This document shows positions 1-64,000 of a stretch of DNA of 64,000 nt, piece after piece. Under the pieces are notes generated by a model that saw nothing but the letters and a program-made list of their open reading frames with translations, was not told where the DNA came from and did not search any database. This DNA comes from Candidatus Multivorans sp. GTDB taxonomy: Bacteria; Acidobacteriota; Thermoanaerobaculia; Multivoradales; Multivoraceae. Position 1 is the first letter of the stretch; every line of letters begins with the position of its first letter. The position numbers and the translations under genes are program-made. The stretch covers positions 4,960,001 to 5,024,000 of the forward strand of contig OZ245033.1 in the NCBI GenBank assembly GCA_965224025.1. Direction: 5' to 3'.

Positions 1-332
1 CGTTCATCGGCGTTTCGATCCTGACCGGACGCACGCTGCAGGGCCTGGGCCGTGGTTCCCCGGAACTCTGGCTGTCCCTGCTGCGGGTCATCCTGATCAG
101 CGCGCCGCTTGCCTGGGCGGTGACCTTCTGGCTGCGCCTACCCGTCCAGTGGGTCTGGTACTCGTCGCTGGCGGGCACCGTCATCTCGGCTTCCGTTGCA
201 CTCCTGTGGCTGACCCTCGGTTTGCGCACGGCGATCCGCACCATCGGTGAAGGCGCACCGCTTCCAGTCGACCAGGCCCGCGGCAGCGATCTACGGGTCG
301 AGGCCGCGGCCGAGGCCGCGGAGCCGGCATGA
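1..332 (+). CDS. MATE-family efflux transporter, C-terminal part (5' end outside window)
   Basis: Frame open from nt 3: FIGVSILTGRTLQGLGRGSPELWLSLLRVILISAPLAWAVTFW...VWYSSLAG; hydrophobic helices with an LQGLG motif typical of MATE C-termini. Confidence 0.6.
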   Translation, partial: FIGVSILTGRTLQGLGRGSPELWLSLLRVILISAPLAWAVTFWLRLPVQWVWYSSLAGTVISASVALLWLTLGLRTAIRTIGEGAPLPVDQARGSDLRVEAAAEAAEPA

Positions 333-961
333 GCCGTTCGGCATCCGGCGCCGCCGTCATCCTGTGCGCGGCCCTGGCCACGGCACCCGTCGGCGGCCTG
401 CAATGCCCCCGGCCGATGCCCCACGCCCTGTTCCCTCAGGACATCTACGTGCTGCGCGGTTTCGTGACCGAGGTGGCCGCTCTGCCGGCGGAAGACGACG
501 GCGCCTACCAACTCGAGGTCCAGGTCGAAGGCTCGGTCCATCTGCCCACGCCCCGGTCGCGCTACGTGGTCACCGTCGAGGTCACCGAGGAGGACTGCTC
601 GGTGCGGCCGATGACCGCGCCGGAAATGCGCGACCGCTTTGCCGTCGCAGACGAGGTGAAGATCGTGGCCCATGCCGTGCCCGGTTCGCATCGATCTCTC
701 GTCGCGCCCTTCGAACGGGTGGCCCTGGTCATGGCCGAAGCCGGTGAGAGCGACTACATCAAGAACGAATTCGACTACTACGACGCACTGCTCGAGTTGG
801 ACGCTCGCTTCCACGACCACGACAAGTTCTCCCTGCTCTCCCAGATGGGCCGCTACCTGGACCGCCGGGACGACTTCGAGCGCCTGCTCGAGGAACAAAT
901 CCAGCAGCGTCGTCTCAGACGCCAGTTGCTCGATCTCTACGACGTGCTGAGAGAACGGTAG
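329..961 (+). CDS. hypothetical secreted protein
   Basis: 210 aa ORF with ATGA overlap to the upstream gene and a signal-peptide-like N-terminus. Confidence 0.65.
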   Translation: MSRSASGAAVILCAALATAPVGGLQCPRPMPHALFPQDIYVLRGFVTEVAALPAEDDGAYQLEVQVEGSVHLPTPRSRYVVTVEVTEEDCSVRPMTAPEMRDRFAVADEVKIVAHAVPGSHRSLVAPFERVALVMAEAGESDYIKNEFDYYDALLELDARFHDHDKFSLLSQMGRYLDRRDDFERLLEEQIQQRRLRRQLLDLYDVLRER

Positions 962-978
962 CTATCGAAAGCCGGCCT

Positions 979-1473
979 CTAGCGAGCGGTTGCATCGCGC
1001 TCCATCACCAGAAAGTGGCACGGGCGAAGCGGCCTTCTCGTTGGCGGCGGATTCACCGCTTCGAACGGTTCGGTGCGCACCAGCCGGTATCCCATCCGTC
1101 CGTACCAGTCGGAGAGCTCGGGCCGCGTGCTGAGCACCCAGAGCTGGAAGACGCCGCATCCGGCTTCACGCAGCCAACTCTCGGCCGCTGCCATCAGATC
1201 GCGGCCCAACCCGATGCTCTGCCGCGCCGTCGCCACCGAGACCAGACCCAGATAGCCGGTCTCGCCGCGGCGCTCGACGTACACGCAGCCGTCCAGACCG
1301 CCTCGCTCCGCATCGCAGACGAGGAAAGCTCCACGCTCGAGCCGGTTCCTGACCTCCGGAATCCCGATCCGGTCGCCGGTGAGCATGTCCGCCTCGATCT
1401 GAAAAGCGTCGTTGACGAGGACGACGAGGGCTTCCGCGTCGTCGGGCGTCGCATTGCGGCAGGTGAAGGGCAT
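979..1473 (-). CDS. GNAT-family N-acetyltransferase
   Basis: Acetyl-CoA-binding motif LVSVATARQSIGLGRDLM and C-terminal WYGRMGY. Confidence 0.85.
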   Translation of the reverse strand: MPFTCRNATPDDAEALVVLVNDAFQIEADMLTGDRIGIPEVRNRLERGAFLVCDAERGGLDGCVYVERRGETGYLGLVSVATARQSIGLGRDLMAAAESWLREAGCGVFQLWVLSTRPELSDWYGRMGYRLVRTEPFEAVNPPPTRRPLRPCHFLVMERDATAR

Positions 1474-1578
1474 GAAGAAGGGTTACAAGCTCGGTCGAAC
1501 GAGCCCGCCACAGGAAGCGGCGAATCTTAGCGCCGCCCCTGTATCCTCGCGTTCTTCCTCAACCTACGGGGTCAGTCC

Positions 1579-4500
1579 ATGCCGCAACTCGAACGGGTCC
1601 TGATCAGCAACCGCGGCGAGATCGCCATCCGCATCGTCAAGGCCGCCTCGGCGCTCGGCATGGAATCGGTGGGCGTCTATCCGGCCGCGGACTCGCTGTC
1701 GCTTCACACCCGCCTCGCGACATCGGCCGTCGAGATCGGAAACGGCGTTGCCGATGATCCCGTTGCCGCCTATCTCGACGCCGAGGCGCTCGTGGCGGCG
1801 GCGCGTGGGAGCGGCTGCGACTGCGTCCACCCCGGATACGGCTTCCTGGCGGAAAGCGCCGCGTTCGCGCAGCAGTGCGCCGAGGCCGGTCTCGTCTTCG
1901 TGGGACCGCCCCCGGCCGCGCTCTCGCTGTTCGGCGACAAGGTACGCTCCCGCCGGCTCGCGGCTTCCTTCGACATTCCCGTGGTTCCCGGCAGTGACGA
2001 CCCGATTCCGTCCGCCTCCGACGCGGCGGACCTTGCCGCGTTGCTCGGCTATCCCGTGATGCTCAAGGCGGCCGCCGGCGGCGGCGGTCGCGGCATGCGC
2101 AGGGTCGCGTCCGCCAGCGCGATGGCCGAGGCGTTCGCCCGCTGCCGGAGCGAGGCGAAGGCCGCTTTCGGCAGCGGCGCCGTGTTCGTCGAGAAGCTGA
2201 TCGAACGGCCGCGCCACATCGAAGTCCAGGTGCTCGCCGATGGGGACGGCAACGTCGTCCACCTGCACGAGCGGGACTGCTCCGTCCAGTTGCGCAACCA
2301 GAAGGTCATCGAGACGGCGCCGGCGCCCGCGCTGGACGGCACGCTGCGGGACCGCATCCTCGCCGACGCGGTCAAGCTGGTTGCGGCAGCGGGCTACGCC
2401 AACGCAGGCACGGTGGAGTTCCTTGTCGTCCCCGAGACGGGCGAGCACTTCTTCATCGAGTGCAACGCGCGCATTCAGGTCGAACATACGGTCACCGAGC
2501 AGGTCACCTGCATCGACCTCGTCGAGGCGCAGTTCCGGATCGCCGCCGGCGCCACGCTTGCCTCGCTCGGCCTCGGCGACCAGGGCGCGATCGGTGCACC
2601 GCGCGGCACCGCCGTCCAGGCCCGGGTGGTCGCGCGCGGCGCCGGAACGCTGAGCGCCTACAAGGAGCCCACCGGCCCCGGCGTACGCGTCGACGGCTGC
2701 GGCTACGTCGGCTATGCGCCGCCGCCCCAGTTCGACCCGCTGCTCGCCAAGGTCACGGCTTCGAGTTCCTCGTCGTTCGGTTCCGGTGACGCCTCCCACG
2801 TCGCCGCGGTCGACCGCCTTCTCAGAGCACTGGACGAGTTCCACATCGGCGGTCTCGCCACCAACCTGGATCAACTGAAGGCGATCCTGGCCCACCCCAC
2901 CGTCCGCGCCGGCGAAGCGCGGACGACACTTCTCGCTGAACAGCCGAAGCTGCTCTCTCCCGCCGCCGATGCCGGCGGCAACGGCGCCCTCACGCTGCTG
3001 CGGCGGCAGGCGACGGTGATGGGCGTCTCCGTGGCGGGCGGCGCCGGCGCCCCGATCGCGGCGACGTCGGCAGCGGCCGAACTGGCCGTTCAGCCCGGCC
3101 AGCACGCCGTCGCCTGCCCCATGGCCGGATCCATCCTGGAGGTCCGGGTCGCCGAAGGCGACCGCGTCGCCGCGGGCGAAGCCCTGCTCGTCGTCAGCGC
3201 GATGAAGATGGAGTCCCAGGTTGCCGCGCCGCTCTCCGGCACGGTGGCGGCGCTCCAGCCGCTCACCGCCGGCGACACGGTGGAGGCGGACCAGGTCGTC
3301 GCGGTCATCGCGCCGGCAAAGGGGGCAACAGGCGACACGCAACCGGAACGGCGAGACGACACCTGGACCCCGCTGCTCGAGGACGTCGGCACCATGCAGG
3401 CGCTTGCGGCTGGCGCCCGGCTCCGACGAGCGCGGCGTCGTGCGCCAGCGCAGCTGCGGCAAGTTGACCTGCCGCGAACGCATCGACCTTCTGCTCGACG
3501 ACGGCAGCTTCCACGAGATCGGCAGCATCGCGGGTTTTGCCTCGTACGACGAGAGCGGAGCGATCGTCGACTTCACGCCCGCCAACCACGTCGGCGGCTG
3601 GGGCAGGATCGAGGGGCGCACCGCCGTCGTCTGCGCCGACGACTTCACTTCCCGGGGCGGCCACGCGGACGGCGCGATCGGGGAGAAGAGCCGCCATCTC
3701 GACAAGCTGGCTCTGGAGATGCGGGTGCCGTCGGTCCGCCTGCTGGACGGCTCGTCCGGCGGCGGCAGCGTCGCGGCGATGGTGCCTCAGCAGAAGAAGG
3801 AGGGCGAGAGCAAGGCCAAGGAGAGCCACGGGGCGATCAAGGCCGGCCGCCCCCGGGTCGCGGGCGCGGGCGGGTCCTTCCTGCCCAGCCACCTCGGCAG
3901 CACGATGTACACCGAGCAACTGAGCACGGTGCCGGTCGTCAACCTGCTCCTCGGAAGCGTCGTCGGCATCGGCGCCGCCAAGGCCGTACTGGGCCACTTC
4001 TCGGTCATGGCGCGCGACATCGCGCAGTTGTTCGTCGCCGGACCGCCGGTCGTCCGTCCCGCGATGGGCTACGACATCACGAAGGAAGACCTCGGCGGCT
4101 GGCACATCCATTGCCGCAATGGCTCGGTGGACAACCTGGCCGAAACGGAAGAGGAGGCGATGGCCCTCACCCGGCGCTTCCTGTCCTACCTGCCCGCCTC
4201 CGTGTACGAGACGCCGCCGGTCTCGACGCCGGACCCGAACGACCCGGCCGACCGCCGCGACGAGGAACTGCTCGGTCTGATTCCCCGCAAGCGCACCGCG
4301 ACTTTCGACGCACGCCGGGCAATCCGCCTGATGGTGGACAGGGACTCCTTCTTCGAGATCGGCCCGCTCTGGGGCACCGACCAGGTCACCGGCTTCGTGC
4401 GCATGAACGGCCACCCGATGGGCGTCGTCGCTTCCGACAGCCAGCACGCGAACGGCGGCGCCCTCACCGCCGACGGCTGCCGCAAGCTCACCCGCCATCT

Positions 4501-5014
4501 CGACGTCTGCGACCTCTTCCACCTGCCGGTCCTGAACCTGGTGGACAACCCCGGCTTCGCCGTCGGTCTCGAACACGAGATCACCGGCACCATCCGCTGG
4601 GGCGGCCAGTGGATGATCGCCTTCTCCCAGGTCACCACGCCGATCTTCACCGTCATCATGCGCCGCAGCTTCGGCGTCGCCGGCAACAACTACGCCACGC
4701 CCAGAGCCGAGCCGTCGATGCGCGTCGCCTGGCCCGCCGCCGACACCGGCGGCATCCCGCCCGAAGGCGGCATCGAAGCCGCCTACAAGCGCCAGTTGGC
4801 CGAAGCCGAAGACCCGAAAGCCCTCCGAGAGGAGCTGATGGCGAGGATCGAAAGCGCCCGCGGCCCCGTCGGCCCCCTGTCCCGCTTCCAGATCGAAGAG
4901 ATGATCGACCCGCGTGACACACGCAAGATGATCTGCGAGTGGCTCGAGATGGCGTGGAAGGTCGTTTCGCAGCCGGCGCGGCTGAAGGCGCGGCCGATCC
5001 AGTTCCGGCCGTGA
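1579..5014 (+). pseudogene. fused acyl-CoA carboxylase (biotin carboxylase-BCCP-carboxyltransferase), frameshifted near 3405-3412
   Basis: One frame has NRGEIA, HPGYGFLAE, GGGGRGMR, RDCSVQ, ECNARIQVEH and the biotin site AMKM; the carboxyltransferase (GKLTCRERIDLLLD, VDNPGF, IDPRDTR) continues in the frame of ORF 3221..5014. Confidence 0.85.
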
Positions 5015-5027
5015 GGCCGGAACCACA

Positions 5028-5660
5028 TCACGAGAAGGCGCGAGGCCTGAAGTCGGGTTCGTTCGTGATGGTGGCACTGTTGCCGGTGGCGCGGATCACG
5101 AACAGGCCCTGCCGCTCGGCGTGGACGCACACGGCGGCGTCCGCCTTGAGGTAGGCCACGGCGCCAAAGATCGTGTGCCGCCGGTACTCCGGGCACCATT
5201 CCCGGAACTGGCCGAGCTTGGCCAAGAAGCGCTTCACGCTCTTCTGCCTAAGCGTCGTTTTGACCTCCACCACCACGACCTCGACACCATTGGCGGCGAC
5301 GATGTCGACCTCGAAGTGCTCCCCGTTGCACCGGCCGGTCATGTTCTGGAGCGTCCGTTCCACAGCGATGCCGCGCTCCTTCAGCAGGGGTACGAGATCG
5401 CCCTCGACCAGGCTCTCCAGGAACCTGCCCCACCTGGAAGTGAACAGGTTCTCCGCCTTCCTGAGGCGCCGGTCCGTCTCCAGCATCTGCCGGGCGGTCT
5501 CCTGCATCTGCCGGGCGGTGGCCTCCTGTCGCTCCCTGAACTCCTTCATGTCCTCGCCAAATCCGGCCGAGAGCCGGGATGCGAGTGCCAGGTTGGCCTC
5601 GATCCGGTCGAGGGCGGTCGACGCCGTTCTGTCACTGCTCGAGTTCGTCTGCTCAGTCAT
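5028..5660 (-). CDS. coiled-coil protein with C-terminal PD-(D/E)XK nuclease-like domain
   Basis: Heptad repeats (ARQMQET-ARQMLET) followed by WGRFLESLV, EVDIVA and VEVKTTL. Confidence 0.75.
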   Translation of the reverse strand: MTEQTNSSSDRTASTALDRIEANLALASRLSAGFGEDMKEFRERQEATARQMQETARQMLETDRRLRKAENLFTSRWGRFLESLVEGDLVPLLKERGIAVERTLQNMTGRCNGEHFEVDIVAANGVEVVVVEVKTTLRQKSVKRFLAKLGQFREWCPEYRRHTIFGAVAYLKADAAVCVHAERQGLFVIRATGNSATITNEPDFRPRAFS

Positions 5661-5833
5661 TCTTGCCTACCTCGTTTCACGGCATCGGGGGTGCCGGGGG
5701 CGCGGGCGTCGGCAGGGGGCGGTCCAGCCGAGGAGAAGCTCTGCAGCGAACCGCAAGTCCGACTCTACCAACCTGGGGCCCGTGAGGAGCACCATGGCGT
5801 CGTGGGCGAACACGCCCGTGCACAGCTCCAGGA

Positions 5834-6055
5834 CTAGCCGAGGGCCTCGGGATTCCGGAACTTCAAGTGCTCCACAAGACCGTCGAAGAACTGGTCAAAG
5901 TCCGACGGATCAGACCGCAACGCCGGCCCATCCGTGAAGTCGACTTCGGCGAGAACGTATCCCTCGAACGTACAGGTGGCCCAAGCCGGCTCTATCGCCT
6001 CTTCAACCGTGACGGTCAAGGGGTCGGCCCGGTCGCTCGGGGTCCACCGAACCAC
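5834..6055 (-). pseudogene. short ORF downstream of the MTase, possibly a restriction endonuclease C-terminal remnant
   Basis: 73 aa protein-like ORF in the position expected for a cognate REase; no catalytic motif recognised. Confidence 0.25.
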
Positions 6056-6988
6056 CGGTACCGGGGCGAGGCACGACCTCGACGCGGCTGAACATGTGGG
6101 CCGCCTGATGCGACATTCGTGCCACGCAGGCCTCGAAGTACTCCGTCTCGACCTCGACGCCGACGCTGTTCCGGCCCCACTTCGCCGCCGCCGACTGCGT
6201 GGTGGCCGTGCCCATGAAGGGATCGAAGACCGTGTCGCCCGCGAAGCTGAACATGCGGATCAGCCGCTCGGCGATCTCCAGCGGGTAAGGGGCTGGATGA
6301 TGCCGTGTGGAGGCCCCTCCGACTCCCTCCCAGACTTGGCGGAACCACTTGTGGTGGAGGTCGGCCGGGATCAAGCTGAGCACCTTGGCCGCCGGTGTGG
6401 GCCGGCGATAGCCGCCCGGCTTGCGCTGCATGAGGATGAACTCGATGTCGTCGTAGGCCGCATTGGCGATCTTGTGCCAGATGATCGGCGCCAGGTTGTC
6501 GAAGCCGATGCGCCGGCAACGCTCCTGGATCGAGGCATGCAGCGGTACCACGGCGTGACGCCCGTGGCGCCGCCGCGAGAGGCAGACATCGCCCACCACG
6601 CAGACCAGCCTGCCGCCAGGCGCCAGCGCGTCGTAGCAGCGTTTCCAGACCAGGTCGAGCTGGTCCAGGAAGTCCTCGTAGTCCTCGACCCAGCCCAACT
6701 GTCCGTCAGCGACCGGGTACTCCTTCAGAGTCCAGTAGGGCGGCGACGTGACCACGAGGTGGATGGACTCCGGCGCCAGCGGCGGCGTGGCGCGGGAGTC
6801 GCCCAGGAACAGCTCGTGCCCGTGGGCACTTCGCCGAGCAACGCCTCGATCCGGGCCGTGGCGCTCGGATCCCTGGCGAGTTTCGGCAGATCGCGGCGCG
6901 GATTCGCGAAGGACCGCCAACGCCGCGGCACCAGTTCGAGCAGCGGGTCGGCAGGGTTCCGCGCCGCCTCTGCCGATACCGAACTCAT
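6003..6988 (-). pseudogene. beta-class N4-C/N6-A DNA methyltransferase, frameshifted near 6820
   Basis: Motif IV TSPPY precedes motif I DPFMGTATT; HPAPYP present. The N-terminus MSSVSAEAARNP...LLGEVPT (ATG 6988) is in a different frame from GHELFLGDSR. Confidence 0.85.
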
Positions 6989-7101
6989 GCCGGGGACAGT
7001 ACCACCGCCGCAGCCCCGAAGCGGCTCGCCCGAGGACTCAGGCCGGAGCCGATTCAACTCCGACTCGAACGCGGCCGGAGCAGCCGGAGGGCGGCGCAGA
7101 A

Positions 7102-7130
7102 TTGACACGAATCTCGTGTTTCACTATTTT
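7102..7130 (+). promoter_or_regulatory. sigma70-type promoter with palindromic operator for vapBC
   Basis: TTGACA (7102-7107), 17-nt spacer, TATTTT (7125-7130); inverted repeat ACACGA-ATC-TCGTGT (7105-7119); ATG 6 nt after the -10 box. Confidence 0.7.
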
Positions 7131-7136
7131 CTCGTC

Positions 7137-7385
7137 ATGAAGAACATCACCATCACGTTGCCGGAGGACATCGCCCGATGGGTTCGCGTCCGGGCGGCGA
7201 AGAACGAGTTGAGCGTCTCTAGGTGGCTGGCACAGATCATCGAAAGCCAGAGGCACCGGGAAGACAAGTACGAGGTCGCCATGGAGCGGTTCCTGGAGCG
7301 AGCTCGCCAGCCACGCACCTTCGACTGGGTCGACGGTCGCAAACCGACCCGAGAGGAAGTGCATGACCGCGCCGGTCTTCGTTGA
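7137..7385 (+). CDS. vapB: ribbon-helix-helix antitoxin (VapB-like)
   Basis: 82 aa, MKNITITLPEDIARWVRVRAAKNELSVSRWL...PTREEVHDR; overlaps the PIN gene start. Confidence 0.85.
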   Translation: MKNITITLPEDIARWVRVRAAKNELSVSRWLAQIIESQRHREDKYEVAMERFLERARQPRTFDWVDGRKPTREEVHDRAGLR

Positions 7386-7826
7386 CACGAACGTCCTCGT
7401 GTACCTGCACACCGATTCCGATCCGGCGAAGCGGAAACGAGCCGACGCGTGGGTCGACTTCCTGATACGACGCCGTGCCGGCAGGCTGAGCACCAGGTTC
7501 TCCAGGAGCTCTACGCGGTGCTGACCCGCAAGGTGCGACCTCCCCTGGAACTGGAGCTGGCGCGCTCCATCGTCCGGGATCTCGGTTCGTGGAAGCCCTT
7601 GTCGCTCGAACCAGCCGTACTGGAGCGCGCGTGGAACCTGGAGAGTCGCTATTCACTCTCCTGGTGGGACTCTCTGATCGTTGCGGCGGCCCAAGCAAGC
7701 CGATGCGGCGTACTCCTGACCGAGGACCTTCAGAACGGGCAGCAGTTCGGCAGCCTGCGAGTCGTCGACCCGTTCTCCAGAGAAGCGCTGGATCCGCGAA
7801 GCGTGCTCGAGTCACGGGTGCACTGA
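7363..7826 (+). pseudogene. vapC: PIN-domain VapC toxin, frameshifted near 7493
   Basis: MTAPVFVDTNVLVY in one frame; QVLQELY, SWWDSLIVAAA and LLTEDLQ in another. Adding one C restores LSTQVLQE. Confidence 0.85.
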
Positions 7827-7967
7827 TCTGGCGGCCGCTGGCCCGAATGCACCGCCGAAACCGCGCAGTCCCGCGCGCCTCGCCAGCTAGTAGCATCCCG
7901 CCTCGCTCGAAGCGGCCCCGAACGGCGAAACCGCGAACCACGACGACTTCAAAAGCACAGACGGCGC

Positions 7968-10234
7968 ATGCCAGGAGCGGTGATGGCGAGCAGAGACGAT
8001 ACGAATGGACCGCAAAGCCCCGCCGACAAGGCGTGGGACACACGAAGAGCGGAAGATCCGGACTCCGGAACGAAGGCGGCGAACAAGGCATGGTCGACTC
8101 GTCGGTGGAATGCCTACGTCAAGAAGGTCCGGCCCTACGTCGAGAGCGGACAACTTGACAGCGAGGAAGTCGAGTACAAGCTGAGGATCGGGGACGCTCT
8201 CAAGCAAGCCCGAAAGGCGGCCTTGGCGAACCGAAGCGATTGGCCGGACCTCGTGAAGGCTGCCACGCAAGGCAAGTACCACCCGATGGCCTGGCGCGAT
8301 GCCAGCAAGCTGCGCCAGTGGATCGACGACGAGCCCGACGCCGCGTTCAAGGCCCTTCGCGCTCTTTGGACCGAAGACGACCGATCGGCCGGCGAGCGCA
8401 TCCGCAGCTTCTCTGCTCTCTATCCCTGGGAGTCGAAGGGCGGGGAAGTACCGCCGGAGGGAGTGCGTCACCCCGAGTACGGCACCAATGGCAGAGGCAC
8501 GCGACTCAGGACGATCTCGGTTCTGCTGATGGCGCTCGACCCATCTACCTACCCACCGTTCATGCGATCCGTGTTCGATTCCGCGTACCGGCGCCTGGGC
8601 GTCGAAGTCCCGTCGGGGGAGACGGCCGAAGAGGCTCAGTATGAACACGCACTAGGCTTCCTCGACGAGTTGATCCGTCGCACGACTGAGCATGGCCTGA
8701 GGCGGCCGAGCACCCGGCTCGAAGCGCAATCCGTCGTCTGGGCAGTCAGGGACGACGACCAGCCACCAGACCGGCCACCCGTCCCCGAGTCCCGGCCATG
8801 CTGGTTCGTCGGCGCCTCCTTCGGCGAAGGGACGGAAGACCAGACCGCCCGGTTCATCAGCGAAGGCACCTGGGAGCACGGCGGAGCGAAGAGCGACCTG
8901 TTCCTGGATCAGTTGAAGTCGATCGAGCCCGGAGACCGCATCGCGATCAAGGCCACTTACTTGAAGAAGCGTGGGCTTCCGTTCGACAACCAGGGAGAAC
9001 TCACGTCCACCATGGCGATCAAGGCGCTGGGGGCAGTGACACACAACCCTGGAGATGGTCGCCGCCTTCTCGTGGATTGGGAGCGGGTCGACCCGCCTCG
9101 CGAGTGGTACTTCTTCACATTCATTCCCAGAGTCTGGAAGGTGTCACGGGAGACCGCGAACCTGCCGTGGGCGGCAGACGCCCTGATCGACTTCGCTTTC
9201 AACGGAACCGAGCAGGACTACGACCTCTTTCTTCGATACTGGTACCCGGACCGCTACGAGCGACCAGTACAGTTCACGCGACGGCTCGCGGACGCCGGCG
9301 TTGCTGAGCTCGCAGCCGAGCTTCTCTACGACGAAGCCAACCTGCAACTGATCACGGCACTCCTCGACGACAAGCGCCAAGTCATCTTCCAGGGGCCGCC
9401 CGGAACCGGTAAGACGTACGCCGCCCGCCAACTCGCCCGGTTTCTCGCCGGTTCCAACGACCGCGTCACCCTCGTCCAGTTCCACCCGTCATATGCGTAC
9501 GAGGACTTCGTTCAGGGCTACCGACCGACTCTGCAGGGCCGCCAAGCCGGTTTCACGCTCCGTGACGGCCCGTTGGTCACGGCGGCAGCCGCGGCCCGAG
9601 ACAAGCCGCACGCCCCACATTTCCTGATCATCGACGAAATCAACCGCGGCAACCTGGCCAAGCTGTTCGGCGAGTTGTATTTCCTGCTCGAGTACCGCGA
9701 CGAAGACATGACGCTCCAGTACGCCTCGGCCGAGGACGACGCGTTCAGTCTGCCCGAGAACCTCTACATCATCGGCACGATGAACACGGCCGATCGCTCG
9801 ATCGCCCTGGTCGACCTGGCGCTGCGTCGACGATTCCACTTCGTCGAGTTCCATCCCGACAAGGCGCCGGTCGAGGGATTGCTCGGCCGCTGGCTGGAAA
9901 GGAACGCGCCCGAGATGGCTTGGGTGGCCGACGTCATGAGGCGAGCGAACGGCAAGCTGAATGACCGGCAGGCAGCCATTGGACCGAGCTACTTCATGAA
10001 GGAGGATCTCGACGAGGAAAAGTTCGGCTGATCTGGGAGCACAACGTCCTGCCGTATGTGGAGGAGCACCTCTACGGCGAAACCGACCGGCTTTCCGAGT
10101 TCGACCTCGACAAGCTGCGGCGCGAAACGGAGTCCGCCGCTACTGCCGCCGCCTCTGACAGCCTCGAAGCAGCCGGAGACTCAGGCGTCGACGGCCAAGG
10201 ACTAGACGAAGAAGCCGACGATGCGGAATCTTGA
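7968..10234 (+). CDS. mcrB: McrB-like AAA+ GTPase; frameshift at A4 run 10018-10021 removes the C-terminal ~70 aa as sequenced
   Basis: GPPGTGKT, FHPSYAYEDF, IIDEINRGN, GTMNTADRS, LRRRF; the C-terminus VRLIWEHNVLPYVEEHLYG...DDAES* continues in another frame to 10234, overlapping mcrC. Confidence 0.9.
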
Positions 10235-11438
10235 TCTCCGGGAGTGGACGCCGACCGAAGCGCCGGTGCCACTCTCGGTCCGGGAACGCGACAAACTGAA
10301 ACCCCTCCTCGCGAGCATCGAACCCGCTCCCGGGACAAGCGACGCCTACTACCTCAGGCCTGGTTCCACGGTCGGCGCGCTCGAGATCGGCGATCTCTCG
10401 GTCTCCATCGAACCCAAGCTGCCCATCGGCCGCGTGCTCTACCTGGCGTCTTACGCGATGGGCGTCGATTTTCGGGAAGAACGTTTCGACTACGTGAGGC
10501 AACCGAGGCTTGTCGAGGTGCTCGTGCCGGCACTCACGCGGGCCGCGCGCCGGGCCTTCGCCCGAGGACTCCTCCACGGCTATCGCACGGAAGAAGAAGC
10601 GCTCCAAACCGTTCGCGGACGCATCCGCGTCGCCGATCAACTTCGCCGCAGGTTCGGCGTGCCTCTGCCAGTCGAGGTCCGCTACGACGACTTCACCGAC
10701 GACGTGCTCGCCAACCAACTCGTCAAGGCCGCAGCCCACCGCCTCGGCAAGCTCCGCATCCGCTCACCCCGTTCCCGACTGGATCTCGCCTGGGTCGCCG
10801 CGACGCTCGACAACGTGAGCCTGGTCGAGTTCCCGACGAAGGCCGTCCCGGAGGTCAAGTTCGACCGGCTGAACGAGCACTACCGGGAAGTCGTGACCCT
10901 GGCGCGGCTGATCCTCCGCCATGCGTCCATCGAGACCGGGCGCGGCCGGGTGCGGGCGAACGGCTTCCTGATGGACATGAACCTTGTGTTCCAGGAGTTC
11001 GTGACGCGGGCACTGCGCGAAGAGCTTGGCCTTTCCGAACGTACGTTCCGGTCCGACAGTCGACTGCCGCCAATCCACCTCGATACGGCCGACCAGATCC
11101 GGCTCAAGCCCGACCTCTCCTGGTGGAACGGCCCGACCTGCACCTTCGTCGGCGACGCGAAATACAAGCGGGTCAAGCACGCCCACGTGCCCAACGCCGA
11201 CCTCTACCAGCTCCTCGCCTACACGGCCGCCCTTGACCTAGCCGGCGGTCTCCTGATCTACGCGGAAGGCGAACCACGCGACGCCCGCCACGAGATCCGT
11301 CACCTCGGCAAGCAACTCGAGATCACCACGATGGACTTGTCGGGCACGATAGAGGATCTTCAACGCGAGATCGCCAGGCTGGCTGCGCGAGTCCGTGCCC
11401 TCAACCGTCGCGCTCTCGAGCTCCGCCCAGCCGCCTGA
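10221..11438 (+). CDS. mcrC: McrC-like restriction endonuclease subunit
   Basis: DMNLVFQEFV, LKPDL, DAKYK, DLYQLLAY; directly follows mcrB. Confidence 0.92.
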   Translation: MRNLDLREWTPTEAPVPLSVRERDKLKPLLASIEPAPGTSDAYYLRPGSTVGALEIGDLSVSIEPKLPIGRVLYLASYAMGVDFREERFDYVRQPRLVEVLVPALTRAARRAFARGLLHGYRTEEEALQTVRGRIRVADQLRRRFGVPLPVEVRYDDFTDDVLANQLVKAAAHRLGKLRIRSPRSRLDLAWVAATLDNVSLVEFPTKAVPEVKFDRLNEHYREVVTLARLILRHASIETGRGRVRANGFLMDMNLVFQEFVTRALREELGLSERTFRSDSRLPPIHLDTADQIRLKPDLSWWNGPTCTFVGDAKYKRVKHAHVPNADLYQLLAYTAALDLAGGLLIYAEGEPRDARHEIRHLGKQLEITTMDLSGTIEDLQREIARLAARVRALNRRALELRPAA

Positions 11439-11622
11439 AACCTCTGGACATCGATCGGCGTAGCTACGCCCGCCCAGAGGCGACGCACAACGCGGCCGTC
11501 ACCTGTCCCTCTAATCGGTCATAAGGCGCTCGGATCTCGCCCGGCATGTCGTTGGGCGACTCCCGGTGGCGTTCACCGAAAACCGGGTCCGTAGGCGTCG
11601 CGCCTCGTGCTACCAACGGGGC

Positions 11623-13839
11623 ATGACACTGCTGGCACTGGTTTTCTTCCTGGCTCAGCCGTTTGACGCATTCGCCGCTGAGCAGCGTCCGATCCAACCA
11701 GACGGCGCGACTCACGTCAAGGGAACCGTTCGTGACACGACGGGTCTGCCGTTGCCTGGTGCCACGATCGAAATCGACAATTCCCTGGTCGCCGTTTCAG
11801 ACGCCAAGGGCTGCTTCGAGATCGCCCTGGTGTCCGGTGCGCGTTACCAGGCGATCGTGAAACTACCTGGGTTTGACCGACATGAATCCGTTTTCGAGGT
11901 GAGCCACGGCGTGCGACTCGACGTCGTGCTGGCGATCAGCCCCATGCAAGAGCAGATAACCGTCACGCCCACGCCCCCGTCACCCGAGGAAGAGGTCACG
12001 CGTCCTTTTCTGCTCCAACCTGTCCAAGTCTACCGGACACCCGGCGCCGACGCAGATCTGTTCAGAGCCCTCCAAACGCTGCCAGGTGTCAGCGCACCTG
12101 ACGACGGCGCCGGTCTATTTGTGCGCGGCGGCGACGTCAGCGAGGTGCTGGTGTCACTCGATGACGCCGTCATCGCCCATCCCTACCGGCATGAGACACC
12201 GACCGGCGGATTCAGGGGCACGGTAGACCCGCTGCTCATATCGGGGCTCAGCTTCAGTACTGGCGGCTTCTCCGCCCGCTACGGCAACGTCCTCAGTGGT
12301 GTCCTCGACCTGCAAGGACTCGAGCGGCCCGACGCGCGGCAGACGACCGCGACGTTTGGACTCGCGGGCGTGTCTGCCTCCATCGCCGCACCGGTCGGCG
12401 ACCGATTCGGCGCGCGGGGCGCGTTCAATCGAACCCTCACCCGCCTCCTCTTCGCCGTCAACGGGAGCCCGCGCTCGTTTGACCCGCCGCCCGAAGGCTG
12501 GGATGGATCCGCCGGGTTCACCTGGAATCTGGGAAGACGCGGTCGACTCAAGAGCTTCGCGCTGATGCAGCGGGATCGGCTGGGGGTCGGAATCGAGCAG
12601 GACGCGTTCACGGGGCTGTTGCAATCCTCGACGACTCACAGGTTCGTCGGCACGCGGTGGGATGGTCCGCTTGGAGGCTGGGCGGCCTCGGCGTCTTTCG
12701 GCCGCGACGACTACCGGCGCAAGACCAACGTCGGCATCCTGGACCGGACGGTCACGGACAGCGTGGCATCGTGGCGAATCGATCTCAGCCCACCACCGGC
12801 CGGTGCGGTCGAGTGGCGCGTCGGCGCCAACGGCTCCTTCACCGATGCGTCGATTGCGGGACGCGTACCGGTGAGAGGTGGCGACCTGGGTGGCGTTGCC
12901 GGTGACGCCCGGTTCGATGCCGGCGTCGACGACTGGTTTGGAGGCGCCTATCTGGAGGTCACGACACACCTCGGGGCCGTGTCAGCCACGATCGGGGCGC
13001 GCGCTGATCGGTTCGGCCTGGCGCGCGCGACCACCATCGATCCACGGCTCAACGTCCGCATCGGTCTGGGCCGCACGCATGCGCTGCGCCTCGCGGCCGG
13101 TGTGTACCACCAGGCCCCCTCCCCCTCGTACTACGACCGCGAACGAGGGGCTACGCGGCTGCCACCCATGCGGGCGCTGCACTACGTCGCCGGATACGAG
13201 ACCGGTCGCGAGGCGGAAGGCCTTTATGTTCGGGCAGAGGGGTTCGTGAAGACGTACGCCGACCTACCCCTCGAAGATGACGTCCGAGGGTATACAGCCG
13301 ACGGATACGGGTCGGCCCGCGGGGTCGATCTCTTCGTCCAGTGGCTGTCAAGCCGACTCGAGGTGCGCGGCACCGCCAGCTGGCTGCGAGCCAAGCGGCG
13401 ATGGACGCCGGTCGATCAGCGCGAGCGATACGACCTTCCGGACGGGACCTGGACACCGGACTTCGAGATTCCCTCGTGGGTGCAGATCATCACCACCGTG
13501 CCCCTCTCGAACGGTGTGAACGTGAGTGCGTCGTGGCGCTCGGCCGCCGGCCGACCCCACACCCCGATCGTAGCTGGCCGGGCGACCGGCGACAGCTTCC
13601 TTCCCGTCTTCGGTTCCGTCAACTCCGAGCGCCTCCCGCGCTACGAACGACTTGATCTCTCCTCGAGCTGGCTCATACCGGCTGGCGATGGGGCGGTGAT
13701 CTTCTTTCTGTCCGTCGACAACGTCCTCGGACGGGCCAGCTTTTTCGACTACGTCTACGCGCCCGACTATGCGTCACGGCAGCCGGTCGTCAACGCTGCA
13801 CCCCGTGCGATGTATGTCGGCGTTTCCCTCAGGAGGTAA
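11623..13839 (+). CDS. TonB-dependent outer-membrane receptor with N-terminal carboxypeptidase-regulatory-like domain
   Basis: KGTVRDTTGLPLPGATI, plug LQTLPGV...LFVRGG, STGGFSARYGNVLSGVLDL, barrel features GARAD and DPRL; start could be 11566. Confidence 0.85.
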   Translation: MTLLALVFFLAQPFDAFAAEQRPIQPDGATHVKGTVRDTTGLPLPGATIEIDNSLVAVSDAKGCFEIALVSGARYQAIVKLPGFDRHESVFEVSHGVRLDVVLAISPMQEQITVTPTPPSPEEEVTRPFLLQPVQVYRTPGADADLFRALQTLPGVSAPDDGAGLFVRGGDVSEVLVSLDDAVIAHPYRHETPTGGFRGTVDPLLISGLSFSTGGFSARYGNVLSGVLDLQGLERPDARQTTATFGLAGVSASIAAPVGDRFGARGAFNRTLTRLLFAVNGSPRSFDPPPEGWDGSAGFTWNLGRRGRLKSFALMQRDRLGVGIEQDAFTGLLQSSTTHRFVGTRWDGPLGGWAASASFGRDDYRRKTNVGILDRTVTDSVASWRIDLSPPPAGAVEWRVGANGSFTDASIAGRVPVRGGDLGGVAGDARFDAGVDDWFGGAYLEVTTHLGAVSATIGARADRFGLARATTIDPRLNVRIGLGRTHALRLAAGVYHQAPSPSYYDRERGATRLPPMRALHYVAGYETGREAEGLYVRAEGFVKTYADLPLEDDVRGYTADGYGSARGVDLFVQWLSSRLEVRGTASWLRAKRRWTPVDQRERYDLPDGTWTPDFEIPSWVQIITTVPLSNGVNVSASWRSAAGRPHTPIVAGRATGDSFLPVFGSVNSERLPRYERLDLSSSWLIPAGDGAVIFFLSVDNVLGRASFFDYVYAPDYASRQPVVNAAPRAMYVGVSLRR

Positions 13840-13841
13840 CC

Positions 13842-14618
13842 GTGGCAAGCACTCACATCGTGGCAGTCGCACTGGTCGCAGCGATGACTGCGCCAGCACC
13901 TTCCCTGGCGCAGGAAGTCGCGTGGTCCGAACTCACCGAGCGGCTCGAACGCGCGGCACTGGCCGGATCCGGGCAAGAGCTCCGGGCCGTTCGGATGGAT
14001 CTCCTCCGACAACTGATTCATCCCGCGGAACAGGCGCCCGGGCGAGCATTCGTGGAATACGCGATCGCCTACGTCGCGTGGCGGTCGGCCAACCTGACGG
14101 ATGTTCCCGAACAGGAACAGGCTGACCTTCTAGATGACGGCGTCGAGCGACTGCAGGCCCTCGTAAACGACGATCCGGAACACACCGAAGCTCGCGCGCT
14201 GCTCGGAGCGCTCTACGGTCTGCAGATCGGGCGGGATCCGTCCCGAGGGGCCGAGCTGGGCGTGCGTTCCTCGGGCGCTCTCGACCGCGCCGAGGCCGCG
14301 GCGCCCGACAACCCGCGCGTCACGCTCCTGCAAGGCATCAGTGCGTTCCACACGCCGGTCAGGTTCGGCGGTGGCCTCGACAGAGCAGAGCGTCTGCTTC
14401 GTCGCAGCCTCGATTCGTTCTCACGCGAGCCGCTGGACAAGCCGTGGCCCAACTGGGGACGGTTCGACGCCCACGTCTGGCTTGGCCAGACACTCGCCCG
14501 ACAGAACGACCCTTCGGGGGCCCGCGCCGAGTACGATGCGGCCTTGTCCCTGGCCCCCGATTCGGGGTGGGTGAAGTTCGTGCTGCTGCCGGCCCTGAAT
14601 GACGCTGGTCGACCTTAG
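13842..14618 (+). CDS. secreted TPR-containing protein
   Basis: Signal peptide, RBS AGGAGG, TPR-like helices (EARALLGALYG, PDNPRV, AHVWLGQTL, ARAEYDAALSLAP). Confidence 0.75.
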   Translation: MASTHIVAVALVAAMTAPAPSLAQEVAWSELTERLERAALAGSGQELRAVRMDLLRQLIHPAEQAPGRAFVEYAIAYVAWRSANLTDVPEQEQADLLDDGVERLQALVNDDPEHTEARALLGALYGLQIGRDPSRGAELGVRSSGALDRAEAAAPDNPRVTLLQGISAFHTPVRFGGGLDRAERLLRRSLDSFSREPLDKPWPNWGRFDAHVWLGQTLARQNDPSGARAEYDAALSLAPDSGWVKFVLLPALNDAGRP

Positions 14619-14628
14619 TGGAGTAGAC

Positions 14629-15737
14629 ATGGCACACGCTATCGATCCGCCCGGTTCCCATAGGCGCTACCGCCCCTGGCTGGTTGTCGCCGGCTGGATG
14701 ACGGCTGCCGTGATCCAGGCGCTCGCGCTGGATGCGTCGGCGGCGGCGCCGTTCGAGGACGGGCTCCCGAACGGGATTGTCAGCCATGCGGTGCTGGGCA
14801 TCCTCGTCTGGCAGGTGTGCCGGGCGCATGCCTACCTTGAGCTCTGGAAGCGCCGTCCCCTACGCGCGGTGTCTGTGCACGCCACCGCGGGGGTCGGAGC
14901 GCTCGCGATCTGGAGCGGGGCCGAGGTGACCTACACGCGCCTCGTGTACGGGGAGGACTTCTGGCCACTCGTGTACGCCAATAGCTGGGCGCTGCAACTG
15001 CTTAGCGCCGCGCTCCTGTATGCGGCGGCGGTCGGGCTCGGCGTCATCGTCCAGAGCTTCGACCGGGAGCAGCTCCGCCACCAACGTGAAGCCGAGCTCG
15101 AACTCGTGGCCCGGGACGCGGAGCTGACCGCCATCAAGTCACAACTGCAGCCGCACTTCCTGCTGAACTCGCTCAACTCGATCTGGCGCTCGTGAAGCAC
15201 GACCCGACGAGGGCGAGCGCCATGCTCGAACGGCTGGCCTCGTTTCTGCAGTCAGGGTTCGACCGTCTCGACGAACCGCTCGTTCGTCTGCACCGTGAAC
15301 TGGACACGGTTCGCGACTACCTGAAGATCGAGCAGGTTCGATTCGCGGATCGCCTGCGCTTCACCATCGAAACAGACGGCGAAACGGAGCAGGTATCGAT
15401 ACCTCCATTCCTACTGCAGCCACTCGTAGAGAACGCTGTCAAACACGGTATTCAGCCGCACCCGCGGCAGGGCGAAGTGCGCGTCGCGGCGCGTCGTCAG
15501 GGCGCCCGCGTTCACGTCACGGTATCCGACACCGGGAGCGGTCCGAACGCCTCGCACGGTACGAGCGGCAGGGGTATCGACCTGACTCGACGGCAACTGC
15601 GGGCAACATACGGCGACGACGGGGCCTCGATGATCATGTGCCGCGAAGAGAGCGGGGGCTTTACGGTGAGTCTGGACCTCCCGGCAGAACCCGAGCCACT
15701 GGGAGGTTCCTCCTCACCTGCTGCCAATGGCTCCTGA
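14629..15737 (+). pseudogene. LytS/YehU-family sensor histidine kinase, frameshifted near 15183
   Basis: TM helices then LTAIKSQLQPHFLLNSLNSI; continues in another frame as ALVKHDP...YLKIEQVRF...LLQPLVENAVKHG...DTGSG. Adding one C restores the frame. Confidence 0.85.
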
Positions 15738-16479
15738 CCGCCTCCGCCTGATCGTGGCGGACGACGAGGTGCTGGCGCGACGGCTCGTGCGGGACTACGC
15801 GGCCCGATCTAGCGGCGTGAGCATCGTGCACGAGTGCGTTGACGTGGCGAGTTTGGCTGCCGCGCTTGAACAGGGGGGAGCGGACGCAGCGATGCTCGAC
15901 ATCCGAATGCCGGGACGCGACGTGTTCGAGGTCCTTGAGGACATCAGGCAACGCCAGCCGTTGCCCGCCCTTGTCTTTGCAACCGCGTACGACCGTTATG
16001 CGGTTCGCGCGTTCGAGATGAACGCCGTGGACTACCTCGTGAAGCCCTTCACGGAATCTCGTTTCGCGCAGACGATTGGGCGACTGCGGCAGGACCAACG
16101 GCCCGGTGCTCCGGCCGACGGCGTCCCGCGCCTGCTGCGTGATCTTGGGCGCCGCCCCGACCGGCTGCTCGTGCCCGAGGGGCGACGCATCGTACCCGTC
16201 GCCGTCTCCGCCATCGGCTGGATACAAGCGAAAGGCGACTACGCGCGAATTCACGCGGGCAACAAGAGTTACCTCGTCTACCGTACGCTCAACGAACTTG
16301 AAGAGAGGTTGGACCCAGCCGAGTTCCTGCGGGTACATCGCTCCGCGATCGTGCGGCTCGATCAGATTCTCGAGGTAGTAGCCGTCGGAAGTGGCCGCTA
16401 TCGCTTGACTCTGAAGGGCGGTGGAACCCCGACCGTCAGCCGTGGCCGCGCCCAGGCCCTCAAACGGTTCATCCTGTGA
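15727..16479 (+). CDS. LytTR-family response regulator
   Basis: ADDE, LDIRMPG, FATAYD, DYLVKPF, FLRVHRSAIV. Confidence 0.93.
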   Translation: MAPDRLRLIVADDEVLARRLVRDYAARSSGVSIVHECVDVASLAAALEQGGADAAMLDIRMPGRDVFEVLEDIRQRQPLPALVFATAYDRYAVRAFEMNAVDYLVKPFTESRFAQTIGRLRQDQRPGAPADGVPRLLRDLGRRPDRLLVPEGRRIVPVAVSAIGWIQAKGDYARIHAGNKSYLVYRTLNELEERLDPAEFLRVHRSAIVRLDQILEVVAVGSGRYRLTLKGGGTPTVSRGRAQALKRFIL

Positions 16480-16506
16480 CATGAGAGCAACCGCGACCAC
16501 CACACC

Positions 16507-17250
16507 ATGCCCCGACTCACCGACTACCGCGTCCTGACGTTCGACTGCTACGGCACTCTGATCGACTGGGAGACTGGCATCTGGGACGCCTTGCAGCCGC
16601 TGATCATGCGGAACCCGGACGCCGAGGTCACCCGCGACGCGGCGCTGGTTGCGTTCGGGCAGTGCGAGAGCCTTCAGGAGCAAGAGACGCCTGATCTGCT
16701 CTATCCCGACCTGCTGGCCCAGGTCCATCGGCGGATCGCCGACCACCTGGACATGCGATCCACCGCGGAACTCGACGAGGCGTTCGGCGCTTCCGTGCCG
16801 GACTGGCCGGCGTTCGCGGACACCGCCGACGCACTGCGAATCCTCAAGCGGCACTTCCGTCTGGTCATCCTCTCGAACGTCCACAAGGACGGCATCGCCG
16901 GCTCGAACCGGAAGCTCGGCGTCGAGTTCGACGCGATCTACACGGCCGAGGACATCGGCTCCTACAAGCCGGCCGACGCGAACTTCGACTATCTACTCGC
17001 CCACCTCAAGTCCGACTTCGGGCTCGGCCGGTCCGACGTGCTGCACACCGCGCAGAGCCTGCACCACGACCATGTACCGGCGAACCGGTTCGGGCTCGCA
17101 AATGCCTGGATCGACCGCCAGCGCCTCTCCGAGGGCGGGAGCTGGGGAGCCACCGACCGCGTAGCGACGATGCCGACGACCGACTTCGTGTTCTTCTCCA
17201 TGGGAGAGATGGCCGCCGCCGTCGCGAAGCGCCTGAGCCGCGGGACCTAG
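16507..17250 (+). CDS. haloacid dehalogenase type II (HAD superfamily)
   Basis: FDCYGTLIDWE, LSN, GSYKP, AQSLHHD. Confidence 0.9.
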   Translation: MPRLTDYRVLTFDCYGTLIDWETGIWDALQPLIMRNPDAEVTRDAALVAFGQCESLQEQETPDLLYPDLLAQVHRRIADHLDMRSTAELDEAFGASVPDWPAFADTADALRILKRHFRLVILSNVHKDGIAGSNRKLGVEFDAIYTAEDIGSYKPADANFDYLLAHLKSDFGLGRSDVLHTAQSLHHDHVPANRFGLANAWIDRQRLSEGGSWGATDRVATMPTTDFVFFSMGEMAAAVAKRLSRGT

Positions 17251-17275
17251 CCGGCCAGCGGTCTGTCTCCAGCGC

Positions 17276-17710
17276 CTAGCCCTGCAACGGATTCCGCGTC
17301 GGAAGGTCGGGAAATCGGCTGAAGTCCCGGTCGGCGGTCCAGAACTCGGTCACGCCATGCCCGAGGCAGAGCGCGGCGACGCGCGCGTCGTGGACCATCG
17401 GTCCCTTGACCTGCCCCTTTCGGAGCAGGTCCTTCAGCAACTCCCAGTGCGTGTAAGTCTCCGTCAGGAGATTCACTACGGGAGACTCGAGCCAGACGTC
17501 GACCTGCTCGATGGCCGCATCGAGAGCCGAAGGCGGGTCGTAGATGCGCGGGTGGGTCACGATGCCGAGGTACTCATGCACGCACGGCCATGGCAACCCC
17601 CACGCCACCCTCCCTTCCGCCAGTGACGCCAGGCAGCACCGGGCCTGCTGGTGCCACTCGGAATCGGTCCGATGCGCGTAGATGAGCAGGTTCGCGTCGG
17701 TCCCGATCAA
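17276..17710 (-). CDS. vapC: PIN-domain VapC toxin
   Basis: DANLLIYAH, VHDARVAAL, TADRDFSRF. Confidence 0.92.
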   Translation of the reverse strand: MIGTDANLLIYAHRTDSEWHQQARCCLASLAEGRVAWGLPWPCVHEYLGIVTHPRIYDPPSALDAAIEQVDVWLESPVVNLLTETYTHWELLKDLLRKGQVKGPMVHDARVAALCLGHGVTEFWTADRDFSRFPDLPTRNPLQG

Positions 17711-17952
17711 CCGCCGCGTCCCTCGTACAGCGCTTCACGGATGCGTGCCCAGTCGGCGTCCCGGAACTCCGGCCGTAGACCGCGTCCACCGACACTCGCA
17801 TCTCGCAGTACGAAGCCGGCGTTCTCCCGGTCAGCCTTCATCGCCAGTTGCAAACCGCGCTCGAACAGCTCTCGCAGCGTGATGTTCTCTCTTGCCGCGT
17901 GAGCCTTCGCCTCTCTCGCCAAGTCGTCTGAGATCTCGATCGTGGTCTTCAC
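17707..17952 (-). CDS. vapB: VapB-type antitoxin
   Basis: MKTTIEISDDLAREAKAHAARENITLRELFERGL; overlaps vapC. Confidence 0.88.
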   Translation of the reverse strand: MKTTIEISDDLAREAKAHAARENITLRELFERGLQLAMKADRENAGFVLRDASVGGRGLRPEFRDADWARIREALYEGRGG

Positions 17953-17966
17953 TATGGGTCCCCATA
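17953..17966. promoter_or_regulatory. candidate antitoxin operator
   Basis: Inverted repeat TATGGG-TC-CCCATA directly upstream of the vapB start codon. Confidence 0.5.
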
Positions 17967-18059
17967 CCGTCTGATACGGCTTGCCACCTTACTTGCCACC
18001 CACCCTCGGGTCAATGGGTCGGCAAGGTTCCAAGCGAGAGAGTCGACGACGGCCGTCTC

Positions 18060-19589
18060 TCAGCCATCCTCCTCCACCGTCAGCCGGTAGTTCGCGGCGG
18101 CCAGAAACTTCGCCTCCTGACGGAGGTCGGCTCGCGTCAACGGCGACGTTTCGAGCCACGCCTTCGGCAGCACGAGCCTCAGATCGCGGCCATCGACGTC
18201 AAGCCCGACCGCCAGAGGTTCCGGTCGACGGCTCCTGTGCAGGACCACCGCCAAGCGCAACAGAACGGCAACGCGGCGCGCCGGTTGCCGCCAGGCCGAG
18301 GGTAGCCGATCGAAGATCTGGCGCGGGAACTTGCGCCGGTGGCTCCGCACCAGCGACGCGAGAGCCAGGTGCTCCTGGAGCGAAAAACCGTGCATTTCCG
18401 CGTTCTCCACGATGTAGGCGCCGTGCTTGTGGAAGCCGGCGTGGTTGATGTCGAGGCCAACCTCGTGCAACTGGGCCCCCCAGGAGAGCATGAGCCAGGG
18501 AAGTTCTCCCGCGAGGTTCCACGGCTCCGCGCACTGTTCGAGAAGCCGTAGCGCGGTCTCGCGCACGCGCTCGGCCTGGTCCGGCTGCACATGGTAGCGG
18601 CGGGCCATCGACTCGACCGCCGCGTGCCGCGTGTCCTCGTGGTGCAGCCGGCCGAGCAGGTCGTACAGAGCACCTTCCCGCAAGGCACCGCCCGCGACCC
18701 GCATGCGCTCGATGCCGAGCGCCTTGAACACCGCCAGCAGCACGGCGACGCCGCCGGCGAATACGGGCGCCCTGCCCTCGCTCAGGCCCTTGACGCCACC
18801 GCCCATGGTGCTGCCGCGTTCCACCAGCAGTTCGCGAAGGCGGAGCAGCGCCTCCAGGGTAATGCCGTGCTCGCACCACCCCGCGGCTCGCACTACTTCC
18901 GCCACCGAACGGACCGTGCCCGACGAACCGACGGCCACCGTCCAGCCGGCCCCGGCGCGGAAGCGGCGCTCGATCGGTTCCAGCTCCTGTAACGCCGCGA
19001 TCTCGGCCCGCTGCCAGCGCTTCTCCTTCACCCGGCCATTCGGGAAGTGGCGCAAGCTGAAGCTCACGCAGCCCATGTACAGGCTCTCCAGATCGAGCGG
19101 CCGCGAGCCCTCGCCGATGATCAGTTCCGTCGACCCGCCGCCGATGTCGACGGCCAGGCGCCGTTCGTCGCCGGCAAGACTCCTCGACACGCCGAGGTAG
19201 ATCAGCCGCGCTTCCTCGAGACCCGAGACGATCTCCACCGGAAGGCCCAGCGATCGTTGCGCCGCTTCCAGCAGGTCGCGGGCGTTTCGCGCCTGGCGCA
19301 GCGTGTTCGTGCCCACGACGCGGACCGTCCCCGGCGGAAAGGCCCGCACGCGCTCACCGAATCGACCGAGACACTCGAGCGCCCGGGCCACCGCCTCCGG
19401 AGTCAGGCGTTTGCGTTCGTCGAGCCCGGCGGCAAGCCGGACGAACTCCTTCCGGCGGTCGACGAACACGAGTTGGCCGTCCCGAACCTCCGCCACCACC
19501 AGGTGGAAACTGTTCGAGCCGAGGTCGGCGGCGGCGACCACCTCCGTGTCGGCCTGTGGTCGCCCTGACTGGGACCCGGAATCGTCCAT
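18060..19589 (-). CDS. ppx: exopolyphosphatase (Ppx/GppA)
   Basis: DLGSNSFH, GTNTLR, EEARLIYLGV, DIGGGSTE, ALREG, LHEVG...HKHGAY. Confidence 0.95.
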   Translation of the reverse strand: MDDSGSQSGRPQADTEVVAAADLGSNSFHLVVAEVRDGQLVFVDRRKEFVRLAAGLDERKRLTPEAVARALECLGRFGERVRAFPPGTVRVVGTNTLRQARNARDLLEAAQRSLGLPVEIVSGLEEARLIYLGVSRSLAGDERRLAVDIGGGSTELIIGEGSRPLDLESLYMGCVSFSLRHFPNGRVKEKRWQRAEIAALQELEPIERRFRAGAGWTVAVGSSGTVRSVAEVVRAAGWCEHGITLEALLRLRELLVERGSTMGGGVKGLSEGRAPVFAGGVAVLLAVFKALGIERMRVAGGALREGALYDLLGRLHHEDTRHAAVESMARRYHVQPDQAERVRETALRLLEQCAEPWNLAGELPWLMLSWGAQLHEVGLDINHAGFHKHGAYIVENAEMHGFSLQEHLALASLVRSHRRKFPRQIFDRLPSAWRQPARRVAVLLRLAVVLHRSRRPEPLAVGLDVDGRDLRLVLPKAWLETSPLTRADLRQEAKFLAAANYRLTVEEDG

Positions 19590-19615
19590 CGGGCGCCAAG
19601 TATGATCGCCCGGCC

Positions 19616-20656
19616 ATGAACGCCCCGGTCGATCTCCGCTCCGACACGATGACCCGGCCGTCGCCGGCCATGCGCAGGGCGATGGCCGCGGCGGAAGTCG
19701 GCGACGACGTGTTTCGCGAGGACCCGACGGTCAACCGGCTGCAGGAGCGCGTCGCGGACCTGCTCGGTCGGGAGGCGGCCCTCTTCGTCCCTTCCGGCAC
19801 CCAGGGCAACCTGTCCTGCCTGCTGGCGCACGAGCTGCCGCGCGGCAGCGAGGTCCTGCTCGAGGCGAACGCGCACATCATCAACCACGAGATGAACGGG
19901 ATCACCGGAGTCGCCGGCCTGCTGCCGCGCGCTGTTGCGGCGGCGGCCGACGGCACTCTTCTACCCGCCGAGGTCGAGGCCGCGATCGCGCCGGACGACC
20001 CCACCCTGGCCTCGACGCGCCTCCTCTGCCTGGAGAACAGTTGCAACCAGGCCGGCGGCACGATCTACGAACGGGACCGCACCCAAGCCCTCTGCGACAC
20101 CGCCCACAGCCGCGGTCTGCGGGTCCACCTCGACGGCGCCCGGCTGTTCAACGCCGCGACCGCGCTCGCCTGCACCCCGGCCGAAGCCGCCGGACCGGTC
20201 GACTCCCTGTCCTTCTGCTTCTCGAAGGGGTTGGGCGCGCCGGTCGGGTCCATCGTGGTCGGTTCCCGCGACTTCGTCCGGAACGTCCGGCGCTACCGGC
20301 AGATGTGCGGCGGTCAGATGCGCCAGGTCGGCGTCCTCGCGGCGGCGGCCGAGGTAGCCCTCGACGAGAGCCCTCCCCTGCTCGTCCAGGATCACGAGAA
20401 CGCCCGCCTGCTCGCGGACACCCTGAAGGACCTTCCCGGCGTCGTCCTGATCGCCGAGCAGCGCACGAACATCCTCATCTTCTCGGTCGAGGGCACGGGC
20501 CGCGGCGCCGAGGAATTCCTTGAGGCTCTGGAACGCGAGGACGTGCTTTGCCTGGCGATCAGCCCGACCCACATCCGCCTGGTGACGCACCGCGACGTGA
20601 GCCCCGAGCAGACGGCGCAGGCGGCCGAGGCCCTGGTCCGGGTATTCGGTGGCTGA
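19616..20656 (+). CDS. ltaE: low-specificity L-threonine aldolase
   Basis: DLRSDT, GDDVFREDPT, SGTQGN, HLDGARLFNA, PLP lysine in FSKGLGAPVGS. Confidence 0.93.
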   Translation: MNAPVDLRSDTMTRPSPAMRRAMAAAEVGDDVFREDPTVNRLQERVADLLGREAALFVPSGTQGNLSCLLAHELPRGSEVLLEANAHIINHEMNGITGVAGLLPRAVAAAADGTLLPAEVEAAIAPDDPTLASTRLLCLENSCNQAGGTIYERDRTQALCDTAHSRGLRVHLDGARLFNAATALACTPAEAAGPVDSLSFCFSKGLGAPVGSIVVGSRDFVRNVRRYRQMCGGQMRQVGVLAAAAEVALDESPPLLVQDHENARLLADTLKDLPGVVLIAEQRTNILIFSVEGTGRGAEEFLEALEREDVLCLAISPTHIRLVTHRDVSPEQTAQAAEALVRVFGG

Positions 20657-20662
20657 AAGACC

Positions 20663-21472
20663 TTAGGAAGAAGCGAGAGGTTCGAAGTCAAAGACGGTCG
20701 ACGCGGCGCCGGGCAGAGGCACCGCCTCGACGCGGAACACGCACCGCACAAGCTCCGGGGCCAGGACCTCGGAGGGCGGGCCCTCCGCGACCAGGGCGCC
20801 GCCGTCGAGCACGGCCACCCGATCGGCAAAGCGGGCGGCGGCGTTCAGGTCGTGCAGAACGAGCACCACCGAGCGTCCCTCGTTGACCAGCCGGCGGGCG
20901 AGACCCAGGAGGTCCAGGCCGTGGGCCAGGTCGAGGTTCGACGTCGGTTCGTCGAGCAGCAGGACTTCCGCTTCGGTGGCCAGGCAGCGAGCCATCAACA
21001 CGCGTTGCAACTCGCCGCCGGAGAGCGTCGTCACCCTGCGATCCGCGAGCGCCAGCACGTCCGTGTCGTCCAGGCAGCGGTCGATCCAGCCACGATCGGC
21101 CGAACGCGTGCCGAAGAGCCGGCTCTCGTGCGGGTACCGGCCCAGGGTGACGAACTCGCGCACCGTGAACTCGAACGACGGACGCACCGACTGCGGCACG
21201 TACGCCACCCGCCGCGCCGCCTGCCGGCGCGGCAGCGCGGCGAGATCGAATCCTCCCAGCAGCACCTGACCCTCGGTCAATCGCCAGGTGCCGGAGAGCA
21301 GCCGCAGCAGGGTCGACTTGCCGGCCCCGTTCGGACCCACCACCGACGTCAGCATCGACGGCTCGATGACGAGGTCGACGCCTCGCAGCAGCCAGCGACC
21401 CCGCCGTTCGACGCCACCGCCCACGAGTTCCAACCGCGGCGCCCTGAGCGCCGGTGCCGATGTCGCCGTCAC
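20663..21472 (-). CDS. iron-siderophore/cobalamin ABC transporter ATP-binding protein
   Basis: GPNGAGKS, LSGGELQR, LLLDEPT, VLHDLN. Confidence 0.92.
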   Translation of the reverse strand: MTATSAPALRAPRLELVGGGVERRGRWLLRGVDLVIEPSMLTSVVGPNGAGKSTLLRLLSGTWRLTEGQVLLGGFDLAALPRRQAARRVAYVPQSVRPSFEFTVREFVTLGRYPHESRLFGTRSADRGWIDRCLDDTDVLALADRRVTTLSGGELQRVLMARCLATEAEVLLLDEPTSNLDLAHGLDLLGLARRLVNEGRSVVLVLHDLNAAARFADRVAVLDGGALVAEGPPSEVLAPELVRCVFRVEAVPLPGAASTVFDFEPLASS

Positions 21473-22527
21473 CGCGACACCGCCACTTCCTTCTCATGAC
21501 GCACCAGCAGGTAGAGGAAGAAGGGAGCGCCGACGAAGGCCGTGACCACGCCCAGGTGGACCTCCTTGGGCGCCGCCAGCGTCCGCGCCAGGAGATCCGC
21601 GCCGACCACGAACCACGCGCCGGTCAGGAACGCGGCCGGCAGCAGGCGGCGATGGACCGGTCCCAGCAGCAGGCGTACGAGGTGCGGCACGACGAGCCCG
21701 ACGAAGCCGACGACGCCGCTGACCGCGACGGCGCTGCCGGTCAGAATGGCCGCACTCCACAGCACGGCTCTCTTCGCCCGCTCGATATCGACCCCGAGGG
21801 ACGCCGCCACCTCCTCCCCTTCAAGCAGCAGGTCCAGGTCGCGCGCAAACCAGGCCGCCACAAGGCAGCCCACGGCCATCCCCGGCAACAGCATGCCGGC
21901 GTGTCCCCAGTCCCTATCCGTCACGCCGCCCATCATCCAGAAGGCGATCTGGCGCGCCGCCTCGTACTGTTCCCACGACCGGGCGATGAGCCACGAGTTG
22001 ACCGCGGCGAGCAGGGCGTTGAGCGCCACGCCGGCCAGCAGCAGGGTGGTAACCGGCGTATAGCCGTCGCGGGTGGCGATCCGGGTCACGATCAGCAGCG
22101 ACAGCAGCGCGCCCCCGACAGCGAACAGCGGCGCGGCAAGAAGGAAGGTGCCGGCCAGGCCGAAGGTCAGGGCGAAGACGGCGCCCACCGCAGCACCGGT
22201 GCTCGTGCCGACGATCCCGGGCGATGCGAGGGGATTGCGGAACAGCCCCTGCATCTGGGCGCCGGCGAGCGCCAGGCAACCGCCGACCATCGCCGCCACG
22301 ACCACCCGCGGCGCCCGTAGCGACCACACGATCGTCTCCACCTGCGGATCCACGGGACCGCGATCGCCGGGCAGCAGGTGCCGGGCCAGCACCGCCATGA
22401 CTTCCGCCGGATCGAGAGCGACCGAACCCCGGAACAGGCCGACCGCCGCGAACGTCACCAGCAACACAGCCCCGGCGGCCATGTACCACCAGAATCCGAC
22501 CCGGTGCACCCCGAGAGCCGTCGTCAT
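21469..22527 (-). CDS. FecCD/BtuC-family ABC permease
   Basis: LRAPR, QGLFRNPLASP, GFVGLVVPH, GAPFFLYL. Confidence 0.93.
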   Translation of the reverse strand: MTTALGVHRVGFWWYMAAGAVLLVTFAAVGLFRGSVALDPAEVMAVLARHLLPGDRGPVDPQVETIVWSLRAPRVVVAAMVGGCLALAGAQMQGLFRNPLASPGIVGTSTGAAVGAVFALTFGLAGTFLLAAPLFAVGGALLSLLIVTRIATRDGYTPVTTLLLAGVALNALLAAVNSWLIARSWEQYEAARQIAFWMMGGVTDRDWGHAGMLLPGMAVGCLVAAWFARDLDLLLEGEEVAASLGVDIERAKRAVLWSAAILTGSAVAVSGVVGFVGLVVPHLVRLLLGPVHRRLLPAAFLTGAWFVVGADLLARTLAAPKEVHLGVVTAFVGAPFFLYLLVRHEKEVAVSR

Positions 22528-22581
22528 GCCGTACCGACCATCCTCATTGCGTACCGACCATCGATGCCGCCCCGATCATCC

Positions 22582-23640
22582 TCATCGAGTGCCAGCCGCC
22601 GCCGGGCTGCGACCCCCCGCGGCTTGCATCCGTTCCGCAGCATCCACCAGCGCGTCCGCGAGCCGGTCAACCAACCCGGCAACGTGGTGCGAGACGGCAG
22701 CCATGTCCCGACCGTCGAGGGCCACGACGTTGCCCAGCCCGGCAGCCCGAGTGCCGTCCGGGACACCCACCGCCGCGACGTCGGCGACATACGAGTCAGT
22801 GAAGATCACGTCCGGGTTCCAGAGTACGACCTGTTCGGCGCTGATCCGCGGCCAGCCGACAAGGCCTTTCTCGGCGGCGAGGTTCACTGCACCCAGGTAG
22901 CGAATGGCGTCGTCGAACACGGTCCGTCCACCCAGCACCACGCCACCGCTGTAGTGGACGACTCGCAAACCCGCGATCCGGGCGCCCGCCCGCGCCCGCG
23001 CCGCCTCCAGCCGGGCCCGCATCGACTCCACAAGCCGCTCCGCCTCGCGCTCACGGCCGATCGCGAAGCCCACGACCCGGATGTTGTTTTCGATTGCCGC
23101 CAGGCTCTCGTGGTCGAGCAGGACGAGCACGGGCACACCCGCCGCCTCCAACTGGGCGAGCGTCTCCTGGGTGTTGAAGCCGGCCGCGAACACCAGGTCG
23201 GGCGAAACCGCCAGGATCTCCTCCGTGCTGAACCCGCCCACACGCCCCACGCGTCGCGCCGCTTCCGCACTGGGACTGAACGCCGGATCGCCGGCAAAGG
23301 GCGACAGCAGGGCGATCCGTTCGGGCTCGGATATCTCCAGCAGGATCTCGTCCGTTGCCAAGGTCCGGGACGCGATCCGCTCGGGCGGCCCCGGCAACCG
23401 CACCACCCGACCGCCGCAGCGGATCTCGCGCCAGACGCCGTCGCCGCCCGGTTCGACGAGTTCCAGCTCGACGCCAGCCACGCCGTCCAGGTACTCGGCG
23501 TGCTCGACGCCCAGGGCCGCTACACCCGTGACTCCGGCCGCATCGCCATCGGCCGCATCCCCATCGGAAGGGCCGGTGCACGCACCGACCAGCAACGCAA
23601 GGGCGAACGCACGCAACAGGGGCATCCGAACCCCGATCAT
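22582..23640 (-). CDS. ABC transporter substrate-binding lipoprotein (BtuF/FhuD-like)
   Basis: Lipobox LVGAC, PERIAS, EEILAVSPDLV, EQVVLWNPDVI; start uncertain. Confidence 0.85.
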   Translation of the reverse strand: MIGVRMPLLRAFALALLVGACTGPSDGDAADGDAAGVTGVAALGVEHAEYLDGVAGVELELVEPGGDGVWREIRCGGRVVRLPGPPERIASRTLATDEILLEISEPERIALLSPFAGDPAFSPSAEAARRVGRVGGFSTEEILAVSPDLVFAAGFNTQETLAQLEAAGVPVLVLLDHESLAAIENNIRVVGFAIGREREAERLVESMRARLEAARARAGARIAGLRVVHYSGGVVLGGRTVFDDAIRYLGAVNLAAEKGLVGWPRISAEQVVLWNPDVIFTDSYVADVAAVGVPDGTRAAGLGNVVALDGRDMAAVSHHVAGLVDRLADALVDAAERMQAAGGRSPAAAGTR

Positions 23641-23727
23641 CCCCGTCTGTCCACGCCGCCGCACAAGTGGCGATCATAGTTATACTGCCGCCCCCATCGG
23701 ATCCAGGAACGTCAGGGAGCAGAGTGC

Positions 23728-24234
23728 ATGAGCATCAAGACCGGGGACGCGGTCCCCGAAGCCAGCTTCAAGCAGATGACATCGGACGGCATCGTCGACA
23801 TTTCGACTCGGGAGTTGTTCGAGGGCAAGAAGGTGGTCCTGTTCGCCGTGCCCGGCGCGCTGACGCCGACCTGTTCCGAGGTTCACATGCCCAGCTTCGT
23901 CGAACACCTGGAGACGATCAAGGCCAAGGACGTCGACACGGTGGCCTGCGTCGCGGTCAACGATGTCTTCGTGATCAACGAATGGCGCAAGGCGCGGAGC
24001 ATTCCCGACGACATCCTGCTGCTGTCCGACGGCAACGGCGAGTTCACGGCCAAGGTCGGACTGGAACTCGACGCCTCGCGCTTCGGCATGGGCACGAGGT
24101 CCCGACGCTACGCCGCGGTCGTCGACGACGGCGTGGTGCAGTACCTCGGCGTGGAGCCGGCGGGTCAGGTCGGCGTGAGCGGGGCCGAAGCGGTACTGGA
24201 GGAACTCGGGTGGCGCGTTCCGCGTCAGCCGTGA
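23728..24234 (+). CDS. peroxiredoxin (Prx5 type)
   Basis: [34 protein letters not shown]. Confidence 0.93.
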
Positions 24235-24262
24235 ACCAGTCCATGCGCCCGTCATCGGGCGC

Positions 24263-25270
24263 ATGGATGACACTCGGCTGATCCAACCTGGCTATCCCTG
24301 GCCCGGGGGTCTCTTGACCAACCACAAGGTCGACTCTCTCACCGACTCGATCTACGTCACCTTCGACGAGGAGGCGTGGGGGCGTCTCCGTGCCGACACC
24401 CCGAATCCGCTGTCCGAGGGCGAACTGGAGCGGCTGCGCGGCATCAACGAGAACGTGTCGCTGGAGGAGGTGGCGCAGATCTTTCTGCCGATGTCCCGGC
24501 TCCTGAATCTCTATGTCGGCGGCACCCAGGACCTCTACCGGGCCAGCACGACCTTCCTCGGCGGTCTGGCGCCCAAGGTGCCGTACATCATCGGCATCGG
24601 CGGCAGCGTCGCGGTGGGCAAGAGCACCACCGGCCGCATCCTGCGCGAGCTGCTCGCGCGTTGGCCCAATCATCCCCAGGTCGACCTGGTGACCACCGAC
24701 GGCTTCCTCCACCCCAACGCCGTCCTGGAGGAGCGGGGGCTCATGGAGCGCAAGGGCTTTCCCGAGAGCTTCGACATTCGCACCCTGGTCAACTTCGTCC
24801 TCCAGGTGAAGTCGGGCGAGCGGCGGGTCGAGCACCCGGTCTACTCGCACCACTCCTACGACATCCTGCCCGGCGCCACCGAGGTCGTCGATCAGCCGGA
24901 CATCCTGATTCTGGAGGGCTTGAACGTGCTCCAGGCACGGTCGCAGGCGCCCAGGAGCAGCCGGCTGATGCTCTCCGACCTGTTCGACTTCTCGATCTAC
25001 GTGGACGCCGAGACCGAGGTGGTCGAACGTTGGTACGTGGAGCGCTTCCTGACCTTCAGGGGTACCGCATTCAAGGACCCCGACGCCTACTTCCACCGCT
25101 ACGCGAGCCTGAGCGAAAAGGACGCCATCGAGACGGCGCGCGGCATCTGGAAGGCGATCAACGAGCCGAACCTGACCCAGAACATCCTGCCGACCCGCGA
25201 GCGGGCCGATCTGATCCTCGAGAAGGCGTCCGACCACGCGGTGCGTCGGGTGCGGCTGCGAAAACTGTAG
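24263..25270 (+). CDS. coaA: type I pantothenate kinase
   Basis: [43 protein letters not shown]; start may lie slightly downstream. Confidence 0.95.
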
Positions 25271-25274
25271 CTGG

Positions 25275-26843
25275 CTACGGCGCCTGCCAGTTCGGGTTTC
25301 CCAAAGCGCCGGACTCGTCGAGGAGTTCGTCCAGGCGCCCGGACAGGCGGTCGAACAGCTCCTTGAGTGCCAGCACCTCGGCTGCGTCTTCGCCGTCCTG
25401 GCTCCGCGCGTTCCTGGCCGCGACCGCCAGTCGCGTCTCGACGTTGCCGGCGCCGTGGCGGGTGATGAAGTCGCCAAGCAGGTTGTTTCTCTCCGCCGGG
25501 TCGGCCTCCAGGTCGTAGAGCTCGTAGCGGTCCCAAACGCCGTGGAATCGCATCAACTTGTAGCGGTCCGTGCGCACACCCAGCACGGTCGGCGTCTGCG
25601 GGAAGGACCGTTCCCAGAAGTACTCGTAGAGGAAGGCGTCGCGCCACGGCGACGCATTGGTCCGGTCGCCTTCGATCAGTCCCAGGAAGGAGCGCCCCTG
25701 GACGGTTGACGGGATCTCGAGTCCCGCGGCCTCCAGGAAGGTCGGCGCGAAGTCCAGGTTGACGATGAGTTCCGGGCGCCGCAAACCCCCGGCGCCGCCC
25801 TCGAACCCCGGCGCCAGGACGACCAGCGGTACGCGGATCGACGCCTCGTACATCGTCCGTTTGTCGATCAGGCCGTGCTCGCCGAACTGGAAGCCGTTGT
25901 CGGAGGTGAACACGAGCAGCGTCCGTTCCAGATGCCCCTGCTGTTCCAGGGCGCCTACGATCCGCCCGACACTGTCATCGACCGCGCGCATGGTCTCCGC
26001 GTAGTCCAGCGCGAACTGCTGGAAGTCGACCCGGTTGTCGTACAGGCCGTCGACGCCGTGCCAACTCCGACGCTGCGCCTCGACCCAGTTCGGCTTGCCC
26101 TCGTAGTTGTCATGCCGGTTCGCCATCGTCGGCGGAGGTGGATACCGCCGATCGGCGTAGCTCCCGAGGTGGCGTTCCGCGGGCCGGAAGGGCGAGTGAA
26201 CGGCCTTGTGCGACACGTAGAGCAGGAAGGGCTCATCCGCCCCCTCGCGGGCGGCCAGGAAGTCCAGCGCGTAGTCGGTGATCAGGTCCGTGGTGTAGCC
26301 CTGGCGCGGCACCCGTTCGCCGTCGATGTTGAAGGTCTGGTTGTAGTAGAGGCCCTGACCCGGAAACGAGACCCAGCGGTCGAATCCCGGCCGCGGCTCG
26401 TCGGAGCTGCCTCCCATGTGCCACTTGCCGACGAAGGCGGTCCGGTAGCCGGCGCCCTGGAGTTCCTGCGGGAAGGTCGGCGTCGACGGATCGAGGCGAG
26501 TGCGGTTGTCGAGCACACCGTGCCGATGGGCGTACTGCCCGGTGAGGATCGACGCCCGGCTCGGCGAGCAGAGCGACGTGGTCACGAAGGCGTTCTCGAA
26601 CAGCACCCCGCGTTCGATCAGCCGATCGAGGTGCGGAGTCTCGAGGAACGGGTGTCCGAGCGCGGAAGCGGCGTCGAAGCGCTGGTCGTCGATCAGGATG
26701 AAGACGATGTTCGGGCGCTCGTCGGCGAGCCCCGGAGCGGCCGCCATCAGAGTCAACCCGCACGCCGCCAGCAGGCGCACGCCAAGGCGTCCGGTCCTTC
26801 GCCACCGTCCCGGTTCCCTGTTCGTCATCTCAGCTCCCGTCAT
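25275..26843 (-). CDS. formylglycine-dependent sulfatase
   Basis: PNIVFILIDD, CSPSRASILTG, GKWH, SDNG; ATG 26843 overlaps the upstream stop. Confidence 0.92.
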   Translation of the reverse strand: MTGAEMTNREPGRWRRTGRLGVRLLAACGLTLMAAAPGLADERPNIVFILIDDQRFDAASALGHPFLETPHLDRLIERGVLFENAFVTTSLCSPSRASILTGQYAHRHGVLDNRTRLDPSTPTFPQELQGAGYRTAFVGKWHMGGSSDEPRPGFDRWVSFPGQGLYYNQTFNIDGERVPRQGYTTDLITDYALDFLAAREGADEPFLLYVSHKAVHSPFRPAERHLGSYADRRYPPPPTMANRHDNYEGKPNWVEAQRRSWHGVDGLYDNRVDFQQFALDYAETMRAVDDSVGRIVGALEQQGHLERTLLVFTSDNGFQFGEHGLIDKRTMYEASIRVPLVVLAPGFEGGAGGLRRPELIVNLDFAPTFLEAAGLEIPSTVQGRSFLGLIEGDRTNASPWRDAFLYEYFWERSFPQTPTVLGVRTDRYKLMRFHGVWDRYELYDLEADPAERNNLLGDFITRHGAGNVETRLAVAARNARSQDGEDAAEVLALKELFDRLSGRLDELLDESGALGNPNWQAP

Positions 26844-27769
26844 CTCAATTCTGCTGGGGGAAGTTCGCCCAGACCGACCGCCGCCAGTTCCCCGGGCTCG
26901 TAGTTCCAGCGCCGGTAGTTCCACATCCACTGCTCGGGCTGCGCCCGCACTCTCCGTTCGATCGCCCCGGCGATGCGCTGCGACAGCTCGACCGCGTCCC
27001 GCGTCCCGCCCGGAGAGCGGAGGATCTCACTCTCCAGCCGGTACGAGAAGGGGCCCTCGCGGACACAGAACGCCGCGACCAGGGGACAGTCGCGCTTGGC
27101 CGCCAGCGCCGCCGGGCCACCGACGAACTCCGTGCGGCGGCCCAGGAAAGAGACCTCCGGACCGCGCCGCTGGTCGGGCCGCTGATCGACCACCATGATC
27201 AGCGTCTCCTTCCGCTTGAGGCAGCTCAGCATGTCGCGCAGGAGAGAGGCACGCCCGCTCCAGATCACCCGAACCCCCGCCCGCGCCCGCATCCGCTCGA
27301 CAAAGAGCGACGTTGCCGCGGAACGCGCGGGCTTGGCGACCGCGCACACCGGAGAGGCGGCCGTGCGTACGATGCTCTGAGCCAGCAGTTCCCAGGCGCC
27401 TAGGTGGGCCGTGACCAGCACCTGGCCGCGGCCGCAACCCTCGACCTCTTCCATCAACCGCTGCAGGTCGCCGAAACCCTCCATTGCCCCTACGTCGAGC
27501 CGCTTCTGGTCGAAGCTGATCCGCACTGTCTCGAGCGCCGCCACGATCTGGTGCCGCACGCAGCGCCACTCCAGGTCGCGCGCCTCCGGCGACCCCGGAG
27601 GCAAGCCCACGACGACCGCCAGGTTCCGCCGCATCAACCGCACGTCGCGCGGCGTGACCCAGCGGCAAAGGGCCAGCAGCCCCGCCAGCGGGCCGAAGGC
27701 TGCAGCCGGCAGCAGGCGCAACAGCCACGAGGCGGCTAAGAGGAAGACTCCCATGGAGCGGTTGGACAT
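26840..27769 (-). CDS. lipid A late acyltransferase-like protein (LpxL/HtrB family)
   Basis: TAHLGAWE, VVDQ, VSFLGR, PEQWMWNYRRW. Confidence 0.85.
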   Translation of the reverse strand: MSNRSMGVFLLAASWLLRLLPAAAFGPLAGLLALCRWVTPRDVRLMRRNLAVVVGLPPGSPEARDLEWRCVRHQIVAALETVRISFDQKRLDVGAMEGFGDLQRLMEEVEGCGRGQVLVTAHLGAWELLAQSIVRTAASPVCAVAKPARSAATSLFVERMRARAGVRVIWSGRASLLRDMLSCLKRKETLIMVVDQRPDQRRGPEVSFLGRRTEFVGGPAALAAKRDCPLVAAFCVREGPFSYRLESEILRSPGGTRDAVELSQRIAGAIERRVRAQPEQWMWNYRRWNYEPGELAAVGLGELPPAELR

Positions 27770-27877
27770 CGGGCTGCCAGTCTAGGAGTGTCCGCAGCGT
27801 TGTCGCTGCGCTGTCGCGCAGGGAACAGGCAGCGAGTAGCCAACGTTACAGCGGCGTCGTGGGTTCATAGAGTTGGC

Positions 27878-28033
27878 CGCGCTGGGCAGCGAGGCCGCGC
27901 AGGCACTGGTGTGTTGGCGCCCGACTAGGAGTTTGGCCCGGACCGTGATCGGCGCTCTGACGCTGGCGGCGCGGCTTGTGTCGCGACCCCGTATGCAAGA
28001 TTGAGCTTTTCGCCGCGGTCTCTGCCCAGCGCG
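27878..28033 (+). ncRNA. candidate IS110 bridge RNA
   Basis: Perfect 12-bp closing stem (CGCGCTGGGCAG 27878-27889 / CTGCCCAGCGCG 28022-28033); internal segments match both junctions (CTAGGAGT, ATGCAAGA). Confidence 0.65.
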
Positions 28034-28066
28034 ACGATTGGATTCCACATCTACGGGAGGCAGGGG

Positions 28067-29386
28067 ATGGCAAAGCGGAAGGCGGAGCGTCTGGAAGTCG
28101 TTCACCCGGATTGCGCCGGTGTGGACGTAGGCAAGCGCAAGCACTACGTGGCGGTGGCCCCGTCGCGTTTCGAGCGGCCGGTGCGCAATTTCTCGTCGTT
28201 CACGGAGGACCTCGAGGCGATGGCCTCGTGGCTTCAGGAGTGCGGCGTGCGTGAGGTGGCGCTGGAGTCGACGGGGGTGTACTGGATTCCGGTGTTCGAG
28301 GTGCTGGACCGGGCGGGGTTCGAGGTGCATCTGGTGAATCCTCGGGCGACCAAGCAGGTGAGTGGCCGCAAGAGTGACGTTCTGGACTGCCAGTGGATCC
28401 GGCAGTTGATGAGCTACGGGCTCCTGCGCGGTGCGTTTCGCGCGCCGGACGAGTTGTGTCCGCTGCGTTCGTACACGCGGCAGCGCGCCCAGTTGGTCCG
28501 CGACCGCAGCCGCGCGGTGCAGCACATCCAGAAGGCTCTGGTGCAGATGAACGTGCAGTTGGACAACGTGCTGAGCGACATCATGGGCAAGACCGGCCAG
28601 TTGATCGTGCGCGCGATCGTCGCCGGCGAGCGCGACGGCGCGGCGCTGGCCCGTCACCGGGACGGTCGCTGCAAGGCTGGTCCGGCTGTGATCGCGGCGA
28701 GTTTGCAAGGCAACTGGCGAGACGAGCACCTGTTCGCTCTGGGCCAGGCGCTGGCCCGCTACGACATGCTGCAAGGCCAGATCGAGATGTGCGAGAAGCG
28801 CATCGACGCCGAGCTCGACGGTCTGGCCCAAGACGGCGTCGAGGACGCGCCGCCGCCCGGTTCGAAGGCGCGCGAGCGCGCCCTGCGGAAGCGGCTGCAT
28901 CGCATGCTCGGCGTGGACCTGGTCGCCATTCCGACGGTCGGCGTCGAAACCGCGCTGACCTTCGCCGCTGAGATCGGCCCGGACCTGTCCCGGTTTCCCT
29001 CGCAGGGCAACTTCTGCTCGTGGCTGTGTCTGGCTCCACCGACCAACATCAGCGGCGACAAACGGCTGAACGGCCCTCCCGTGAAGCAGACCAACCGGGT
29101 CGGCCAGGCGCTGCGCCAAGCCGCCACCACAGCCCGCAACAGCAAGACCGCCATCGGAGCCTCTCACCGCCGGCGTCTCCAGCACATGGAGAAGGCGAAG
29201 GCCATCAAGGCCACCGCTCATCAACTCGGCCGACTGATCTACGCCATGCTGACCCACGGCGAAGAGTACGTCGAGCGCGACCTCGCCGAAATGGAGGCCG
29301 TCCGACGCGAACGACAAATCAGAAACCTGCAGCGTCAGGCCCGCCGCCTGAATCTGGCTCTCGTGCCGACCGAACATGCCGCCTGA
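28067..29386 (+). CDS. IS110-family transposase/recombinase
   Basis: DEDD domain (GVDVGK, ALESTGVYW, KSDVLD) and Tnp domain (IPTVG, FCSWLCLAP, SGDKR). Confidence 0.95.
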   Translation: MAKRKAERLEVVHPDCAGVDVGKRKHYVAVAPSRFERPVRNFSSFTEDLEAMASWLQECGVREVALESTGVYWIPVFEVLDRAGFEVHLVNPRATKQVSGRKSDVLDCQWIRQLMSYGLLRGAFRAPDELCPLRSYTRQRAQLVRDRSRAVQHIQKALVQMNVQLDNVLSDIMGKTGQLIVRAIVAGERDGAALARHRDGRCKAGPAVIAASLQGNWRDEHLFALGQALARYDMLQGQIEMCEKRIDAELDGLAQDGVEDAPPPGSKARERALRKRLHRMLGVDLVAIPTVGVETALTFAAEIGPDLSRFPSQGNFCSWLCLAPPTNISGDKRLNGPPVKQTNRVGQALRQAATTARNSKTAIGASHRRRLQHMEKAKAIKATAHQLGRLIYAMLTHGEEYVERDLAEMEAVRRERQIRNLQRQARRLNLALVPTEHAA

Positions 29387-29453
29387 ATCGCGCAACCTGC
29401 GCTGCCAACAAGGAACCCCTACCCGTTTGTTCCATGCAAGACTGCGCAGGCTC

Positions 29454-30830
29454 CTACGGATCGGCGCCCATGCGCTTGCCGCGCTGCACTTGGCCCCAGC
29501 GTTCGAGGCGCAGGTGGGTGGCCCGCCCTGTCTCCGCATCCACCTCGAAGATCGCGATCTGCTCCCGGTCGCGGGTGCCGACGAAGCGGTGCTCCCCGAT
29601 CGGCACCGTCTCCGTGCCGGCGATCATCAGCTTGCCGTCCTTGACCAGGACGGGGATCGGGTTCCGGCCGAAGTCGTAGATGCCGGCGTAGCGCTTCAAC
29701 TCGTCCGGTTCCAGTGTCACAGCGGCGTGTTCGGCCTCCTGTACGCCGAGGACCGCGCGGGCGATTCGGGCCTCGAGCGGGCCCGGTTCGGCTGACGTGC
29801 TGTTGCTGAGCACGGCGACGACCAACTCGTCGTCCGGGTACCAGGAAAGCTGGCTCAGGAAACCGTTGATTCCGCCGCCGTGGGAGATCTTCCGGTGACC
29901 CGCCATCTCGCCGACCTGTAGGCCGAGGCCGTAACCGATCTCCTCGCCGCCCGGCAGCCGGCGCCTGGTGGTCATCGCGCTGAGGCTGTCCGGCGTCACG
30001 ACATCGCCGGCGCCGAGCGCCGTGGTCCAGCGCGCGAGGTCGAGAACGCTCGAGCCCAGGGAGCCGGCCGAGAAGGGCAGCAGCATGGAGAGCGGTTCGT
30101 CGTTCAGCAGGACGCCGTCTTCGACCCGGTAGCCCTCGGCACGGTTGGGGACGATCGGATCGTTGTAGAGGTAGTGCGACTCCCGCATTCCGAGCGGGCG
30201 GAAGAACGTCTCCCGGAGGTACTCGGCGTAGCTGCGGCCGCTCGCCTTCTCGATCAGCAGGCCGGCCAGGTAGTAGCCGGAGTTGCTGTACTGGTAGCGG
30301 TCGCCGGGCTCGAACTCGTAGGGCTGGGCCGAGAACAGTTCGATCATCTGCTCGTGGGAGAGGTCGAGCCGGCTCTGCTCCCAGAACGACGGCATCTCGG
30401 TGTAGCCCTTGATTCCCGAGGTGTGATCGAGCAACTGCCCGACCGTGATGTGGAACTCGCCGACCGGGTAGTCGGGGAAGTACTTCGCGATCGGCTCGTC
30501 GAGGGTGACCTTGCCCGCCTCGGCCAGCTTCAGAACCGCCGCGGCCGTGAACTGCTTGGTGACCGAGCCGATCCGGTAGACCGTGTGCTCGGTTGCCGGC
30601 ACCCGGTTCTCGACGTCGGCGAGGCCGTAGCCCTTGGCGAGGATCAGCTCGCCGCCGGACTGGACCGCGACGGAGATGCCAGGCGTCTGCGTGGCCTCCA
30701 TCGAGTCGGAGACCAACTCGTCGATTCGTTCGAGCAGAGCGCCGCGGTCGTCGCCGGCGGCCGACCCCGGCGCCGGAATCGATGTGAGCGCGGCGAGGAA
30801 GACGGGCCCGGCCCTTGATCTGATTCGCAT
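29454..30830 (-). CDS. beta-lactamase-like serine hydrolase
   Basis: SxxK in IGSVTKQF, LLDHTSG, YSNSGY, HGGGINGF; signal peptide. Confidence 0.92.
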   Translation of the reverse strand: MRIRSRAGPVFLAALTSIPAPGSAAGDDRGALLERIDELVSDSMEATQTPGISVAVQSGGELILAKGYGLADVENRVPATEHTVYRIGSVTKQFTAAAVLKLAEAGKVTLDEPIAKYFPDYPVGEFHITVGQLLDHTSGIKGYTEMPSFWEQSRLDLSHEQMIELFSAQPYEFEPGDRYQYSNSGYYLAGLLIEKASGRSYAEYLRETFFRPLGMRESHYLYNDPIVPNRAEGYRVEDGVLLNDEPLSMLLPFSAGSLGSSVLDLARWTTALGAGDVVTPDSLSAMTTRRRLPGGEEIGYGLGLQVGEMAGHRKISHGGGINGFLSQLSWYPDDELVVAVLSNSTSAEPGPLEARIARAVLGVQEAEHAAVTLEPDELKRYAGIYDFGRNPIPVLVKDGKLMIAGTETVPIGEHRFVGTRDREQIAIFEVDAETGRATHLRLERWGQVQRGKRMGADP

Positions 30831-30939
30831 GGTGTTTGATCCTATGGCCCCGAGCAGGTCGGCGGTCCGCGGCTACAGGGGGCCAAACAGCGTTAGAGTG
30901 TTGGTTTGGCGGAGGGGCAGCGGCAGGCATCGCCGGGTC

Positions 30940-31030
30940 GGGCGCCCCGTTGTGGGTGTCGCTGGAGCCGATGAAGCCGATCTTGAACGGGTTGCCGCGG
31001 CCCTCCTGCTTGAGCGGGAAACCCGCGAGC
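30940..31030 (-). pseudogene. short fragment resembling DUF3604 proteins
   Basis: Minus-strand GNPFKIGFIGSSDTHNGAP in otherwise non-coding-looking DNA; motif recalled, not searched. Confidence 0.4.
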
Positions 31031-31164
31031 AGGTCTACGATGTCGCCTGCTCGGACGGCGGCGCCGTCGATCCGGAAACCCACCGCTGCCCGGACAACGG
31101 AGCGACGGTGGACCTCTCCGACTGCTCCTTCAGTGACGGCGCCGGCGCACCCAGTGAGCGGCCC

Positions 31165-31240
31165 TGGTGGGCCGTGAGGGGATCGAACCCCCGACCCTTG
31201 GATTAAAAGTCCACTGCTCTACCAACTGAGCTAACGGCCC
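31165..31240 (-). tRNA. tRNA-Lys(UUU)
   Basis: GGGCCGTTAGCTCAGTTGGTAGAGCAGTGGACTTTTAATCCAAGGGTCGGGGGTTCGATCCCCTCACGGCCCACCA, 76 nt, anticodon TTT, encoded CCA; TATACT -10 box at 31246-31251. Confidence 0.97.
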
Positions 31241-31307
31241 GGCGCAGTATAGTGCCGCGGGCCTCTGGCCTGCGTTTCGAACGGCATCCGCCGCAGGCGG
31301 ATTCCGC

Positions 31308-32660
31308 CTACTCGCCGACGGACCGCACGGTCCCGAACCGGTCCCCCAGCCATCCCTCGAGCCGCCCGCCGCCGCTGAAGACGGTCTCCTCGCGCCGAGG
31401 GCCGGAGGAGATGAGATCCGCGCTCGCGTCGAGCTCCTGTTCGAGGAAGTCGATGTAGTCGAGGGCCGCCCGCGGCAGCTCGCCGCGGTCGAGGACCCCA
31501 CGCGTGTCCTGCTTCCAGCCTGGGAAGGTGCGGTAGACGGGCTCCGCGCCGGCCAGGCGCGAGGTCACCGCGGGCAGATCGCGGACCACCTCGCCGCCGA
31601 TGCGATAGCCGACGCAGACCTGGAGTTCGTCGAGCTCGTCCAGCACGTCGATCTTCGTCAGCGCCAGGCAGCGGGCGCCGTTGACGCGGGCGGCGTGGCG
31701 CAGGATGACCAGGTCGAGCCACCCGCAGCGCCGGTGCCGACCGGTCGTCGTGCCGAACTCGTGACCGCGGTCCCGCAGGTGCAGGCCTACGTCGTCCTTG
31801 AGCTCGGTAGGCATCGGCCCCTCGCCGACCCGGGTCGTGTAGGCCTTGACCACGCCGATGGCGCCGTCGATCGCGGTCGGCGGCACGCCGCTGCCGACCA
31901 CCGCCCCGCCGGCGGTCGAGTTCGAGCTCGTGACGTAGGGGTAGGTCCCGTGATCGACGTCCAGCAGGGCGCCCTGCGCGCCCTCGAACAGCACGGTGCC
32001 CCCACCGCGCATCAGGGTGTCGAGCTCGACCGAAAGGTCGCACAGGTAGGGGGACAGGCTTTCCGCCCAGCGGGTGAAGTCCGCGGCGGCGGCCTCAGGG
32101 TCCAGCTCGGCGCCGGCGGCGGCGTCTCGCTCGAAGTCGGCGACCCGCACGATCTGACGGTTCATCATCGCCTCGCCGCCGGCCACGAGTTCCGCCAGAC
32201 GGATTCCGGTGCGGCCGATCTTGCTCTCGTACGCGGGGCCGATGCCCTTGGCGGTGGTGCCGATGCGGTCCGCGCCCCGCGCCTCTTCACGGATGTGATC
32301 GAGAGCGACATGGACCGGCGTCAGGGCATGGGCGCGGTCGGAGAGCCGCAGCCGCCCGGAAGTTTCGATGCCGCGTTGCTCGAGTTGGGCGACTTCGCGG
32401 AGGAACGCGTCCGGGTCGATCACCATGCCGTTGCCGAGGTAGCAGGCCATGCCGGGTTGCAGGATGCCGGACGGGATCAGGTGCAGGGCGAAGTGCTCGG
32501 CGCCCTCGCCGCTGCCGAACTTCACGGTGTGGCCAGCGTTGTTGCCGCCCTGGAAGCGGACCACGGCGTCGAAGGCCGGGCAGAGAAGATCGATGATCTT
32601 CCCCTTGCCCTCGTCGCCCCACTGCATGCCGACGACGACTACGTTGAACGCGACTGTCAC
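31308..32660 (-). CDS. purA: adenylosuccinate synthetase
   Basis: QWGDEGKGK, GGNNAGHT, GIGPAY, EGAQG, GTTTGR, RRCGWLD. Confidence 0.97.
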   Translation of the reverse strand: MTVAFNVVVVGMQWGDEGKGKIIDLLCPAFDAVVRFQGGNNAGHTVKFGSGEGAEHFALHLIPSGILQPGMACYLGNGMVIDPDAFLREVAQLEQRGIETSGRLRLSDRAHALTPVHVALDHIREEARGADRIGTTAKGIGPAYESKIGRTGIRLAELVAGGEAMMNRQIVRVADFERDAAAGAELDPEAAAADFTRWAESLSPYLCDLSVELDTLMRGGGTVLFEGAQGALLDVDHGTYPYVTSSNSTAGGAVVGSGVPPTAIDGAIGVVKAYTTRVGEGPMPTELKDDVGLHLRDRGHEFGTTTGRHRRCGWLDLVILRHAARVNGARCLALTKIDVLDELDELQVCVGYRIGGEVVRDLPAVTSRLAGAEPVYRTFPGWKQDTRGVLDRGELPRAALDYIDFLEQELDASADLISSGPRREETVFSGGGRLEGWLGDRFGTVRSVGE

Positions 32661-32804
32661 GAATCCCTCGCTAGTCCCATGACCGACCCCGCGCCTCGGA
32701 AGTCGCCAAGTCCGGCGCCTTCCAGCACTCGTGTTTCGGCCCGCATCGCCCGACGCGGGGGAGCGCGACCCTAGCAGCGACCCGCTAGCCTATCATTCGG
32801 GTCT

Positions 32805-34676
32805 GTGCGCGAAGGCCCGCAGGTGGCGCCCGCAAGCGGTGCGACCCTCGCCGTCTGGCGGCGCGACTCGACAATCGGCCTGTTGTCCGGTGCGCTGCTG
32901 TTCGGGGGGCCCATCTCGATCGCCCACCTTCTGCACAACCGGGTCGAGAGTCCGGTCACGGCGCTCGCGTCGCTGGTTCTGTTTGCGCTGCTCTACGGCT
33001 GCGGAGTCGGAGCGGCGCTCGGCGCTTTGGGTTGGCTGCTGCGGGTGGCGGCGTTCCCCCGCTTCAGGCTTACCGGCGACCCGGCGGTCTTGGCCGCCTG
33101 CCTCCTGAACCAGGCCTTCTTTCAGCCGGTCGTCTTCTATGGCCTGACCTACGAGCAGGTTCCGTGGTTCGAACCGCGGAGTTTCTCGGGCATGGCGCTG
33201 TTCCTGATCGCCGCCGGCATCCTGCTGGGCAGCGTCGTCTGGCTGGCGACGCTGGCGGTCGCCGCCGGTATCCGGCGTCTTGCGGCCGGCGGGCAGTTTC
33301 GGCGGCTCCTGGCCGCTGGCGCGGCAGTCCTCGCCGCCGCGCACCTGGCCCTGCCCATCGCCTTCCGGCTCTCGCCCGAGGCCGAGCCGGCGCCGTTCGA
33401 CCCGGCAGCTCTGATCGCTCACCCCGGTCAGCCAGTTGCCCTCCTCGGCTTCGACGGCTTGGACCCGGACCTTCTTCTCGAGCTGATCGACGACGACCAA
33501 CTGCCGAACCTTGCGGAGTTCGTCCGCGAGGGCGCATTCGGCCGTCTCGACACGTTCCCCGGCGCCAACTCGGCCGTGATCTGGGCCTCGCTCTACACCG
33601 GAGAGTCGCCCGCCCGCCACCGCGTCCACGACTTCTATCGCGTGCGCTTCCCCGGCGCCGGCGCCGGCCTGTTCCCGGTCCACCGGACCTACTTCAAGGA
33701 GCTGATCGATCGTCTCGCCTGGGCGCCGGGGATCTCGCGGCGCTTCGTCAACCGCCTCGATCTGCGCTCGCCGCCGATCTGGGAGATCGCGGACCGGGCG
33801 GGTGTCCCGACCGCCGTCGTCGACGGCTACTTCTACTCCTTCCCGGCCCAGCCTCAGCTCGATCCGGGAAGCCGGCTGCTCGCCTACGGCTTGAACGACG
33901 CCCTGGCGAGTTCCGGGAACGCGGATGCTTCCCCTGGGAACGCGGGCGTCCGGCCCGCATCCGGGTCCGCAGACCCGACCCTCGCCTGGTTCGCCCAGCC
34001 GCCCGATCTGCCGTCAGAAATCGAGGGCGCGGCGGCCGGGCACGCCGACCTCGCGTGGCAGAGCCGGGCGGCCGTGGCGCTGCTCGAGCACCGCGCGCGC
34101 CGCGGCCAGACGCCGCCCCGTTTCTTCAGCCTCTACACCCACGAACCGGACACCGTCTCGCACCAGCGCTGGCGCTGGGCCGAGCCGGAGCGGTTTCCCT
34201 TCGTGTCGCGCCCCGGCATCGACGAGCACGGCCAGTCGGTGGCGGACGTCTACCGGCGGATCGACGCCCTGGTCGGCGAGCTGCGGCGCGCCCTCGGCCC
34301 CGAGACGGTCTTCGTGATCGCTTCGGACCACGGCCAGTCGCCGACCTTCGTCCATCGTCTCTACACTCAGCACCGGCACGGCCCGGACGGCGTCCTGCTG
34401 CTCCACGGGCCGGGCGTCCGTCGGGGTCACCGGCTCGACAGCAGCCACGTGCTCGACGTCTTCCCGACCGTCCTGGCGCTGCTCGGTTTGCCGGTGCCCG
34501 CCGATACCGAAGGCAAGGTGCTGGATGGCGCGTTCGAGGCGGCGCCGGGCGCTGGGTCGCGGGCCCGGATCCCGACCTATCGCGGCGCCTGGGAACCCGT
34601 CGACACGGTGGGAGGTACGGATGTCGAGCGGACGCGGCAGGAGATCGAGCGTCTAAAGGCGATGGGGTACCTGTAG
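32805..34676 (+). CDS. membrane-anchored alkaline phosphatase/phosphodiesterase superfamily protein
   Basis: N-terminal TM helices, LLGFDGLD, WASLYTG, EPDTVSH, SDHG, DVFPTVLALLG, C-terminal ERLKAMGYL. Confidence 0.8.
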   Translation: MREGPQVAPASGATLAVWRRDSTIGLLSGALLFGGPISIAHLLHNRVESPVTALASLVLFALLYGCGVGAALGALGWLLRVAAFPRFRLTGDPAVLAACLLNQAFFQPVVFYGLTYEQVPWFEPRSFSGMALFLIAAGILLGSVVWLATLAVAAGIRRLAAGGQFRRLLAAGAAVLAAAHLALPIAFRLSPEAEPAPFDPAALIAHPGQPVALLGFDGLDPDLLLELIDDDQLPNLAEFVREGAFGRLDTFPGANSAVIWASLYTGESPARHRVHDFYRVRFPGAGAGLFPVHRTYFKELIDRLAWAPGISRRFVNRLDLRSPPIWEIADRAGVPTAVVDGYFYSFPAQPQLDPGSRLLAYGLNDALASSGNADASPGNAGVRPASGSADPTLAWFAQPPDLPSEIEGAAAGHADLAWQSRAAVALLEHRARRGQTPPRFFSLYTHEPDTVSHQRWRWAEPERFPFVSRPGIDEHGQSVADVYRRIDALVGELRRALGPETVFVIASDHGQSPTFVHRLYTQHRHGPDGVLLLHGPGVRRGHRLDSSHVLDVFPTVLALLGLPVPADTEGKVLDGAFEAAPGAGSRARIPTYRGAWEPVDTVGGTDVERTRQEIERLKAMGYL

Positions 34677-34680
34677 CGAT

Positions 34681-34710
34681 CGGCTGACCACGAAGTGGTC
34701 GCCGACCTTT
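34681..34710 (+). terminator. possible intrinsic terminator
   Basis: Hairpin CGGC-T-GACCAC-GAA-GTGGTC-GCCG then ACCTTT just after the stop; weak U-tail. Confidence 0.35.
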
Positions 34711-34738
34711 GGCCGGCGCGTGTTTCTGGCCGCCTTAG

Positions 34739-34788
34739 TCGGTTAGTGCGAGAAACCGTGCGAGTTGTGCGAGAGTTAGTGCGAGAAA
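34739..34788 (+). repeat. left-end transposase-binding-like repeats
   Basis: TTAGTGCGAGAAA at 34743-34755 and 34776-34788; partial GTGCGAG at 34758 and 34767. Confidence 0.8.
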
Positions 34789-34790
34789 GG

Positions 34791-34830
34791 GACGGGTAGA
34801 TGCGGGTGGATGCGGGTAAATGCGGGTGAG
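34791..34830 (+). repeat. 10-bp tandem repeat, about 4 units
   Basis: gacgggtaga tgcgggtgga tgcgggtaaa tgcgggtgag. Confidence 0.75.
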
Positions 34831-35065
34831 TGTGGCGCGGCTCGTGGCGGCGCTCAGCGACGCAGGAGTGGTGGACCCGGGACGGGTGGCGCAGGAGCTC
34901 GGACGACGGTGCGCCGGCATGCGCGTGCCAACCGAGGCGGCTGTGGAGCGCACCGTGACGGCGGCCGAGCGGTCAGAGCTGGCGCGATGCGTGGGGAGCG
35001 CCGAGGAGCTGGAGGACGCGGCGGGAATCAGTCGGCGCCACGCGAGGCGACTGAAAGGGGTCTAG
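34820..35065 (+). CDS. small Mor/C-like transcription activator (putative)
   Basis: 81 aa with C-terminal HTH-like SAEELEDAAGISRRHARRL; located at the end of a Mu-like element. Confidence 0.45.
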   Translation: MRVSVARLVAALSDAGVVDPGRVAQELGRRCAGMRVPTEAAVERTVTAAERSELARCVGSAEELEDAAGISRRHARRLKGV

Positions 35066-36077
35066 CGCTGATCGCCACTGCGCCGGCATCGAGCATGGCC
35101 GCGAGGCGGGGGTCCCAGTCCGGGTCCGCATCGAGCCGCTCGACGCAGCTCGGGTGTAGCGACTGAACGGCGGCGCCGGTGTGCGGCACAGGGCGACAGA
35201 ACGGCGGCCACACCCGATAGAGGCCGCCCCGCGAAACGCCGATCGGCGCCAGCGGGTCTGGGTCGGGATGGTCACCCTCTCGAGGGTGGACAGACAGGCC
35301 GGCCGCCGCGATGTGCTGCCACATCCAGTTCAGGGCAATGTCCGACAGCCCCCGCACGGCCCGGCCGCCGCCGACGTCGCTGTGCACGCCGGGAAACCAG
35401 ACCTGGTGCAGTTGCTGTCGCGCCCCCGGCGCGTTGCGCCAGAGTGTCGGACGGAACGGGCGACGGGCTTCGTCGATCGCGAGGGCGTGGCATGCGATCT
35501 CGACGTGGTCGCCCAAAGAGACGTCGTGGAAGCGGTGGCGTCCAGCAGACAGCCAGTCCAGCGGCTCGGGGACGCCCAGAGCTCCGACAGTGTCCCAGAC
35601 TCCGACAAATCGAATCGGGGCGTGCCGGCCGAGCAATTGTTCGGCGACCGCCATTCGCTGTTTGCCGGATCGATATACCGCCATCGCCTGCCGGGCGACT
35701 CGCCGAGAGTCGGCCGCTCGCTTCCTCGTCGCCCTGTCCCACTCGGGGACGGAGGGGATGCCGCACAGTCCGATCAGGCCGGCGAGGCTGCGGGCGGTAT
35801 AGGCGCCGCGGCTGTAGCCGAGAGCCCAGATCCTGTCGTCCGGATCCCAGACTTCAACAAGCCAGGCATACGCATCCTCGACGTTTTTTTGCAGCCCGAG
35901 GCCGAACGCGCCGCCGCGGAAACGGTCCCATCGACCCGTGCCGACGCCGGGGTCGTAGTACGTCTTGACGCCTTGCTTGACCGCATGCCAGGTGCGGCAG
36001 ACGTTCGTCGGCCGCACCGCGTCCGCCTCGTTCCAGGTCCCGTCGAACAGGAGCACCAAGTCTGACCCGTGCCTCAC
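35028..36077 (-). CDS. DUF2235 alpha/beta hydrolase (Tle1-like phospholipase domain)
   Basis: FDGTWN, TNV, YDPGVG, GYSRGAYTARSLAG, GVWDTV, HALAIDEAR, WFPGVHSDVGG; GTG 36077 overlaps the gemA stop. Confidence 0.9.
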   Translation of the reverse strand: MRHGSDLVLLFDGTWNEADAVRPTNVCRTWHAVKQGVKTYYDPGVGTGRWDRFRGGAFGLGLQKNVEDAYAWLVEVWDPDDRIWALGYSRGAYTARSLAGLIGLCGIPSVPEWDRATRKRAADSRRVARQAMAVYRSGKQRMAVAEQLLGRHAPIRFVGVWDTVGALGVPEPLDWLSAGRHRFHDVSLGDHVEIACHALAIDEARRPFRPTLWRNAPGARQQLHQVWFPGVHSDVGGGRAVRGLSDIALNWMWQHIAAAGLSVHPREGDHPDPDPLAPIGVSRGGLYRVWPPFCRPVPHTGAAVQSLHPSCVERLDADPDWDPRLAAMLDAGAVAISARPLSVASRGAD

Positions 36078-36481
36078 CGCCGCCCCTTCCAGGCACGCAA
36101 GCCTTCGATGACCCTGGTCGCCTCTGCGCTCGTGCGGACGCTTGTCAGCCGTTGGCTGCGCTCCAGCCACGTCGCGAGCGCCGCCTCGGTCAAACCAAGC
36201 TCGGCGCGCAGGTCGTCGATCAGGCGCCGCTGAGAAGCGGTTACCATACGGACGACGCCGGCCGGGAGTCGGGCCGGCGGCCGGCCCCTCGGCCGGCGCT
36301 TCGGCTTGGGCACGCCCAGGCGGCGCAGCAGTTCGCTGGCGTCGCGGATGTTCAGATCCGTGCAGCTCTTCGCGCCCCACCCCTCGTCGAGCATCCGTTC
36401 GTAGGTCTCCCTGTCGACGCCGGCGGCGCTCCTGGCGGTGTGGATGGCGCGAACCTGCGACGCCGTGATCGGGGCGGTCAT
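36074..36481 (-). CDS. gemA: Mu GemA/gp16-family regulatory protein
   Basis: AIHTARSAAGVDRETYERML...GAKSCTDL...ASQRRLIDDL...EATRVIEGLRAW. Confidence 0.75.
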   Translation of the reverse strand: MTAPITASQVRAIHTARSAAGVDRETYERMLDEGWGAKSCTDLNIRDASELLRRLGVPKPKRRPRGRPPARLPAGVVRMVTASQRRLIDDLRAELGLTEAALATWLERSQRLTSVRTSAEATRVIEGLRAWKGRR

Positions 36482-36482
36482 C

Positions 36483-36938
36483 TCACCCTTCCCGTGTTGC
36501 CTCGCTGTCGCCCGCCTCGCTCTCGTCAAGCGCGTCGAGCTTTGCCTGGTGTGCGACATCGATCCGGGTTACCGCTTCCTCGTAGGCGCCGCCGAGCGCC
36601 GCCTTGCCCGCGGTCCACCGCTCATTCCATTCGGAACGGACGCCGGCGATCGCTTTGCCGCGGTTTCGGTTCCACTGGTGGGTGAAGGCGAGCTCGTCTG
36701 CTCGGTACTTTGCCGCGGCGGCACTTCTCGCCTCGCCGCGCTCGCGTTCGAGGTCGCGGATGCGTCGTCGGCGGACCCATTCCCGGTCCTTTTTGGCCCG
36801 CTGCTCGAGGTAGGCGCGGTAGCGCTCGGCTTGACGTCGCCGGATGGCTTCGCGCTTGGCCTGGTAGTCCTTGGCGGCCTGGTAGCGCTCGTGGAAATCG
36901 GCCCGGATGCGGTCCGCGTCTTCGTGCGTGACCACCAC
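36483..36938 (-). CDS. charged helical phage protein, possibly 5'-truncated
   Basis: 151 aa Arg/Glu/Ala-rich ORF ending 1 nt before gemA; no clear RBS. Confidence 0.6.
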   Translation of the reverse strand: MVVTHEDADRIRADFHERYQAAKDYQAKREAIRRRQAERYRAYLEQRAKKDREWVRRRRIRDLERERGEARSAAAAKYRADELAFTHQWNRNRGKAIAGVRSEWNERWTAGKAALGGAYEEAVTRIDVAHQAKLDALDESEAGDSEATREG

Positions 36939-36939
36939 G

Positions 36940-37026
36940 GACGAGCAGCCCGTGCCGCTGATCGCGCCGGCGACTCCGACGCTGACGCGCGCCGGCCTGC
37001 GCGGCTTCCGCGGGGCGATCGGATGA
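36940..37026 (+). pseudogene. C-terminal remnant of a Mu gp36-like neck/adaptor gene
   Basis: DEQPVPLIAPATPTLTRAGLRGFRGAIG* ends in an ATGA overlap with the next gene but lacks its own start; resembles gp36 C-termini (recalled). Confidence 0.4.
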
Positions 37027-37505
37027 GCGAGGGCCGCATGTCCCTGGACGCCTGGCGCGAGCGTCTCGAGACGTTCCAGCCCCGGAGCCTCACGGTGGAC
37101 GGCGAGGCGCCGCCGCCGCTCGGCGAGGACGTGGACATCGACGCGACGACGGTCGACGAGGCCGCCCGCGCCGGCGCCCGCCGCGACGGCCTGTGGCTGG
37201 TCTGGTCTGCGGAGACCGGGCCGTCGAGCGACATCATCGGCAGGACGAGGCAGTTGCGCCGCGCCGAGGTGGTCGTGCTGTCCCGCGTGGCCGATCGCCG
37301 CGCCGGCGCGCCGTTCTCGGCCCAGGATGCCCTGGACCGGCTGCGGGCGCGAGTGGACGCCGCGCTGCTCGGCTGGATCCCTCCGGGCGCGATGACGCCC
37401 GTCGATTTCGTGCGCGGCGCAGCCCTGGCGCCGGGCAAGGACGGCGCCGCCTGGTGGGCCGACGCCTACGCCGCCGACCGCCTAGTTTCCGCGGACGGAG
37501 CATGA
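37023..37505 (+). CDS. phage tail terminator/completion protein
   Basis: 160 aa directly before the tail tube; ALDRLRARVDAALLGWIP...WWADAY. Confidence 0.65.
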   Translation: MSEGRMSLDAWRERLETFQPRSLTVDGEAPPPLGEDVDIDATTVDEAARAGARRDGLWLVWSAETGPSSDIIGRTRQLRRAEVVVLSRVADRRAGAPFSAQDALDRLRARVDAALLGWIPPGAMTPVDFVRGAALAPGKDGAAWWADAYAADRLVSADGA

Positions 37506-37518
37506 GGAGGAGGATGCG

Positions 37519-38529
37519 ATGACGTTGTTGGCGATGAAGAAGGTGTTGCTCTACAAGCCGGAGGCGGCCTACGGCGTGGCGCCCGCCGCCTTCACCGGCG
37601 CCGACGCGATCGAGGTGCACGAGCCGGATCTGACGGCGCTCGACGGCGGCACCGTGAGCCGGGAGCTGATGTGGCCGTATTTCGGGGCCAGCGACCCGGT
37701 CCAGGTCGACTCGCACGTGCGGCTGGCCTTCAGCGTGGAGCTGACGAGCGGGGGCGGCTTCACGCCCGCCACCGAGGCGATCTCGGCGCCGAAGTTCGGG
37801 GGCCTGCTCAAGGCGTGCGGGATGAAGGAGACGACCGGCAAGGCGGCCGTGGCCGACACCAACAACTCGAAAGTCGAGTACGCGCCGGAGACGAACGCCT
37901 CCGGCTCCTCGGTGACGCTGATCTGGAACATGGACGGCCAGCAGCACAGGCTGCTCGGCGCCCGCGGCACCTGGACGCTGGAGTTCGCCAGCAAGGAAAT
38001 CCCCCGGATCCGGTTCGAGTTCACGGGGCTATGGGCCTCGCCGAGCTCCATAACCCAGATCGACCCGGGGGGCTACGTCGGCTGGCAGGAGGCCGTCGCG
38101 GGCTCGAACGCGGCGTCCACGTTTTTGATCCACGGCACGCACGACCTGGCGCTCCACCGGCTGTCCGTCGCCCTCGGCGCGCAACCGGTGCACCGCGAGG
38201 TGGTGGGCGCCGACAACGACGTGCCGATCACCGGCCGCGAGACGACGGGCAGCGTGACGATGGACGCCGAGAAGCTGCTGGCCTGGAACCCGTTCCGCCT
38301 GGCGCAGAAGGCGACCAAGGACGCGCTGCAGCTCGCGCACGGCTTCACCGACTCGGCGAAGAGCATGCTCGCGGCCGGGAACCGCGGCAAGATCGTGGTG
38401 CTCGACGCCCCGCAGGTCGTGCTCTCCGAGCCGCGCTACGGCGACGACCAGGGCGTGGCCACGATCGAGGCGACGCTGACGATGGTGCCGGAAAGCGGCA
38501 ACGACGAAGTGAAGTTGACGTTCCAGTGA
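37519..38529 (+). CDS. major tail tube protein (non-contractile tail)
   Basis: KPEAAYG, PKFGGLLKACG, GARG, IRFEFTGL, ITGRETTG, GNDEVKLTF; RBS AGGAGGAGG. Confidence 0.8.
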   Translation: MTLLAMKKVLLYKPEAAYGVAPAAFTGADAIEVHEPDLTALDGGTVSRELMWPYFGASDPVQVDSHVRLAFSVELTSGGGFTPATEAISAPKFGGLLKACGMKETTGKAAVADTNNSKVEYAPETNASGSSVTLIWNMDGQQHRLLGARGTWTLEFASKEIPRIRFEFTGLWASPSSITQIDPGGYVGWQEAVAGSNAASTFLIHGTHDLALHRLSVALGAQPVHREVVGADNDVPITGRETTGSVTMDAEKLLAWNPFRLAQKATKDALQLAHGFTDSAKSMLAAGNRGKIVVLDAPQVVLSEPRYGDDQGVATIEATLTMVPESGNDEVKLTFQ

Positions 38530-38557
38530 GCGGACCCCCTGGTCGAGGAGGAATCGC

Positions 38558-38965
38558 ATGACGTTCAGGCTGGCCGACCCCGACGCCGTCTACGAGACGG
38601 CGGTCACGATCTCGGTGCCCGCTTCCGGCGGACCGGAGGAGCGGGAATTCACGGCGCACTTCCGGCTGCCGGCCCCCGCGGCCGTCCGGGCCGCGGCTCT
38701 CGAAGGCGACCCGCAGTTCATGCTCTGCGTCCTCGCCGGCTGGGACGGCATCGAGGGCCACGACGGCAAGCCGCTCGATTTCTCGCCCGCGAACGTCGAG
38801 AAGCTGGCCGGGATCGCCTACTTCGCGCGCGGCGTGGCCGCCGCTTTCGAGCGCTTCTCGCTCGGGCTGCCGGGAAAAACGCCCGCGCGGTCGGCCGGCG
38901 GTTCGTCGCTCGCCGCGGCCGCGACGACCGACAGGAAGACGCGCGGGCGTTCGGCATCGACGTAG
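38558..38965 (+). CDS. tail assembly chaperone (lambda gpG-like)
   Basis: VLAGWDGIEG..G.PLDFS..N; lies between tube and tape measure; contains slippery G GGA AAA. Confidence 0.8.
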   Translation: MTFRLADPDAVYETAVTISVPASGGPEEREFTAHFRLPAPAAVRAAALEGDPQFMLCVLAGWDGIEGHDGKPLDFSPANVEKLAGIAYFARGVAAAFERFSLGLPGKTPARSAGGSSLAAAATTDRKTRGRSAST

Positions 38966-39240
38966 GGGCTGTTGTCCGCGAGGAGCCGGCGTGCTGGGTG
39001 CTACCTTCGGCGTGGGACGCCGCGCGAGCGTTCTCGGCCTGCGCGACCCAGTGGCGGATCGGCCCTGCCGGCGGGCTGCTGGGCCTGGACTACGCGGGCG
39101 CCCGGGCCGCGGTGCGGGGCGTGACCGCGGACGGCCTGGGCAAGGAGGCGTCGGGCCGCTCGCTGCGCTGGCGGCGGGTATTCGAGCTGCTGCGCGAGAT
39201 GGAGGCCGCGGCGCTCGACGCGCAGCCGCGGTGGCGGTGA
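38558..39240 (+). CDS. gpGT-like -1 frameshift product with DUF1799-like C-terminus
   Basis: Heptamer GGGAAAA at 38872-38878; -1 frame open to 39240 with TQWR..G...GLDY...EMEAAAL. Confidence 0.75.
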
Positions 39241-39255
39241 CCGAGCCCGCCCGCC

Positions 39256-39372
39256 TCAGCGTTGCTGGTCGGCGGCGAACGAGAGGGCGGCGATGACGGC
39301 CCGGATCACCAGCGCGCAGGCGGTGCCGCCGATTACTGCCGCGTACAGCGTCATGATGACAAACCCCCACAT
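39256..39372 (-). CDS. 38-aa membrane peptide (moron-like)
   Basis: MWGFVIMTLYAAVIGGTACALVIRAVIAALSFAADQQR fills the chaperone-TMP gap; extended -10 TGCTAGGGT 6 nt before the ATG. Confidence 0.6.
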   Translation of the reverse strand: MWGFVIMTLYAAVIGGTACALVIRAVIAALSFAADQQR

Positions 39373-39388
39373 GGGGGAACCCTAGCAA

Positions 39389-41905
39389 ATGCCCGCTGAG
39401 TACCGCCTCGCGCTGCGCCTGACGGCCGACGCCAAGGGGTTCGTCGGCGCGGTGACCGCGGCGGACAAGCGAGTCGGCCGGCTCGCCGGGACGGTACGGC
39501 GGTCCAGCAGCGAGACAAAACAGGCGGCCGGCGCCCTGAAGCTGTACGGCGCCCAGGGCCAGGTGGTGTCGACGGTGTCGACGCGTCAGGCGGCCGCGGT
39601 CGACAGAGCGGCCCGGGCCGCCGACAGGGCAGGCAGGGCCTCCGCGGGAGCGGCGCGGCGCACCCGGGGCCTTGCTTCGGCGTTTCTCGCCGCGCATGGG
39701 CGGGCGATCGCCTACGGCCTGGGTCTGGGCGGCGGCCTGCTCGTGTCCCTTCGGCAGCTGGGGGGCGCGGCGCTGGACGCGGCGGAAGCGAACCGGGAGC
39801 TCGACAACCGCCTGCGCCTGGTGACGGAGTCGGAGGCTGAACTCGCGGCGGTGCGGTCCCAGCTCCTGGACGTCTCGGTGCGCACGCGGACGGCGATCGA
39901 CGGCACGGTGGTGACATACAGCCGGCTGGCGCTTGCGCTCGAACATCTCGACCGCCCCGCGTCACAGAGCGTCCGCGTGGTCGAGCTGCTGAACAAGCAG
40001 CTCGCGATCGGCGGCAGCGTGGGCAGCGAGGCGCAGGCCGGCCTGATTCAGTTTGCCCAGGGCCTGGCCTCGGGCAGGCTGCAGGGCGACGAGCTGAGGT
40101 CGGTGATGGAAAATCTTCTGGGCGTGCAGCAGGGGCTGATCATCGGCTTCCGGAAGCTCAGGGAATCGGGCCAGATCGACATCGACGTGACGAGGGCCAA
40201 TTTGCGTGAGTTGGCGTCCGAGGGCGAGATCACCGCCGAGCGGCTGATTGACGCGGTCCTGGCGTCGGGTGAGTGGACGGACAGGACGTACGAGAGCGTC
40301 GAAGCGGGCATCAGGTCGAGCTTCAGGGCCCTGCGCAACGAGATCCGGGAGAGCTTCCGCGAGGGGCTGGAGGAGACGTCGGGGTTCGTGGCCGCGACGG
40401 TGCAGCGGATGACGGAGGGTATGTCGCGGGCCAGGCGGATTCGGAGCCAGACGGTCAGGGTGTACGAGCTGGACTCGGATCCGCTGACGGCCCGTGACCT
40501 GATCGGCATGGACGAGCAGGAGATGCGCGACCTGGTTGGCGGCTTTGTGCGCGAGCTGGAGGCCGTGGCCGAGGGGGCCGGCGTGACCGCCGACTCCATC
40601 ATCGGCCGCCGGCTGGCCGCGCTGCTGCAGCCGCGGATCGACATTCTGCGGGAGGAACTGCAGCGCGCCGGCGAGATCGATCCGTCCGGCGCCGCGGCGC
40701 CGCCGGATCCGTCCGCGGAGCCGGATCCGGAACGCCTGCGCGAGATGTTGCGTCTCGAGCGCGAGTTCGCGACTGCGCGCGAACGGATTCAGCTCGACTA
40801 CCAGGACCGCGTGAGAAAGATCGAAGCGGTGGCGGATGGCGAGCAGCGCGAGCGATTGCTCCGGCGCGCGGAGACGATCCGGAGCGAGGGCATCGCCAGG
40901 CTGGGGAAAATCGCTGACCGCGAACGCGAGGCCCAGGAGCGCGCCGCGGCCGCGGACCGCGAACGCGCCGACTCGGCGCAGGCGTCGGCCGCCGCGCTCG
41001 TGCTGTTGCGCGAGGAGAACGAGCGGCTGCGGCAGGGAGGACTGGAAGCCCTGAAGGTGATCGAGGAGGAGCGCGAGGCCCGCGAACTGCTGGCGCAGGT
41101 CCGCCGGGCGCACGCGGACGCCACGCCGCAGGTGCTCGCCGGCCTGGAGGCCGAGGCGCTGGCGGAGCGGAAGCTGACGAAAGAGTTGGAGGCCCAGGCG
41201 GAGTCGCGAAACGCCAGGATGCAGGCGTTCGTGGGCTGGATGTCCGCCGGGTCGGCCGCGTCCGGTGAGGCCGCGGGCGAGCAGGCCGACCTGGCGGGAT
41301 CGCTCGGCGTGGCGGACGAGGCCCTGCGCCGAATCACGGGCGGCCTCGGGCAGTTCGCGAACGCGAACGCCAAGGCTTTCCGGCTGCACCAGGCCGCGGC
41401 GTTGGCGAGCGCGGCGGTTTCAACGGCCAAGGGCGCGACGGACGTCCTGGCAGACACGACGATCCAGCCGACGTGGCTGCGGCCGGTGATGATGGGCCTG
41501 ATCCTGGCCGCCGGCGCGGCGCAGATCGCGGCGATCCGTTCACAGAGGCCCCCCCAGGCGTTCGCCTACGGCGGCGTGATCGACCGCCGCGCGGAGTTCT
41601 CGTTCGGCGGCGGCCGCCGCGGCCTGGCGGGCGAGGCGGGCCCCGAGGCGATCCTTCCCCTGCGCCGGCTGCCGAGCGGCCGCCTGGGCGTCGGCGCCGC
41701 CGCCGGCGGCCGCGCGCCCGTCTTCGCGCCGCGCGTCGAGGTGGTCGTCCAGGCGCCGATGGGCGGCCGCCCGGACGACGCCGCCCTGTGGGGCCGCGAG
41801 GCGGGCCGCGGCGTGGCGACGGGCCTGCGCCCGCTGTTCCTCGAGTTCGTGCGCGAGGAGCGCCGCCCGCTGGGCGCGCTCGACCCGGACGGAGACTCCG
41901 TCTGA
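39389..41905 (+). CDS. tail tape measure protein
   Basis: 838 aa helical protein with tape-measure domain (NRLRLVT, QFAQGLASGRLQGDELRSVMEN) and C-terminal FAYGG...GEAGPEAILPL. Confidence 0.93.
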   Translation: MPAEYRLALRLTADAKGFVGAVTAADKRVGRLAGTVRRSSSETKQAAGALKLYGAQGQVVSTVSTRQAAAVDRAARAADRAGRASAGAARRTRGLASAFLAAHGRAIAYGLGLGGGLLVSLRQLGGAALDAAEANRELDNRLRLVTESEAELAAVRSQLLDVSVRTRTAIDGTVVTYSRLALALEHLDRPASQSVRVVELLNKQLAIGGSVGSEAQAGLIQFAQGLASGRLQGDELRSVMENLLGVQQGLIIGFRKLRESGQIDIDVTRANLRELASEGEITAERLIDAVLASGEWTDRTYESVEAGIRSSFRALRNEIRESFREGLEETSGFVAATVQRMTEGMSRARRIRSQTVRVYELDSDPLTARDLIGMDEQEMRDLVGGFVRELEAVAEGAGVTADSIIGRRLAALLQPRIDILREELQRAGEIDPSGAAAPPDPSAEPDPERLREMLRLEREFATARERIQLDYQDRVRKIEAVADGEQRERLLRRAETIRSEGIARLGKIADREREAQERAAAADRERADSAQASAAALVLLREENERLRQGGLEALKVIEEEREARELLAQVRRAHADATPQVLAGLEAEALAERKLTKELEAQAESRNARMQAFVGWMSAGSAASGEAAGEQADLAGSLGVADEALRRITGGLGQFANANAKAFRLHQAAALASAAVSTAKGATDVLADTTIQPTWLRPVMMGLILAAGAAQIAAIRSQRPPQAFAYGGVIDRRAEFSFGGGRRGLAGEAGPEAILPLRRLPSGRLGVGAAAGGRAPVFAPRVEVVVQAPMGGRPDDAALWGREAGRGVATGLRPLFLEFVREERRPLGALDPDGDSV

Positions 41906-42249
41906 TGGCCACGCCGTCGCTGCCCACCGCGCCGCTGTCCGTCGGCTCGTCGGTCCAGGTCGAGCCGCTCGTGGACCGCCTGCGCCTGGGCGACGGCCAC
42001 GTCCAGGACGCCGCCCAGGGCGTGAACGCCCTGGCGCGCTCGTGGCGGGCGGTGTGGAAGGCGCTCGACCAGGCGGCGCACGACACCCTGGTGGACTTCT
42101 TCGCCGCCCGCGCCGGCCACGAGCGGTTCCTGTGGCAGTCGCCGCTGGACAGCGCGCAGCGCAAGTGGGTCTGCGTCTCGTGGTCGACGGAGATCGTCAG
42201 CAGCGGCGTGTACAACGTCCAGGCGACGCTGGAGCGGCGATATGCCTGA
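41905..42249 (+). CDS. minor tail protein M-like
   Basis: 114 aa, RLGDGHVQ...GVN...FFAARAGHERFLWQSP...WVCVSW. Confidence 0.85.
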   Translation: MATPSLPTAPLSVGSSVQVEPLVDRLRLGDGHVQDAAQGVNALARSWRAVWKALDQAAHDTLVDFFAARAGHERFLWQSPLDSAQRKWVCVSWSTEIVSSGVYNVQATLERRYA

Positions 42250-42952
42250 TCTCGCCACCCGCCTCGACCTCGACGCCGGCGCGGTGGTCGACCTGTTCGA
42301 GATCCAGACCGACGCGAACGCGATCCTGTTCCGGTTCTCGCCCGGTCCGCGGGCCGACGGCACGGCGATCCTCTTCGGCGGCGAGCGCTACGACCCCGTG
42401 CCGATCGCCGTGTCCGGGCTCGGCTTCGGCGGCGGCGCGCGCTCGAGCGGCGGCTCTCCCCGGCTCACCCTGGGCCGGCTCGACCCGGTGATCACCGGCG
42501 ATCCGCGCGGCGACGACTGGCTGGGCTACCGCCTGCGCTGGCGACAGACACTGGCCCGGCATCTCGACGGAGCGGCCGACGCGGACAGCGCGGCGTACCA
42601 CGAGGAGATGCTGTGGATTGGCCGGGAGCGCTCCCGGACCCGCGCCGAGGTCGAGTTCGAACTCACCACGCCGCTCGAGCTGGTCCACCTGCACCTGCCC
42701 CGGCGGCAGGTGCTCCGCGAGTACTGCCCCTGGCGGTACCGCCTCTGGACCGGCGCGTCGTGGGACTACGCGAAGGCGCAGTGCCCGTACCGGGGCGCGG
42801 CGCGGTTCGACGTCTCGGACAATCCGACGTCGGACAGCAGCCAGGACAACTGCAGCGGCACGCCTGCCGGCTGCCGGCTGCGTTTCCCGGATCCGGCGGC
42901 GCTGCCCTTCGGTGGTTTCCTGGGCGTCGGCGGCGCCGCGAGGCCGCGGTGA
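42242..42952 (+). CDS. minor tail protein L-like
   Basis: VDLFEI, RQTLARHLD, FEL..PLE...LPRRQV, CPWRY, four Cys, LPFGGF. Confidence 0.88.
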   Translation: MPDLATRLDLDAGAVVDLFEIQTDANAILFRFSPGPRADGTAILFGGERYDPVPIAVSGLGFGGGARSSGGSPRLTLGRLDPVITGDPRGDDWLGYRLRWRQTLARHLDGAADADSAAYHEEMLWIGRERSRTRAEVEFELTTPLELVHLHLPRRQVLREYCPWRYRLWTGASWDYAKAQCPYRGAARFDVSDNPTSDSSQDNCSGTPAGCRLRFPDPAALPFGGFLGVGGAARPR

Positions 42953-43779
42953 GCCACCTGGTGCCGGCGGCCGCCGACAGCGAGGCGCGGCGGTACTTCG
43001 AGGCGGCCTGGCCCGACGAAGCTGCGGGCTACGTGGCAGCCGGCGGCGGCTTCCGGCCGCTCTCCGCGTTGACCTCCGGAGGCGGCCACGTGGAGCACGT
43101 CTGGCCGCCCCGGGACGAAGCGGCGGTCGTCCTGCATTCGCATCCCGGAGGCGAGCGGTTCCCGTCCAAGGCCGACATGACGGCGCAGGTGGCGATGGGC
43201 CTGCCGTGCGGCGTCGTGCCGGTGGTCGGCCCGGAGCTCGCCGAGGAAGCCCTGGGCGGCGCCGATCCCGGCAGCCGGCCGCCGATCGATCTCGCGGCCG
43301 CGTACGCGGCGCGCCGCGCCGGCTCTCCGCGCGCCGGTGGCCCGTCGCTGTTCGCCCAGGGGCCGGCGGCGGCGAAGCTGCCGGCCGCGAGTCCGCCCTG
43401 GCAGGGCCGCCCGTGGCTGCACGGAGTCTCCGACTGCTGGACGCTGGCCGGCCACTGGCTGCGCGCGCAAGGCTTCGACGTGCCGCCCATGGCCTACGGC
43501 TGGGGCTGGCAGCGGCGCGGGAAGGACCTGTTCCTGGCCGGCCTGGCGGAGGCCGGCTGGGGGGTGCTGGCGCGCGGCACGGAGCGACCCGGGGATCTGC
43601 TGCTCATGCGGCTGCGCGCGCCCGTCGTGGAGCACTGCGCGGTGCTGCTGGAGGGCGGCCGCATCCTGCACCACCCGGGCTCCCCGGCGCCGGACGCCCC
43701 GTGCGCGCTGTCCCGGCGTGAGCCGCTGGGGCGGTGGGGCCGCCACGTGGCACTGGCGGTGAGGCCGCGGCCGGCATGA
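42949..43779 (+). CDS. tail assembly protein K-like (JAB/Mov34 + NlpC/P60)
   Basis: WPDEAAG, HSHP..PSKAD, GVSDCWTL, PGDLLL, EHCAV, ILHH. Confidence 0.88.
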   Translation: MSHLVPAAADSEARRYFEAAWPDEAAGYVAAGGGFRPLSALTSGGGHVEHVWPPRDEAAVVLHSHPGGERFPSKADMTAQVAMGLPCGVVPVVGPELAEEALGGADPGSRPPIDLAAAYAARRAGSPRAGGPSLFAQGPAAAKLPAASPPWQGRPWLHGVSDCWTLAGHWLRAQGFDVPPMAYGWGWQRRGKDLFLAGLAEAGWGVLARGTERPGDLLLMRLRAPVVEHCAVLLEGGRILHHPGSPAPDAPCALSRREPLGRWGRHVALAVRPRPA

Positions 43780-46700
43780 TCGTCCGTGTCCAGGGCGCGC
43801 CCGAACTCCGGGAGCTGCTGGGCGCAGACGAGGTCGACGTCGGGGAGGCGCCGTCCGCCGGCGCCGGTCTGCGGGCGCTGTTCGAGGTGCCCGGCGCCGA
43901 GGACCTGGTGCGCGCCGGGGCCTGGTCGGTCCGCGTCGACGGCCTGGAGGTCCAGGAGGCCGCCCTCGGCGCTGCCCTGGCCCGCCCGGCGCGGTCGCTC
44001 GAGCTGCGCGCGGCGCCGACCGCGAGGTTCGAGGGTCCGGCGGCGGTGGCGCCGTGGGTGTACTGGACGATCGTCGGCGCGACCCTGGCCGCGACCGCCT
44101 ACTCCATCGCCACGCTGCCCTCGGTCCGCGACTACGCGGACCGGGAGGAGCCCGGCAACCGGCAGCGGCACCTGTTCAGTGGGCCGGTGAACTCGGTCGA
44201 ACAGGGCGGCCCCGTGCCGCTCGTCTTCGGCACGCGGGTCCGGGTGGGGTCGGTGGTCGTCTCGGCCTCGACGTCGTCCGACCTGGACGAGACGGGCGGC
44301 GGCGGCGACGGCGGCATCATTCAGCTTCCGCAGCCGAGTCGGCAGATCGGGGGTGGCGCCGGCCGGCCGGAGACGCACTCCGTGTTCGGCGCCGTGCTCT
44401 CGACCGTGCGCACCGAGGAGCCACCCGACCCCGGCCCCCAGGGTCCGGACTTGCCGGATCCGGACGACGACGACACCGGTACGGATCCCCCGGGCCCCGG
44501 CGACCGGCAGCCGGGCGACCCGCCGACTCCGGACCGCTACGCGCCGGCGAAGCTGGACGGCGTGAGCCGGGTCCGGATCGTGGAGATGCTGGGCGAGGGG
44601 AAGATCGAGGGCTTGCGCGACCCGGGCGTGGTGCTGACCAGGTCGCTGATCCTGAGCGGCGCCGCGGCCGCCGGCGAGGCGGTGCTGAAGGTGTTCGGAT
44701 CGCCTGATGACGATCTGTACGACCTGGATGTCTCCGCGGACGACGACGGAGACGTCCTGGAGACAGCGGCGTGCGCCGGCTGCAAGGTCCGCATCGACCG
44801 AGGGGCCGCGTGGCTTGCCGGCGCGGTCCAATCGGTCACTGCGGCGGGGAAGATCCGGTTCCTCAGGGAGGGCGGCGCCGGCGCGCTCACCGCGGGCGCC
44901 GGAGCGGCGATCTCGTTCCCGGATGAGGAGAATCGCCTGGCCAGCGTGTTCCTGGACGGCACGCCCCTGAGGACGGCGGCGGGCCAATACAATTTCAGCG
45001 GCGTGGTCGACCTGGAGTTGCTGCGCGGCGGCGCTGGCCAGACGGGCCTGGACACGATCGACGCAGTCGAGACGCAGCAGCAGGTCGACGTCGCGCTGGG
45101 AACGGCCGCGACGTCGCGGAACAGGGCCGGCCAGGCAGACGCGGTCCGGGTGACGCTCCGCGCCGCCGCGCTGTGGCGCGAGCTCGACGGGGACATCGCG
45201 CCGGCGCGGGTCCTGGTCGAGATCACGATCGGTTCGAAGACCTGGGGCTACCGACTGCAGGAGAAGCGCACGTCGCCCGGCGAGGTGAGCGTGGTGCTGC
45301 CGCTGGGGTCGGAGACCAGCGTCAAGGTGCGGCGGACCACCGTTCCGGCGGCGGACCCGGACACGGTGCGCGACGAGGTGCGCTGGGCGTCGGTCACCTG
45401 GATCAGGCATGTGCGCCAGACCTACCAGTCGTCGGCCCTCGTGGGCCTGACGCTGGACGCGGACCGGATGGGCGGCCGGTTGCCGGCGCGGAGCTATGAG
45501 ATCGCCGGCCTGGAAGTGGGAATTCCGTCCGGCTGGAATCGGCGCACCCGAGCCTATCCGCCGGTCTGGAGCCGGACCATGGCGGCGGACCCGGCCGCGG
45601 TCGACAATCCGGCCTGGATCCTTTTCGGGCTGCTGCGCAACGTCGATTGGGGCATCGGCGCCGAGCCGGGCATGCGCGCGGCGGCGTGGGCGGCGCGGGA
45701 CGCGTTCTACGAGTTCGGCCGGTGGTGCGACCAGAGCGTGGCGCTCGGCGCCGAGTCGGCGATGGAGCCGCGCTGGCGCTTCAACGCGGCGTTCAGCCGC
45801 CGGATGAAGGCCAGGCGGTTGCTGAAGCTGATCGAGAGCGCCTGCCGGTGCGGGATCGAGTTCCAGGGCGGCCAGCTGAGCCTGTACTGGGACGCCGACG
45901 CGGACCCGGCGGCCATGCTCGGCGACGCGAACGTGCAGGACGGCGAGTTCGAGTACGGGTCGCGGGCGCCGGAGTGGCACGAGCGGGCGTCGGTGGTCGC
46001 GGTCACGTTCAACGATCCGGACGACGGGTTCCGGGCCTCGGTGGAGCTGGTGATCTCCCGGAACCTGATCGAGAAGTACGGCTGGCGCCAGCGCGACGTG
46101 ACGGCGATGGGCTGCACCTCCCGCGGCCAGGCGCACCGGATAGGCCGGCTGCTGCTCTACGAGCAGGAGCACGAGGCGGAGACGTTCTCCTGCACCGCCA
46201 CGTGGGACAACGCCCTTGTGCGCCCCGGCCAGGTCGTCCAGGTCGCGGACTCCGACGTCACGACGTCGCGGACGACGCGGCGCGTGGTGGAGGCTGCAGC
46301 CGTCGACGGCCGGCTCGTGCTCGATCAGGCCGTGAGCGCCGCCGACGCGGCGCTTATCCGGTCCCTGTGGGTGCGTCGCCTCGAGGGCGAGGCGTCCGGG
46401 GATGCCAGGGGCCGCAAGGCCGGCCTCGCGCAGTACCGCACGGCTGACGGCTACCGGTTTGGCGCCGGGGGGGCGACGTGGGGGCTGAGCGTCTCGCGGG
46501 CGGGCGGCACGGCTGTGCCGCTGCGCAAGGTGCAGGGCGTCGTCCAGATCGAGCTGGCGACGGCCGGCCGCAAGCCCCTGCTGTACCGCGTGACGGAGGT
46601 GCGGCGCGTCGACACGATCCGCTACCGGATCTCGGGCCACCGCCACCAGCCCGGCAAGTACGGCGTGGTGGAGAGCCGGCGCGCCCTGGGGTCTCCGGAG

Positions 46701-49415
46701 AAACGAATTTCCACGGGGCTCAAGCCGCTGAAGGCAGTCACCCTGCGCGAGGAGGACTACGAGGACGGCGCGCTCGGGACGCTGGCCAAGGTGGTCGTCG
46801 GGGTCGAGTCGGCGGAGGCCGATCCGCGGCAGAGGGCGCTCGACATCCAGATCCGGTACGCGCCGACCTCGGCGGCGGCTGTCGCGGACACTCCGTGGAG
46901 ACGCCTGCGGACCCGCGAGGTCGCGCCTTCGAGGGTGGGCTGGTATCAGGCCCGCGGGCGGTGGGTCGGCGGCGGCACGCGCTCCGGGTGGCGCGAGTCG
47001 GCCGTTCTGCATGCCGACGGCCCTGGCGACGTGCTGGGCGGCGACCCCACGGTGCCGCAGTGGGCGATGGTGATCGACCGCACCGTCAGGGCGCCGACCG
47101 CGGCGGCCGTGGACCTGGCGACGGAGTGGCACCTGTCCGGCGCCGCGGGCGGCTGGGGCGGCTCGCGCACGGTGATCATCGGCGGGGTGTCGTCGACTGA
47201 GGAGGCGCGACTGAAACGGCTCGCTCCGGGCAGCCTGCTGGCGCTGTTCGACGACCTGGACAACTGGCTCCAGGCGGCGGCGCCGGCGGCGCCTGCGTTC
47301 AGCGGCGCAGGCGCGGCCCGGAACGCGGCGATCGCGCTCGAGCACGTGCGGAGCAAGGGCGCCCAGCCGTCGGCCGGGCCGCTGTCGGTGCGTTTCTTTC
47401 CGTCAGGCCTCGACGGCCCGGACCTGGCGACCATCGCGTCGTTTACGCTGAGCCCCGCGGACCCGGGGATGGTCCTGGGGTGGGCCGCCGTTGCGACGAA
47501 GCCGGACTTGTGGAAGATCCAGCTGGGGCTGCCCGCGCCCGGCGGCGGCGTCAACTACGCAGGGCAGCCATCCTACGTGGACGGTGCCAAAACCCGGCTG
47601 GCCAGCGGGGATCCGGTGGTCTCGGGAGCCGCGCCGCCGACATCGGCGTTTCTGGCCGCGATCTATTCCGGCTCGCAGCTCGACAAGAGGCTCTACGCCC
47701 GGATCCAGGGCGTGAGGAGGGATGGGGCGGCCGTCGTCGGCTACGGCGCGGACGTGGCCTCCGCGGTGATCGAGATCAGCACGCTGTCCGCCCCCTCGCT
47801 CGTCGCGACGCCGGGGAACGCCCTGATCGTCCTGACCTGGAGCCCGGTGCCGGGCGCGACCGGCTACGAAATTTTCCGCAACACCACCGGAACGCAGCCA
47901 GACCCGAGCACGAGTCCGACCTGGTCGACAGGAGATGTGGCACGGTGGGTCAACACGGGCCTGGCGAACGGAACAAGGTACTACTACTGGATCCGCGCAA
48001 CGACGTCCGCCGCCGCGAGCTCGCTGTCCCCGCGCGCGTCTGCAGTTCCGACCGCCGGCACGGCGGTGATCGCGCCGCACTTCCCCTCGTCCTCGGTGGC
48101 TGTGGCGATCACCCGGGGCGCCGTGGGGAGTCAGGTCCTGCCGGCGGCTTCCGGATCGGCGCCGGCGTACGCCCTGCCGGGGTTGCCGTCCTGGCTCTCG
48201 TTCAGCGCCAGCACCAGGCGGCTGTCGTGGACCGCGTCGGCGGTCGTCGGCACGCGGACGCTGACGCTCACGGCGACGAACGCGGCCGGGGCGGACACGC
48301 TGGCCGTCAACGTGACGGTCGGGCTGTCCGCCCCCTCGCTCGACGCGACGCCGGGGAACGCCCTGATCGTCCTGACCTGGAGCCCGGTGCCGGGCGCGAC
48401 CGGCTACCAAATTTTCCGCAACACCACCGGAACGCAGCCAGACCCGAGCACGAGTCGGAGCTGGCGGGCAGGAGCTACGGTGCAGTGGGTCAACACGGGC
48501 CTGGCGAACGGAACAAGGTACTACTACTGGGTCCGCGCAACGGCGGGCGGCTCCGCGAGCTCGCTGTCCCCGCGCGCGTCTGCAGTTCCGACCGCCGGCA
48601 CGGCGGTGATCGCGCCGCACTTCCCCTCGTCCTCGGTGGCTGTGGCGATCACCCGGGGCGCCGCGGGGAGTCAGGTCCTGCCGGCGGCTTCCGGATCGGC
48701 GCCGGCGTACGCCCTGCCGGGGTTGCCGTCCTGGCTCTCGTTCAGCGCCAGCAGGCGGCTGTCGTGGACCGCGTCGGCGGTCGTCGGCACGTGGCCGCTG
48801 ACGCTCACGGCGACGAACGCGGCCGGGGCGGACACGCTGGCCGTCAACGTGACGGTCGCCGGCGTCGGCGCATGGACGGCGTGGCAATCGGCCGCAAATC
48901 TTGCCTGGAGCGCGGACCTGGACGACGCCGACGTTTCGTCGCAGGCCGCCGAGACCGACAACCGCATGTGGAGGTGGGACACATCGGGGGGGGGGCTGGC
49001 TGACTGGTCGGGGGGCGGGCTGTGGGCCGGTGCGTCCACGTTCGGGGTGATGGCCACGATGAACGCCGTGATCGACGGGGCTGTGGTCCTGGTGCAGGTG
49101 TTTCAGTGCTACGGCACCCCGGCCAACAACGTGCGCCGTACCGACACCGACGTGTATCTGAACAGCGAGTTCACGCCGCTTTTGTTCGCCGGCGATCTCG
49201 ACACGCGAAGGTCGGAGAGCTTCGATTTCACGCAGGCAGTGCTTATCTACTCCGCCTCGAACAGGCCTTCCGGGCTGAGCTCGACAGATCGCGCTATCGG
49301 GTTTCTGCGCTGGCGCCGGGACCTCGGCGGCAATGGCGCCGGGACCCAGGAGCTTGCGGTCGTCCCCGGCGGCTTCGGGTCGTACCGGTTCTACAGTCGG
49401 AGGTGGGAGCTGTGA
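43776..49415 (+). CDS. fused tail protein I + host-specificity protein J with duplicated FN3/Ig-like modules
   Basis: I-like LFSGPVNSVEQGGPVPLVFG; J-like GEGKIEG, SVFLDGTP, DNPAW, GCTSRGQAHRIGR, PGQVVQVAD; FN3 (LTWSPVPGATGY..TGLANGTRYYYWIRA) and LPSWLSF Ig-like modules, each twice. Confidence 0.9.
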   Translation: MIVRVQGAPELRELLGADEVDVGEAPSAGAGLRALFEVPGAEDLVRAGAWSVRVDGLEVQEAALGAALARPARSLELRAAPTARFEGPAAVAPWVYWTIVGATLAATAYSIATLPSVRDYADREEPGNRQRHLFSGPVNSVEQGGPVPLVFGTRVRVGSVVVSASTSSDLDETGGGGDGGIIQLPQPSRQIGGGAGRPETHSVFGAVLSTVRTEEPPDPGPQGPDLPDPDDDDTGTDPPGPGDRQPGDPPTPDRYAPAKLDGVSRVRIVEMLGEGKIEGLRDPGVVLTRSLILSGAAAAGEAVLKVFGSPDDDLYDLDVSADDDGDVLETAACAGCKVRIDRGAAWLAGAVQSVTAAGKIRFLREGGAGALTAGAGAAISFPDEENRLASVFLDGTPLRTAAGQYNFSGVVDLELLRGGAGQTGLDTIDAVETQQQVDVALGTAATSRNRAGQADAVRVTLRAAALWRELDGDIAPARVLVEITIGSKTWGYRLQEKRTSPGEVSVVLPLGSETSVKVRRTTVPAADPDTVRDEVRWASVTWIRHVRQTYQSSALVGLTLDADRMGGRLPARSYEIAGLEVGIPSGWNRRTRAYPPVWSRTMAADPAAVDNPAWILFGLLRNVDWGIGAEPGMRAAAWAARDAFYEFGRWCDQSVALGAESAMEPRWRFNAAFSRRMKARRLLKLIESACRCGIEFQGGQLSLYWDADADPAAMLGDANVQDGEFEYGSRAPEWHERASVVAVTFNDPDDGFRASVELVISRNLIEKYGWRQRDVTAMGCTSRGQAHRIGRLLLYEQEHEAETFSCTATWDNALVRPGQVVQVADSDVTTSRTTRRVVEAAAVDGRLVLDQAVSAADAALIRSLWVRRLEGEASGDARGRKAGLAQYRTADGYRFGAGGATWGLSVSRAGGTAVPLRKVQGVVQIELATAGRKPLLYRVTEVRRVDTIRYRISGHRHQPGKYGVVESRRALGSPEKRISTGLKPLKAVTLREEDYEDGALGTLAKVVVGVESAEADPRQRALDIQIRYAPTSAAAVADTPWRRLRTREVAPSRVGWYQARGRWVGGGTRSGWRESAVLHADGPGDVLGGDPTVPQWAMVIDRTVRAPTAAAVDLATEWHLSGAAGGWGGSRTVIIGGVSSTEEARLKRLAPGSLLALFDDLDNWLQAAAPAAPAFSGAGAARNAAIALEHVRSKGAQPSAGPLSVRFFPSGLDGPDLATIASFTLSPADPGMVLGWAAVATKPDLWKIQLGLPAPGGGVNYAGQPSYVDGAKTRLASGDPVVSGAAPPTSAFLAAIYSGSQLDKRLYARIQGVRRDGAAVVGYGADVASAVIEISTLSAPSLVATPGNALIVLTWSPVPGATGYEIFRNTTGTQPDPSTSPTWSTGDVARWVNTGLANGTRYYYWIRATTSAAASSLSPRASAVPTAGTAVIAPHFPSSSVAVAITRGAVGSQVLPAASGSAPAYALPGLPSWLSFSASTRRLSWTASAVVGTRTLTLTATNAAGADTLAVNVTVGLSAPSLDATPGNALIVLTWSPVPGATGYQIFRNTTGTQPDPSTSRSWRAGATVQWVNTGLANGTRYYYWVRATAGGSASSLSPRASAVPTAGTAVIAPHFPSSSVAVAITRGAAGSQVLPAASGSAPAYALPGLPSWLSFSASRRLSWTASAVVGTWPLTLTATNAAGADTLAVNVTVAGVGAWTAWQSAANLAWSADLDDADVSSQAAETDNRMWRWDTSGGGLADWSGGGLWAGASTFGVMATMNAVIDGAVVLVQVFQCYGTPANNVRRTDTDVYLNSEFTPLLFAGDLDTRRSESFDFTQAVLIYSASNRPSGLSSTDRAIGFLRWRRDLGGNGAGTQELAVVPGGFGSYRFYSRRWEL
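47783..48858 (+). repeat. 540-bp tandem duplication in the tail-tip gene
   Basis: Copy 1 47783-48321, copy 2 48323-48858; 22 substitutions and one 3-nt indel by manual alignment. Confidence 0.95.
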
Positions 49416-49921
49416 GGTTTCTGGTCAACGGCCCGACGCGGCTGGCCTACCGCGCCTGCGAGTCGCGCGACTTCGACTCGCTGCACGAGATGATGCGCGG
49501 CACCCGTACCTGGGCGGCGCTGCATGCCGCCGTGGCCGCTCAACTCGACGCCGACGACGGCGACGACTACCGGGCGCTGGCGGCGGGATCGCGGGTCTTG
49601 ATCGCCACGGACGGCGGCGCCGTCGTCGGCATGGTCCGGGCCGTTCTTTCCTCCGGCGAGCGCTGGACGGCGAACGTGGAATCTCGCGGCGCCTCGGGCC
49701 AGGGCGAGCGCCCGCTCGAGTTCGCCGGTGACGCCTTGGCGTGGCTGCACCTGCTCGGCGTGGAGGCGGCCGAGGTCACGGCCTACTGCCGGGCGTGCCC
49801 GAGCCCGTTCCACGACGGCCTGGTGCCGCCCCGGAGGGTGTCCTGGTCGGCCGACCCGATCCCGCGCGACCCGCTGGGCTTGCCACGCGACCTGACCTGG
49901 GCCAGGGTGCAGACCGGCTAG
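49412..49921 (+). CDS. hypothetical protein, possibly GNAT-like fold
   Basis: GTGA overlap with the J stop; 169 aa; YRACESRDFDSL...VLIATDGGAVVGMV resembles a GNAT N-terminal half. Confidence 0.55.
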   Translation: MRFLVNGPTRLAYRACESRDFDSLHEMMRGTRTWAALHAAVAAQLDADDGDDYRALAAGSRVLIATDGGAVVGMVRAVLSSGERWTANVESRGASGQGERPLEFAGDALAWLHLLGVEAAEVTAYCRACPSPFHDGLVPPRRVSWSADPIPRDPLGLPRDLTWARVQTG

Positions 49922-50027
49922 CTGTCGTCCTCCACCGCAGTGGGTCTCGCGACCTTCGACCTCGAACCGCGACTCACGCCGTTCCCGCTGGCAGCCGGGG
50001 AATCGCCCGCAGGCCGACTGCACAGCG

Positions 50028-50089
50028 TTTCTCGCACTAATGCACAGTCGTTTCTCGCACTAATGGGGTCCATTTCTCGCACGAACCGA
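50028..50089 (-). repeat. right-end transposase-binding-like repeats
   Basis: TTTCTCGCACTAA at 50028 and 50051 and TTTCTCGCACGAA at 50073 (22-23 bp period); inverted relative to the left-end repeats. Confidence 0.85.
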
Positions 50090-50102
50090 GTCTTCGGCGG
50101 CA

Positions 50103-50120
50103 GCGGACCAGAAGGTCCGC
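50103..50120. repeat. REP-like hairpin
   Basis: GCGGACC-AGAA-GGTCCGC perfect 7-bp stem just outside the element. Confidence 0.4.
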
Positions 50121-50379
50121 GCACCCAGAGACGGGCTGTGCCGTGAGCGGGCCTCTGTTCTGCAACCGTTGGAGCGACACTGCGAGCGGTGGGTTCGCAG
50201 TAGAGACTCTCGCTCCGGGAAAGGCCGTGCACTGGGTGCGCGGACCTGCCATCCGTGCACCCGATGACGGGCGCACGGACTGGTTCGCGGGTGGCGCGGA
50301 TCGCGCCACCCGGGTTCTGGTCCGCATCCGGGCGACGCCGCGAAGCGGCGAGCTATACAGCATCGCGCAGAATAGACCC

Positions 50380-51774
50380 ATGTCCACCGTCCGGCAGGCC
50401 CTCGACACTCTCGACCGCGACGCGGCCGGCCGGTCGATGATGGACCTCGCCGTCGACCTGTACTCCATCCCCCGCAGCCTGACCGGCGACGGCGTCCGCG
50501 CCACACTCGACCAGATCGGCCGGCGAATCCCGCTCGAAGTGCACGAACTCCCCACCGGCACGAAGGTGCTCGACTGGACCGTGCCGCGCGAGTGGAATCC
50601 GCGCGCGGCGTGGATCCGCGATCCCGCGGGCGTACCGATCGTCGACTTCGCGGGCCACAACCTCCACCTGGTCGGCTACAGCGTCCCGGTCCACCGCCGG
50701 CTTTCCCTGAACGAGCTCCGACCCCATCTGCACAGCCTGCCGGAGCAGCCGGACCTGATCCCCTACCGCACCTCCTACTACGAGGAGGCGTGGGGTTTCT
50801 GCCTGCCGCACGAACTCCTCGAATCTCTCCCGGACGGCGAGTACGAAGTGTTCATCGACGCCTCGCTCGAAGACGGCTCGATGACCTGGGGCGAGTGCCT
50901 GCTGCCGGGGTCGAGCCCGGAGGAAGTTCTGATCTCGAGCCACGTCTGCCATCCCCAGTTGGCGAACGACAACCTCTCGGGAATCGCGGTCGCCGTCCAT
51001 CTCGCCGAGGCGCTGGCCGCCGTGCCGGAGCGCCGCTACAGCTACCGCTTCCTGTTCGCGCCGGGCGGCATCGGAGCGATCGCCTGGCTGGCGCGGAACC
51101 GCGAGCGGCTCGCTACCTTCCGCCACGGCCTGATCGCCGCGAACCTGGGCGACGCGGGCGGCTTCCACTACAAGAAGAGCCGCCGCGGCGACGCCGAGAT
51201 CGACCGCGCCGTGGCCGCGGCCATGGCCGGCCTGGGCGCAGAACTCGTCACCGAGGACTTCTTCCCCTTCGGCTACGACGAGCGCCAGTACTGCTCGCCG
51301 GGCTTCGACCTGCCGGTCGGCGTGCTGACCCGGACCCCCTGGGGCCAATACCCCGAGTACCACACCTCCGCCGACGACCTGGACTTCATCGGCGCCGAAG
51401 CCCTCGCCGGTTCGCTCGCCGCCTACCTCGCGGCCGCGGCCGTGCTCGAGGACGGCGCCGTCCAGGGCGGCAGTGAGGTCGAATCAGCGCCGCCGCGCGG
51501 TCGCCCTCTCGGCGTCCGCGCTTCCGCCCACAACCGCCGTTACCGCAACCTGGAGCCCTTTGGCGAACCCCAGCTCGGCCGCCGGGGCCTGTACGGCGGC
51601 ATGGGCGGCGCCGGCCGCAAGGATCGTGAAATCGGCATGTTGTGGGTGCTCAACCAGAGCGACGGCGAGCAGTCGCTGTCGGACATCGCGGAACGGTCTG
51701 GTATGCCATTCGGCGCGATCAGCGAAGCCGCCGCCGCGTTGCGTGAGGCGGGTCTGCTGGAGGAGGTGGATTAG
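50380..51774 (+). CDS. DUF4910 aminopeptidase-like protein with C-terminal winged helix
   Basis: PRSLTGDGVR, DWTVPREW, IPYRTSYY, HVCHP..ANDNLSG, DERQYCSPGFDLP, EYHTSADD, EPQLGRRGLY. Confidence 0.9.
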   Translation: MSTVRQALDTLDRDAAGRSMMDLAVDLYSIPRSLTGDGVRATLDQIGRRIPLEVHELPTGTKVLDWTVPREWNPRAAWIRDPAGVPIVDFAGHNLHLVGYSVPVHRRLSLNELRPHLHSLPEQPDLIPYRTSYYEEAWGFCLPHELLESLPDGEYEVFIDASLEDGSMTWGECLLPGSSPEEVLISSHVCHPQLANDNLSGIAVAVHLAEALAAVPERRYSYRFLFAPGGIGAIAWLARNRERLATFRHGLIAANLGDAGGFHYKKSRRGDAEIDRAVAAAMAGLGAELVTEDFFPFGYDERQYCSPGFDLPVGVLTRTPWGQYPEYHTSADDLDFIGAEALAGSLAAYLAAAAVLEDGAVQGGSEVESAPPRGRPLGVRASAHNRRYRNLEPFGEPQLGRRGLYGGMGGAGRKDREIGMLWVLNQSDGEQSLSDIAERSGMPFGAISEAAAALREAGLLEEVD

Positions 51775-51825
51775 GAGCGTGCGCCGCGAACATGGGGTAC
51801 GCCGATCTTCCTGCCGCGCACGCTG

Positions 51826-54159
51826 CTACGGCGCCACGACCCTCATTGGCAGCCGCAACGGCGCCACCCCACGCCCCGCGAACCACGCGACCTGCTCGTA
51901 CACCAGGTCGATCTCGAGCGTGTATTCGCCTGCCTCATCCGGCGCCCGGACCGGCAGCGTGATCGTCTCGAAGGCGCCCGAGCCCATGCGCGGCAACAGG
52001 CTGCGCGGGCCCTCCGGGCCGACCTGGGGGCCGGGCTCCCCGTCCTCGTCTTCCGAAGCCGCGATTCCCCGACGCCACCGGGCGCCCAGGTTGACTCCCA
52101 CGGCGCCCTGGCGTTCCCACGCCACGTTCGACTCGTTGCTCACGCCCACGGGGAGTTGAACCTCGGCGCCCGCGGGCAGTGTGGCCGGCACCAGCCCCAC
52201 GGTGCCGATCCGGGCCGCGAATACGTTGGCGTTCAGGTGCTCCTCGCTGCCCAGGATTCGCAACTCGGCGCCGAAGTAGAAGGTCTCCTCGGTCTCCCGG
52301 TTCCAGGCGTAGACGGCGCATGGGGCGGGCGGCCGAACCCTGGTCCACTTGGTCGGCGCGCCGCGCGCGGTCTCGACGAGTACCCGATGGACATGGCTTC
52401 GGCGGCCGTCCCGCCGTCTCACCTTGTGGGGCTTCCCGGAGCGGAGCGTCACCCGTTGGGGCCGGTCGGCCTCGGCGACCTCCACGTCGACCCGGGCGCC
52501 GCCGTCCAGGCGGAGTCGGATGGTGTTCCCAGCGACCGGTGAGGAGACGCTCAACACCAGGCTGTCGAACCGGTGCCGGGACTCGATCAGGATCTCGCTC
52601 GGCCCGCGGGCTGCGACCCACCAGGACCCGCCGCGCGCCAGCACCCGGTCCGCCCGTCCCATGACCGACATGCCGGCCGCCGCCCTCCTCTCGTAGCCGG
52701 GCACGTTGCGCAGCGAAAACTCGAACGGCAGGTAGCGAAGCGGCGCGTTGCGCGTGTGCGCCTGCAGCGTTGGCGCGGGCACGGTGACGCCGAAGGGCGC
52801 CAGCACCATGGCGCCGACGAACAGGCCGGCCGCCGTGAAGCCCGCCGGCACGGTCCAGGGTGGGATCCGGCCCGGAACCAGGAACAGGAAGGCCGGGACG
52901 ACGCTGACGAAGTAGCGGTTGCCGACGAAGCCGCCGCCGCCCTGCCAATTCCAGCCGATGAAGAGCAGGAAGTAGCCGGCGACAACAACCAGGGACAGGA
53001 GCAAGAGCCAGCGGTCCCGGTCGCGGCGACCGCCGAGCAGGAACAGGGCCAGGGCGATGCCGGCGAAGGGGTGGTAGGGCAGCAGGCCGGCGTGCCGGCC
53101 CACCAGGAAGTAGCCGACGTTCTCGACCACCTCCCCCACCGACTGGCGTGGGATGCGGAACAGCCACGTGAACGCGTTGCCGGTCGGCGACTCGGGGATC
53201 GTATTGGCGCTGGTCGAGCCGGCGATCGATCCCGGCTCGCCGGCGTTCCGCGCTTCCTCGATCCGGCGCGCCTCGATGATTTCGGGCGGCCAGTCGCCGG
53301 GCTCGCACACCCGCACGGCGGCCCGCACGTCGGACCCGAGATAGGGCAGGAGCTGGCCCGTCATGCGCATGGACATCGCCCCCAGCAGCGCCAGGGTGGC
53401 GGCGAAGCCGGCGGTCCAGATCGCGGCCGTCCGCCACTGCCGGCGCAGCAGGTAGGCGCCCGCCAGGGAGAGGGCGATCGCCGCGAACATCGGCTTGTTG
53501 TAGGTGGGAAGGGCGAGCAGCACGCCGGAGAGGGCGGTCAGCCACCAGGCCCGCCGCCGGTTCTCGAAGCCCCAGTACAGCGCGCCGAAGACACCGAACA
53601 TGTTGAACACTTCGGGCTGCAGCCAGAACACGTAGCGGGAGCATGCCGAGAGCAGCAACAGGCCGCAGGCAAAGGCGGCGGCAGTTGCGGGCGCGGTGCG
53701 GCGGGCGAGGAAGACCGCGGCCAGCCACAGCATGGCGACGAACAGCGCCATGTTGAGGAACACCATCCCGTTGGCGCCGAAGAGCGCCGCGAAGGGGGCG
53801 GCGAACAGCGGGTAGGCGAGCGGCTTGCCGTAGTGCGCGGTGCTCCAGGCGTCGGACGTCATCAGGATCAGGTTGTGGGTGGAGGCGAAGGGGAACTCCT
53901 CCAGCAACCGATCGCCGTCCGCCGGCAGGTAGCGCAGGTCGAAGTCGCGGGCGAGGCTCAGCGCCATCAGGTAGTAGGCTGGCTCGTCGGCCTTGAGCGT
54001 CGGAGGCTGGCCTGGTTTGCCGATCGTGAGCGGCACCGCGAGCAGGAAGCAACTCAGGGCGGCCAGGGTCACGACCGCGGGCCTGCTGGCGAACAATCCC
54101 TCGCGGCGCCGGAGCAGAGAACGGAGACCCTTCGTCAACCCGCCGGTGGCCGCGGTCAC
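51826..54159 (-). CDS. polytopic membrane protein, probable GT-C glycosyltransferase with extracytoplasmic Ig-like domains
   Basis: ADEPAYYLMALSLARD first-loop motif, many TM helices, GNRYF. Confidence 0.7.
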   Translation of the reverse strand: MTAATGGLTKGLRSLLRRREGLFASRPAVVTLAALSCFLLAVPLTIGKPGQPPTLKADEPAYYLMALSLARDFDLRYLPADGDRLLEEFPFASTHNLILMTSDAWSTAHYGKPLAYPLFAAPFAALFGANGMVFLNMALFVAMLWLAAVFLARRTAPATAAAFACGLLLLSACSRYVFWLQPEVFNMFGVFGALYWGFENRRRAWWLTALSGVLLALPTYNKPMFAAIALSLAGAYLLRRQWRTAAIWTAGFAATLALLGAMSMRMTGQLLPYLGSDVRAAVRVCEPGDWPPEIIEARRIEEARNAGEPGSIAGSTSANTIPESPTGNAFTWLFRIPRQSVGEVVENVGYFLVGRHAGLLPYHPFAGIALALFLLGGRRDRDRWLLLLSLVVVAGYFLLFIGWNWQGGGGFVGNRYFVSVVPAFLFLVPGRIPPWTVPAGFTAAGLFVGAMVLAPFGVTVPAPTLQAHTRNAPLRYLPFEFSLRNVPGYERRAAAGMSVMGRADRVLARGGSWWVAARGPSEILIESRHRFDSLVLSVSSPVAGNTIRLRLDGGARVDVEVAEADRPQRVTLRSGKPHKVRRRDGRRSHVHRVLVETARGAPTKWTRVRPPAPCAVYAWNRETEETFYFGAELRILGSEEHLNANVFAARIGTVGLVPATLPAGAEVQLPVGVSNESNVAWERQGAVGVNLGARWRRGIAASEDEDGEPGPQVGPEGPRSLLPRMGSGAFETITLPVRAPDEAGEYTLEIDLVYEQVAWFAGRGVAPLRLPMRVVAP

Positions 54160-55208
54160 GGCCGGACCTCGCGCGGCGTCCCGGACACCGATCGCCAGCC
54201 TCCGGCCTCGGGCCAGCGCGCGCGCAGAAGACCCGAGGAGGGATCCAGGTCAACCACGGGCGTCGCTTCGGCCGGCGCCGCGAACTCCACGGACGACCCG
54301 GGTCCGGACGCCATCCATGTTCGCGGCGCCCCACGGAGGAAGAGGAGCGTGTCACCGTTCCGGACCCACTCGGGGTAGAGCGAGTCGGGCGGCGCCGCCC
54401 ACCTCTCGTTCCGCCACTCTCCCTGTTCGAACCGCGCCGTCCGCACCCGGTAGACACTCCCGTCGTAACGGCTCCAGGCCACCGCGGCGCCCTCCGGCGT
54501 GACCAGCAGCCGGGGCGTGATGTCGGGCACCCGGTTGTCCGGCGAGACCCGTCCGCCGGTCCAGCTTCCGTCCGGCTGTCCCAGCCGCCAGACCAGATCG
54601 TCGTCGTTGCCGTCGAAGGCGGACCAGACGAGCAGCCAGGCGCCGTCCGCGAGTACGGCGGCGTCGAGCGCGGTCTGCGATCCGGGCCCGGCGCCGACCA
54701 GGCGGGTCGCCGGCTGGAGATCTCCGTCGCGATACGGGGACAGCCACACCTCCTGGGCACGGGGCCGGGTTGCTTCGAGCCAGGCGAGTCCCCGCAGCGG
54801 TGCCGGGGTAGTGTCCGCCAGCCAGCGTGCGGAGGCGATCTGGATCGCGCCGCGCGAGCGCTCGGGCGGCGCAAGAGCCCGGACCTGGCCGTCCCGGCCA
54901 CCGTGGAGCCTCAGGCGGGGTCCGTTCCCGTCCACGGCGATTCCCGCTACCGCCCATTCCCGCACGCCCTCCGGGTCGCGGCCGAGCAGCACCAGATCGT
55001 CGTAGCGCACGGATGTCCCCGGTGGTGCCGTCGCGGGCAGTTCCACGGCCTGGTCGGGGCCCAGCCACAGCGTCGGTTGCCCGGTCGTCGCCTGCAGGTG
55101 AGCCCAGTCCTGTCCCCGATAGGCGGTCAGCCCGTCGGCGGCGAGACCCGGCGGGAACCCGGCGCTCCAGGCAAGGAACGCCAGCGTCAGGCAGAGCGGC
55201 CTTCGCAT
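54156..55208 (-). CDS. hypothetical secreted protein (beta-rich)
   Basis: Signal peptide MRRPLCLTLAFLAWSAG...; LLVWSAFDGNDDDL, DITPRL, AVAWS; stop overlaps the next start. Confidence 0.7.
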   Translation of the reverse strand: MRRPLCLTLAFLAWSAGFPPGLAADGLTAYRGQDWAHLQATTGQPTLWLGPDQAVELPATAPPGTSVRYDDLVLLGRDPEGVREWAVAGIAVDGNGPRLRLHGGRDGQVRALAPPERSRGAIQIASARWLADTTPAPLRGLAWLEATRPRAQEVWLSPYRDGDLQPATRLVGAGPGSQTALDAAVLADGAWLLVWSAFDGNDDDLVWRLGQPDGSWTGGRVSPDNRVPDITPRLLVTPEGAAVAWSRYDGSVYRVRTARFEQGEWRNERWAAPPDSLYPEWVRNGDTLLFLRGAPRTWMASGPGSSVEFAAPAEATPVVDLDPSSGLLRARWPEAGGWRSVSGTPREVRP

Positions 55209-55304
55209 CGGTCTCAGCTTACCGGGCGGTCCCACACGGTGCTGCACTACGTGGCGCCTTGCAGGAACCAAGCCTCGCGGGGTGCGGGCCGGTAAGCTCC
55301 GCGC

Positions 55305-56036
55305 GTGTCGAGGTTTGCCGAGCGGGTCGCGGTCGTGGCCGGCGCCACGGGGGCGATCGGCGGCGCGGTCGCCCGCCGGCTGGCGGGCGAGGGCGCTTCC
55401 CTGGTGCTCCTGGGTCGGGACCCGGCGCGTCTTCGGGCGATCGCGGGCGAGCTGAAGGGAACGGGCGGCTTCATCCGGACCGTGGCCGGCGACCTCACCG
55501 AAGCCGCGGTGATCGACGCCGCCGGGGCTGAGTCTGAGTCGCTCGGCGGCGGTATCGATCTGCTGGTGCATGCGGCGGGCGCCTTTCGCGCGGGCGCCTT
55601 CGAGACGGCGCCGGCCGGCGATCTCGACCACCAGCTCGCGGTCAACACGCGCGCTCCGTACCTCTTGACCCGGCGGCTGCTTTCCGATCTCCGCCACCGC
55701 GGAGGCCTGGTGGTGTTCGTCAACTCGACGGCGGGGCTTGTGGCCGGGGCGGGGAGCGCCGCGTATGCCGCCAGCAAACACGCCTTGAGGGCTCTGGCGG
55801 ATGCCCTGCGCGCCGAGGTCAACGCGGACGGCGTTCGCGTGCTGAGCGTCTATCCCGGCCGCACGCGGAGCCGTATGCAGCAGGATGTCTGCCGCAGCCT
55901 GGGCCAGCACTACGACGCGGAGCGCTTCCTCGACCCGGGCGACGTGGCGTCGGCGATCGTCGAGGCGGCGGCTCTGCCCTCGTCGGCCGAGATGGTCGAC
56001 TTCCGGCTCCGCCCCGCGGTCAAACCGCGGCTGTAG
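55305..56036 (+). CDS. short-chain dehydrogenase/reductase
   Basis: AGATGAIG, VHAAG, NS, YAASK, YPG. Confidence 0.92.
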   Translation: MSRFAERVAVVAGATGAIGGAVARRLAGEGASLVLLGRDPARLRAIAGELKGTGGFIRTVAGDLTEAAVIDAAGAESESLGGGIDLLVHAAGAFRAGAFETAPAGDLDHQLAVNTRAPYLLTRRLLSDLRHRGGLVVFVNSTAGLVAGAGSAAYAASKHALRALADALRAEVNADGVRVLSVYPGRTRSRMQQDVCRSLGQHYDAERFLDPGDVASAIVEAAALPSSAEMVDFRLRPAVKPRL

Positions 56037-56081
56037 CGGTCAGGTTGCCGCCGCGAAGCGGCGACCATCCTGCGGCGCCAG

Positions 56082-57557
56082 TTACCTCCCGTCCGCCGCC
56101 GGCTGCTTCCGTGACGTCACTACGTACCCCAGCGCCTTCAGCCGCTCCAGTTCCTCCGGCGCGATCACCGGTTCGCCCCGCTCGGCGAGCAGGGCCGCCC
56201 GGTCCACGCCGTTCGCCGCCTGCCAGCGACTCTGCAGCCGGCGTGCGAAGTCGTCCTCGGCGGGAACTGGCTGGATCGTTCCGTCCGGGGACCACTCGAA
56301 CGACTCCAGTTGCGGGCGGGTCCCCGGGGCGCCCCTCAGCGGCGGAACTGTCTCGAACCGCCGTTCGAGTCGGCCCACGAGTTCCTCGGGCGCCTCTGTC
56401 AGCGGCGCCGACGGTTCGCCGTCCGCGAGCGCCAGCATCGCGTCGTAGTACCGGTCCTCCGCCGGCGCGAACCGGCTCTTCCACACCAGTTGGCGCCCCT
56501 CCTCGACCAGGGACAGTTGGTTCTCGCCGTTGCCCACGTAGAGCTCCGACAGGGCGCCCGCATGGCTCGGCTCGAACAGGCTCGGCGGACTGCCCGGCGG
56601 CGGCGTCCCTCCCGCGGCCTCGATCAGGGTCGAGAAGAGGCGGTAGTTGGCGACCACGGGTCCGGGGTCGGGCGGCCGGGTCCAGCCGGCCGGCAGCTTG
56701 ACGATCAGCGGCACCTCGATCAGCACCCGGTGCAGGCTGCCGCCGTGCAGGACCTGGCCGTTCTCGCCGAACTCCTCGCCGTGGTCCGAGGTCACGGCGA
56801 TCAGGGCGTCGTCGAAGTGGCCGCTCTCGCGCAGCGCCTCCAGCATGGCGCCGACCTGAGCGTCCGCGTGGGCCGCGTTCAGTTGGTAGAGCTGCCAGGC
56901 GCGCTCCCCCAGGTTCGCGTCGAGCGGGATGGCCGGATCGGCGAACTGCCTCATCTGCAGGGGCGTGATCCGTTCCGGCAGGTCGTCGCGGGGAGCCGTC
57001 AGGCGGTCGAGGTACGGAGCATGGAGACGGTATGGCGCGTGCGGGGGCAACACGTGCATCCAGACGAACTGGGGACCCCCGTCCAGGGCGCGGAGAATTT
57101 CGGTCACGCGTTCCATCCGGGTCACCGGGCCGAAGTGTTGGAAGCCGCGAACGTAGCCGAACGTCCGGGCGAGCCAACCGTTGGAGCGGAAGGCGGTATT
57201 CTGGAAACCGAGGTCGCGGAGGATCTCCGGCAGGGTCGGCAGGTCCTCCCGAAGGCGTGCGCGCGCGCCGTGCCAACTGCCATGTCGCCAGGGTTGCCGT
57301 CCGGTGAACAGCGACGCCATGGACGGCACCGTCCAGCTCGAACTCGCGATCGCGGCGCCGGCCCAGTCCGCGCCGGCGGCCAGACGGTCGATGTGCGGCA
57401 TCAGGCCGCTCCCGACCAGGTCGGCGCGCAGCGCGTCGATCGTGATCAGGACGATCGGCCCGCGGTGGACCGGCGGCGCTTCGGAGCAACCGGCGGTCAG
57501 GGTCGCGACGGCCAGGAGTCCGGCAGCGGTTCGGGTTCCGGTCGGGCGGCGCCTCAT
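56082..57557 (-). CDS. sulfatase-like lipoprotein
   Basis: Lipobox TAGC, IDALRAD, WTVPSMASLFTG, PPHAPY, SDHGEEF, C-terminal ERLKALGYV. Confidence 0.85.
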   Translation of the reverse strand: MRRRPTGTRTAAGLLAVATLTAGCSEAPPVHRGPIVLITIDALRADLVGSGLMPHIDRLAAGADWAGAAIASSSWTVPSMASLFTGRQPWRHGSWHGARARLREDLPTLPEILRDLGFQNTAFRSNGWLARTFGYVRGFQHFGPVTRMERVTEILRALDGGPQFVWMHVLPPHAPYRLHAPYLDRLTAPRDDLPERITPLQMRQFADPAIPLDANLGERAWQLYQLNAAHADAQVGAMLEALRESGHFDDALIAVTSDHGEEFGENGQVLHGGSLHRVLIEVPLIVKLPAGWTRPPDPGPVVANYRLFSTLIEAAGGTPPPGSPPSLFEPSHAGALSELYVGNGENQLSLVEEGRQLVWKSRFAPAEDRYYDAMLALADGEPSAPLTEAPEELVGRLERRFETVPPLRGAPGTRPQLESFEWSPDGTIQPVPAEDDFARRLQSRWQAANGVDRAALLAERGEPVIAPEELERLKALGYVVTSRKQPAADGR

Positions 57558-57762
57558 GCCGGCTACCTTATGGCCGATTCGGGTGCGCTCGTCTCCTGGC
57601 CGGCAGAGTCGTCCACTTCGGCTCGGTAGGTAGTGGTACTAGATTCCTTGAACGAGCGTGGTCTTTACAGTTGAGGCAAGTTTCACCCAGAGCCATGCAT
57701 CGATACGTCGGCTCGCGTAGCCCGCAAGGACATGCTCGTCGGTCTGAGGCGAAGCCTCGCTA

Positions 57763-58740
57763 GTGTAGTGTCTCCGACATGGGCTAACAACTTTGGGCAA
57801 GTTCGTCAGTATTCCGTTCATGTGGGAACCAGCGGAACGACTTCACATCGAAGAGAGCGATCGAGCGCTTCTCAAGAAATGGATAGAGGCGCCGACGACG
57901 CCGCAACGCACGGTCCGGCGTAGCCGGATCGTGCTTGCCGCGGCGGAGGGCGCGGCCAATCGGGCGATCGCGGCGAAACTCGGAGTTTCGCGGCCCACGG
58001 TGCTGCTGTGGCGTCGTCGATTCGCGGAGGACGGACCTTCGGGGCTGACCAGGGATCGTCCCCGCGGTTGCGGAAAGCCGCCGCTCTCGGAGTCGGTCGT
58101 GCGTAAAGTGATCGAAGCGACGCTGCACGAGAAGCCGCCCGGTCAGACCCACTGGAGCGTGCGTTCGATGGCTCGGGCCCGGGGCATCGGTCCGGCGGCG
58201 GTCCAGCGCATCTGGGCGGCGCACGGTCTGAAGCCTCATCTGGTCAAGACGTTCAAGCTGAGCAACGACCCCAGGTTGGTGGAAAAGCTGCGGGGCGTTG
58301 TGGGCCTGCACCGGAATCCGCCCGAGAACGCGCTTGTGCCGTGCGTGGACGAGAAGAGCCAGATCCAGGCTCTGGACCGGACCCAGCCGGGCTTGCGGCT
58401 CAAGCGCGGCCGCGCGGGAACGATGACCCACGACTACAAGCGCGACGGGACGACGACGTTGTTCGCTGCGCTGAACGTGTTGGAGGGCACGGTGATCGCG
58501 GAGTGCATGGGCCGGCAGCGCCACCAGGAGTGGCTCAACCTGGTCGAACGCTGGCTGGGCGGTCTGGCCACGAAGGCGATCCGGCGCGGTGCATTCCAGA
58601 GCGTCAACGACCTCGTAAAGACCATCTACGACTACGTGGAGCACAGCAACAGAAACTCCCGGCCGTTCGTCTGGACGGCCACCGCCGACAGCATCGTCGC
58701 AAAGGCCACGCATGGTAAAGCCATGTTGGAGACAGTACAC
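57763..58740 (+). mobile_element. IS630-family element, internally deleted
   Basis: TIRs GTGTAGTGTCTCCGACATGG / CCATGTTGGAGACAGTACAC (2 mismatches); TA duplication at 57761-57762 and 58741-58742 in a CTAG site. Confidence 0.9.
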
Positions 58741-58743
58741 TAG
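57820..58743 (+). pseudogene. IS630 transposase lacking the segment with the second catalytic Asp
   Basis: HTH, THWS, FKLSNDP, VDEKSQIQA, HDYKRDGT, then RHQEW fused directly to LNLVERW. Confidence 0.85.
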
Positions 58744-58744
58744 G

Positions 58745-60142
58745 ATGTTCATCTCTCCGTCTGTGGGGTCTTCCGTCGGCCAGCCTTACGATTGCTTCGT
58801 GGTCGGTTCTGGCCCGGCTGGAATCACAACTGCGGTGGAATTGGCCAAGGCGAACAGGAGGGTGTTGGTCTTCGAGTCCGGAACCGCCGCCGAGGCGCGC
58901 ACGGACATGGTGAACGCGGTCAACTACGGACACTTTAGGGACAACTGGTGGGACAGACACTCCGTTCGCGTGCTTGGCGGCACTTCAAGAGTGTGGACCG
59001 GCTGGTGCACCACCCTGATGGAGCGCGACTTCAACAACCCCGCGGTTGGCGTTCGCTGGCCAATCACGAAGTCCACTCTGGCACCGTACTATCAACGTGC
59101 CGCGGCGATTCTGGACCGGAAACCCGCCATGCTCGACGTCGAGAGACGTTGGATGCCAGGGTTCGTTTACCGGCCGTACTCCCGGGAACGCGCAACCCGG
59201 TTTGGCACAAAGTACTTCGACGTGCTGGAAGAGTCCTCGGCGATTCACGTAGCGCTCTCTTGTTCGGTCGTTGCTCTCGACCCCAACCCGTCGCGGTCCG
59301 CCGTCGAGCGATTGAGCTACTTTCATCATCCTTCGGGCGAGACTCGGCCACTGGCTGTTGATCCGGCGCAGCCGGTCGTTCTGGCCGGCGGCGGCATCGG
59401 CAATGCCCAACTGCTGCTGCAGCCGCGCTCGGACGGCAGCGTTGCGGTCGGCAACGAAAGCGGCCAGGTGGGGAAGTTCCTGATGGAGCACCCGCACATC
59501 GGCCGCGGCGCTGAACTCGTACTCGACGAGGAGATCGAGCGGCAGCCTCTACCCGCAGACTTTGGTGGCGTCGCCCATGCGCTGGTGGCGGACGATGAGC
59601 AGACGGCGGCATACGGACTACTGGGTTGCAGCATTCAGTGTCACAGGAGAACAAGCGATCATCCGATGGTCGAGTACTTGTCCGGAAAGTACGGGAAGCC
59701 CTTCCACCACTACCGGGCCTTGCTGCGGGCCGAGATGTCGCCATCCGCCGGCAACCGTGTGTCTCTGACCGGCGAACGGAACTCCGCGGGGCTGTACCGG
59801 CCGATCGTGCGTTGCGCTGTCGGCGCGGACGATCTTCTCAGCATCGAAAAGACGCTGCGCCTGCTCGGGCAATCGCTGATCGAGTCAGGGAAGGGCCGAG
59901 TGCGCATCAACAACCGGAGACTCTACGGAAGCATCACTGGTGGTGGCCACGTCATGGGGACCACACGGATGGGCTCGAGTCCGCGGGATTCTGTTGTCGA
60001 TCCGCACTGTCGGGTTCACGGCTATCGCAACCTGTTCGTGGCCGGATCATCCGTGTTTCCCTCCGCCGGGTACGCGAATCCCACGCTGACGATTGTCGGG
60101 CTGTCGTTGCGGTTGGCCGATACTCTCGCGACCTTACGATGA
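58745..60142 (+). CDS. GMC-family FAD oxidoreductase
   Basis: VVGSGPAG, LGGTS..W, GGIGNAQLLL, LMEHPH, HVMGTTRMG, GSSVFPS..ANPTLT. Confidence 0.92.
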   Translation: MFISPSVGSSVGQPYDCFVVGSGPAGITTAVELAKANRRVLVFESGTAAEARTDMVNAVNYGHFRDNWWDRHSVRVLGGTSRVWTGWCTTLMERDFNNPAVGVRWPITKSTLAPYYQRAAAILDRKPAMLDVERRWMPGFVYRPYSRERATRFGTKYFDVLEESSAIHVALSCSVVALDPNPSRSAVERLSYFHHPSGETRPLAVDPAQPVVLAGGGIGNAQLLLQPRSDGSVAVGNESGQVGKFLMEHPHIGRGAELVLDEEIERQPLPADFGGVAHALVADDEQTAAYGLLGCSIQCHRRTSDHPMVEYLSGKYGKPFHHYRALLRAEMSPSAGNRVSLTGERNSAGLYRPIVRCAVGADDLLSIEKTLRLLGQSLIESGKGRVRINNRRLYGSITGGGHVMGTTRMGSSPRDSVVDPHCRVHGYRNLFVAGSSVFPSAGYANPTLTIVGLSLRLADTLATLR

Positions 60143-60762
60143 CCGCGGCAACCTTGAACCGCCGCCTGTCGCGGAGAGTGCTCCTGGCCGGTGGTGGCGG
60201 CGCCGCTCTTGCGACGGCGATCTGGAGATTCTCTGGACCGTTGTTCCGCTCGGACGGGCCCGGCGGAGATGGTCAGGAAGTCGCGGACCTTGCCGGATGT
60301 TTCCCTTACACCGACTACGATGGGTGGCTTGTAAGCGTTCCGGATAGGCGTCTACTGGCGTTTCCGGTTCGTTACACCGAGGGCTGGTACCCGGAAGAAA
60401 GTGACCAGGAAACAACATGGCGATGGTCCTCTCGGACCGCCAGACTCCAGGTGCCGAACCCTGGAGTGGAGGCAGTCCTTGACCTGGACTACGACATGCG
60501 GGCGGAACTCTTCCGGGACCCGCCGAGAACGTTCTCCGTCAGCACGGGCGGCCGAGTTCTCCAGACCTTCGTGGCCGATGTTCCCGGGCGGCGGAGGCAT
60601 GGTATTCCGCTCCCCGTCGGGACTCTGGGGCACGGCGACACCGCGGAGATCGAGCTGGCAACGGATCGCCACTTCGTGCCGGCGGACCGGATTGCCGGTT
60701 CCCGAGACTCGCGAGAACTCGGTGTCCTGGTCTATGGGGTCGAAATTCGGGAGTCTCCATAG
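60139..60762 (+). CDS. hypothetical exported protein with Tat-like leader
   Basis: ATGA overlap with the GMC gene; SRRVLL plus a hydrophobic stretch; GWYPEE..WRWS and DSRELG. Confidence 0.65.
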   Translation: MTAATLNRRLSRRVLLAGGGGAALATAIWRFSGPLFRSDGPGGDGQEVADLAGCFPYTDYDGWLVSVPDRRLLAFPVRYTEGWYPEESDQETTWRWSSRTARLQVPNPGVEAVLDLDYDMRAELFRDPPRTFSVSTGGRVLQTFVADVPGRRRHGIPLPVGTLGHGDTAEIELATDRHFVPADRIAGSRDSRELGVLVYGVEIRESP

Positions 60763-60814
60763 CGGGGACGGGCGACGTGGCCGGCGGCGTCGGATGCCCC
60801 CAAAGCTCATCGCT

Positions 60815-62194
60815 TCATTTCCTGCGCACCCTCAACTCGATGTTGCTGTAGGTCCAGCCCCACTGGGGCGGCTCGATCGCCTCCGTGCCGTCGCCGCCTG
60901 CCACGAGGACGAGCTTGTCGGCCGCGGTGAAGGCGAGCGAATCGACATTTGCTCCTTCACGGGAGCAGGACTGTTCTCCATTGCGGTCCGTGACACACAG
61001 GGACACCTGCCCGCCAGCTACGTAGCTGAAGTGGAGCTTGTAGTTCTGATTCGGCGCCAGCGGGCGCGGCAGAACGAACTTGGGCTTGTCCGTGTGTCTG
61101 ATTCCAATGCCATGGCGGACGAACAGCGAGTTTCGCCGCTGTACGGTGAAGCCGATCAGGTTCCGGTGACGGCTGATCCCAAGCCAGAAGACCTGTGCTC
61201 CCACCGGATCGATGGAGGTTGTCCGCAGATCGAACCGCAGGTCAACGTTCGCGTAGTCGCCGGGCGTCAGACGTGTCTTGAAGGTGTACTGGAGATTGTT
61301 CCTTGCCACGGTGTGGTGGGTGCGATCGAGATCGAGGCAGATCCAACCCGTGGGACATAGGTCGGGCTCAGGCGGCGGCGGTGGTGGCTCCGGAGGCTCC
61401 GGTCCTGGAGGCGGCTCGCCGTAGTCCGGTGGTCGCAGCGCCGAGGCGCGGCTCTGGGATGGTTGCAGGATAGTAAGCCGGTCCGCGTCGTCATCGGCGA
61501 CCAGGCCGGCGACATAGAAGTTGTCGGCGCAGTTCGTGGAGATCGTGTAGTGGTCGCCGAGCTCGATGCCGACCACCTTCAGAACGTCGGCGACGTAGGT
61601 CAAGGACAGCGGCCGGTGTTGGAGGACCCGGGATTCCAGGGCCCAGTTGCCGTCGTGGCTGCGGACCCTGTGTTCACAAGTGCTGTTGGCGTGGGACAGA
61701 TTGAGGATTGCGTAGTCCGAGCGGTCGCGGCTGTCTCGCCGCATCCCGGAAACGAAGGCCCAGGTCCCGCCGGGGACCATGTTCTCCGAGTCGACGATCG
61801 GAACCTGCTCTCGCAGACCGACCCGTTTGCCGCTCGAGTCGGTGGGCATCGTGTAGGCCTGAAAAATGAGTTCGCCGTGGGCGACGAGTTCGACCATCGC
61901 GGGATCCTCGCCGGCGAGGTTGCTGTACTGCATCGTGCGGCCGGCGGGTACCGACATTCTGATGGGCGGGGTGGGCCGCTGGGCGCCGTTGGTCCCGGAG
62001 GCGATGGGCAGGATGTCGAAGACCTGCGCCTCGTCCGTCGGATTGTGGACGCTGAGCAGGACTTCCCTGGCTTCGTCGTCATGCGCGACCACCACGTAGT
62101 ACGTGTCCTGCGCGAGCAGGCTCGCCGGCAAACCGACCAGGAAAGCCGCCAGGGCCATTGCCGCCACTTCTGGATGGCCGATTGGTTTCGTCAT
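60815..62194 (-). CDS. secreted protein with proline-rich linker
   Basis: RBS GGGAGG, signal peptide, two beta-rich regions separated by PPPGPEPPEPPPPPPEP. Confidence 0.8.
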   Translation of the reverse strand: MTKPIGHPEVAAMALAAFLVGLPASLLAQDTYYVVVAHDDEAREVLLSVHNPTDEAQVFDILPIASGTNGAQRPTPPIRMSVPAGRTMQYSNLAGEDPAMVELVAHGELIFQAYTMPTDSSGKRVGLREQVPIVDSENMVPGGTWAFVSGMRRDSRDRSDYAILNLSHANSTCEHRVRSHDGNWALESRVLQHRPLSLTYVADVLKVVGIELGDHYTISTNCADNFYVAGLVADDDADRLTILQPSQSRASALRPPDYGEPPPGPEPPEPPPPPPEPDLCPTGWICLDLDRTHHTVARNNLQYTFKTRLTPGDYANVDLRFDLRTTSIDPVGAQVFWLGISRHRNLIGFTVQRRNSLFVRHGIGIRHTDKPKFVLPRPLAPNQNYKLHFSYVAGGQVSLCVTDRNGEQSCSREGANVDSLAFTAADKLVLVAGGDGTEAIEPPQWGWTYSNIELRVRRK

Positions 62195-62314
62195 CGGATT
62201 CCTCCCTTGCCAATGGAGATTTCACGGACACGTAGATACATGCAGAATACCACATACGCCGCGTTGGAGGAACCCGTTGGCGGGTCTTGAATTTTCGCCG
62301 GTAACATTCGGTGC

Positions 62315-63481
62315 TTGACTGGTCACCGCTTCTCCCGGCGCCTGGGGACCATCCCGCGGGTCGCCGCAATGGGCACCGCGCTGCTTGCCGTGGGCGCGGT
62401 CGCGGCTGCCCAGACACCGAATCGCTGCAAGGCCTTCGGCGACAGCATCACGGCCGGTGTCGGTGATGATCCGGGGCGCGCAGAGGCCGGTTATCCGCCC
62501 CGTCTCGAAGCTCTGGCGCCCGGCCTGGTGGTCGACAACCGGGGCGTCGGCGCCGAGCGGACGCCGGAAGGTCTGGCCCGCATCGCCGACGTGCTGGCGG
62601 AGCCGGGGGACTGCCTGTTGCTGATGGAGGGCACGAACGACATCAGCCGCGGCATTTCGCCGGAAACGACCTTGTTCAACCTGGACCGGATGGCCGCCCG
62701 GGCGGCCGCCGCCGGCCGAACGCCGTACCACGCCACCCTGATTCCCCGCTTGCCGAATGCCCGTTTCGATCCGAACAACTGGCAGAACCAGGATCTGGCG
62801 CAGTCGATCCGGCGGCTGGCGGCGATCCGGGACCGCGGCCTGGTCGACCCGTTCGAGATTTTCAGTACGCAGCGGCGGCTGTTCCACGCGTTCTACTACG
62901 CCGGCGCCGAGGATCCCGTCGGTCACCCGAACGGCGCCGGCTACGACCTCCTCGCCTCGGTCTTCGCCGACGTGCTCCAGGCAACGGATGCGGCGCCGCC
63001 CGTGCCGACGCGGGTGATTCCGGCACACGGCGCCGAGAAGATCCCGCCCGCGACAGTCCTGGAGATCGAGGTGAGGGACTTCGGCAGCGCCATCGACACA
63101 GGTTCCGTGGTGCTCATGGTCGGCGGTTTGCCGGCGCCGGCGCCTGGCGTCGGCGACGACGGACGTTGGCTGCGGTGGCGCTTCTCGCCGACGGCGCTGC
63201 TCGACGGCGTGGTGACGCTGTCCTTGCGCGCCGGCGATGCCGAGGGCAACCTCTACGACCGCATCGTGAGCCGCTTTCTGGTCGAGGGGGCCGTTCTGCC
63301 GCCGGGCGATATCGATCGGGACGGTCGCGTGGACGGCCGGGACCTGGTCTTCCTGGGTCTCGCCTTTGGGGCGGGCTCAAGGTCGCACCGCTTCGACGCC
63401 GATGCCGATCTCGATGGCAGCGGCCAGGTGGACGGCGAGGATTTGGCCATCCTCGCGGCGAACTTCGGCGCCAGCGTCTGA
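62315..63481 (+). CDS. SGNH/GDSL hydrolase with Ig-like and dockerin-like C-terminal domains
   Basis: FGDSIT, NRGVG, EGTND, D..GHPN..GY; two DxDxxGxVDGxDL loops. Confidence 0.85.
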   Translation: MTGHRFSRRLGTIPRVAAMGTALLAVGAVAAAQTPNRCKAFGDSITAGVGDDPGRAEAGYPPRLEALAPGLVVDNRGVGAERTPEGLARIADVLAEPGDCLLLMEGTNDISRGISPETTLFNLDRMAARAAAAGRTPYHATLIPRLPNARFDPNNWQNQDLAQSIRRLAAIRDRGLVDPFEIFSTQRRLFHAFYYAGAEDPVGHPNGAGYDLLASVFADVLQATDAAPPVPTRVIPAHGAEKIPPATVLEIEVRDFGSAIDTGSVVLMVGGLPAPAPGVGDDGRWLRWRFSPTALLDGVVTLSLRAGDAEGNLYDRIVSRFLVEGAVLPPGDIDRDGRVDGRDLVFLGLAFGAGSRSHRFDADADLDGSGQVDGEDLAILAANFGASV

Positions 63482-63485
63482 GTCC

Positions 63486-63648
63486 AGCAGCCCGTGGTGG
63501 AAGTCGCGCTGCATTCGACCGGCGATGAATCACGTCCAACATCGTTGCTCCTCAGTCGAATATGGCCCCGATATGCTCCTTCGTCGCGCCTTGTTGGACG
63601 CGCCCCTCACCGGTCTCGGTGCTACACGGACTTCCACCACGGGCTGCT
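63486..63648. mobile_element. MITE (163 bp)
   Basis: Perfect 20-bp TIR AGCAGCCCGTGGTGGAAGTC (63486-63505) / GACTTCCACCACGGGCTGCT (63629-63648); no transposase. Confidence 0.8.
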
Positions 63649-63659
63649 AGGGAGTGAAC

Positions 63660-64000
63660 ATGCAACTCGGCATTCTGGGCCTGCCCAAGGCGGGAAAGAC
63701 GGCGCTGTTCAATGCGCTCACTGCATCCCGGCAGGCGACCGGCAGGTTCAGGGCGTCGAACACCACGAACGTGGGAGTAGCAGGGGTACAAGACGGGCGC
63801 CTGGAGAAGCTGCGGGATCTCTACCAACCGCGGCGCTACGTGCCGGCGCAGGTCCGATTCGTCGATGTTCCCGGCATCGACCGGGGCCGGGGAGCGACCC
63901 TGGACCTGGCTGAACTGCGGATGATGGATGCCCTGGTCCACGTCGTGCGGGCCTTCGAGGACCCGGAACTCCTGCACCCGTCGGGTCGAATCGACCCGCA
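63660..64000 (+). CDS. ychF: YchF Obg-family ATPase, N-terminal part (runs off window)
   Basis: MQLGILGLPKAGKTALFNALT...NVGVA.V.DGRL..L...FVDVPG...DALVHVVRAF; RBS GGGAG. Confidence 0.9.
   Translation, partial: MQLGILGLPKAGKTALFNALTASRQATGRFRASNTTNVGVAGVQDGRLEKLRDLYQPRRYVPAQVRFVDVPGIDRGRGATLDLAELRMMDALVHVVRAFEDPELLHPSGRIDP

Follow-up and report, generated by a model that had tools for sequence, protein, structure and literature searches.

A headless Mu-like element with an intact tail operon occupies two sites in an acidobacterial genome

The window analysed here, a stretch of 64,000 nucleotides from the genome of Candidatus Multivorans sp., contains a compact phage-derived element (element E) at positions 34737-50091 (15,355 bp; Table 1), which corrects the limits of 34739-50089 given earlier. 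The element is bordered by inverted arrays of TT[A/C]GTGCGAGAAA. With at most two mismatches, the motif TTAGTGCGAGAAA occurs five times in the window, at 34743 and 34776 on the plus strand and at 50028, 50051 and 50073 on the minus strand, against 0.25 occurrences expected by shuffling, and five or more were obtained in 0 of 100 shuffles. The inverted end arrays enclosing 15.35 kb that had been described in the initial annotation are thereby confirmed.

Table 1. Features of element E and its immediate borders (window coordinates)
Feature	Position	Strand	Evidence
Left target-site duplication copy, CTT	34734..34736	.	Junction and uninterrupted REP-like paralogues
L end: terminus 5'-AGTCGG and two TTAGTGCGAGAAA sites (34743, 34776)	34737..34790	+	Matches related prophage ends
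Four 10-bp tandem repeats CGGGTnnATG, directly inside L end	34793..34832	+	Repeat family D1
81-aa gene, C-terminal HTH-like stretch	34820..35065	+	GC pattern 0.80/0.57/0.83
DUF2235/Tle1-like alpha-beta hydrolase (catalytic domain)	35028..36077	-	PF09994, E 9.7e-69
GemA homologue, probable start 36481	36074..36559	-	PF06252, E 9.1e-11; phrog_286, E 1.5e-17
151-aa ORFan, first in leftward operon	36483..36938	-	GC 0.74/0.50/0.80
84-bp divergent intergenic region ('36940 junction' of the initial annotation)	36939..37022	.	Spanned by X1 contig
Tail terminator	37023..37505	+	PF23840, E 1e-10
Tail tube protein	37519..38529	+	PF18906, E 7.2e-13; phrog_290, E 4.1e-22
Assembly chaperones G (38558-38965) and GT	38558..39240	+	phrog_569/313; frame analysis
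38-aa hydrophobic ORF, antisense, in GT-TMP gap; uncertain gene	39256..39372	-	Hydrophobic ORF at same place in element C
Tape measure protein (TMP)	39389..41905	+	PF20155, E 2.7e-34; phrog_339, E 1.7e-45
Minor tail protein M	41905..42249	+	PF05939, E 3.5e-20; phrog_14
Minor tail protein L	42242..42952	+	PF05100, E 2.6e-32; phrog_18, E 6.9e-49
Tail protein K, Prok-JAB/MPN and NlpC/P60	42949..43779	+	PF14464, PF00877; phrog_30, E 1.9e-33
I-J fusion / central tail fibre	43734..49415	+	phrog_31, E 1.6e-112; PF13550, He_PIG, fn3
169-aa conserved gene 3' of J	49412..49921	+	Homologues in relatives
R end: three binding-site repeats, terminus ...CCGAGT-3'	50028..50091	-	Motif count, copy alignment
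Right target-site duplication copy, CTT	50092..50094	.	Junction and REP-like paralogues

The left part of the element holds a coupled minus-strand operon (DUF2235, GemA and the 151-aa ORF) that diverges from the tail operon, with the GTG start of the DUF2235 gene overlapping the GemA stop (GTGA). Homologues of the DUF2235 gene occur in the related elements A, B, G044, G053 and G052, and GemA is 66% identical to that of G052. The 151-aa ORFan matched no family in Pfam/PHROGs-type profile searches, was found in 0 of 41 other genomes of the genus and, when compared with 1.84 billion representatives, returned only itself and coiled-coil repeat matches; the exact GemA and 151-aa sequences are both absent from the protein cluster collection, and language-model neighbours of the ORFan were uninformative. 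The DUF2235 and GemA genes had been named before and are borne out by the profile searches, whereas the accompanying Mor-like gene, an 81-aa frame, had no Pfam or PHROGs match and no BLASTP match to Mu Mor and C. Its language-model (Atlas) neighbours include Mor clusters (scores 0.86-0.92), and a homologue (40% over 78 aa) adjoins the L end of the G052 element; a Mor/C-type activator is possible and serves as a lead only. Scanning the element for sigma-70 promoters and terminators returned nothing above shuffles.

The tail genes form a tightly packed operon, and the identities assigned to them by the initial annotation, from terminator through I-J, were all recovered by Pfam or PHROGs matches. 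Stop/start overlaps join TMP/M, M/L, L/K and J/169-aa gene, and gaps of 13 and 28 nt carry ribosome-binding sites. The G/GT assignment likewise held, with a conserved, in-phase slippery site (G GGA AAA, 38872-38878) and a -1 frame that is open up to 39240 (GC3 0.81). The J protein has an I-like N-terminus, with phrog_32 at residues 133-182, and its gene includes a 540-bp tandem duplication (47783-48321 and 48323-48858, 95% identical). The 169-aa gene, which had no family match in profile searches, has homologues after J in G044 (38%), in G053 and in element C (33%), a second tail-only element of the same genome. In element C, a 64-aa hydrophobic ORF occupies the GT-TMP position equivalent to that of the 38-aa ORF. 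All tail proteins of element E align near end to end with those of relatives, and the operon, intact and of lambda/RcapMu type, could build a non-contractile tail if transcribed. Close relatives of the tube were not found in the genome or metagenome contigs searched; the tube profile detected four loci in viral contigs, at 34-44% identity, and with clustering at 90% each of tube, TMP and L stands alone as a singleton.

Among the ORFs of element E, Pfam and PHROGs searches recognised no A/B, repressor, terminase, portal, capsid or lysis family, in agreement with the earlier description. Gam, present in G007 and G052, is absent from element E. Neither an integrase nor att sites, a replication module, helper-interference or packaging genes were found among its ORFs, and it is transposon ends flanked by a 3-bp duplication, instead of att repeats, that border it.

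A second copy of element E, 100% identical and inverted, lies 35 kb away: window positions 34736-50092 align at 100% identity, in inverted orientation, with C1:13084-1 plus C1:5047675-5045405, and the identity stops at the ends. Copy 1 resides in a REP-like repeat that separates two conserved host genes. Uninterrupted REP-like paralogues read GGCCGC-CTT-CGGCGGC, with CTT once, and copy 1 is flanked by CTT left and right. In relatives the host genes on either side adjoin (for example, 22 bp apart in G054 and 40 bp in G055), leaving an empty site at this position; relatives with the full prophage here, named in the initial annotation as a refuting finding, were not encountered. Copy 2 is inserted in an IS110 copy; the intact IS110 copy reads GGTCGTGC-ATG-TCCAAGG, with a single ATG, and copy 2 is flanked by ATG on both sides. 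Neither a 5-bp target duplication nor the flank pattern of replicative inversion was found at element E. That the two copies are identical and yet have separate 3-bp duplications shows that the headless form itself transposed: element E moved in its reduced form and inserted at two sites.

An assembly artefact, or plain segmental duplication without transposition, is a very improbable source of the two copies. Copy 2 does straddle the end and the start of contig C1, and 2 bp are missing where these meet within the 540-bp tandem repeat, and the genome has a contamination of 5.66% plus an extra contig that is 91% identical. However, identity ends precisely at the inverted end arrays, the 3-bp duplications differ between the copies and were checked against uninterrupted paralogous targets, and the flanks of the two copies differ, being unique or IS sequence. 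Misassembly at 36940, raised earlier as a simpler alternative, is rejected because independent contigs from the read runs span that junction: a 7,981-bp contig from public run X1 covers window 33800-41695 with 0 differences, crossing both the left junction and the internal one. Contigs from run X2 stop at 34735 and 50092, and the X2 depth of 74.7 and 66.5 on element E, versus 43.2 and 35.4 on the flanks, is weak evidence. Both runs probably come from the same sample as the one behind the genome assembly.

The end-site architecture of element E is shared by elements in the genomes G007, G009, G017, G008, G044, G053 and G052, and full-length phages are among them. The G007 phage (49.8 kb) has both ends and a target duplication, CTC, that fits 3 bp. 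Together with G009 it encodes A (phrog_310, E 4.6e-23), B (AAA_22), Gam, GemA, Mu-type portal, MuF, protease I and capsid. These phages are laid out as two divergent arms between ends that share the GCGAGAAAC-site architecture with element E, and in this lineage the early, terminase and portal genes run leftward toward the L end. Sister species contain headless elements, G044 (35.4 kb) and G053 (29.5 kb), which are end-bounded and have different flanking genes. They retain A and B, together with an M15 endolysin and the tail module, but have no terminase, portal, MuF, protease or capsid. Searches of their host genomes detected Portal_Mu in 0 of 4 and the phrog_1005 capsid in 0 of 3, G007 serving as the positive control. 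Among the headless elements, dN/dS, the calculation of which had been proposed with the initial annotation, is 0.06-0.37 for tail genes overall (tube 0.07-0.16, G 0.06-0.12), compared with 0.20 for A, 0.22 for B and 0.30 for the endolysin. Their borders show no clean 3-bp duplication (GAA/GAG in G044, GAG/CAA in G053); elements A and C are compatible with one.

Element C has the same design as element E at only about 41% identity, and is decaying, as its frameshifted J and truncated F fragment show. The homologue of its insertion site on contig C2 was considered as an empty site and set aside as not clean. The same genome also carries a head-fragment element, and defective derivatives are common in the genus (elements A and B, G056, and G052, which lacks terminase and most of the portal). 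The headless layout, for which the initial annotation had proposed a search at other sites, exists in G044, G053 and element C, but E-type copies were found in no other genome or metagenome searched.

No helper was found within the genome. In a tblastn search with 12 proteins of the G007 phage, A, B, Gam, protease, capsid and M15 endolysin had no genome matches, and the sole matches were GemA (element E), portal and F (elements A and B) and a terminase fragment (element B). Hits to phrog_310 in this genome (G000) were multicopy IS-like ORFs only (335 aa in eight copies, 471 aa in nine, plus a handful more); a phage-type A was recovered from G007, G009 and G017. The MuA models PF02914 and PF09299 had no genome match and proved uninformative, since they also miss the A proteins of G007 and G009 and gave no match in the controls; the A/B search was based on tblastn and phrog_310 instead. 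Candidate A/B donors were identified only in sister species (G007, G009, G044, G052 and G053). Because no homologue of a Mu-type transposase or of the ATPase B was found in the genome, we infer that element E was mobilised in trans. The mobile tail-only unit proposed at the outset is upheld by the two copies with their own duplications, but the full-length helper prophage sought alongside it did not turn up in this genome.

Pseudomonas D3112 and B3 are transposable siphophages. Element E resembles members of this group such as RcapMu, RcWaterboi, RC1 and RS1 in its tube (30-35% identical), GemA and repeated-site end arrays, and its relatives in the genus share with them A, B, Gam, Mu-type portal, MuF and protease I. 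Those phages, however, are 36-40 kb long with a full virion gene set and have A/B, repressor, lysis and head genes, whereas element E, at 15.4 kb, has tail genes only and none of the others. The termini of element E read AG.../...GT versus TG...CA, and the acidobacterial lineage differs further in its two divergent arms and in its 3-bp duplication (CTT and ATG at the two copies), compared with 5 bp in Mu and 6 bp in B3 (as given in PMC8705779). Our literature search found no transposable siphovirus phage with a 3-bp target site duplication. In the concept of mini-Mu and mini-D3112 that the same source cites, the ends are kept and A/B are supplied in trans (PMC8705779). Like these laboratory constructs, element E has both ends and lacks the transposition genes; unlike them it is natural, with a whole tail operon as cargo and two copies in a genome without a helper.

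We consider it probable that element E descends, as a natural and non-autonomous derivative of the mini-Mu kind, from a lineage of transposable siphophages in this acidobacterial genus. It keeps the transposase-binding end arrays required in cis, along with the leftward operon, the HTH-like gene and the whole tail module. Strand transfer would have been carried out in trans by A/B of a related element, as with laboratory mini-Mu, and the helper may have since gone from this genome or may never have been stably there. Several points sit uneasily with this explanation. The cognate transposase was not found, trans-mobilisation being deduced rather than observed; G044 and G053 depart from the 3-bp rule; and the assembly is 2 bp short at the join of copy 2. 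Recent deletion from a prophage, the simpler origin suggested initially, is partly right, but no single deletion can derive element E from any full-length relative seen, and at least two deletions or rearrangements must be assumed. From the L end, G052 has the order 81-aa gene, GemA, B, A, DUF2235, and element E has 81-aa gene, DUF2235, GemA, ORFan. Moreover, all head and early genes were lost, yet 13 kb of tail genes remain intact and coupled, unlike random decay. As for the role of the tail operon, we lean slightly towards hitch-hiking cargo that has not yet decayed, which leaves unexplained the selection for a headless state suggested by the parallels in element C and G044-type elements. 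Production of a tailocin-like particle is a less favoured role, provision of alternative tails for a helper still less so, and any other function has a slim chance. Judged from its genes, a tailocin or tail-donor function of element E is possible.

Alternatively, element E and its larger headless relatives may be F-type tailocins borne on transposons and kept for tail particles directed against competitors, in which case Mu-type replicative transposition would amplify or spread the tail genes. As described for pyocin F and monocin, F-type tailocins have the same headless set (terminator, tube, G/GT, TMP, M, L, K and I-J). We regard this alternative as unlikely, even though it draws on the full tail gene set without head genes, its intact ORFs, coupling and G/GT site, the tail-only design recurring in element C, the end-bounded G044 and G053 with A, B, endolysin and tail in genomes where Portal_Mu and capsid were not detected, and the low dN/dS of tube and G. 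Unlike the F-type tailocins so described, element E lacks a lysis cassette and any recognised regulator, lies between transposon ends and was duplicated by transposition. It contains no endolysin or holin, and the genome has no M15 endolysin homologue; element C is decaying; headlessness may itself be decay, since defective derivatives are common in the genus; and the low dN/dS could predate head loss, dating from whole-phage times. A wider proposal, which we hold doubtful, is that element E belongs, with element C and the 29-35 kb elements of G044 type, to an undescribed class of Mu-type transposons carrying a working headless tail machine. On induction, its autonomous members (with A, B, endolysin and tail) would amplify by replicative transposition, make F-type tailocin-like particles and lyse the cell, and element E would be a non-autonomous member, both switched on and copied by the early proteins of a relative and offering a second tail specificity. 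Among the papers listed on tailocins with Mu-like transposases, none describes a transposable tailocin, and in PMC12724379 genomic evidence of tailocins is reported as absent.

A further reading takes element E as a satellite, moved and packaged by a helper transposable phage whose capsids it would furnish with alternative tails and host range. It is favoured by headful packaging of the Mu type, in which a short mini-Mu can travel along with host DNA. Retention of both ends and mobilisation in trans agree with such a role, as do the presence of GemA and of the possible Mor-type activator beside the late (tail) operon and the existence in the genus of full-length phages with the same end architecture. 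Capsid-forming PICIs (cf-PICIs), of which such a satellite would be the mirror image, similarly have a partial virion module and would need another phage for the missing half; as described, though, they possess an integrase with att sites, replicate and package by themselves and make capsids, none of which applies to element E, and it would provide at most tails and move by DDE-type transposition. Since the genome yielded no helper, the other genomes and metagenomes searched gave no E-type element, where a spreading satellite should be commoner, and no head-tail adaptor or interference genes were recognised in element E, we judge a tail-donor satellite improbable.

Taken as a mini-Mu-like derivative, element E is a natural counterpart of laboratory mini-Mu and shows that transposable phages, once reduced, can last and multiply in genomes as transposons lacking autonomy, in this case carrying an intact tail cargo of 13 kb. 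It also defines an acidobacterial lineage of Mu-like siphophages characterised by the unusual layout of two divergent arms and by a 3-bp target duplication. The two identical 15-kb copies, inverted and 35 kb apart, are a substrate for chromosomal inversion. Finally, should particles be made by the headless elements of the sister species, there would exist a form of tailocin that is mobile and amplifies itself.

The limits of 34739-50089 proposed in the initial annotation proved approximately right: the tail-only Mu-like element, here E, reads 5'-AGTCGG...CCGAGT-3' and spans window 34737-50091 (15,355 bp), in a region with a GC content of 0.69-0.79 against mostly 0.63-0.72 elsewhere in the window. 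The predicted inverted end arrays were confirmed, with five matches to the motif TTAGTGCGAGAAA in the window against 0.25 expected (five or more in 0 of 100 shuffles), and a genome-wide search, as had been proposed, found the motif only at the four ends of two E copies. BLAST of the region against the whole source genome (G000), in which the window is C1:4960001-5024000, matched window 34736-47819 to C1:13084-1 and window 47822-50092 to C1:5047675-5045405, both inverted and at 100% identity, which places a second copy across the two ends of contig C1, at a distance of 35.3 kb from copy 1. Sequence identity between the copies stops at the end arrays. Copy 2 lacks two bases (47820-21) at the end-to-start join of C1, either through assembly trimming or through a genuine frameshift of that copy. 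The join coincides with the start of a 540-bp tandem duplication in J (47783-48858, 95% identical) of an FN3 plus He_PIG module, at which C1 begins and ends.

No pairing of the E flanks fits a 5-bp duplication. Because the flanks are repeats with uninterrupted paralogues, the latter serve as empty sites. Copy 1 lies in the loop of a REP-like GCCGCC...GGCGGC palindrome, intact paralogues of which read GGCCGC-CTT-CGGCGGC, and CTT is present on both sides of the element. Copy 2 interrupts the transposase gene of an IS110-family element (PF01548, PF02371); an intact IS110 copy (C1:2020642-2022374), 99-100% identical to both interrupted halves, reads GGTCGTGC-ATG-TCCAAGG, and ATG flanks copy 2 on both sides. 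Each copy thus has its own 3-bp duplication, and the insertion of copy 2 is recent, given that the split IS copy remains 99-100% identical to its sister. Both target families are repetitive: the REP-like family (window 34701-34735 and 50093-50330) gives about a hundred BLAST matches across the genome and also occurs in relatives, and the ~1.7-kb IS110 element has at least 10 copies in G000 at 96-100% identity and is found in two relatives (G052, G056) at 95-96%. The host genes flanking copy 1 adjoin in relatives, with gaps of 22 bp (G054) and 40 bp (G055), and similarly in many of the 41 genus genomes; none of these carries a prophage at this site, and the full prophage named in the initial annotation as a refuting condition is thus not seen there. 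The sole tRNA gene of the window (Lys, 31165-31240) is not at a border of E.

Misassembly at 36940, which had been considered a simpler explanation, was rejected. Two public runs, X1 and X2, come from one sample, probably the source sample, such that the assembly but not the data is independent; a 7,981-bp contig assembled separately from X1 matches window 33800-41695 with 0 differences, bridging the left junction and the one at 36940. The X2 contigs end at 34735 and 50092, as expected because the repeat meets two different flanks there, and their depth, which is not copy number, is 74.7 and 66.5 for the element versus 43.2 and 35.4 for the flank contigs. Separately, part of the 76.7-kb contig C2 (30053-44542) is ~91% identical to C1:2360001-2390000 without element C, another tail-only element; rather than being a plasmid, C2 may represent the haplotype of a second strain, which fits the 5.66% contamination figure of the genome.

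Features of E (copy 1, window coordinates) and of related loci (genome and contig coordinates; C1 without a genome name refers to G000)
Feature	Position	Strand	Description
Adenylosuccinate synthetase gene	31308-32660		host gene outside E
Phosphodiesterase-family gene	32805-34676		host gene outside E
End motif TTAGTGCGAGAAA, left (L) end	34743, 34776	+	motif search of window
DUF2235 gene	GTG start 36077, overlaps GemA stop	-	PF09994, E-value 9.7e-69
GemA gene	probable start 36481	-	PF06252
151-aa ORFan	36938 to 36483	-	left 2.2 kb of E
Tail terminator		+	tail operon; PF23840
Tube		+	tail operon; PF18906, phrog_290
Chaperone G		+	tail operon; phrog_569/313
Tape measure (TMP)		+	tail operon; PF20155
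M		+	tail operon; PF05939
L		+	tail operon; PF05100
K		+	tail operon; JAB + NlpC/P60, phrog_30
I-J fusion, 1,893 aa		+	tail operon; phrog_32 at residues 133-182; phrog_31, E-value 1.6e-112
Conserved 169-aa gene		+	tail operon; no family
End motif TTAGTGCGAGAAA, right (R) end	50028, 50051, 50073	-	motif search of window
DUF4910/M28-like gene	50143-51774		host gene outside E
IS110 halves around copy 2	C1:5044233-5045405 and C1:13084-13650		interrupted transposase gene
Element A	C1:2261898-2268490		6.6 kb, both ends; portal, 366-aa gene, DUF2235, MuF, Mu G-like
Element B	C1:2918217-about 2925000		one end; element A genes + terminase fragment, then breaks off
Element C	C1:2368580-2383336		14.8 kb, tail-only, end-bounded; ends AGTAGAG... 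/ TGTAGAGG...
G044 headless element	C10:1149670-1185035		35.4 kb, both ends
G053 headless element	C1:3993850-4023390 (G053)		29.5 kb, both ends
G017 and G008 headless elements	G017:C115, G008:C365		partial contigs

The right 13 kb of E is a single plus-strand tail operon, as tightly packed and coupled as had been described, with overlaps at TMP/M, M/L, L/K and J/169aa and gaps of 13 nt (terminator/tube) and 28 nt (tube/G) containing GGAGG-type sites. The G/GT frameshift is conserved, with the slippery site G GGA AAA in the correct phase at 38872 and the -1 frame open to 39240 (GC3 0.81). The space between GT and the tape measure gene contains, in antisense, a hydrophobic ORF of 38 aa (39256-39372, minus strand), to which a 64-aa hydrophobic ORF of element C corresponds in position and orientation. 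The GemA and DUF2235 genes are present as annotated but are not co-oriented with the tail genes, forming with the 151-aa ORFan a coupled minus-strand operon directed to the L end. The supposed Mor-like gene, an 81-aa plus-strand gene directly inside the L end, is not identified as Mor by Pfam or PHROGs, nor by BLASTP comparison with Mor and C of Mu. A language model places it among small viral proteins, and in several of these clusters, at scores of 0.86-0.92, 13-97% of the members carry PF08765 Mor; a Mor-type activator is a lead only. Between the L-end sites and this gene, four tandem 10-bp repeats, CGGGTnnATG (34793-34832), stand in helical phase and may be a protein-binding array. In agreement with the initial annotation, no transposase, ATPase, repressor, terminase, portal, capsid or lysis gene was found within E.

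Nor was the suggested full-length helper prophage found in G000. Pfam MuA models being useless for this lineage, 12 proteins of a full-length phage in a relative (G007) were used as tblastn queries. The Mu-type transposase (A) and ATPase (B), Gam, a 139-aa protein, a 198-aa repressor-region protein, protease, capsid and M15 endolysin had no match; GemA matched only the two E copies, portal and MuF matched two other elements, and terminase only a C-terminal fragment. The phrog_310 profile, which recovers phage-type A in G007, G009 and G017, hit only multicopy IS-like ORFs in G000 (335 aa x8, 471 aa x9 and a few more).

Of 41 other genus genomes, 10 contain relatives detected by the tube profile, against none of 15 genomes from 12 other genera of the family. 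The G007 prophage (49.8 kb, both ends, termini TGTTGAG, duplication CTC), with a relative in G009, has two divergent arms: Gam, A (phrog_310), B (AAA_22), GemA, M15 endolysin, terminase, Mu-type portal and MuF leftward to the L end, and Mu-type protease I, capsid (phrog_1005), terminator, tube and TMP through J rightward to the R end. The divergent layout of E is thus the family layout minus most genes. The lineage ends are all built alike, with a terminus of 7-8 nt and then [G/T]GCGAGAAAC sites spaced ~23 nt apart. In contrast to Mu (5 bp) and B3 (6 bp; PMC8705779), E (twice) and G007 show a 3-bp duplication, which elements A and C also fit; G044 and G053 show no clean duplication. The cultured phages nearest the E tube (30-35% identity) are vB_ThpS-P1, S-CBS1 and the transposable siphophages RcapMu, RcWaterboi, RC1 and RS1, and the A protein of G007 shares only 25% identity with 'transposase A' proteins of Stenotrophomonas phages. 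With GemA closest to that of G052 (66%) and a tail 40-47% identical to other types, E is a mosaic. Its left-arm gene order differs from that of G052, and E is therefore not a one-step deletion of anything seen; the recent prophage deletion previously entertained is only partly right. Nearly all elements of the group (E, A, B, G044, G053, G052) carry the DUF2235/Tle1-like hydrolase gene, but its position varies, being adjacent to the L end in some, between portal and MuF in others, and otherwise upstream of A; its product may be a lysis aid, virion cargo or a defence protein.

Among the data searched, the E type is confined to G000. The 151-aa gene is absent from the 41 other genus genomes and has only coiled-coil repeat matches among 1.84 billion representatives; clustering at 90% identity leaves the E tube, TMP and L as singletons, and no close relative of the tube emerged when genome and metagenome contigs were scanned by pattern. 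The headless layout itself recurs in G000, in copy 2 and in element C. The latter belongs to a second family with different ends (elements A, B and C). On one arm it carries a Mu G-like gene and a truncated MuF fragment, and on the divergent arm the genes from terminator to J plus one of 227 aa; its tube is 41-42% identical to that of E, and it is decaying, as its J is split by a frameshift. A stretch of 581 bp at one end is common to elements A and C (98.8% identity), which thus look like complementary derivatives of one parent; of one end, A retains only ~76 bp.

Headless elements in G044, G053, G017 and G008 are 80-96% identical in shared modules, with different flanking genes in G044 and G053. 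On one side they encode DUF2235, M15 endolysin, B, A and a repressor-region protein, and on the divergent side two FN3 proteins, at the expected position of head genes, a full tail module and secreted cargo. They lack terminase, portal, MuF, protease and capsid; Portal_Mu was found in none of 4 host genomes and the phrog_1005 capsid in none of 3, G007 serving as positive control. Pairwise dN/dS among these elements is 0.07-0.16 for tube, 0.06-0.12 for G, 0.18-0.37 for TMP, 0.20 for A, 0.22 for B and 0.30 for endolysin. An A/B-bearing Mu-type element is present three times in G052, spanning contig ends (C2:2048850-contig end, C2 start, C3 start); with no detectable terminase and most of the portal missing, it looks like a phage become large transposon; the G056 element is a remnant. 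Reduced derivatives are thus common in the genus, some clearly decaying and one type conserved across species.

E is end-bounded, with an intact tail module, no transposition genes and no resident helper, and it moved in its present form, twice or once between sites, with 3-bp duplications. It is probably a naturally occurring, non-autonomous mini-Mu-like element, on whose end arrays A/B proteins from a related element would have acted in trans. Their source could be a co-resident prophage since lost, an infection that aborted, or a strain variant missing from the consensus. That the duplications match at both copies is compatible with simple insertion and also with a replicative inversion after which the inverted copies underwent a flip.

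The tail operon may simply be cargo, a reading consistent with the lack of lysis or release genes, the uniqueness of E to G000 and the decay rife in the genus. The selective loss of head and early genes with 13 kb of coupled tail genes intact, the retention of GemA and a possible late activator, and the parallel cases of element C and of the conserved elements of G044 type argue for tail function. A tailocin-like role seems rather unlikely, and a tail-donor satellite would be quite improbable. Main-text literature yielded no description of a transposon-bounded tail-only element or transposable tailocin. Defective or miniature transposable phages are an already known kind; new here are a mini-element that is natural, duplicated and equipped with an intact tail operon and, for the lineage, divergent arms, a 3-bp duplication and headless A/B-bearing relatives.
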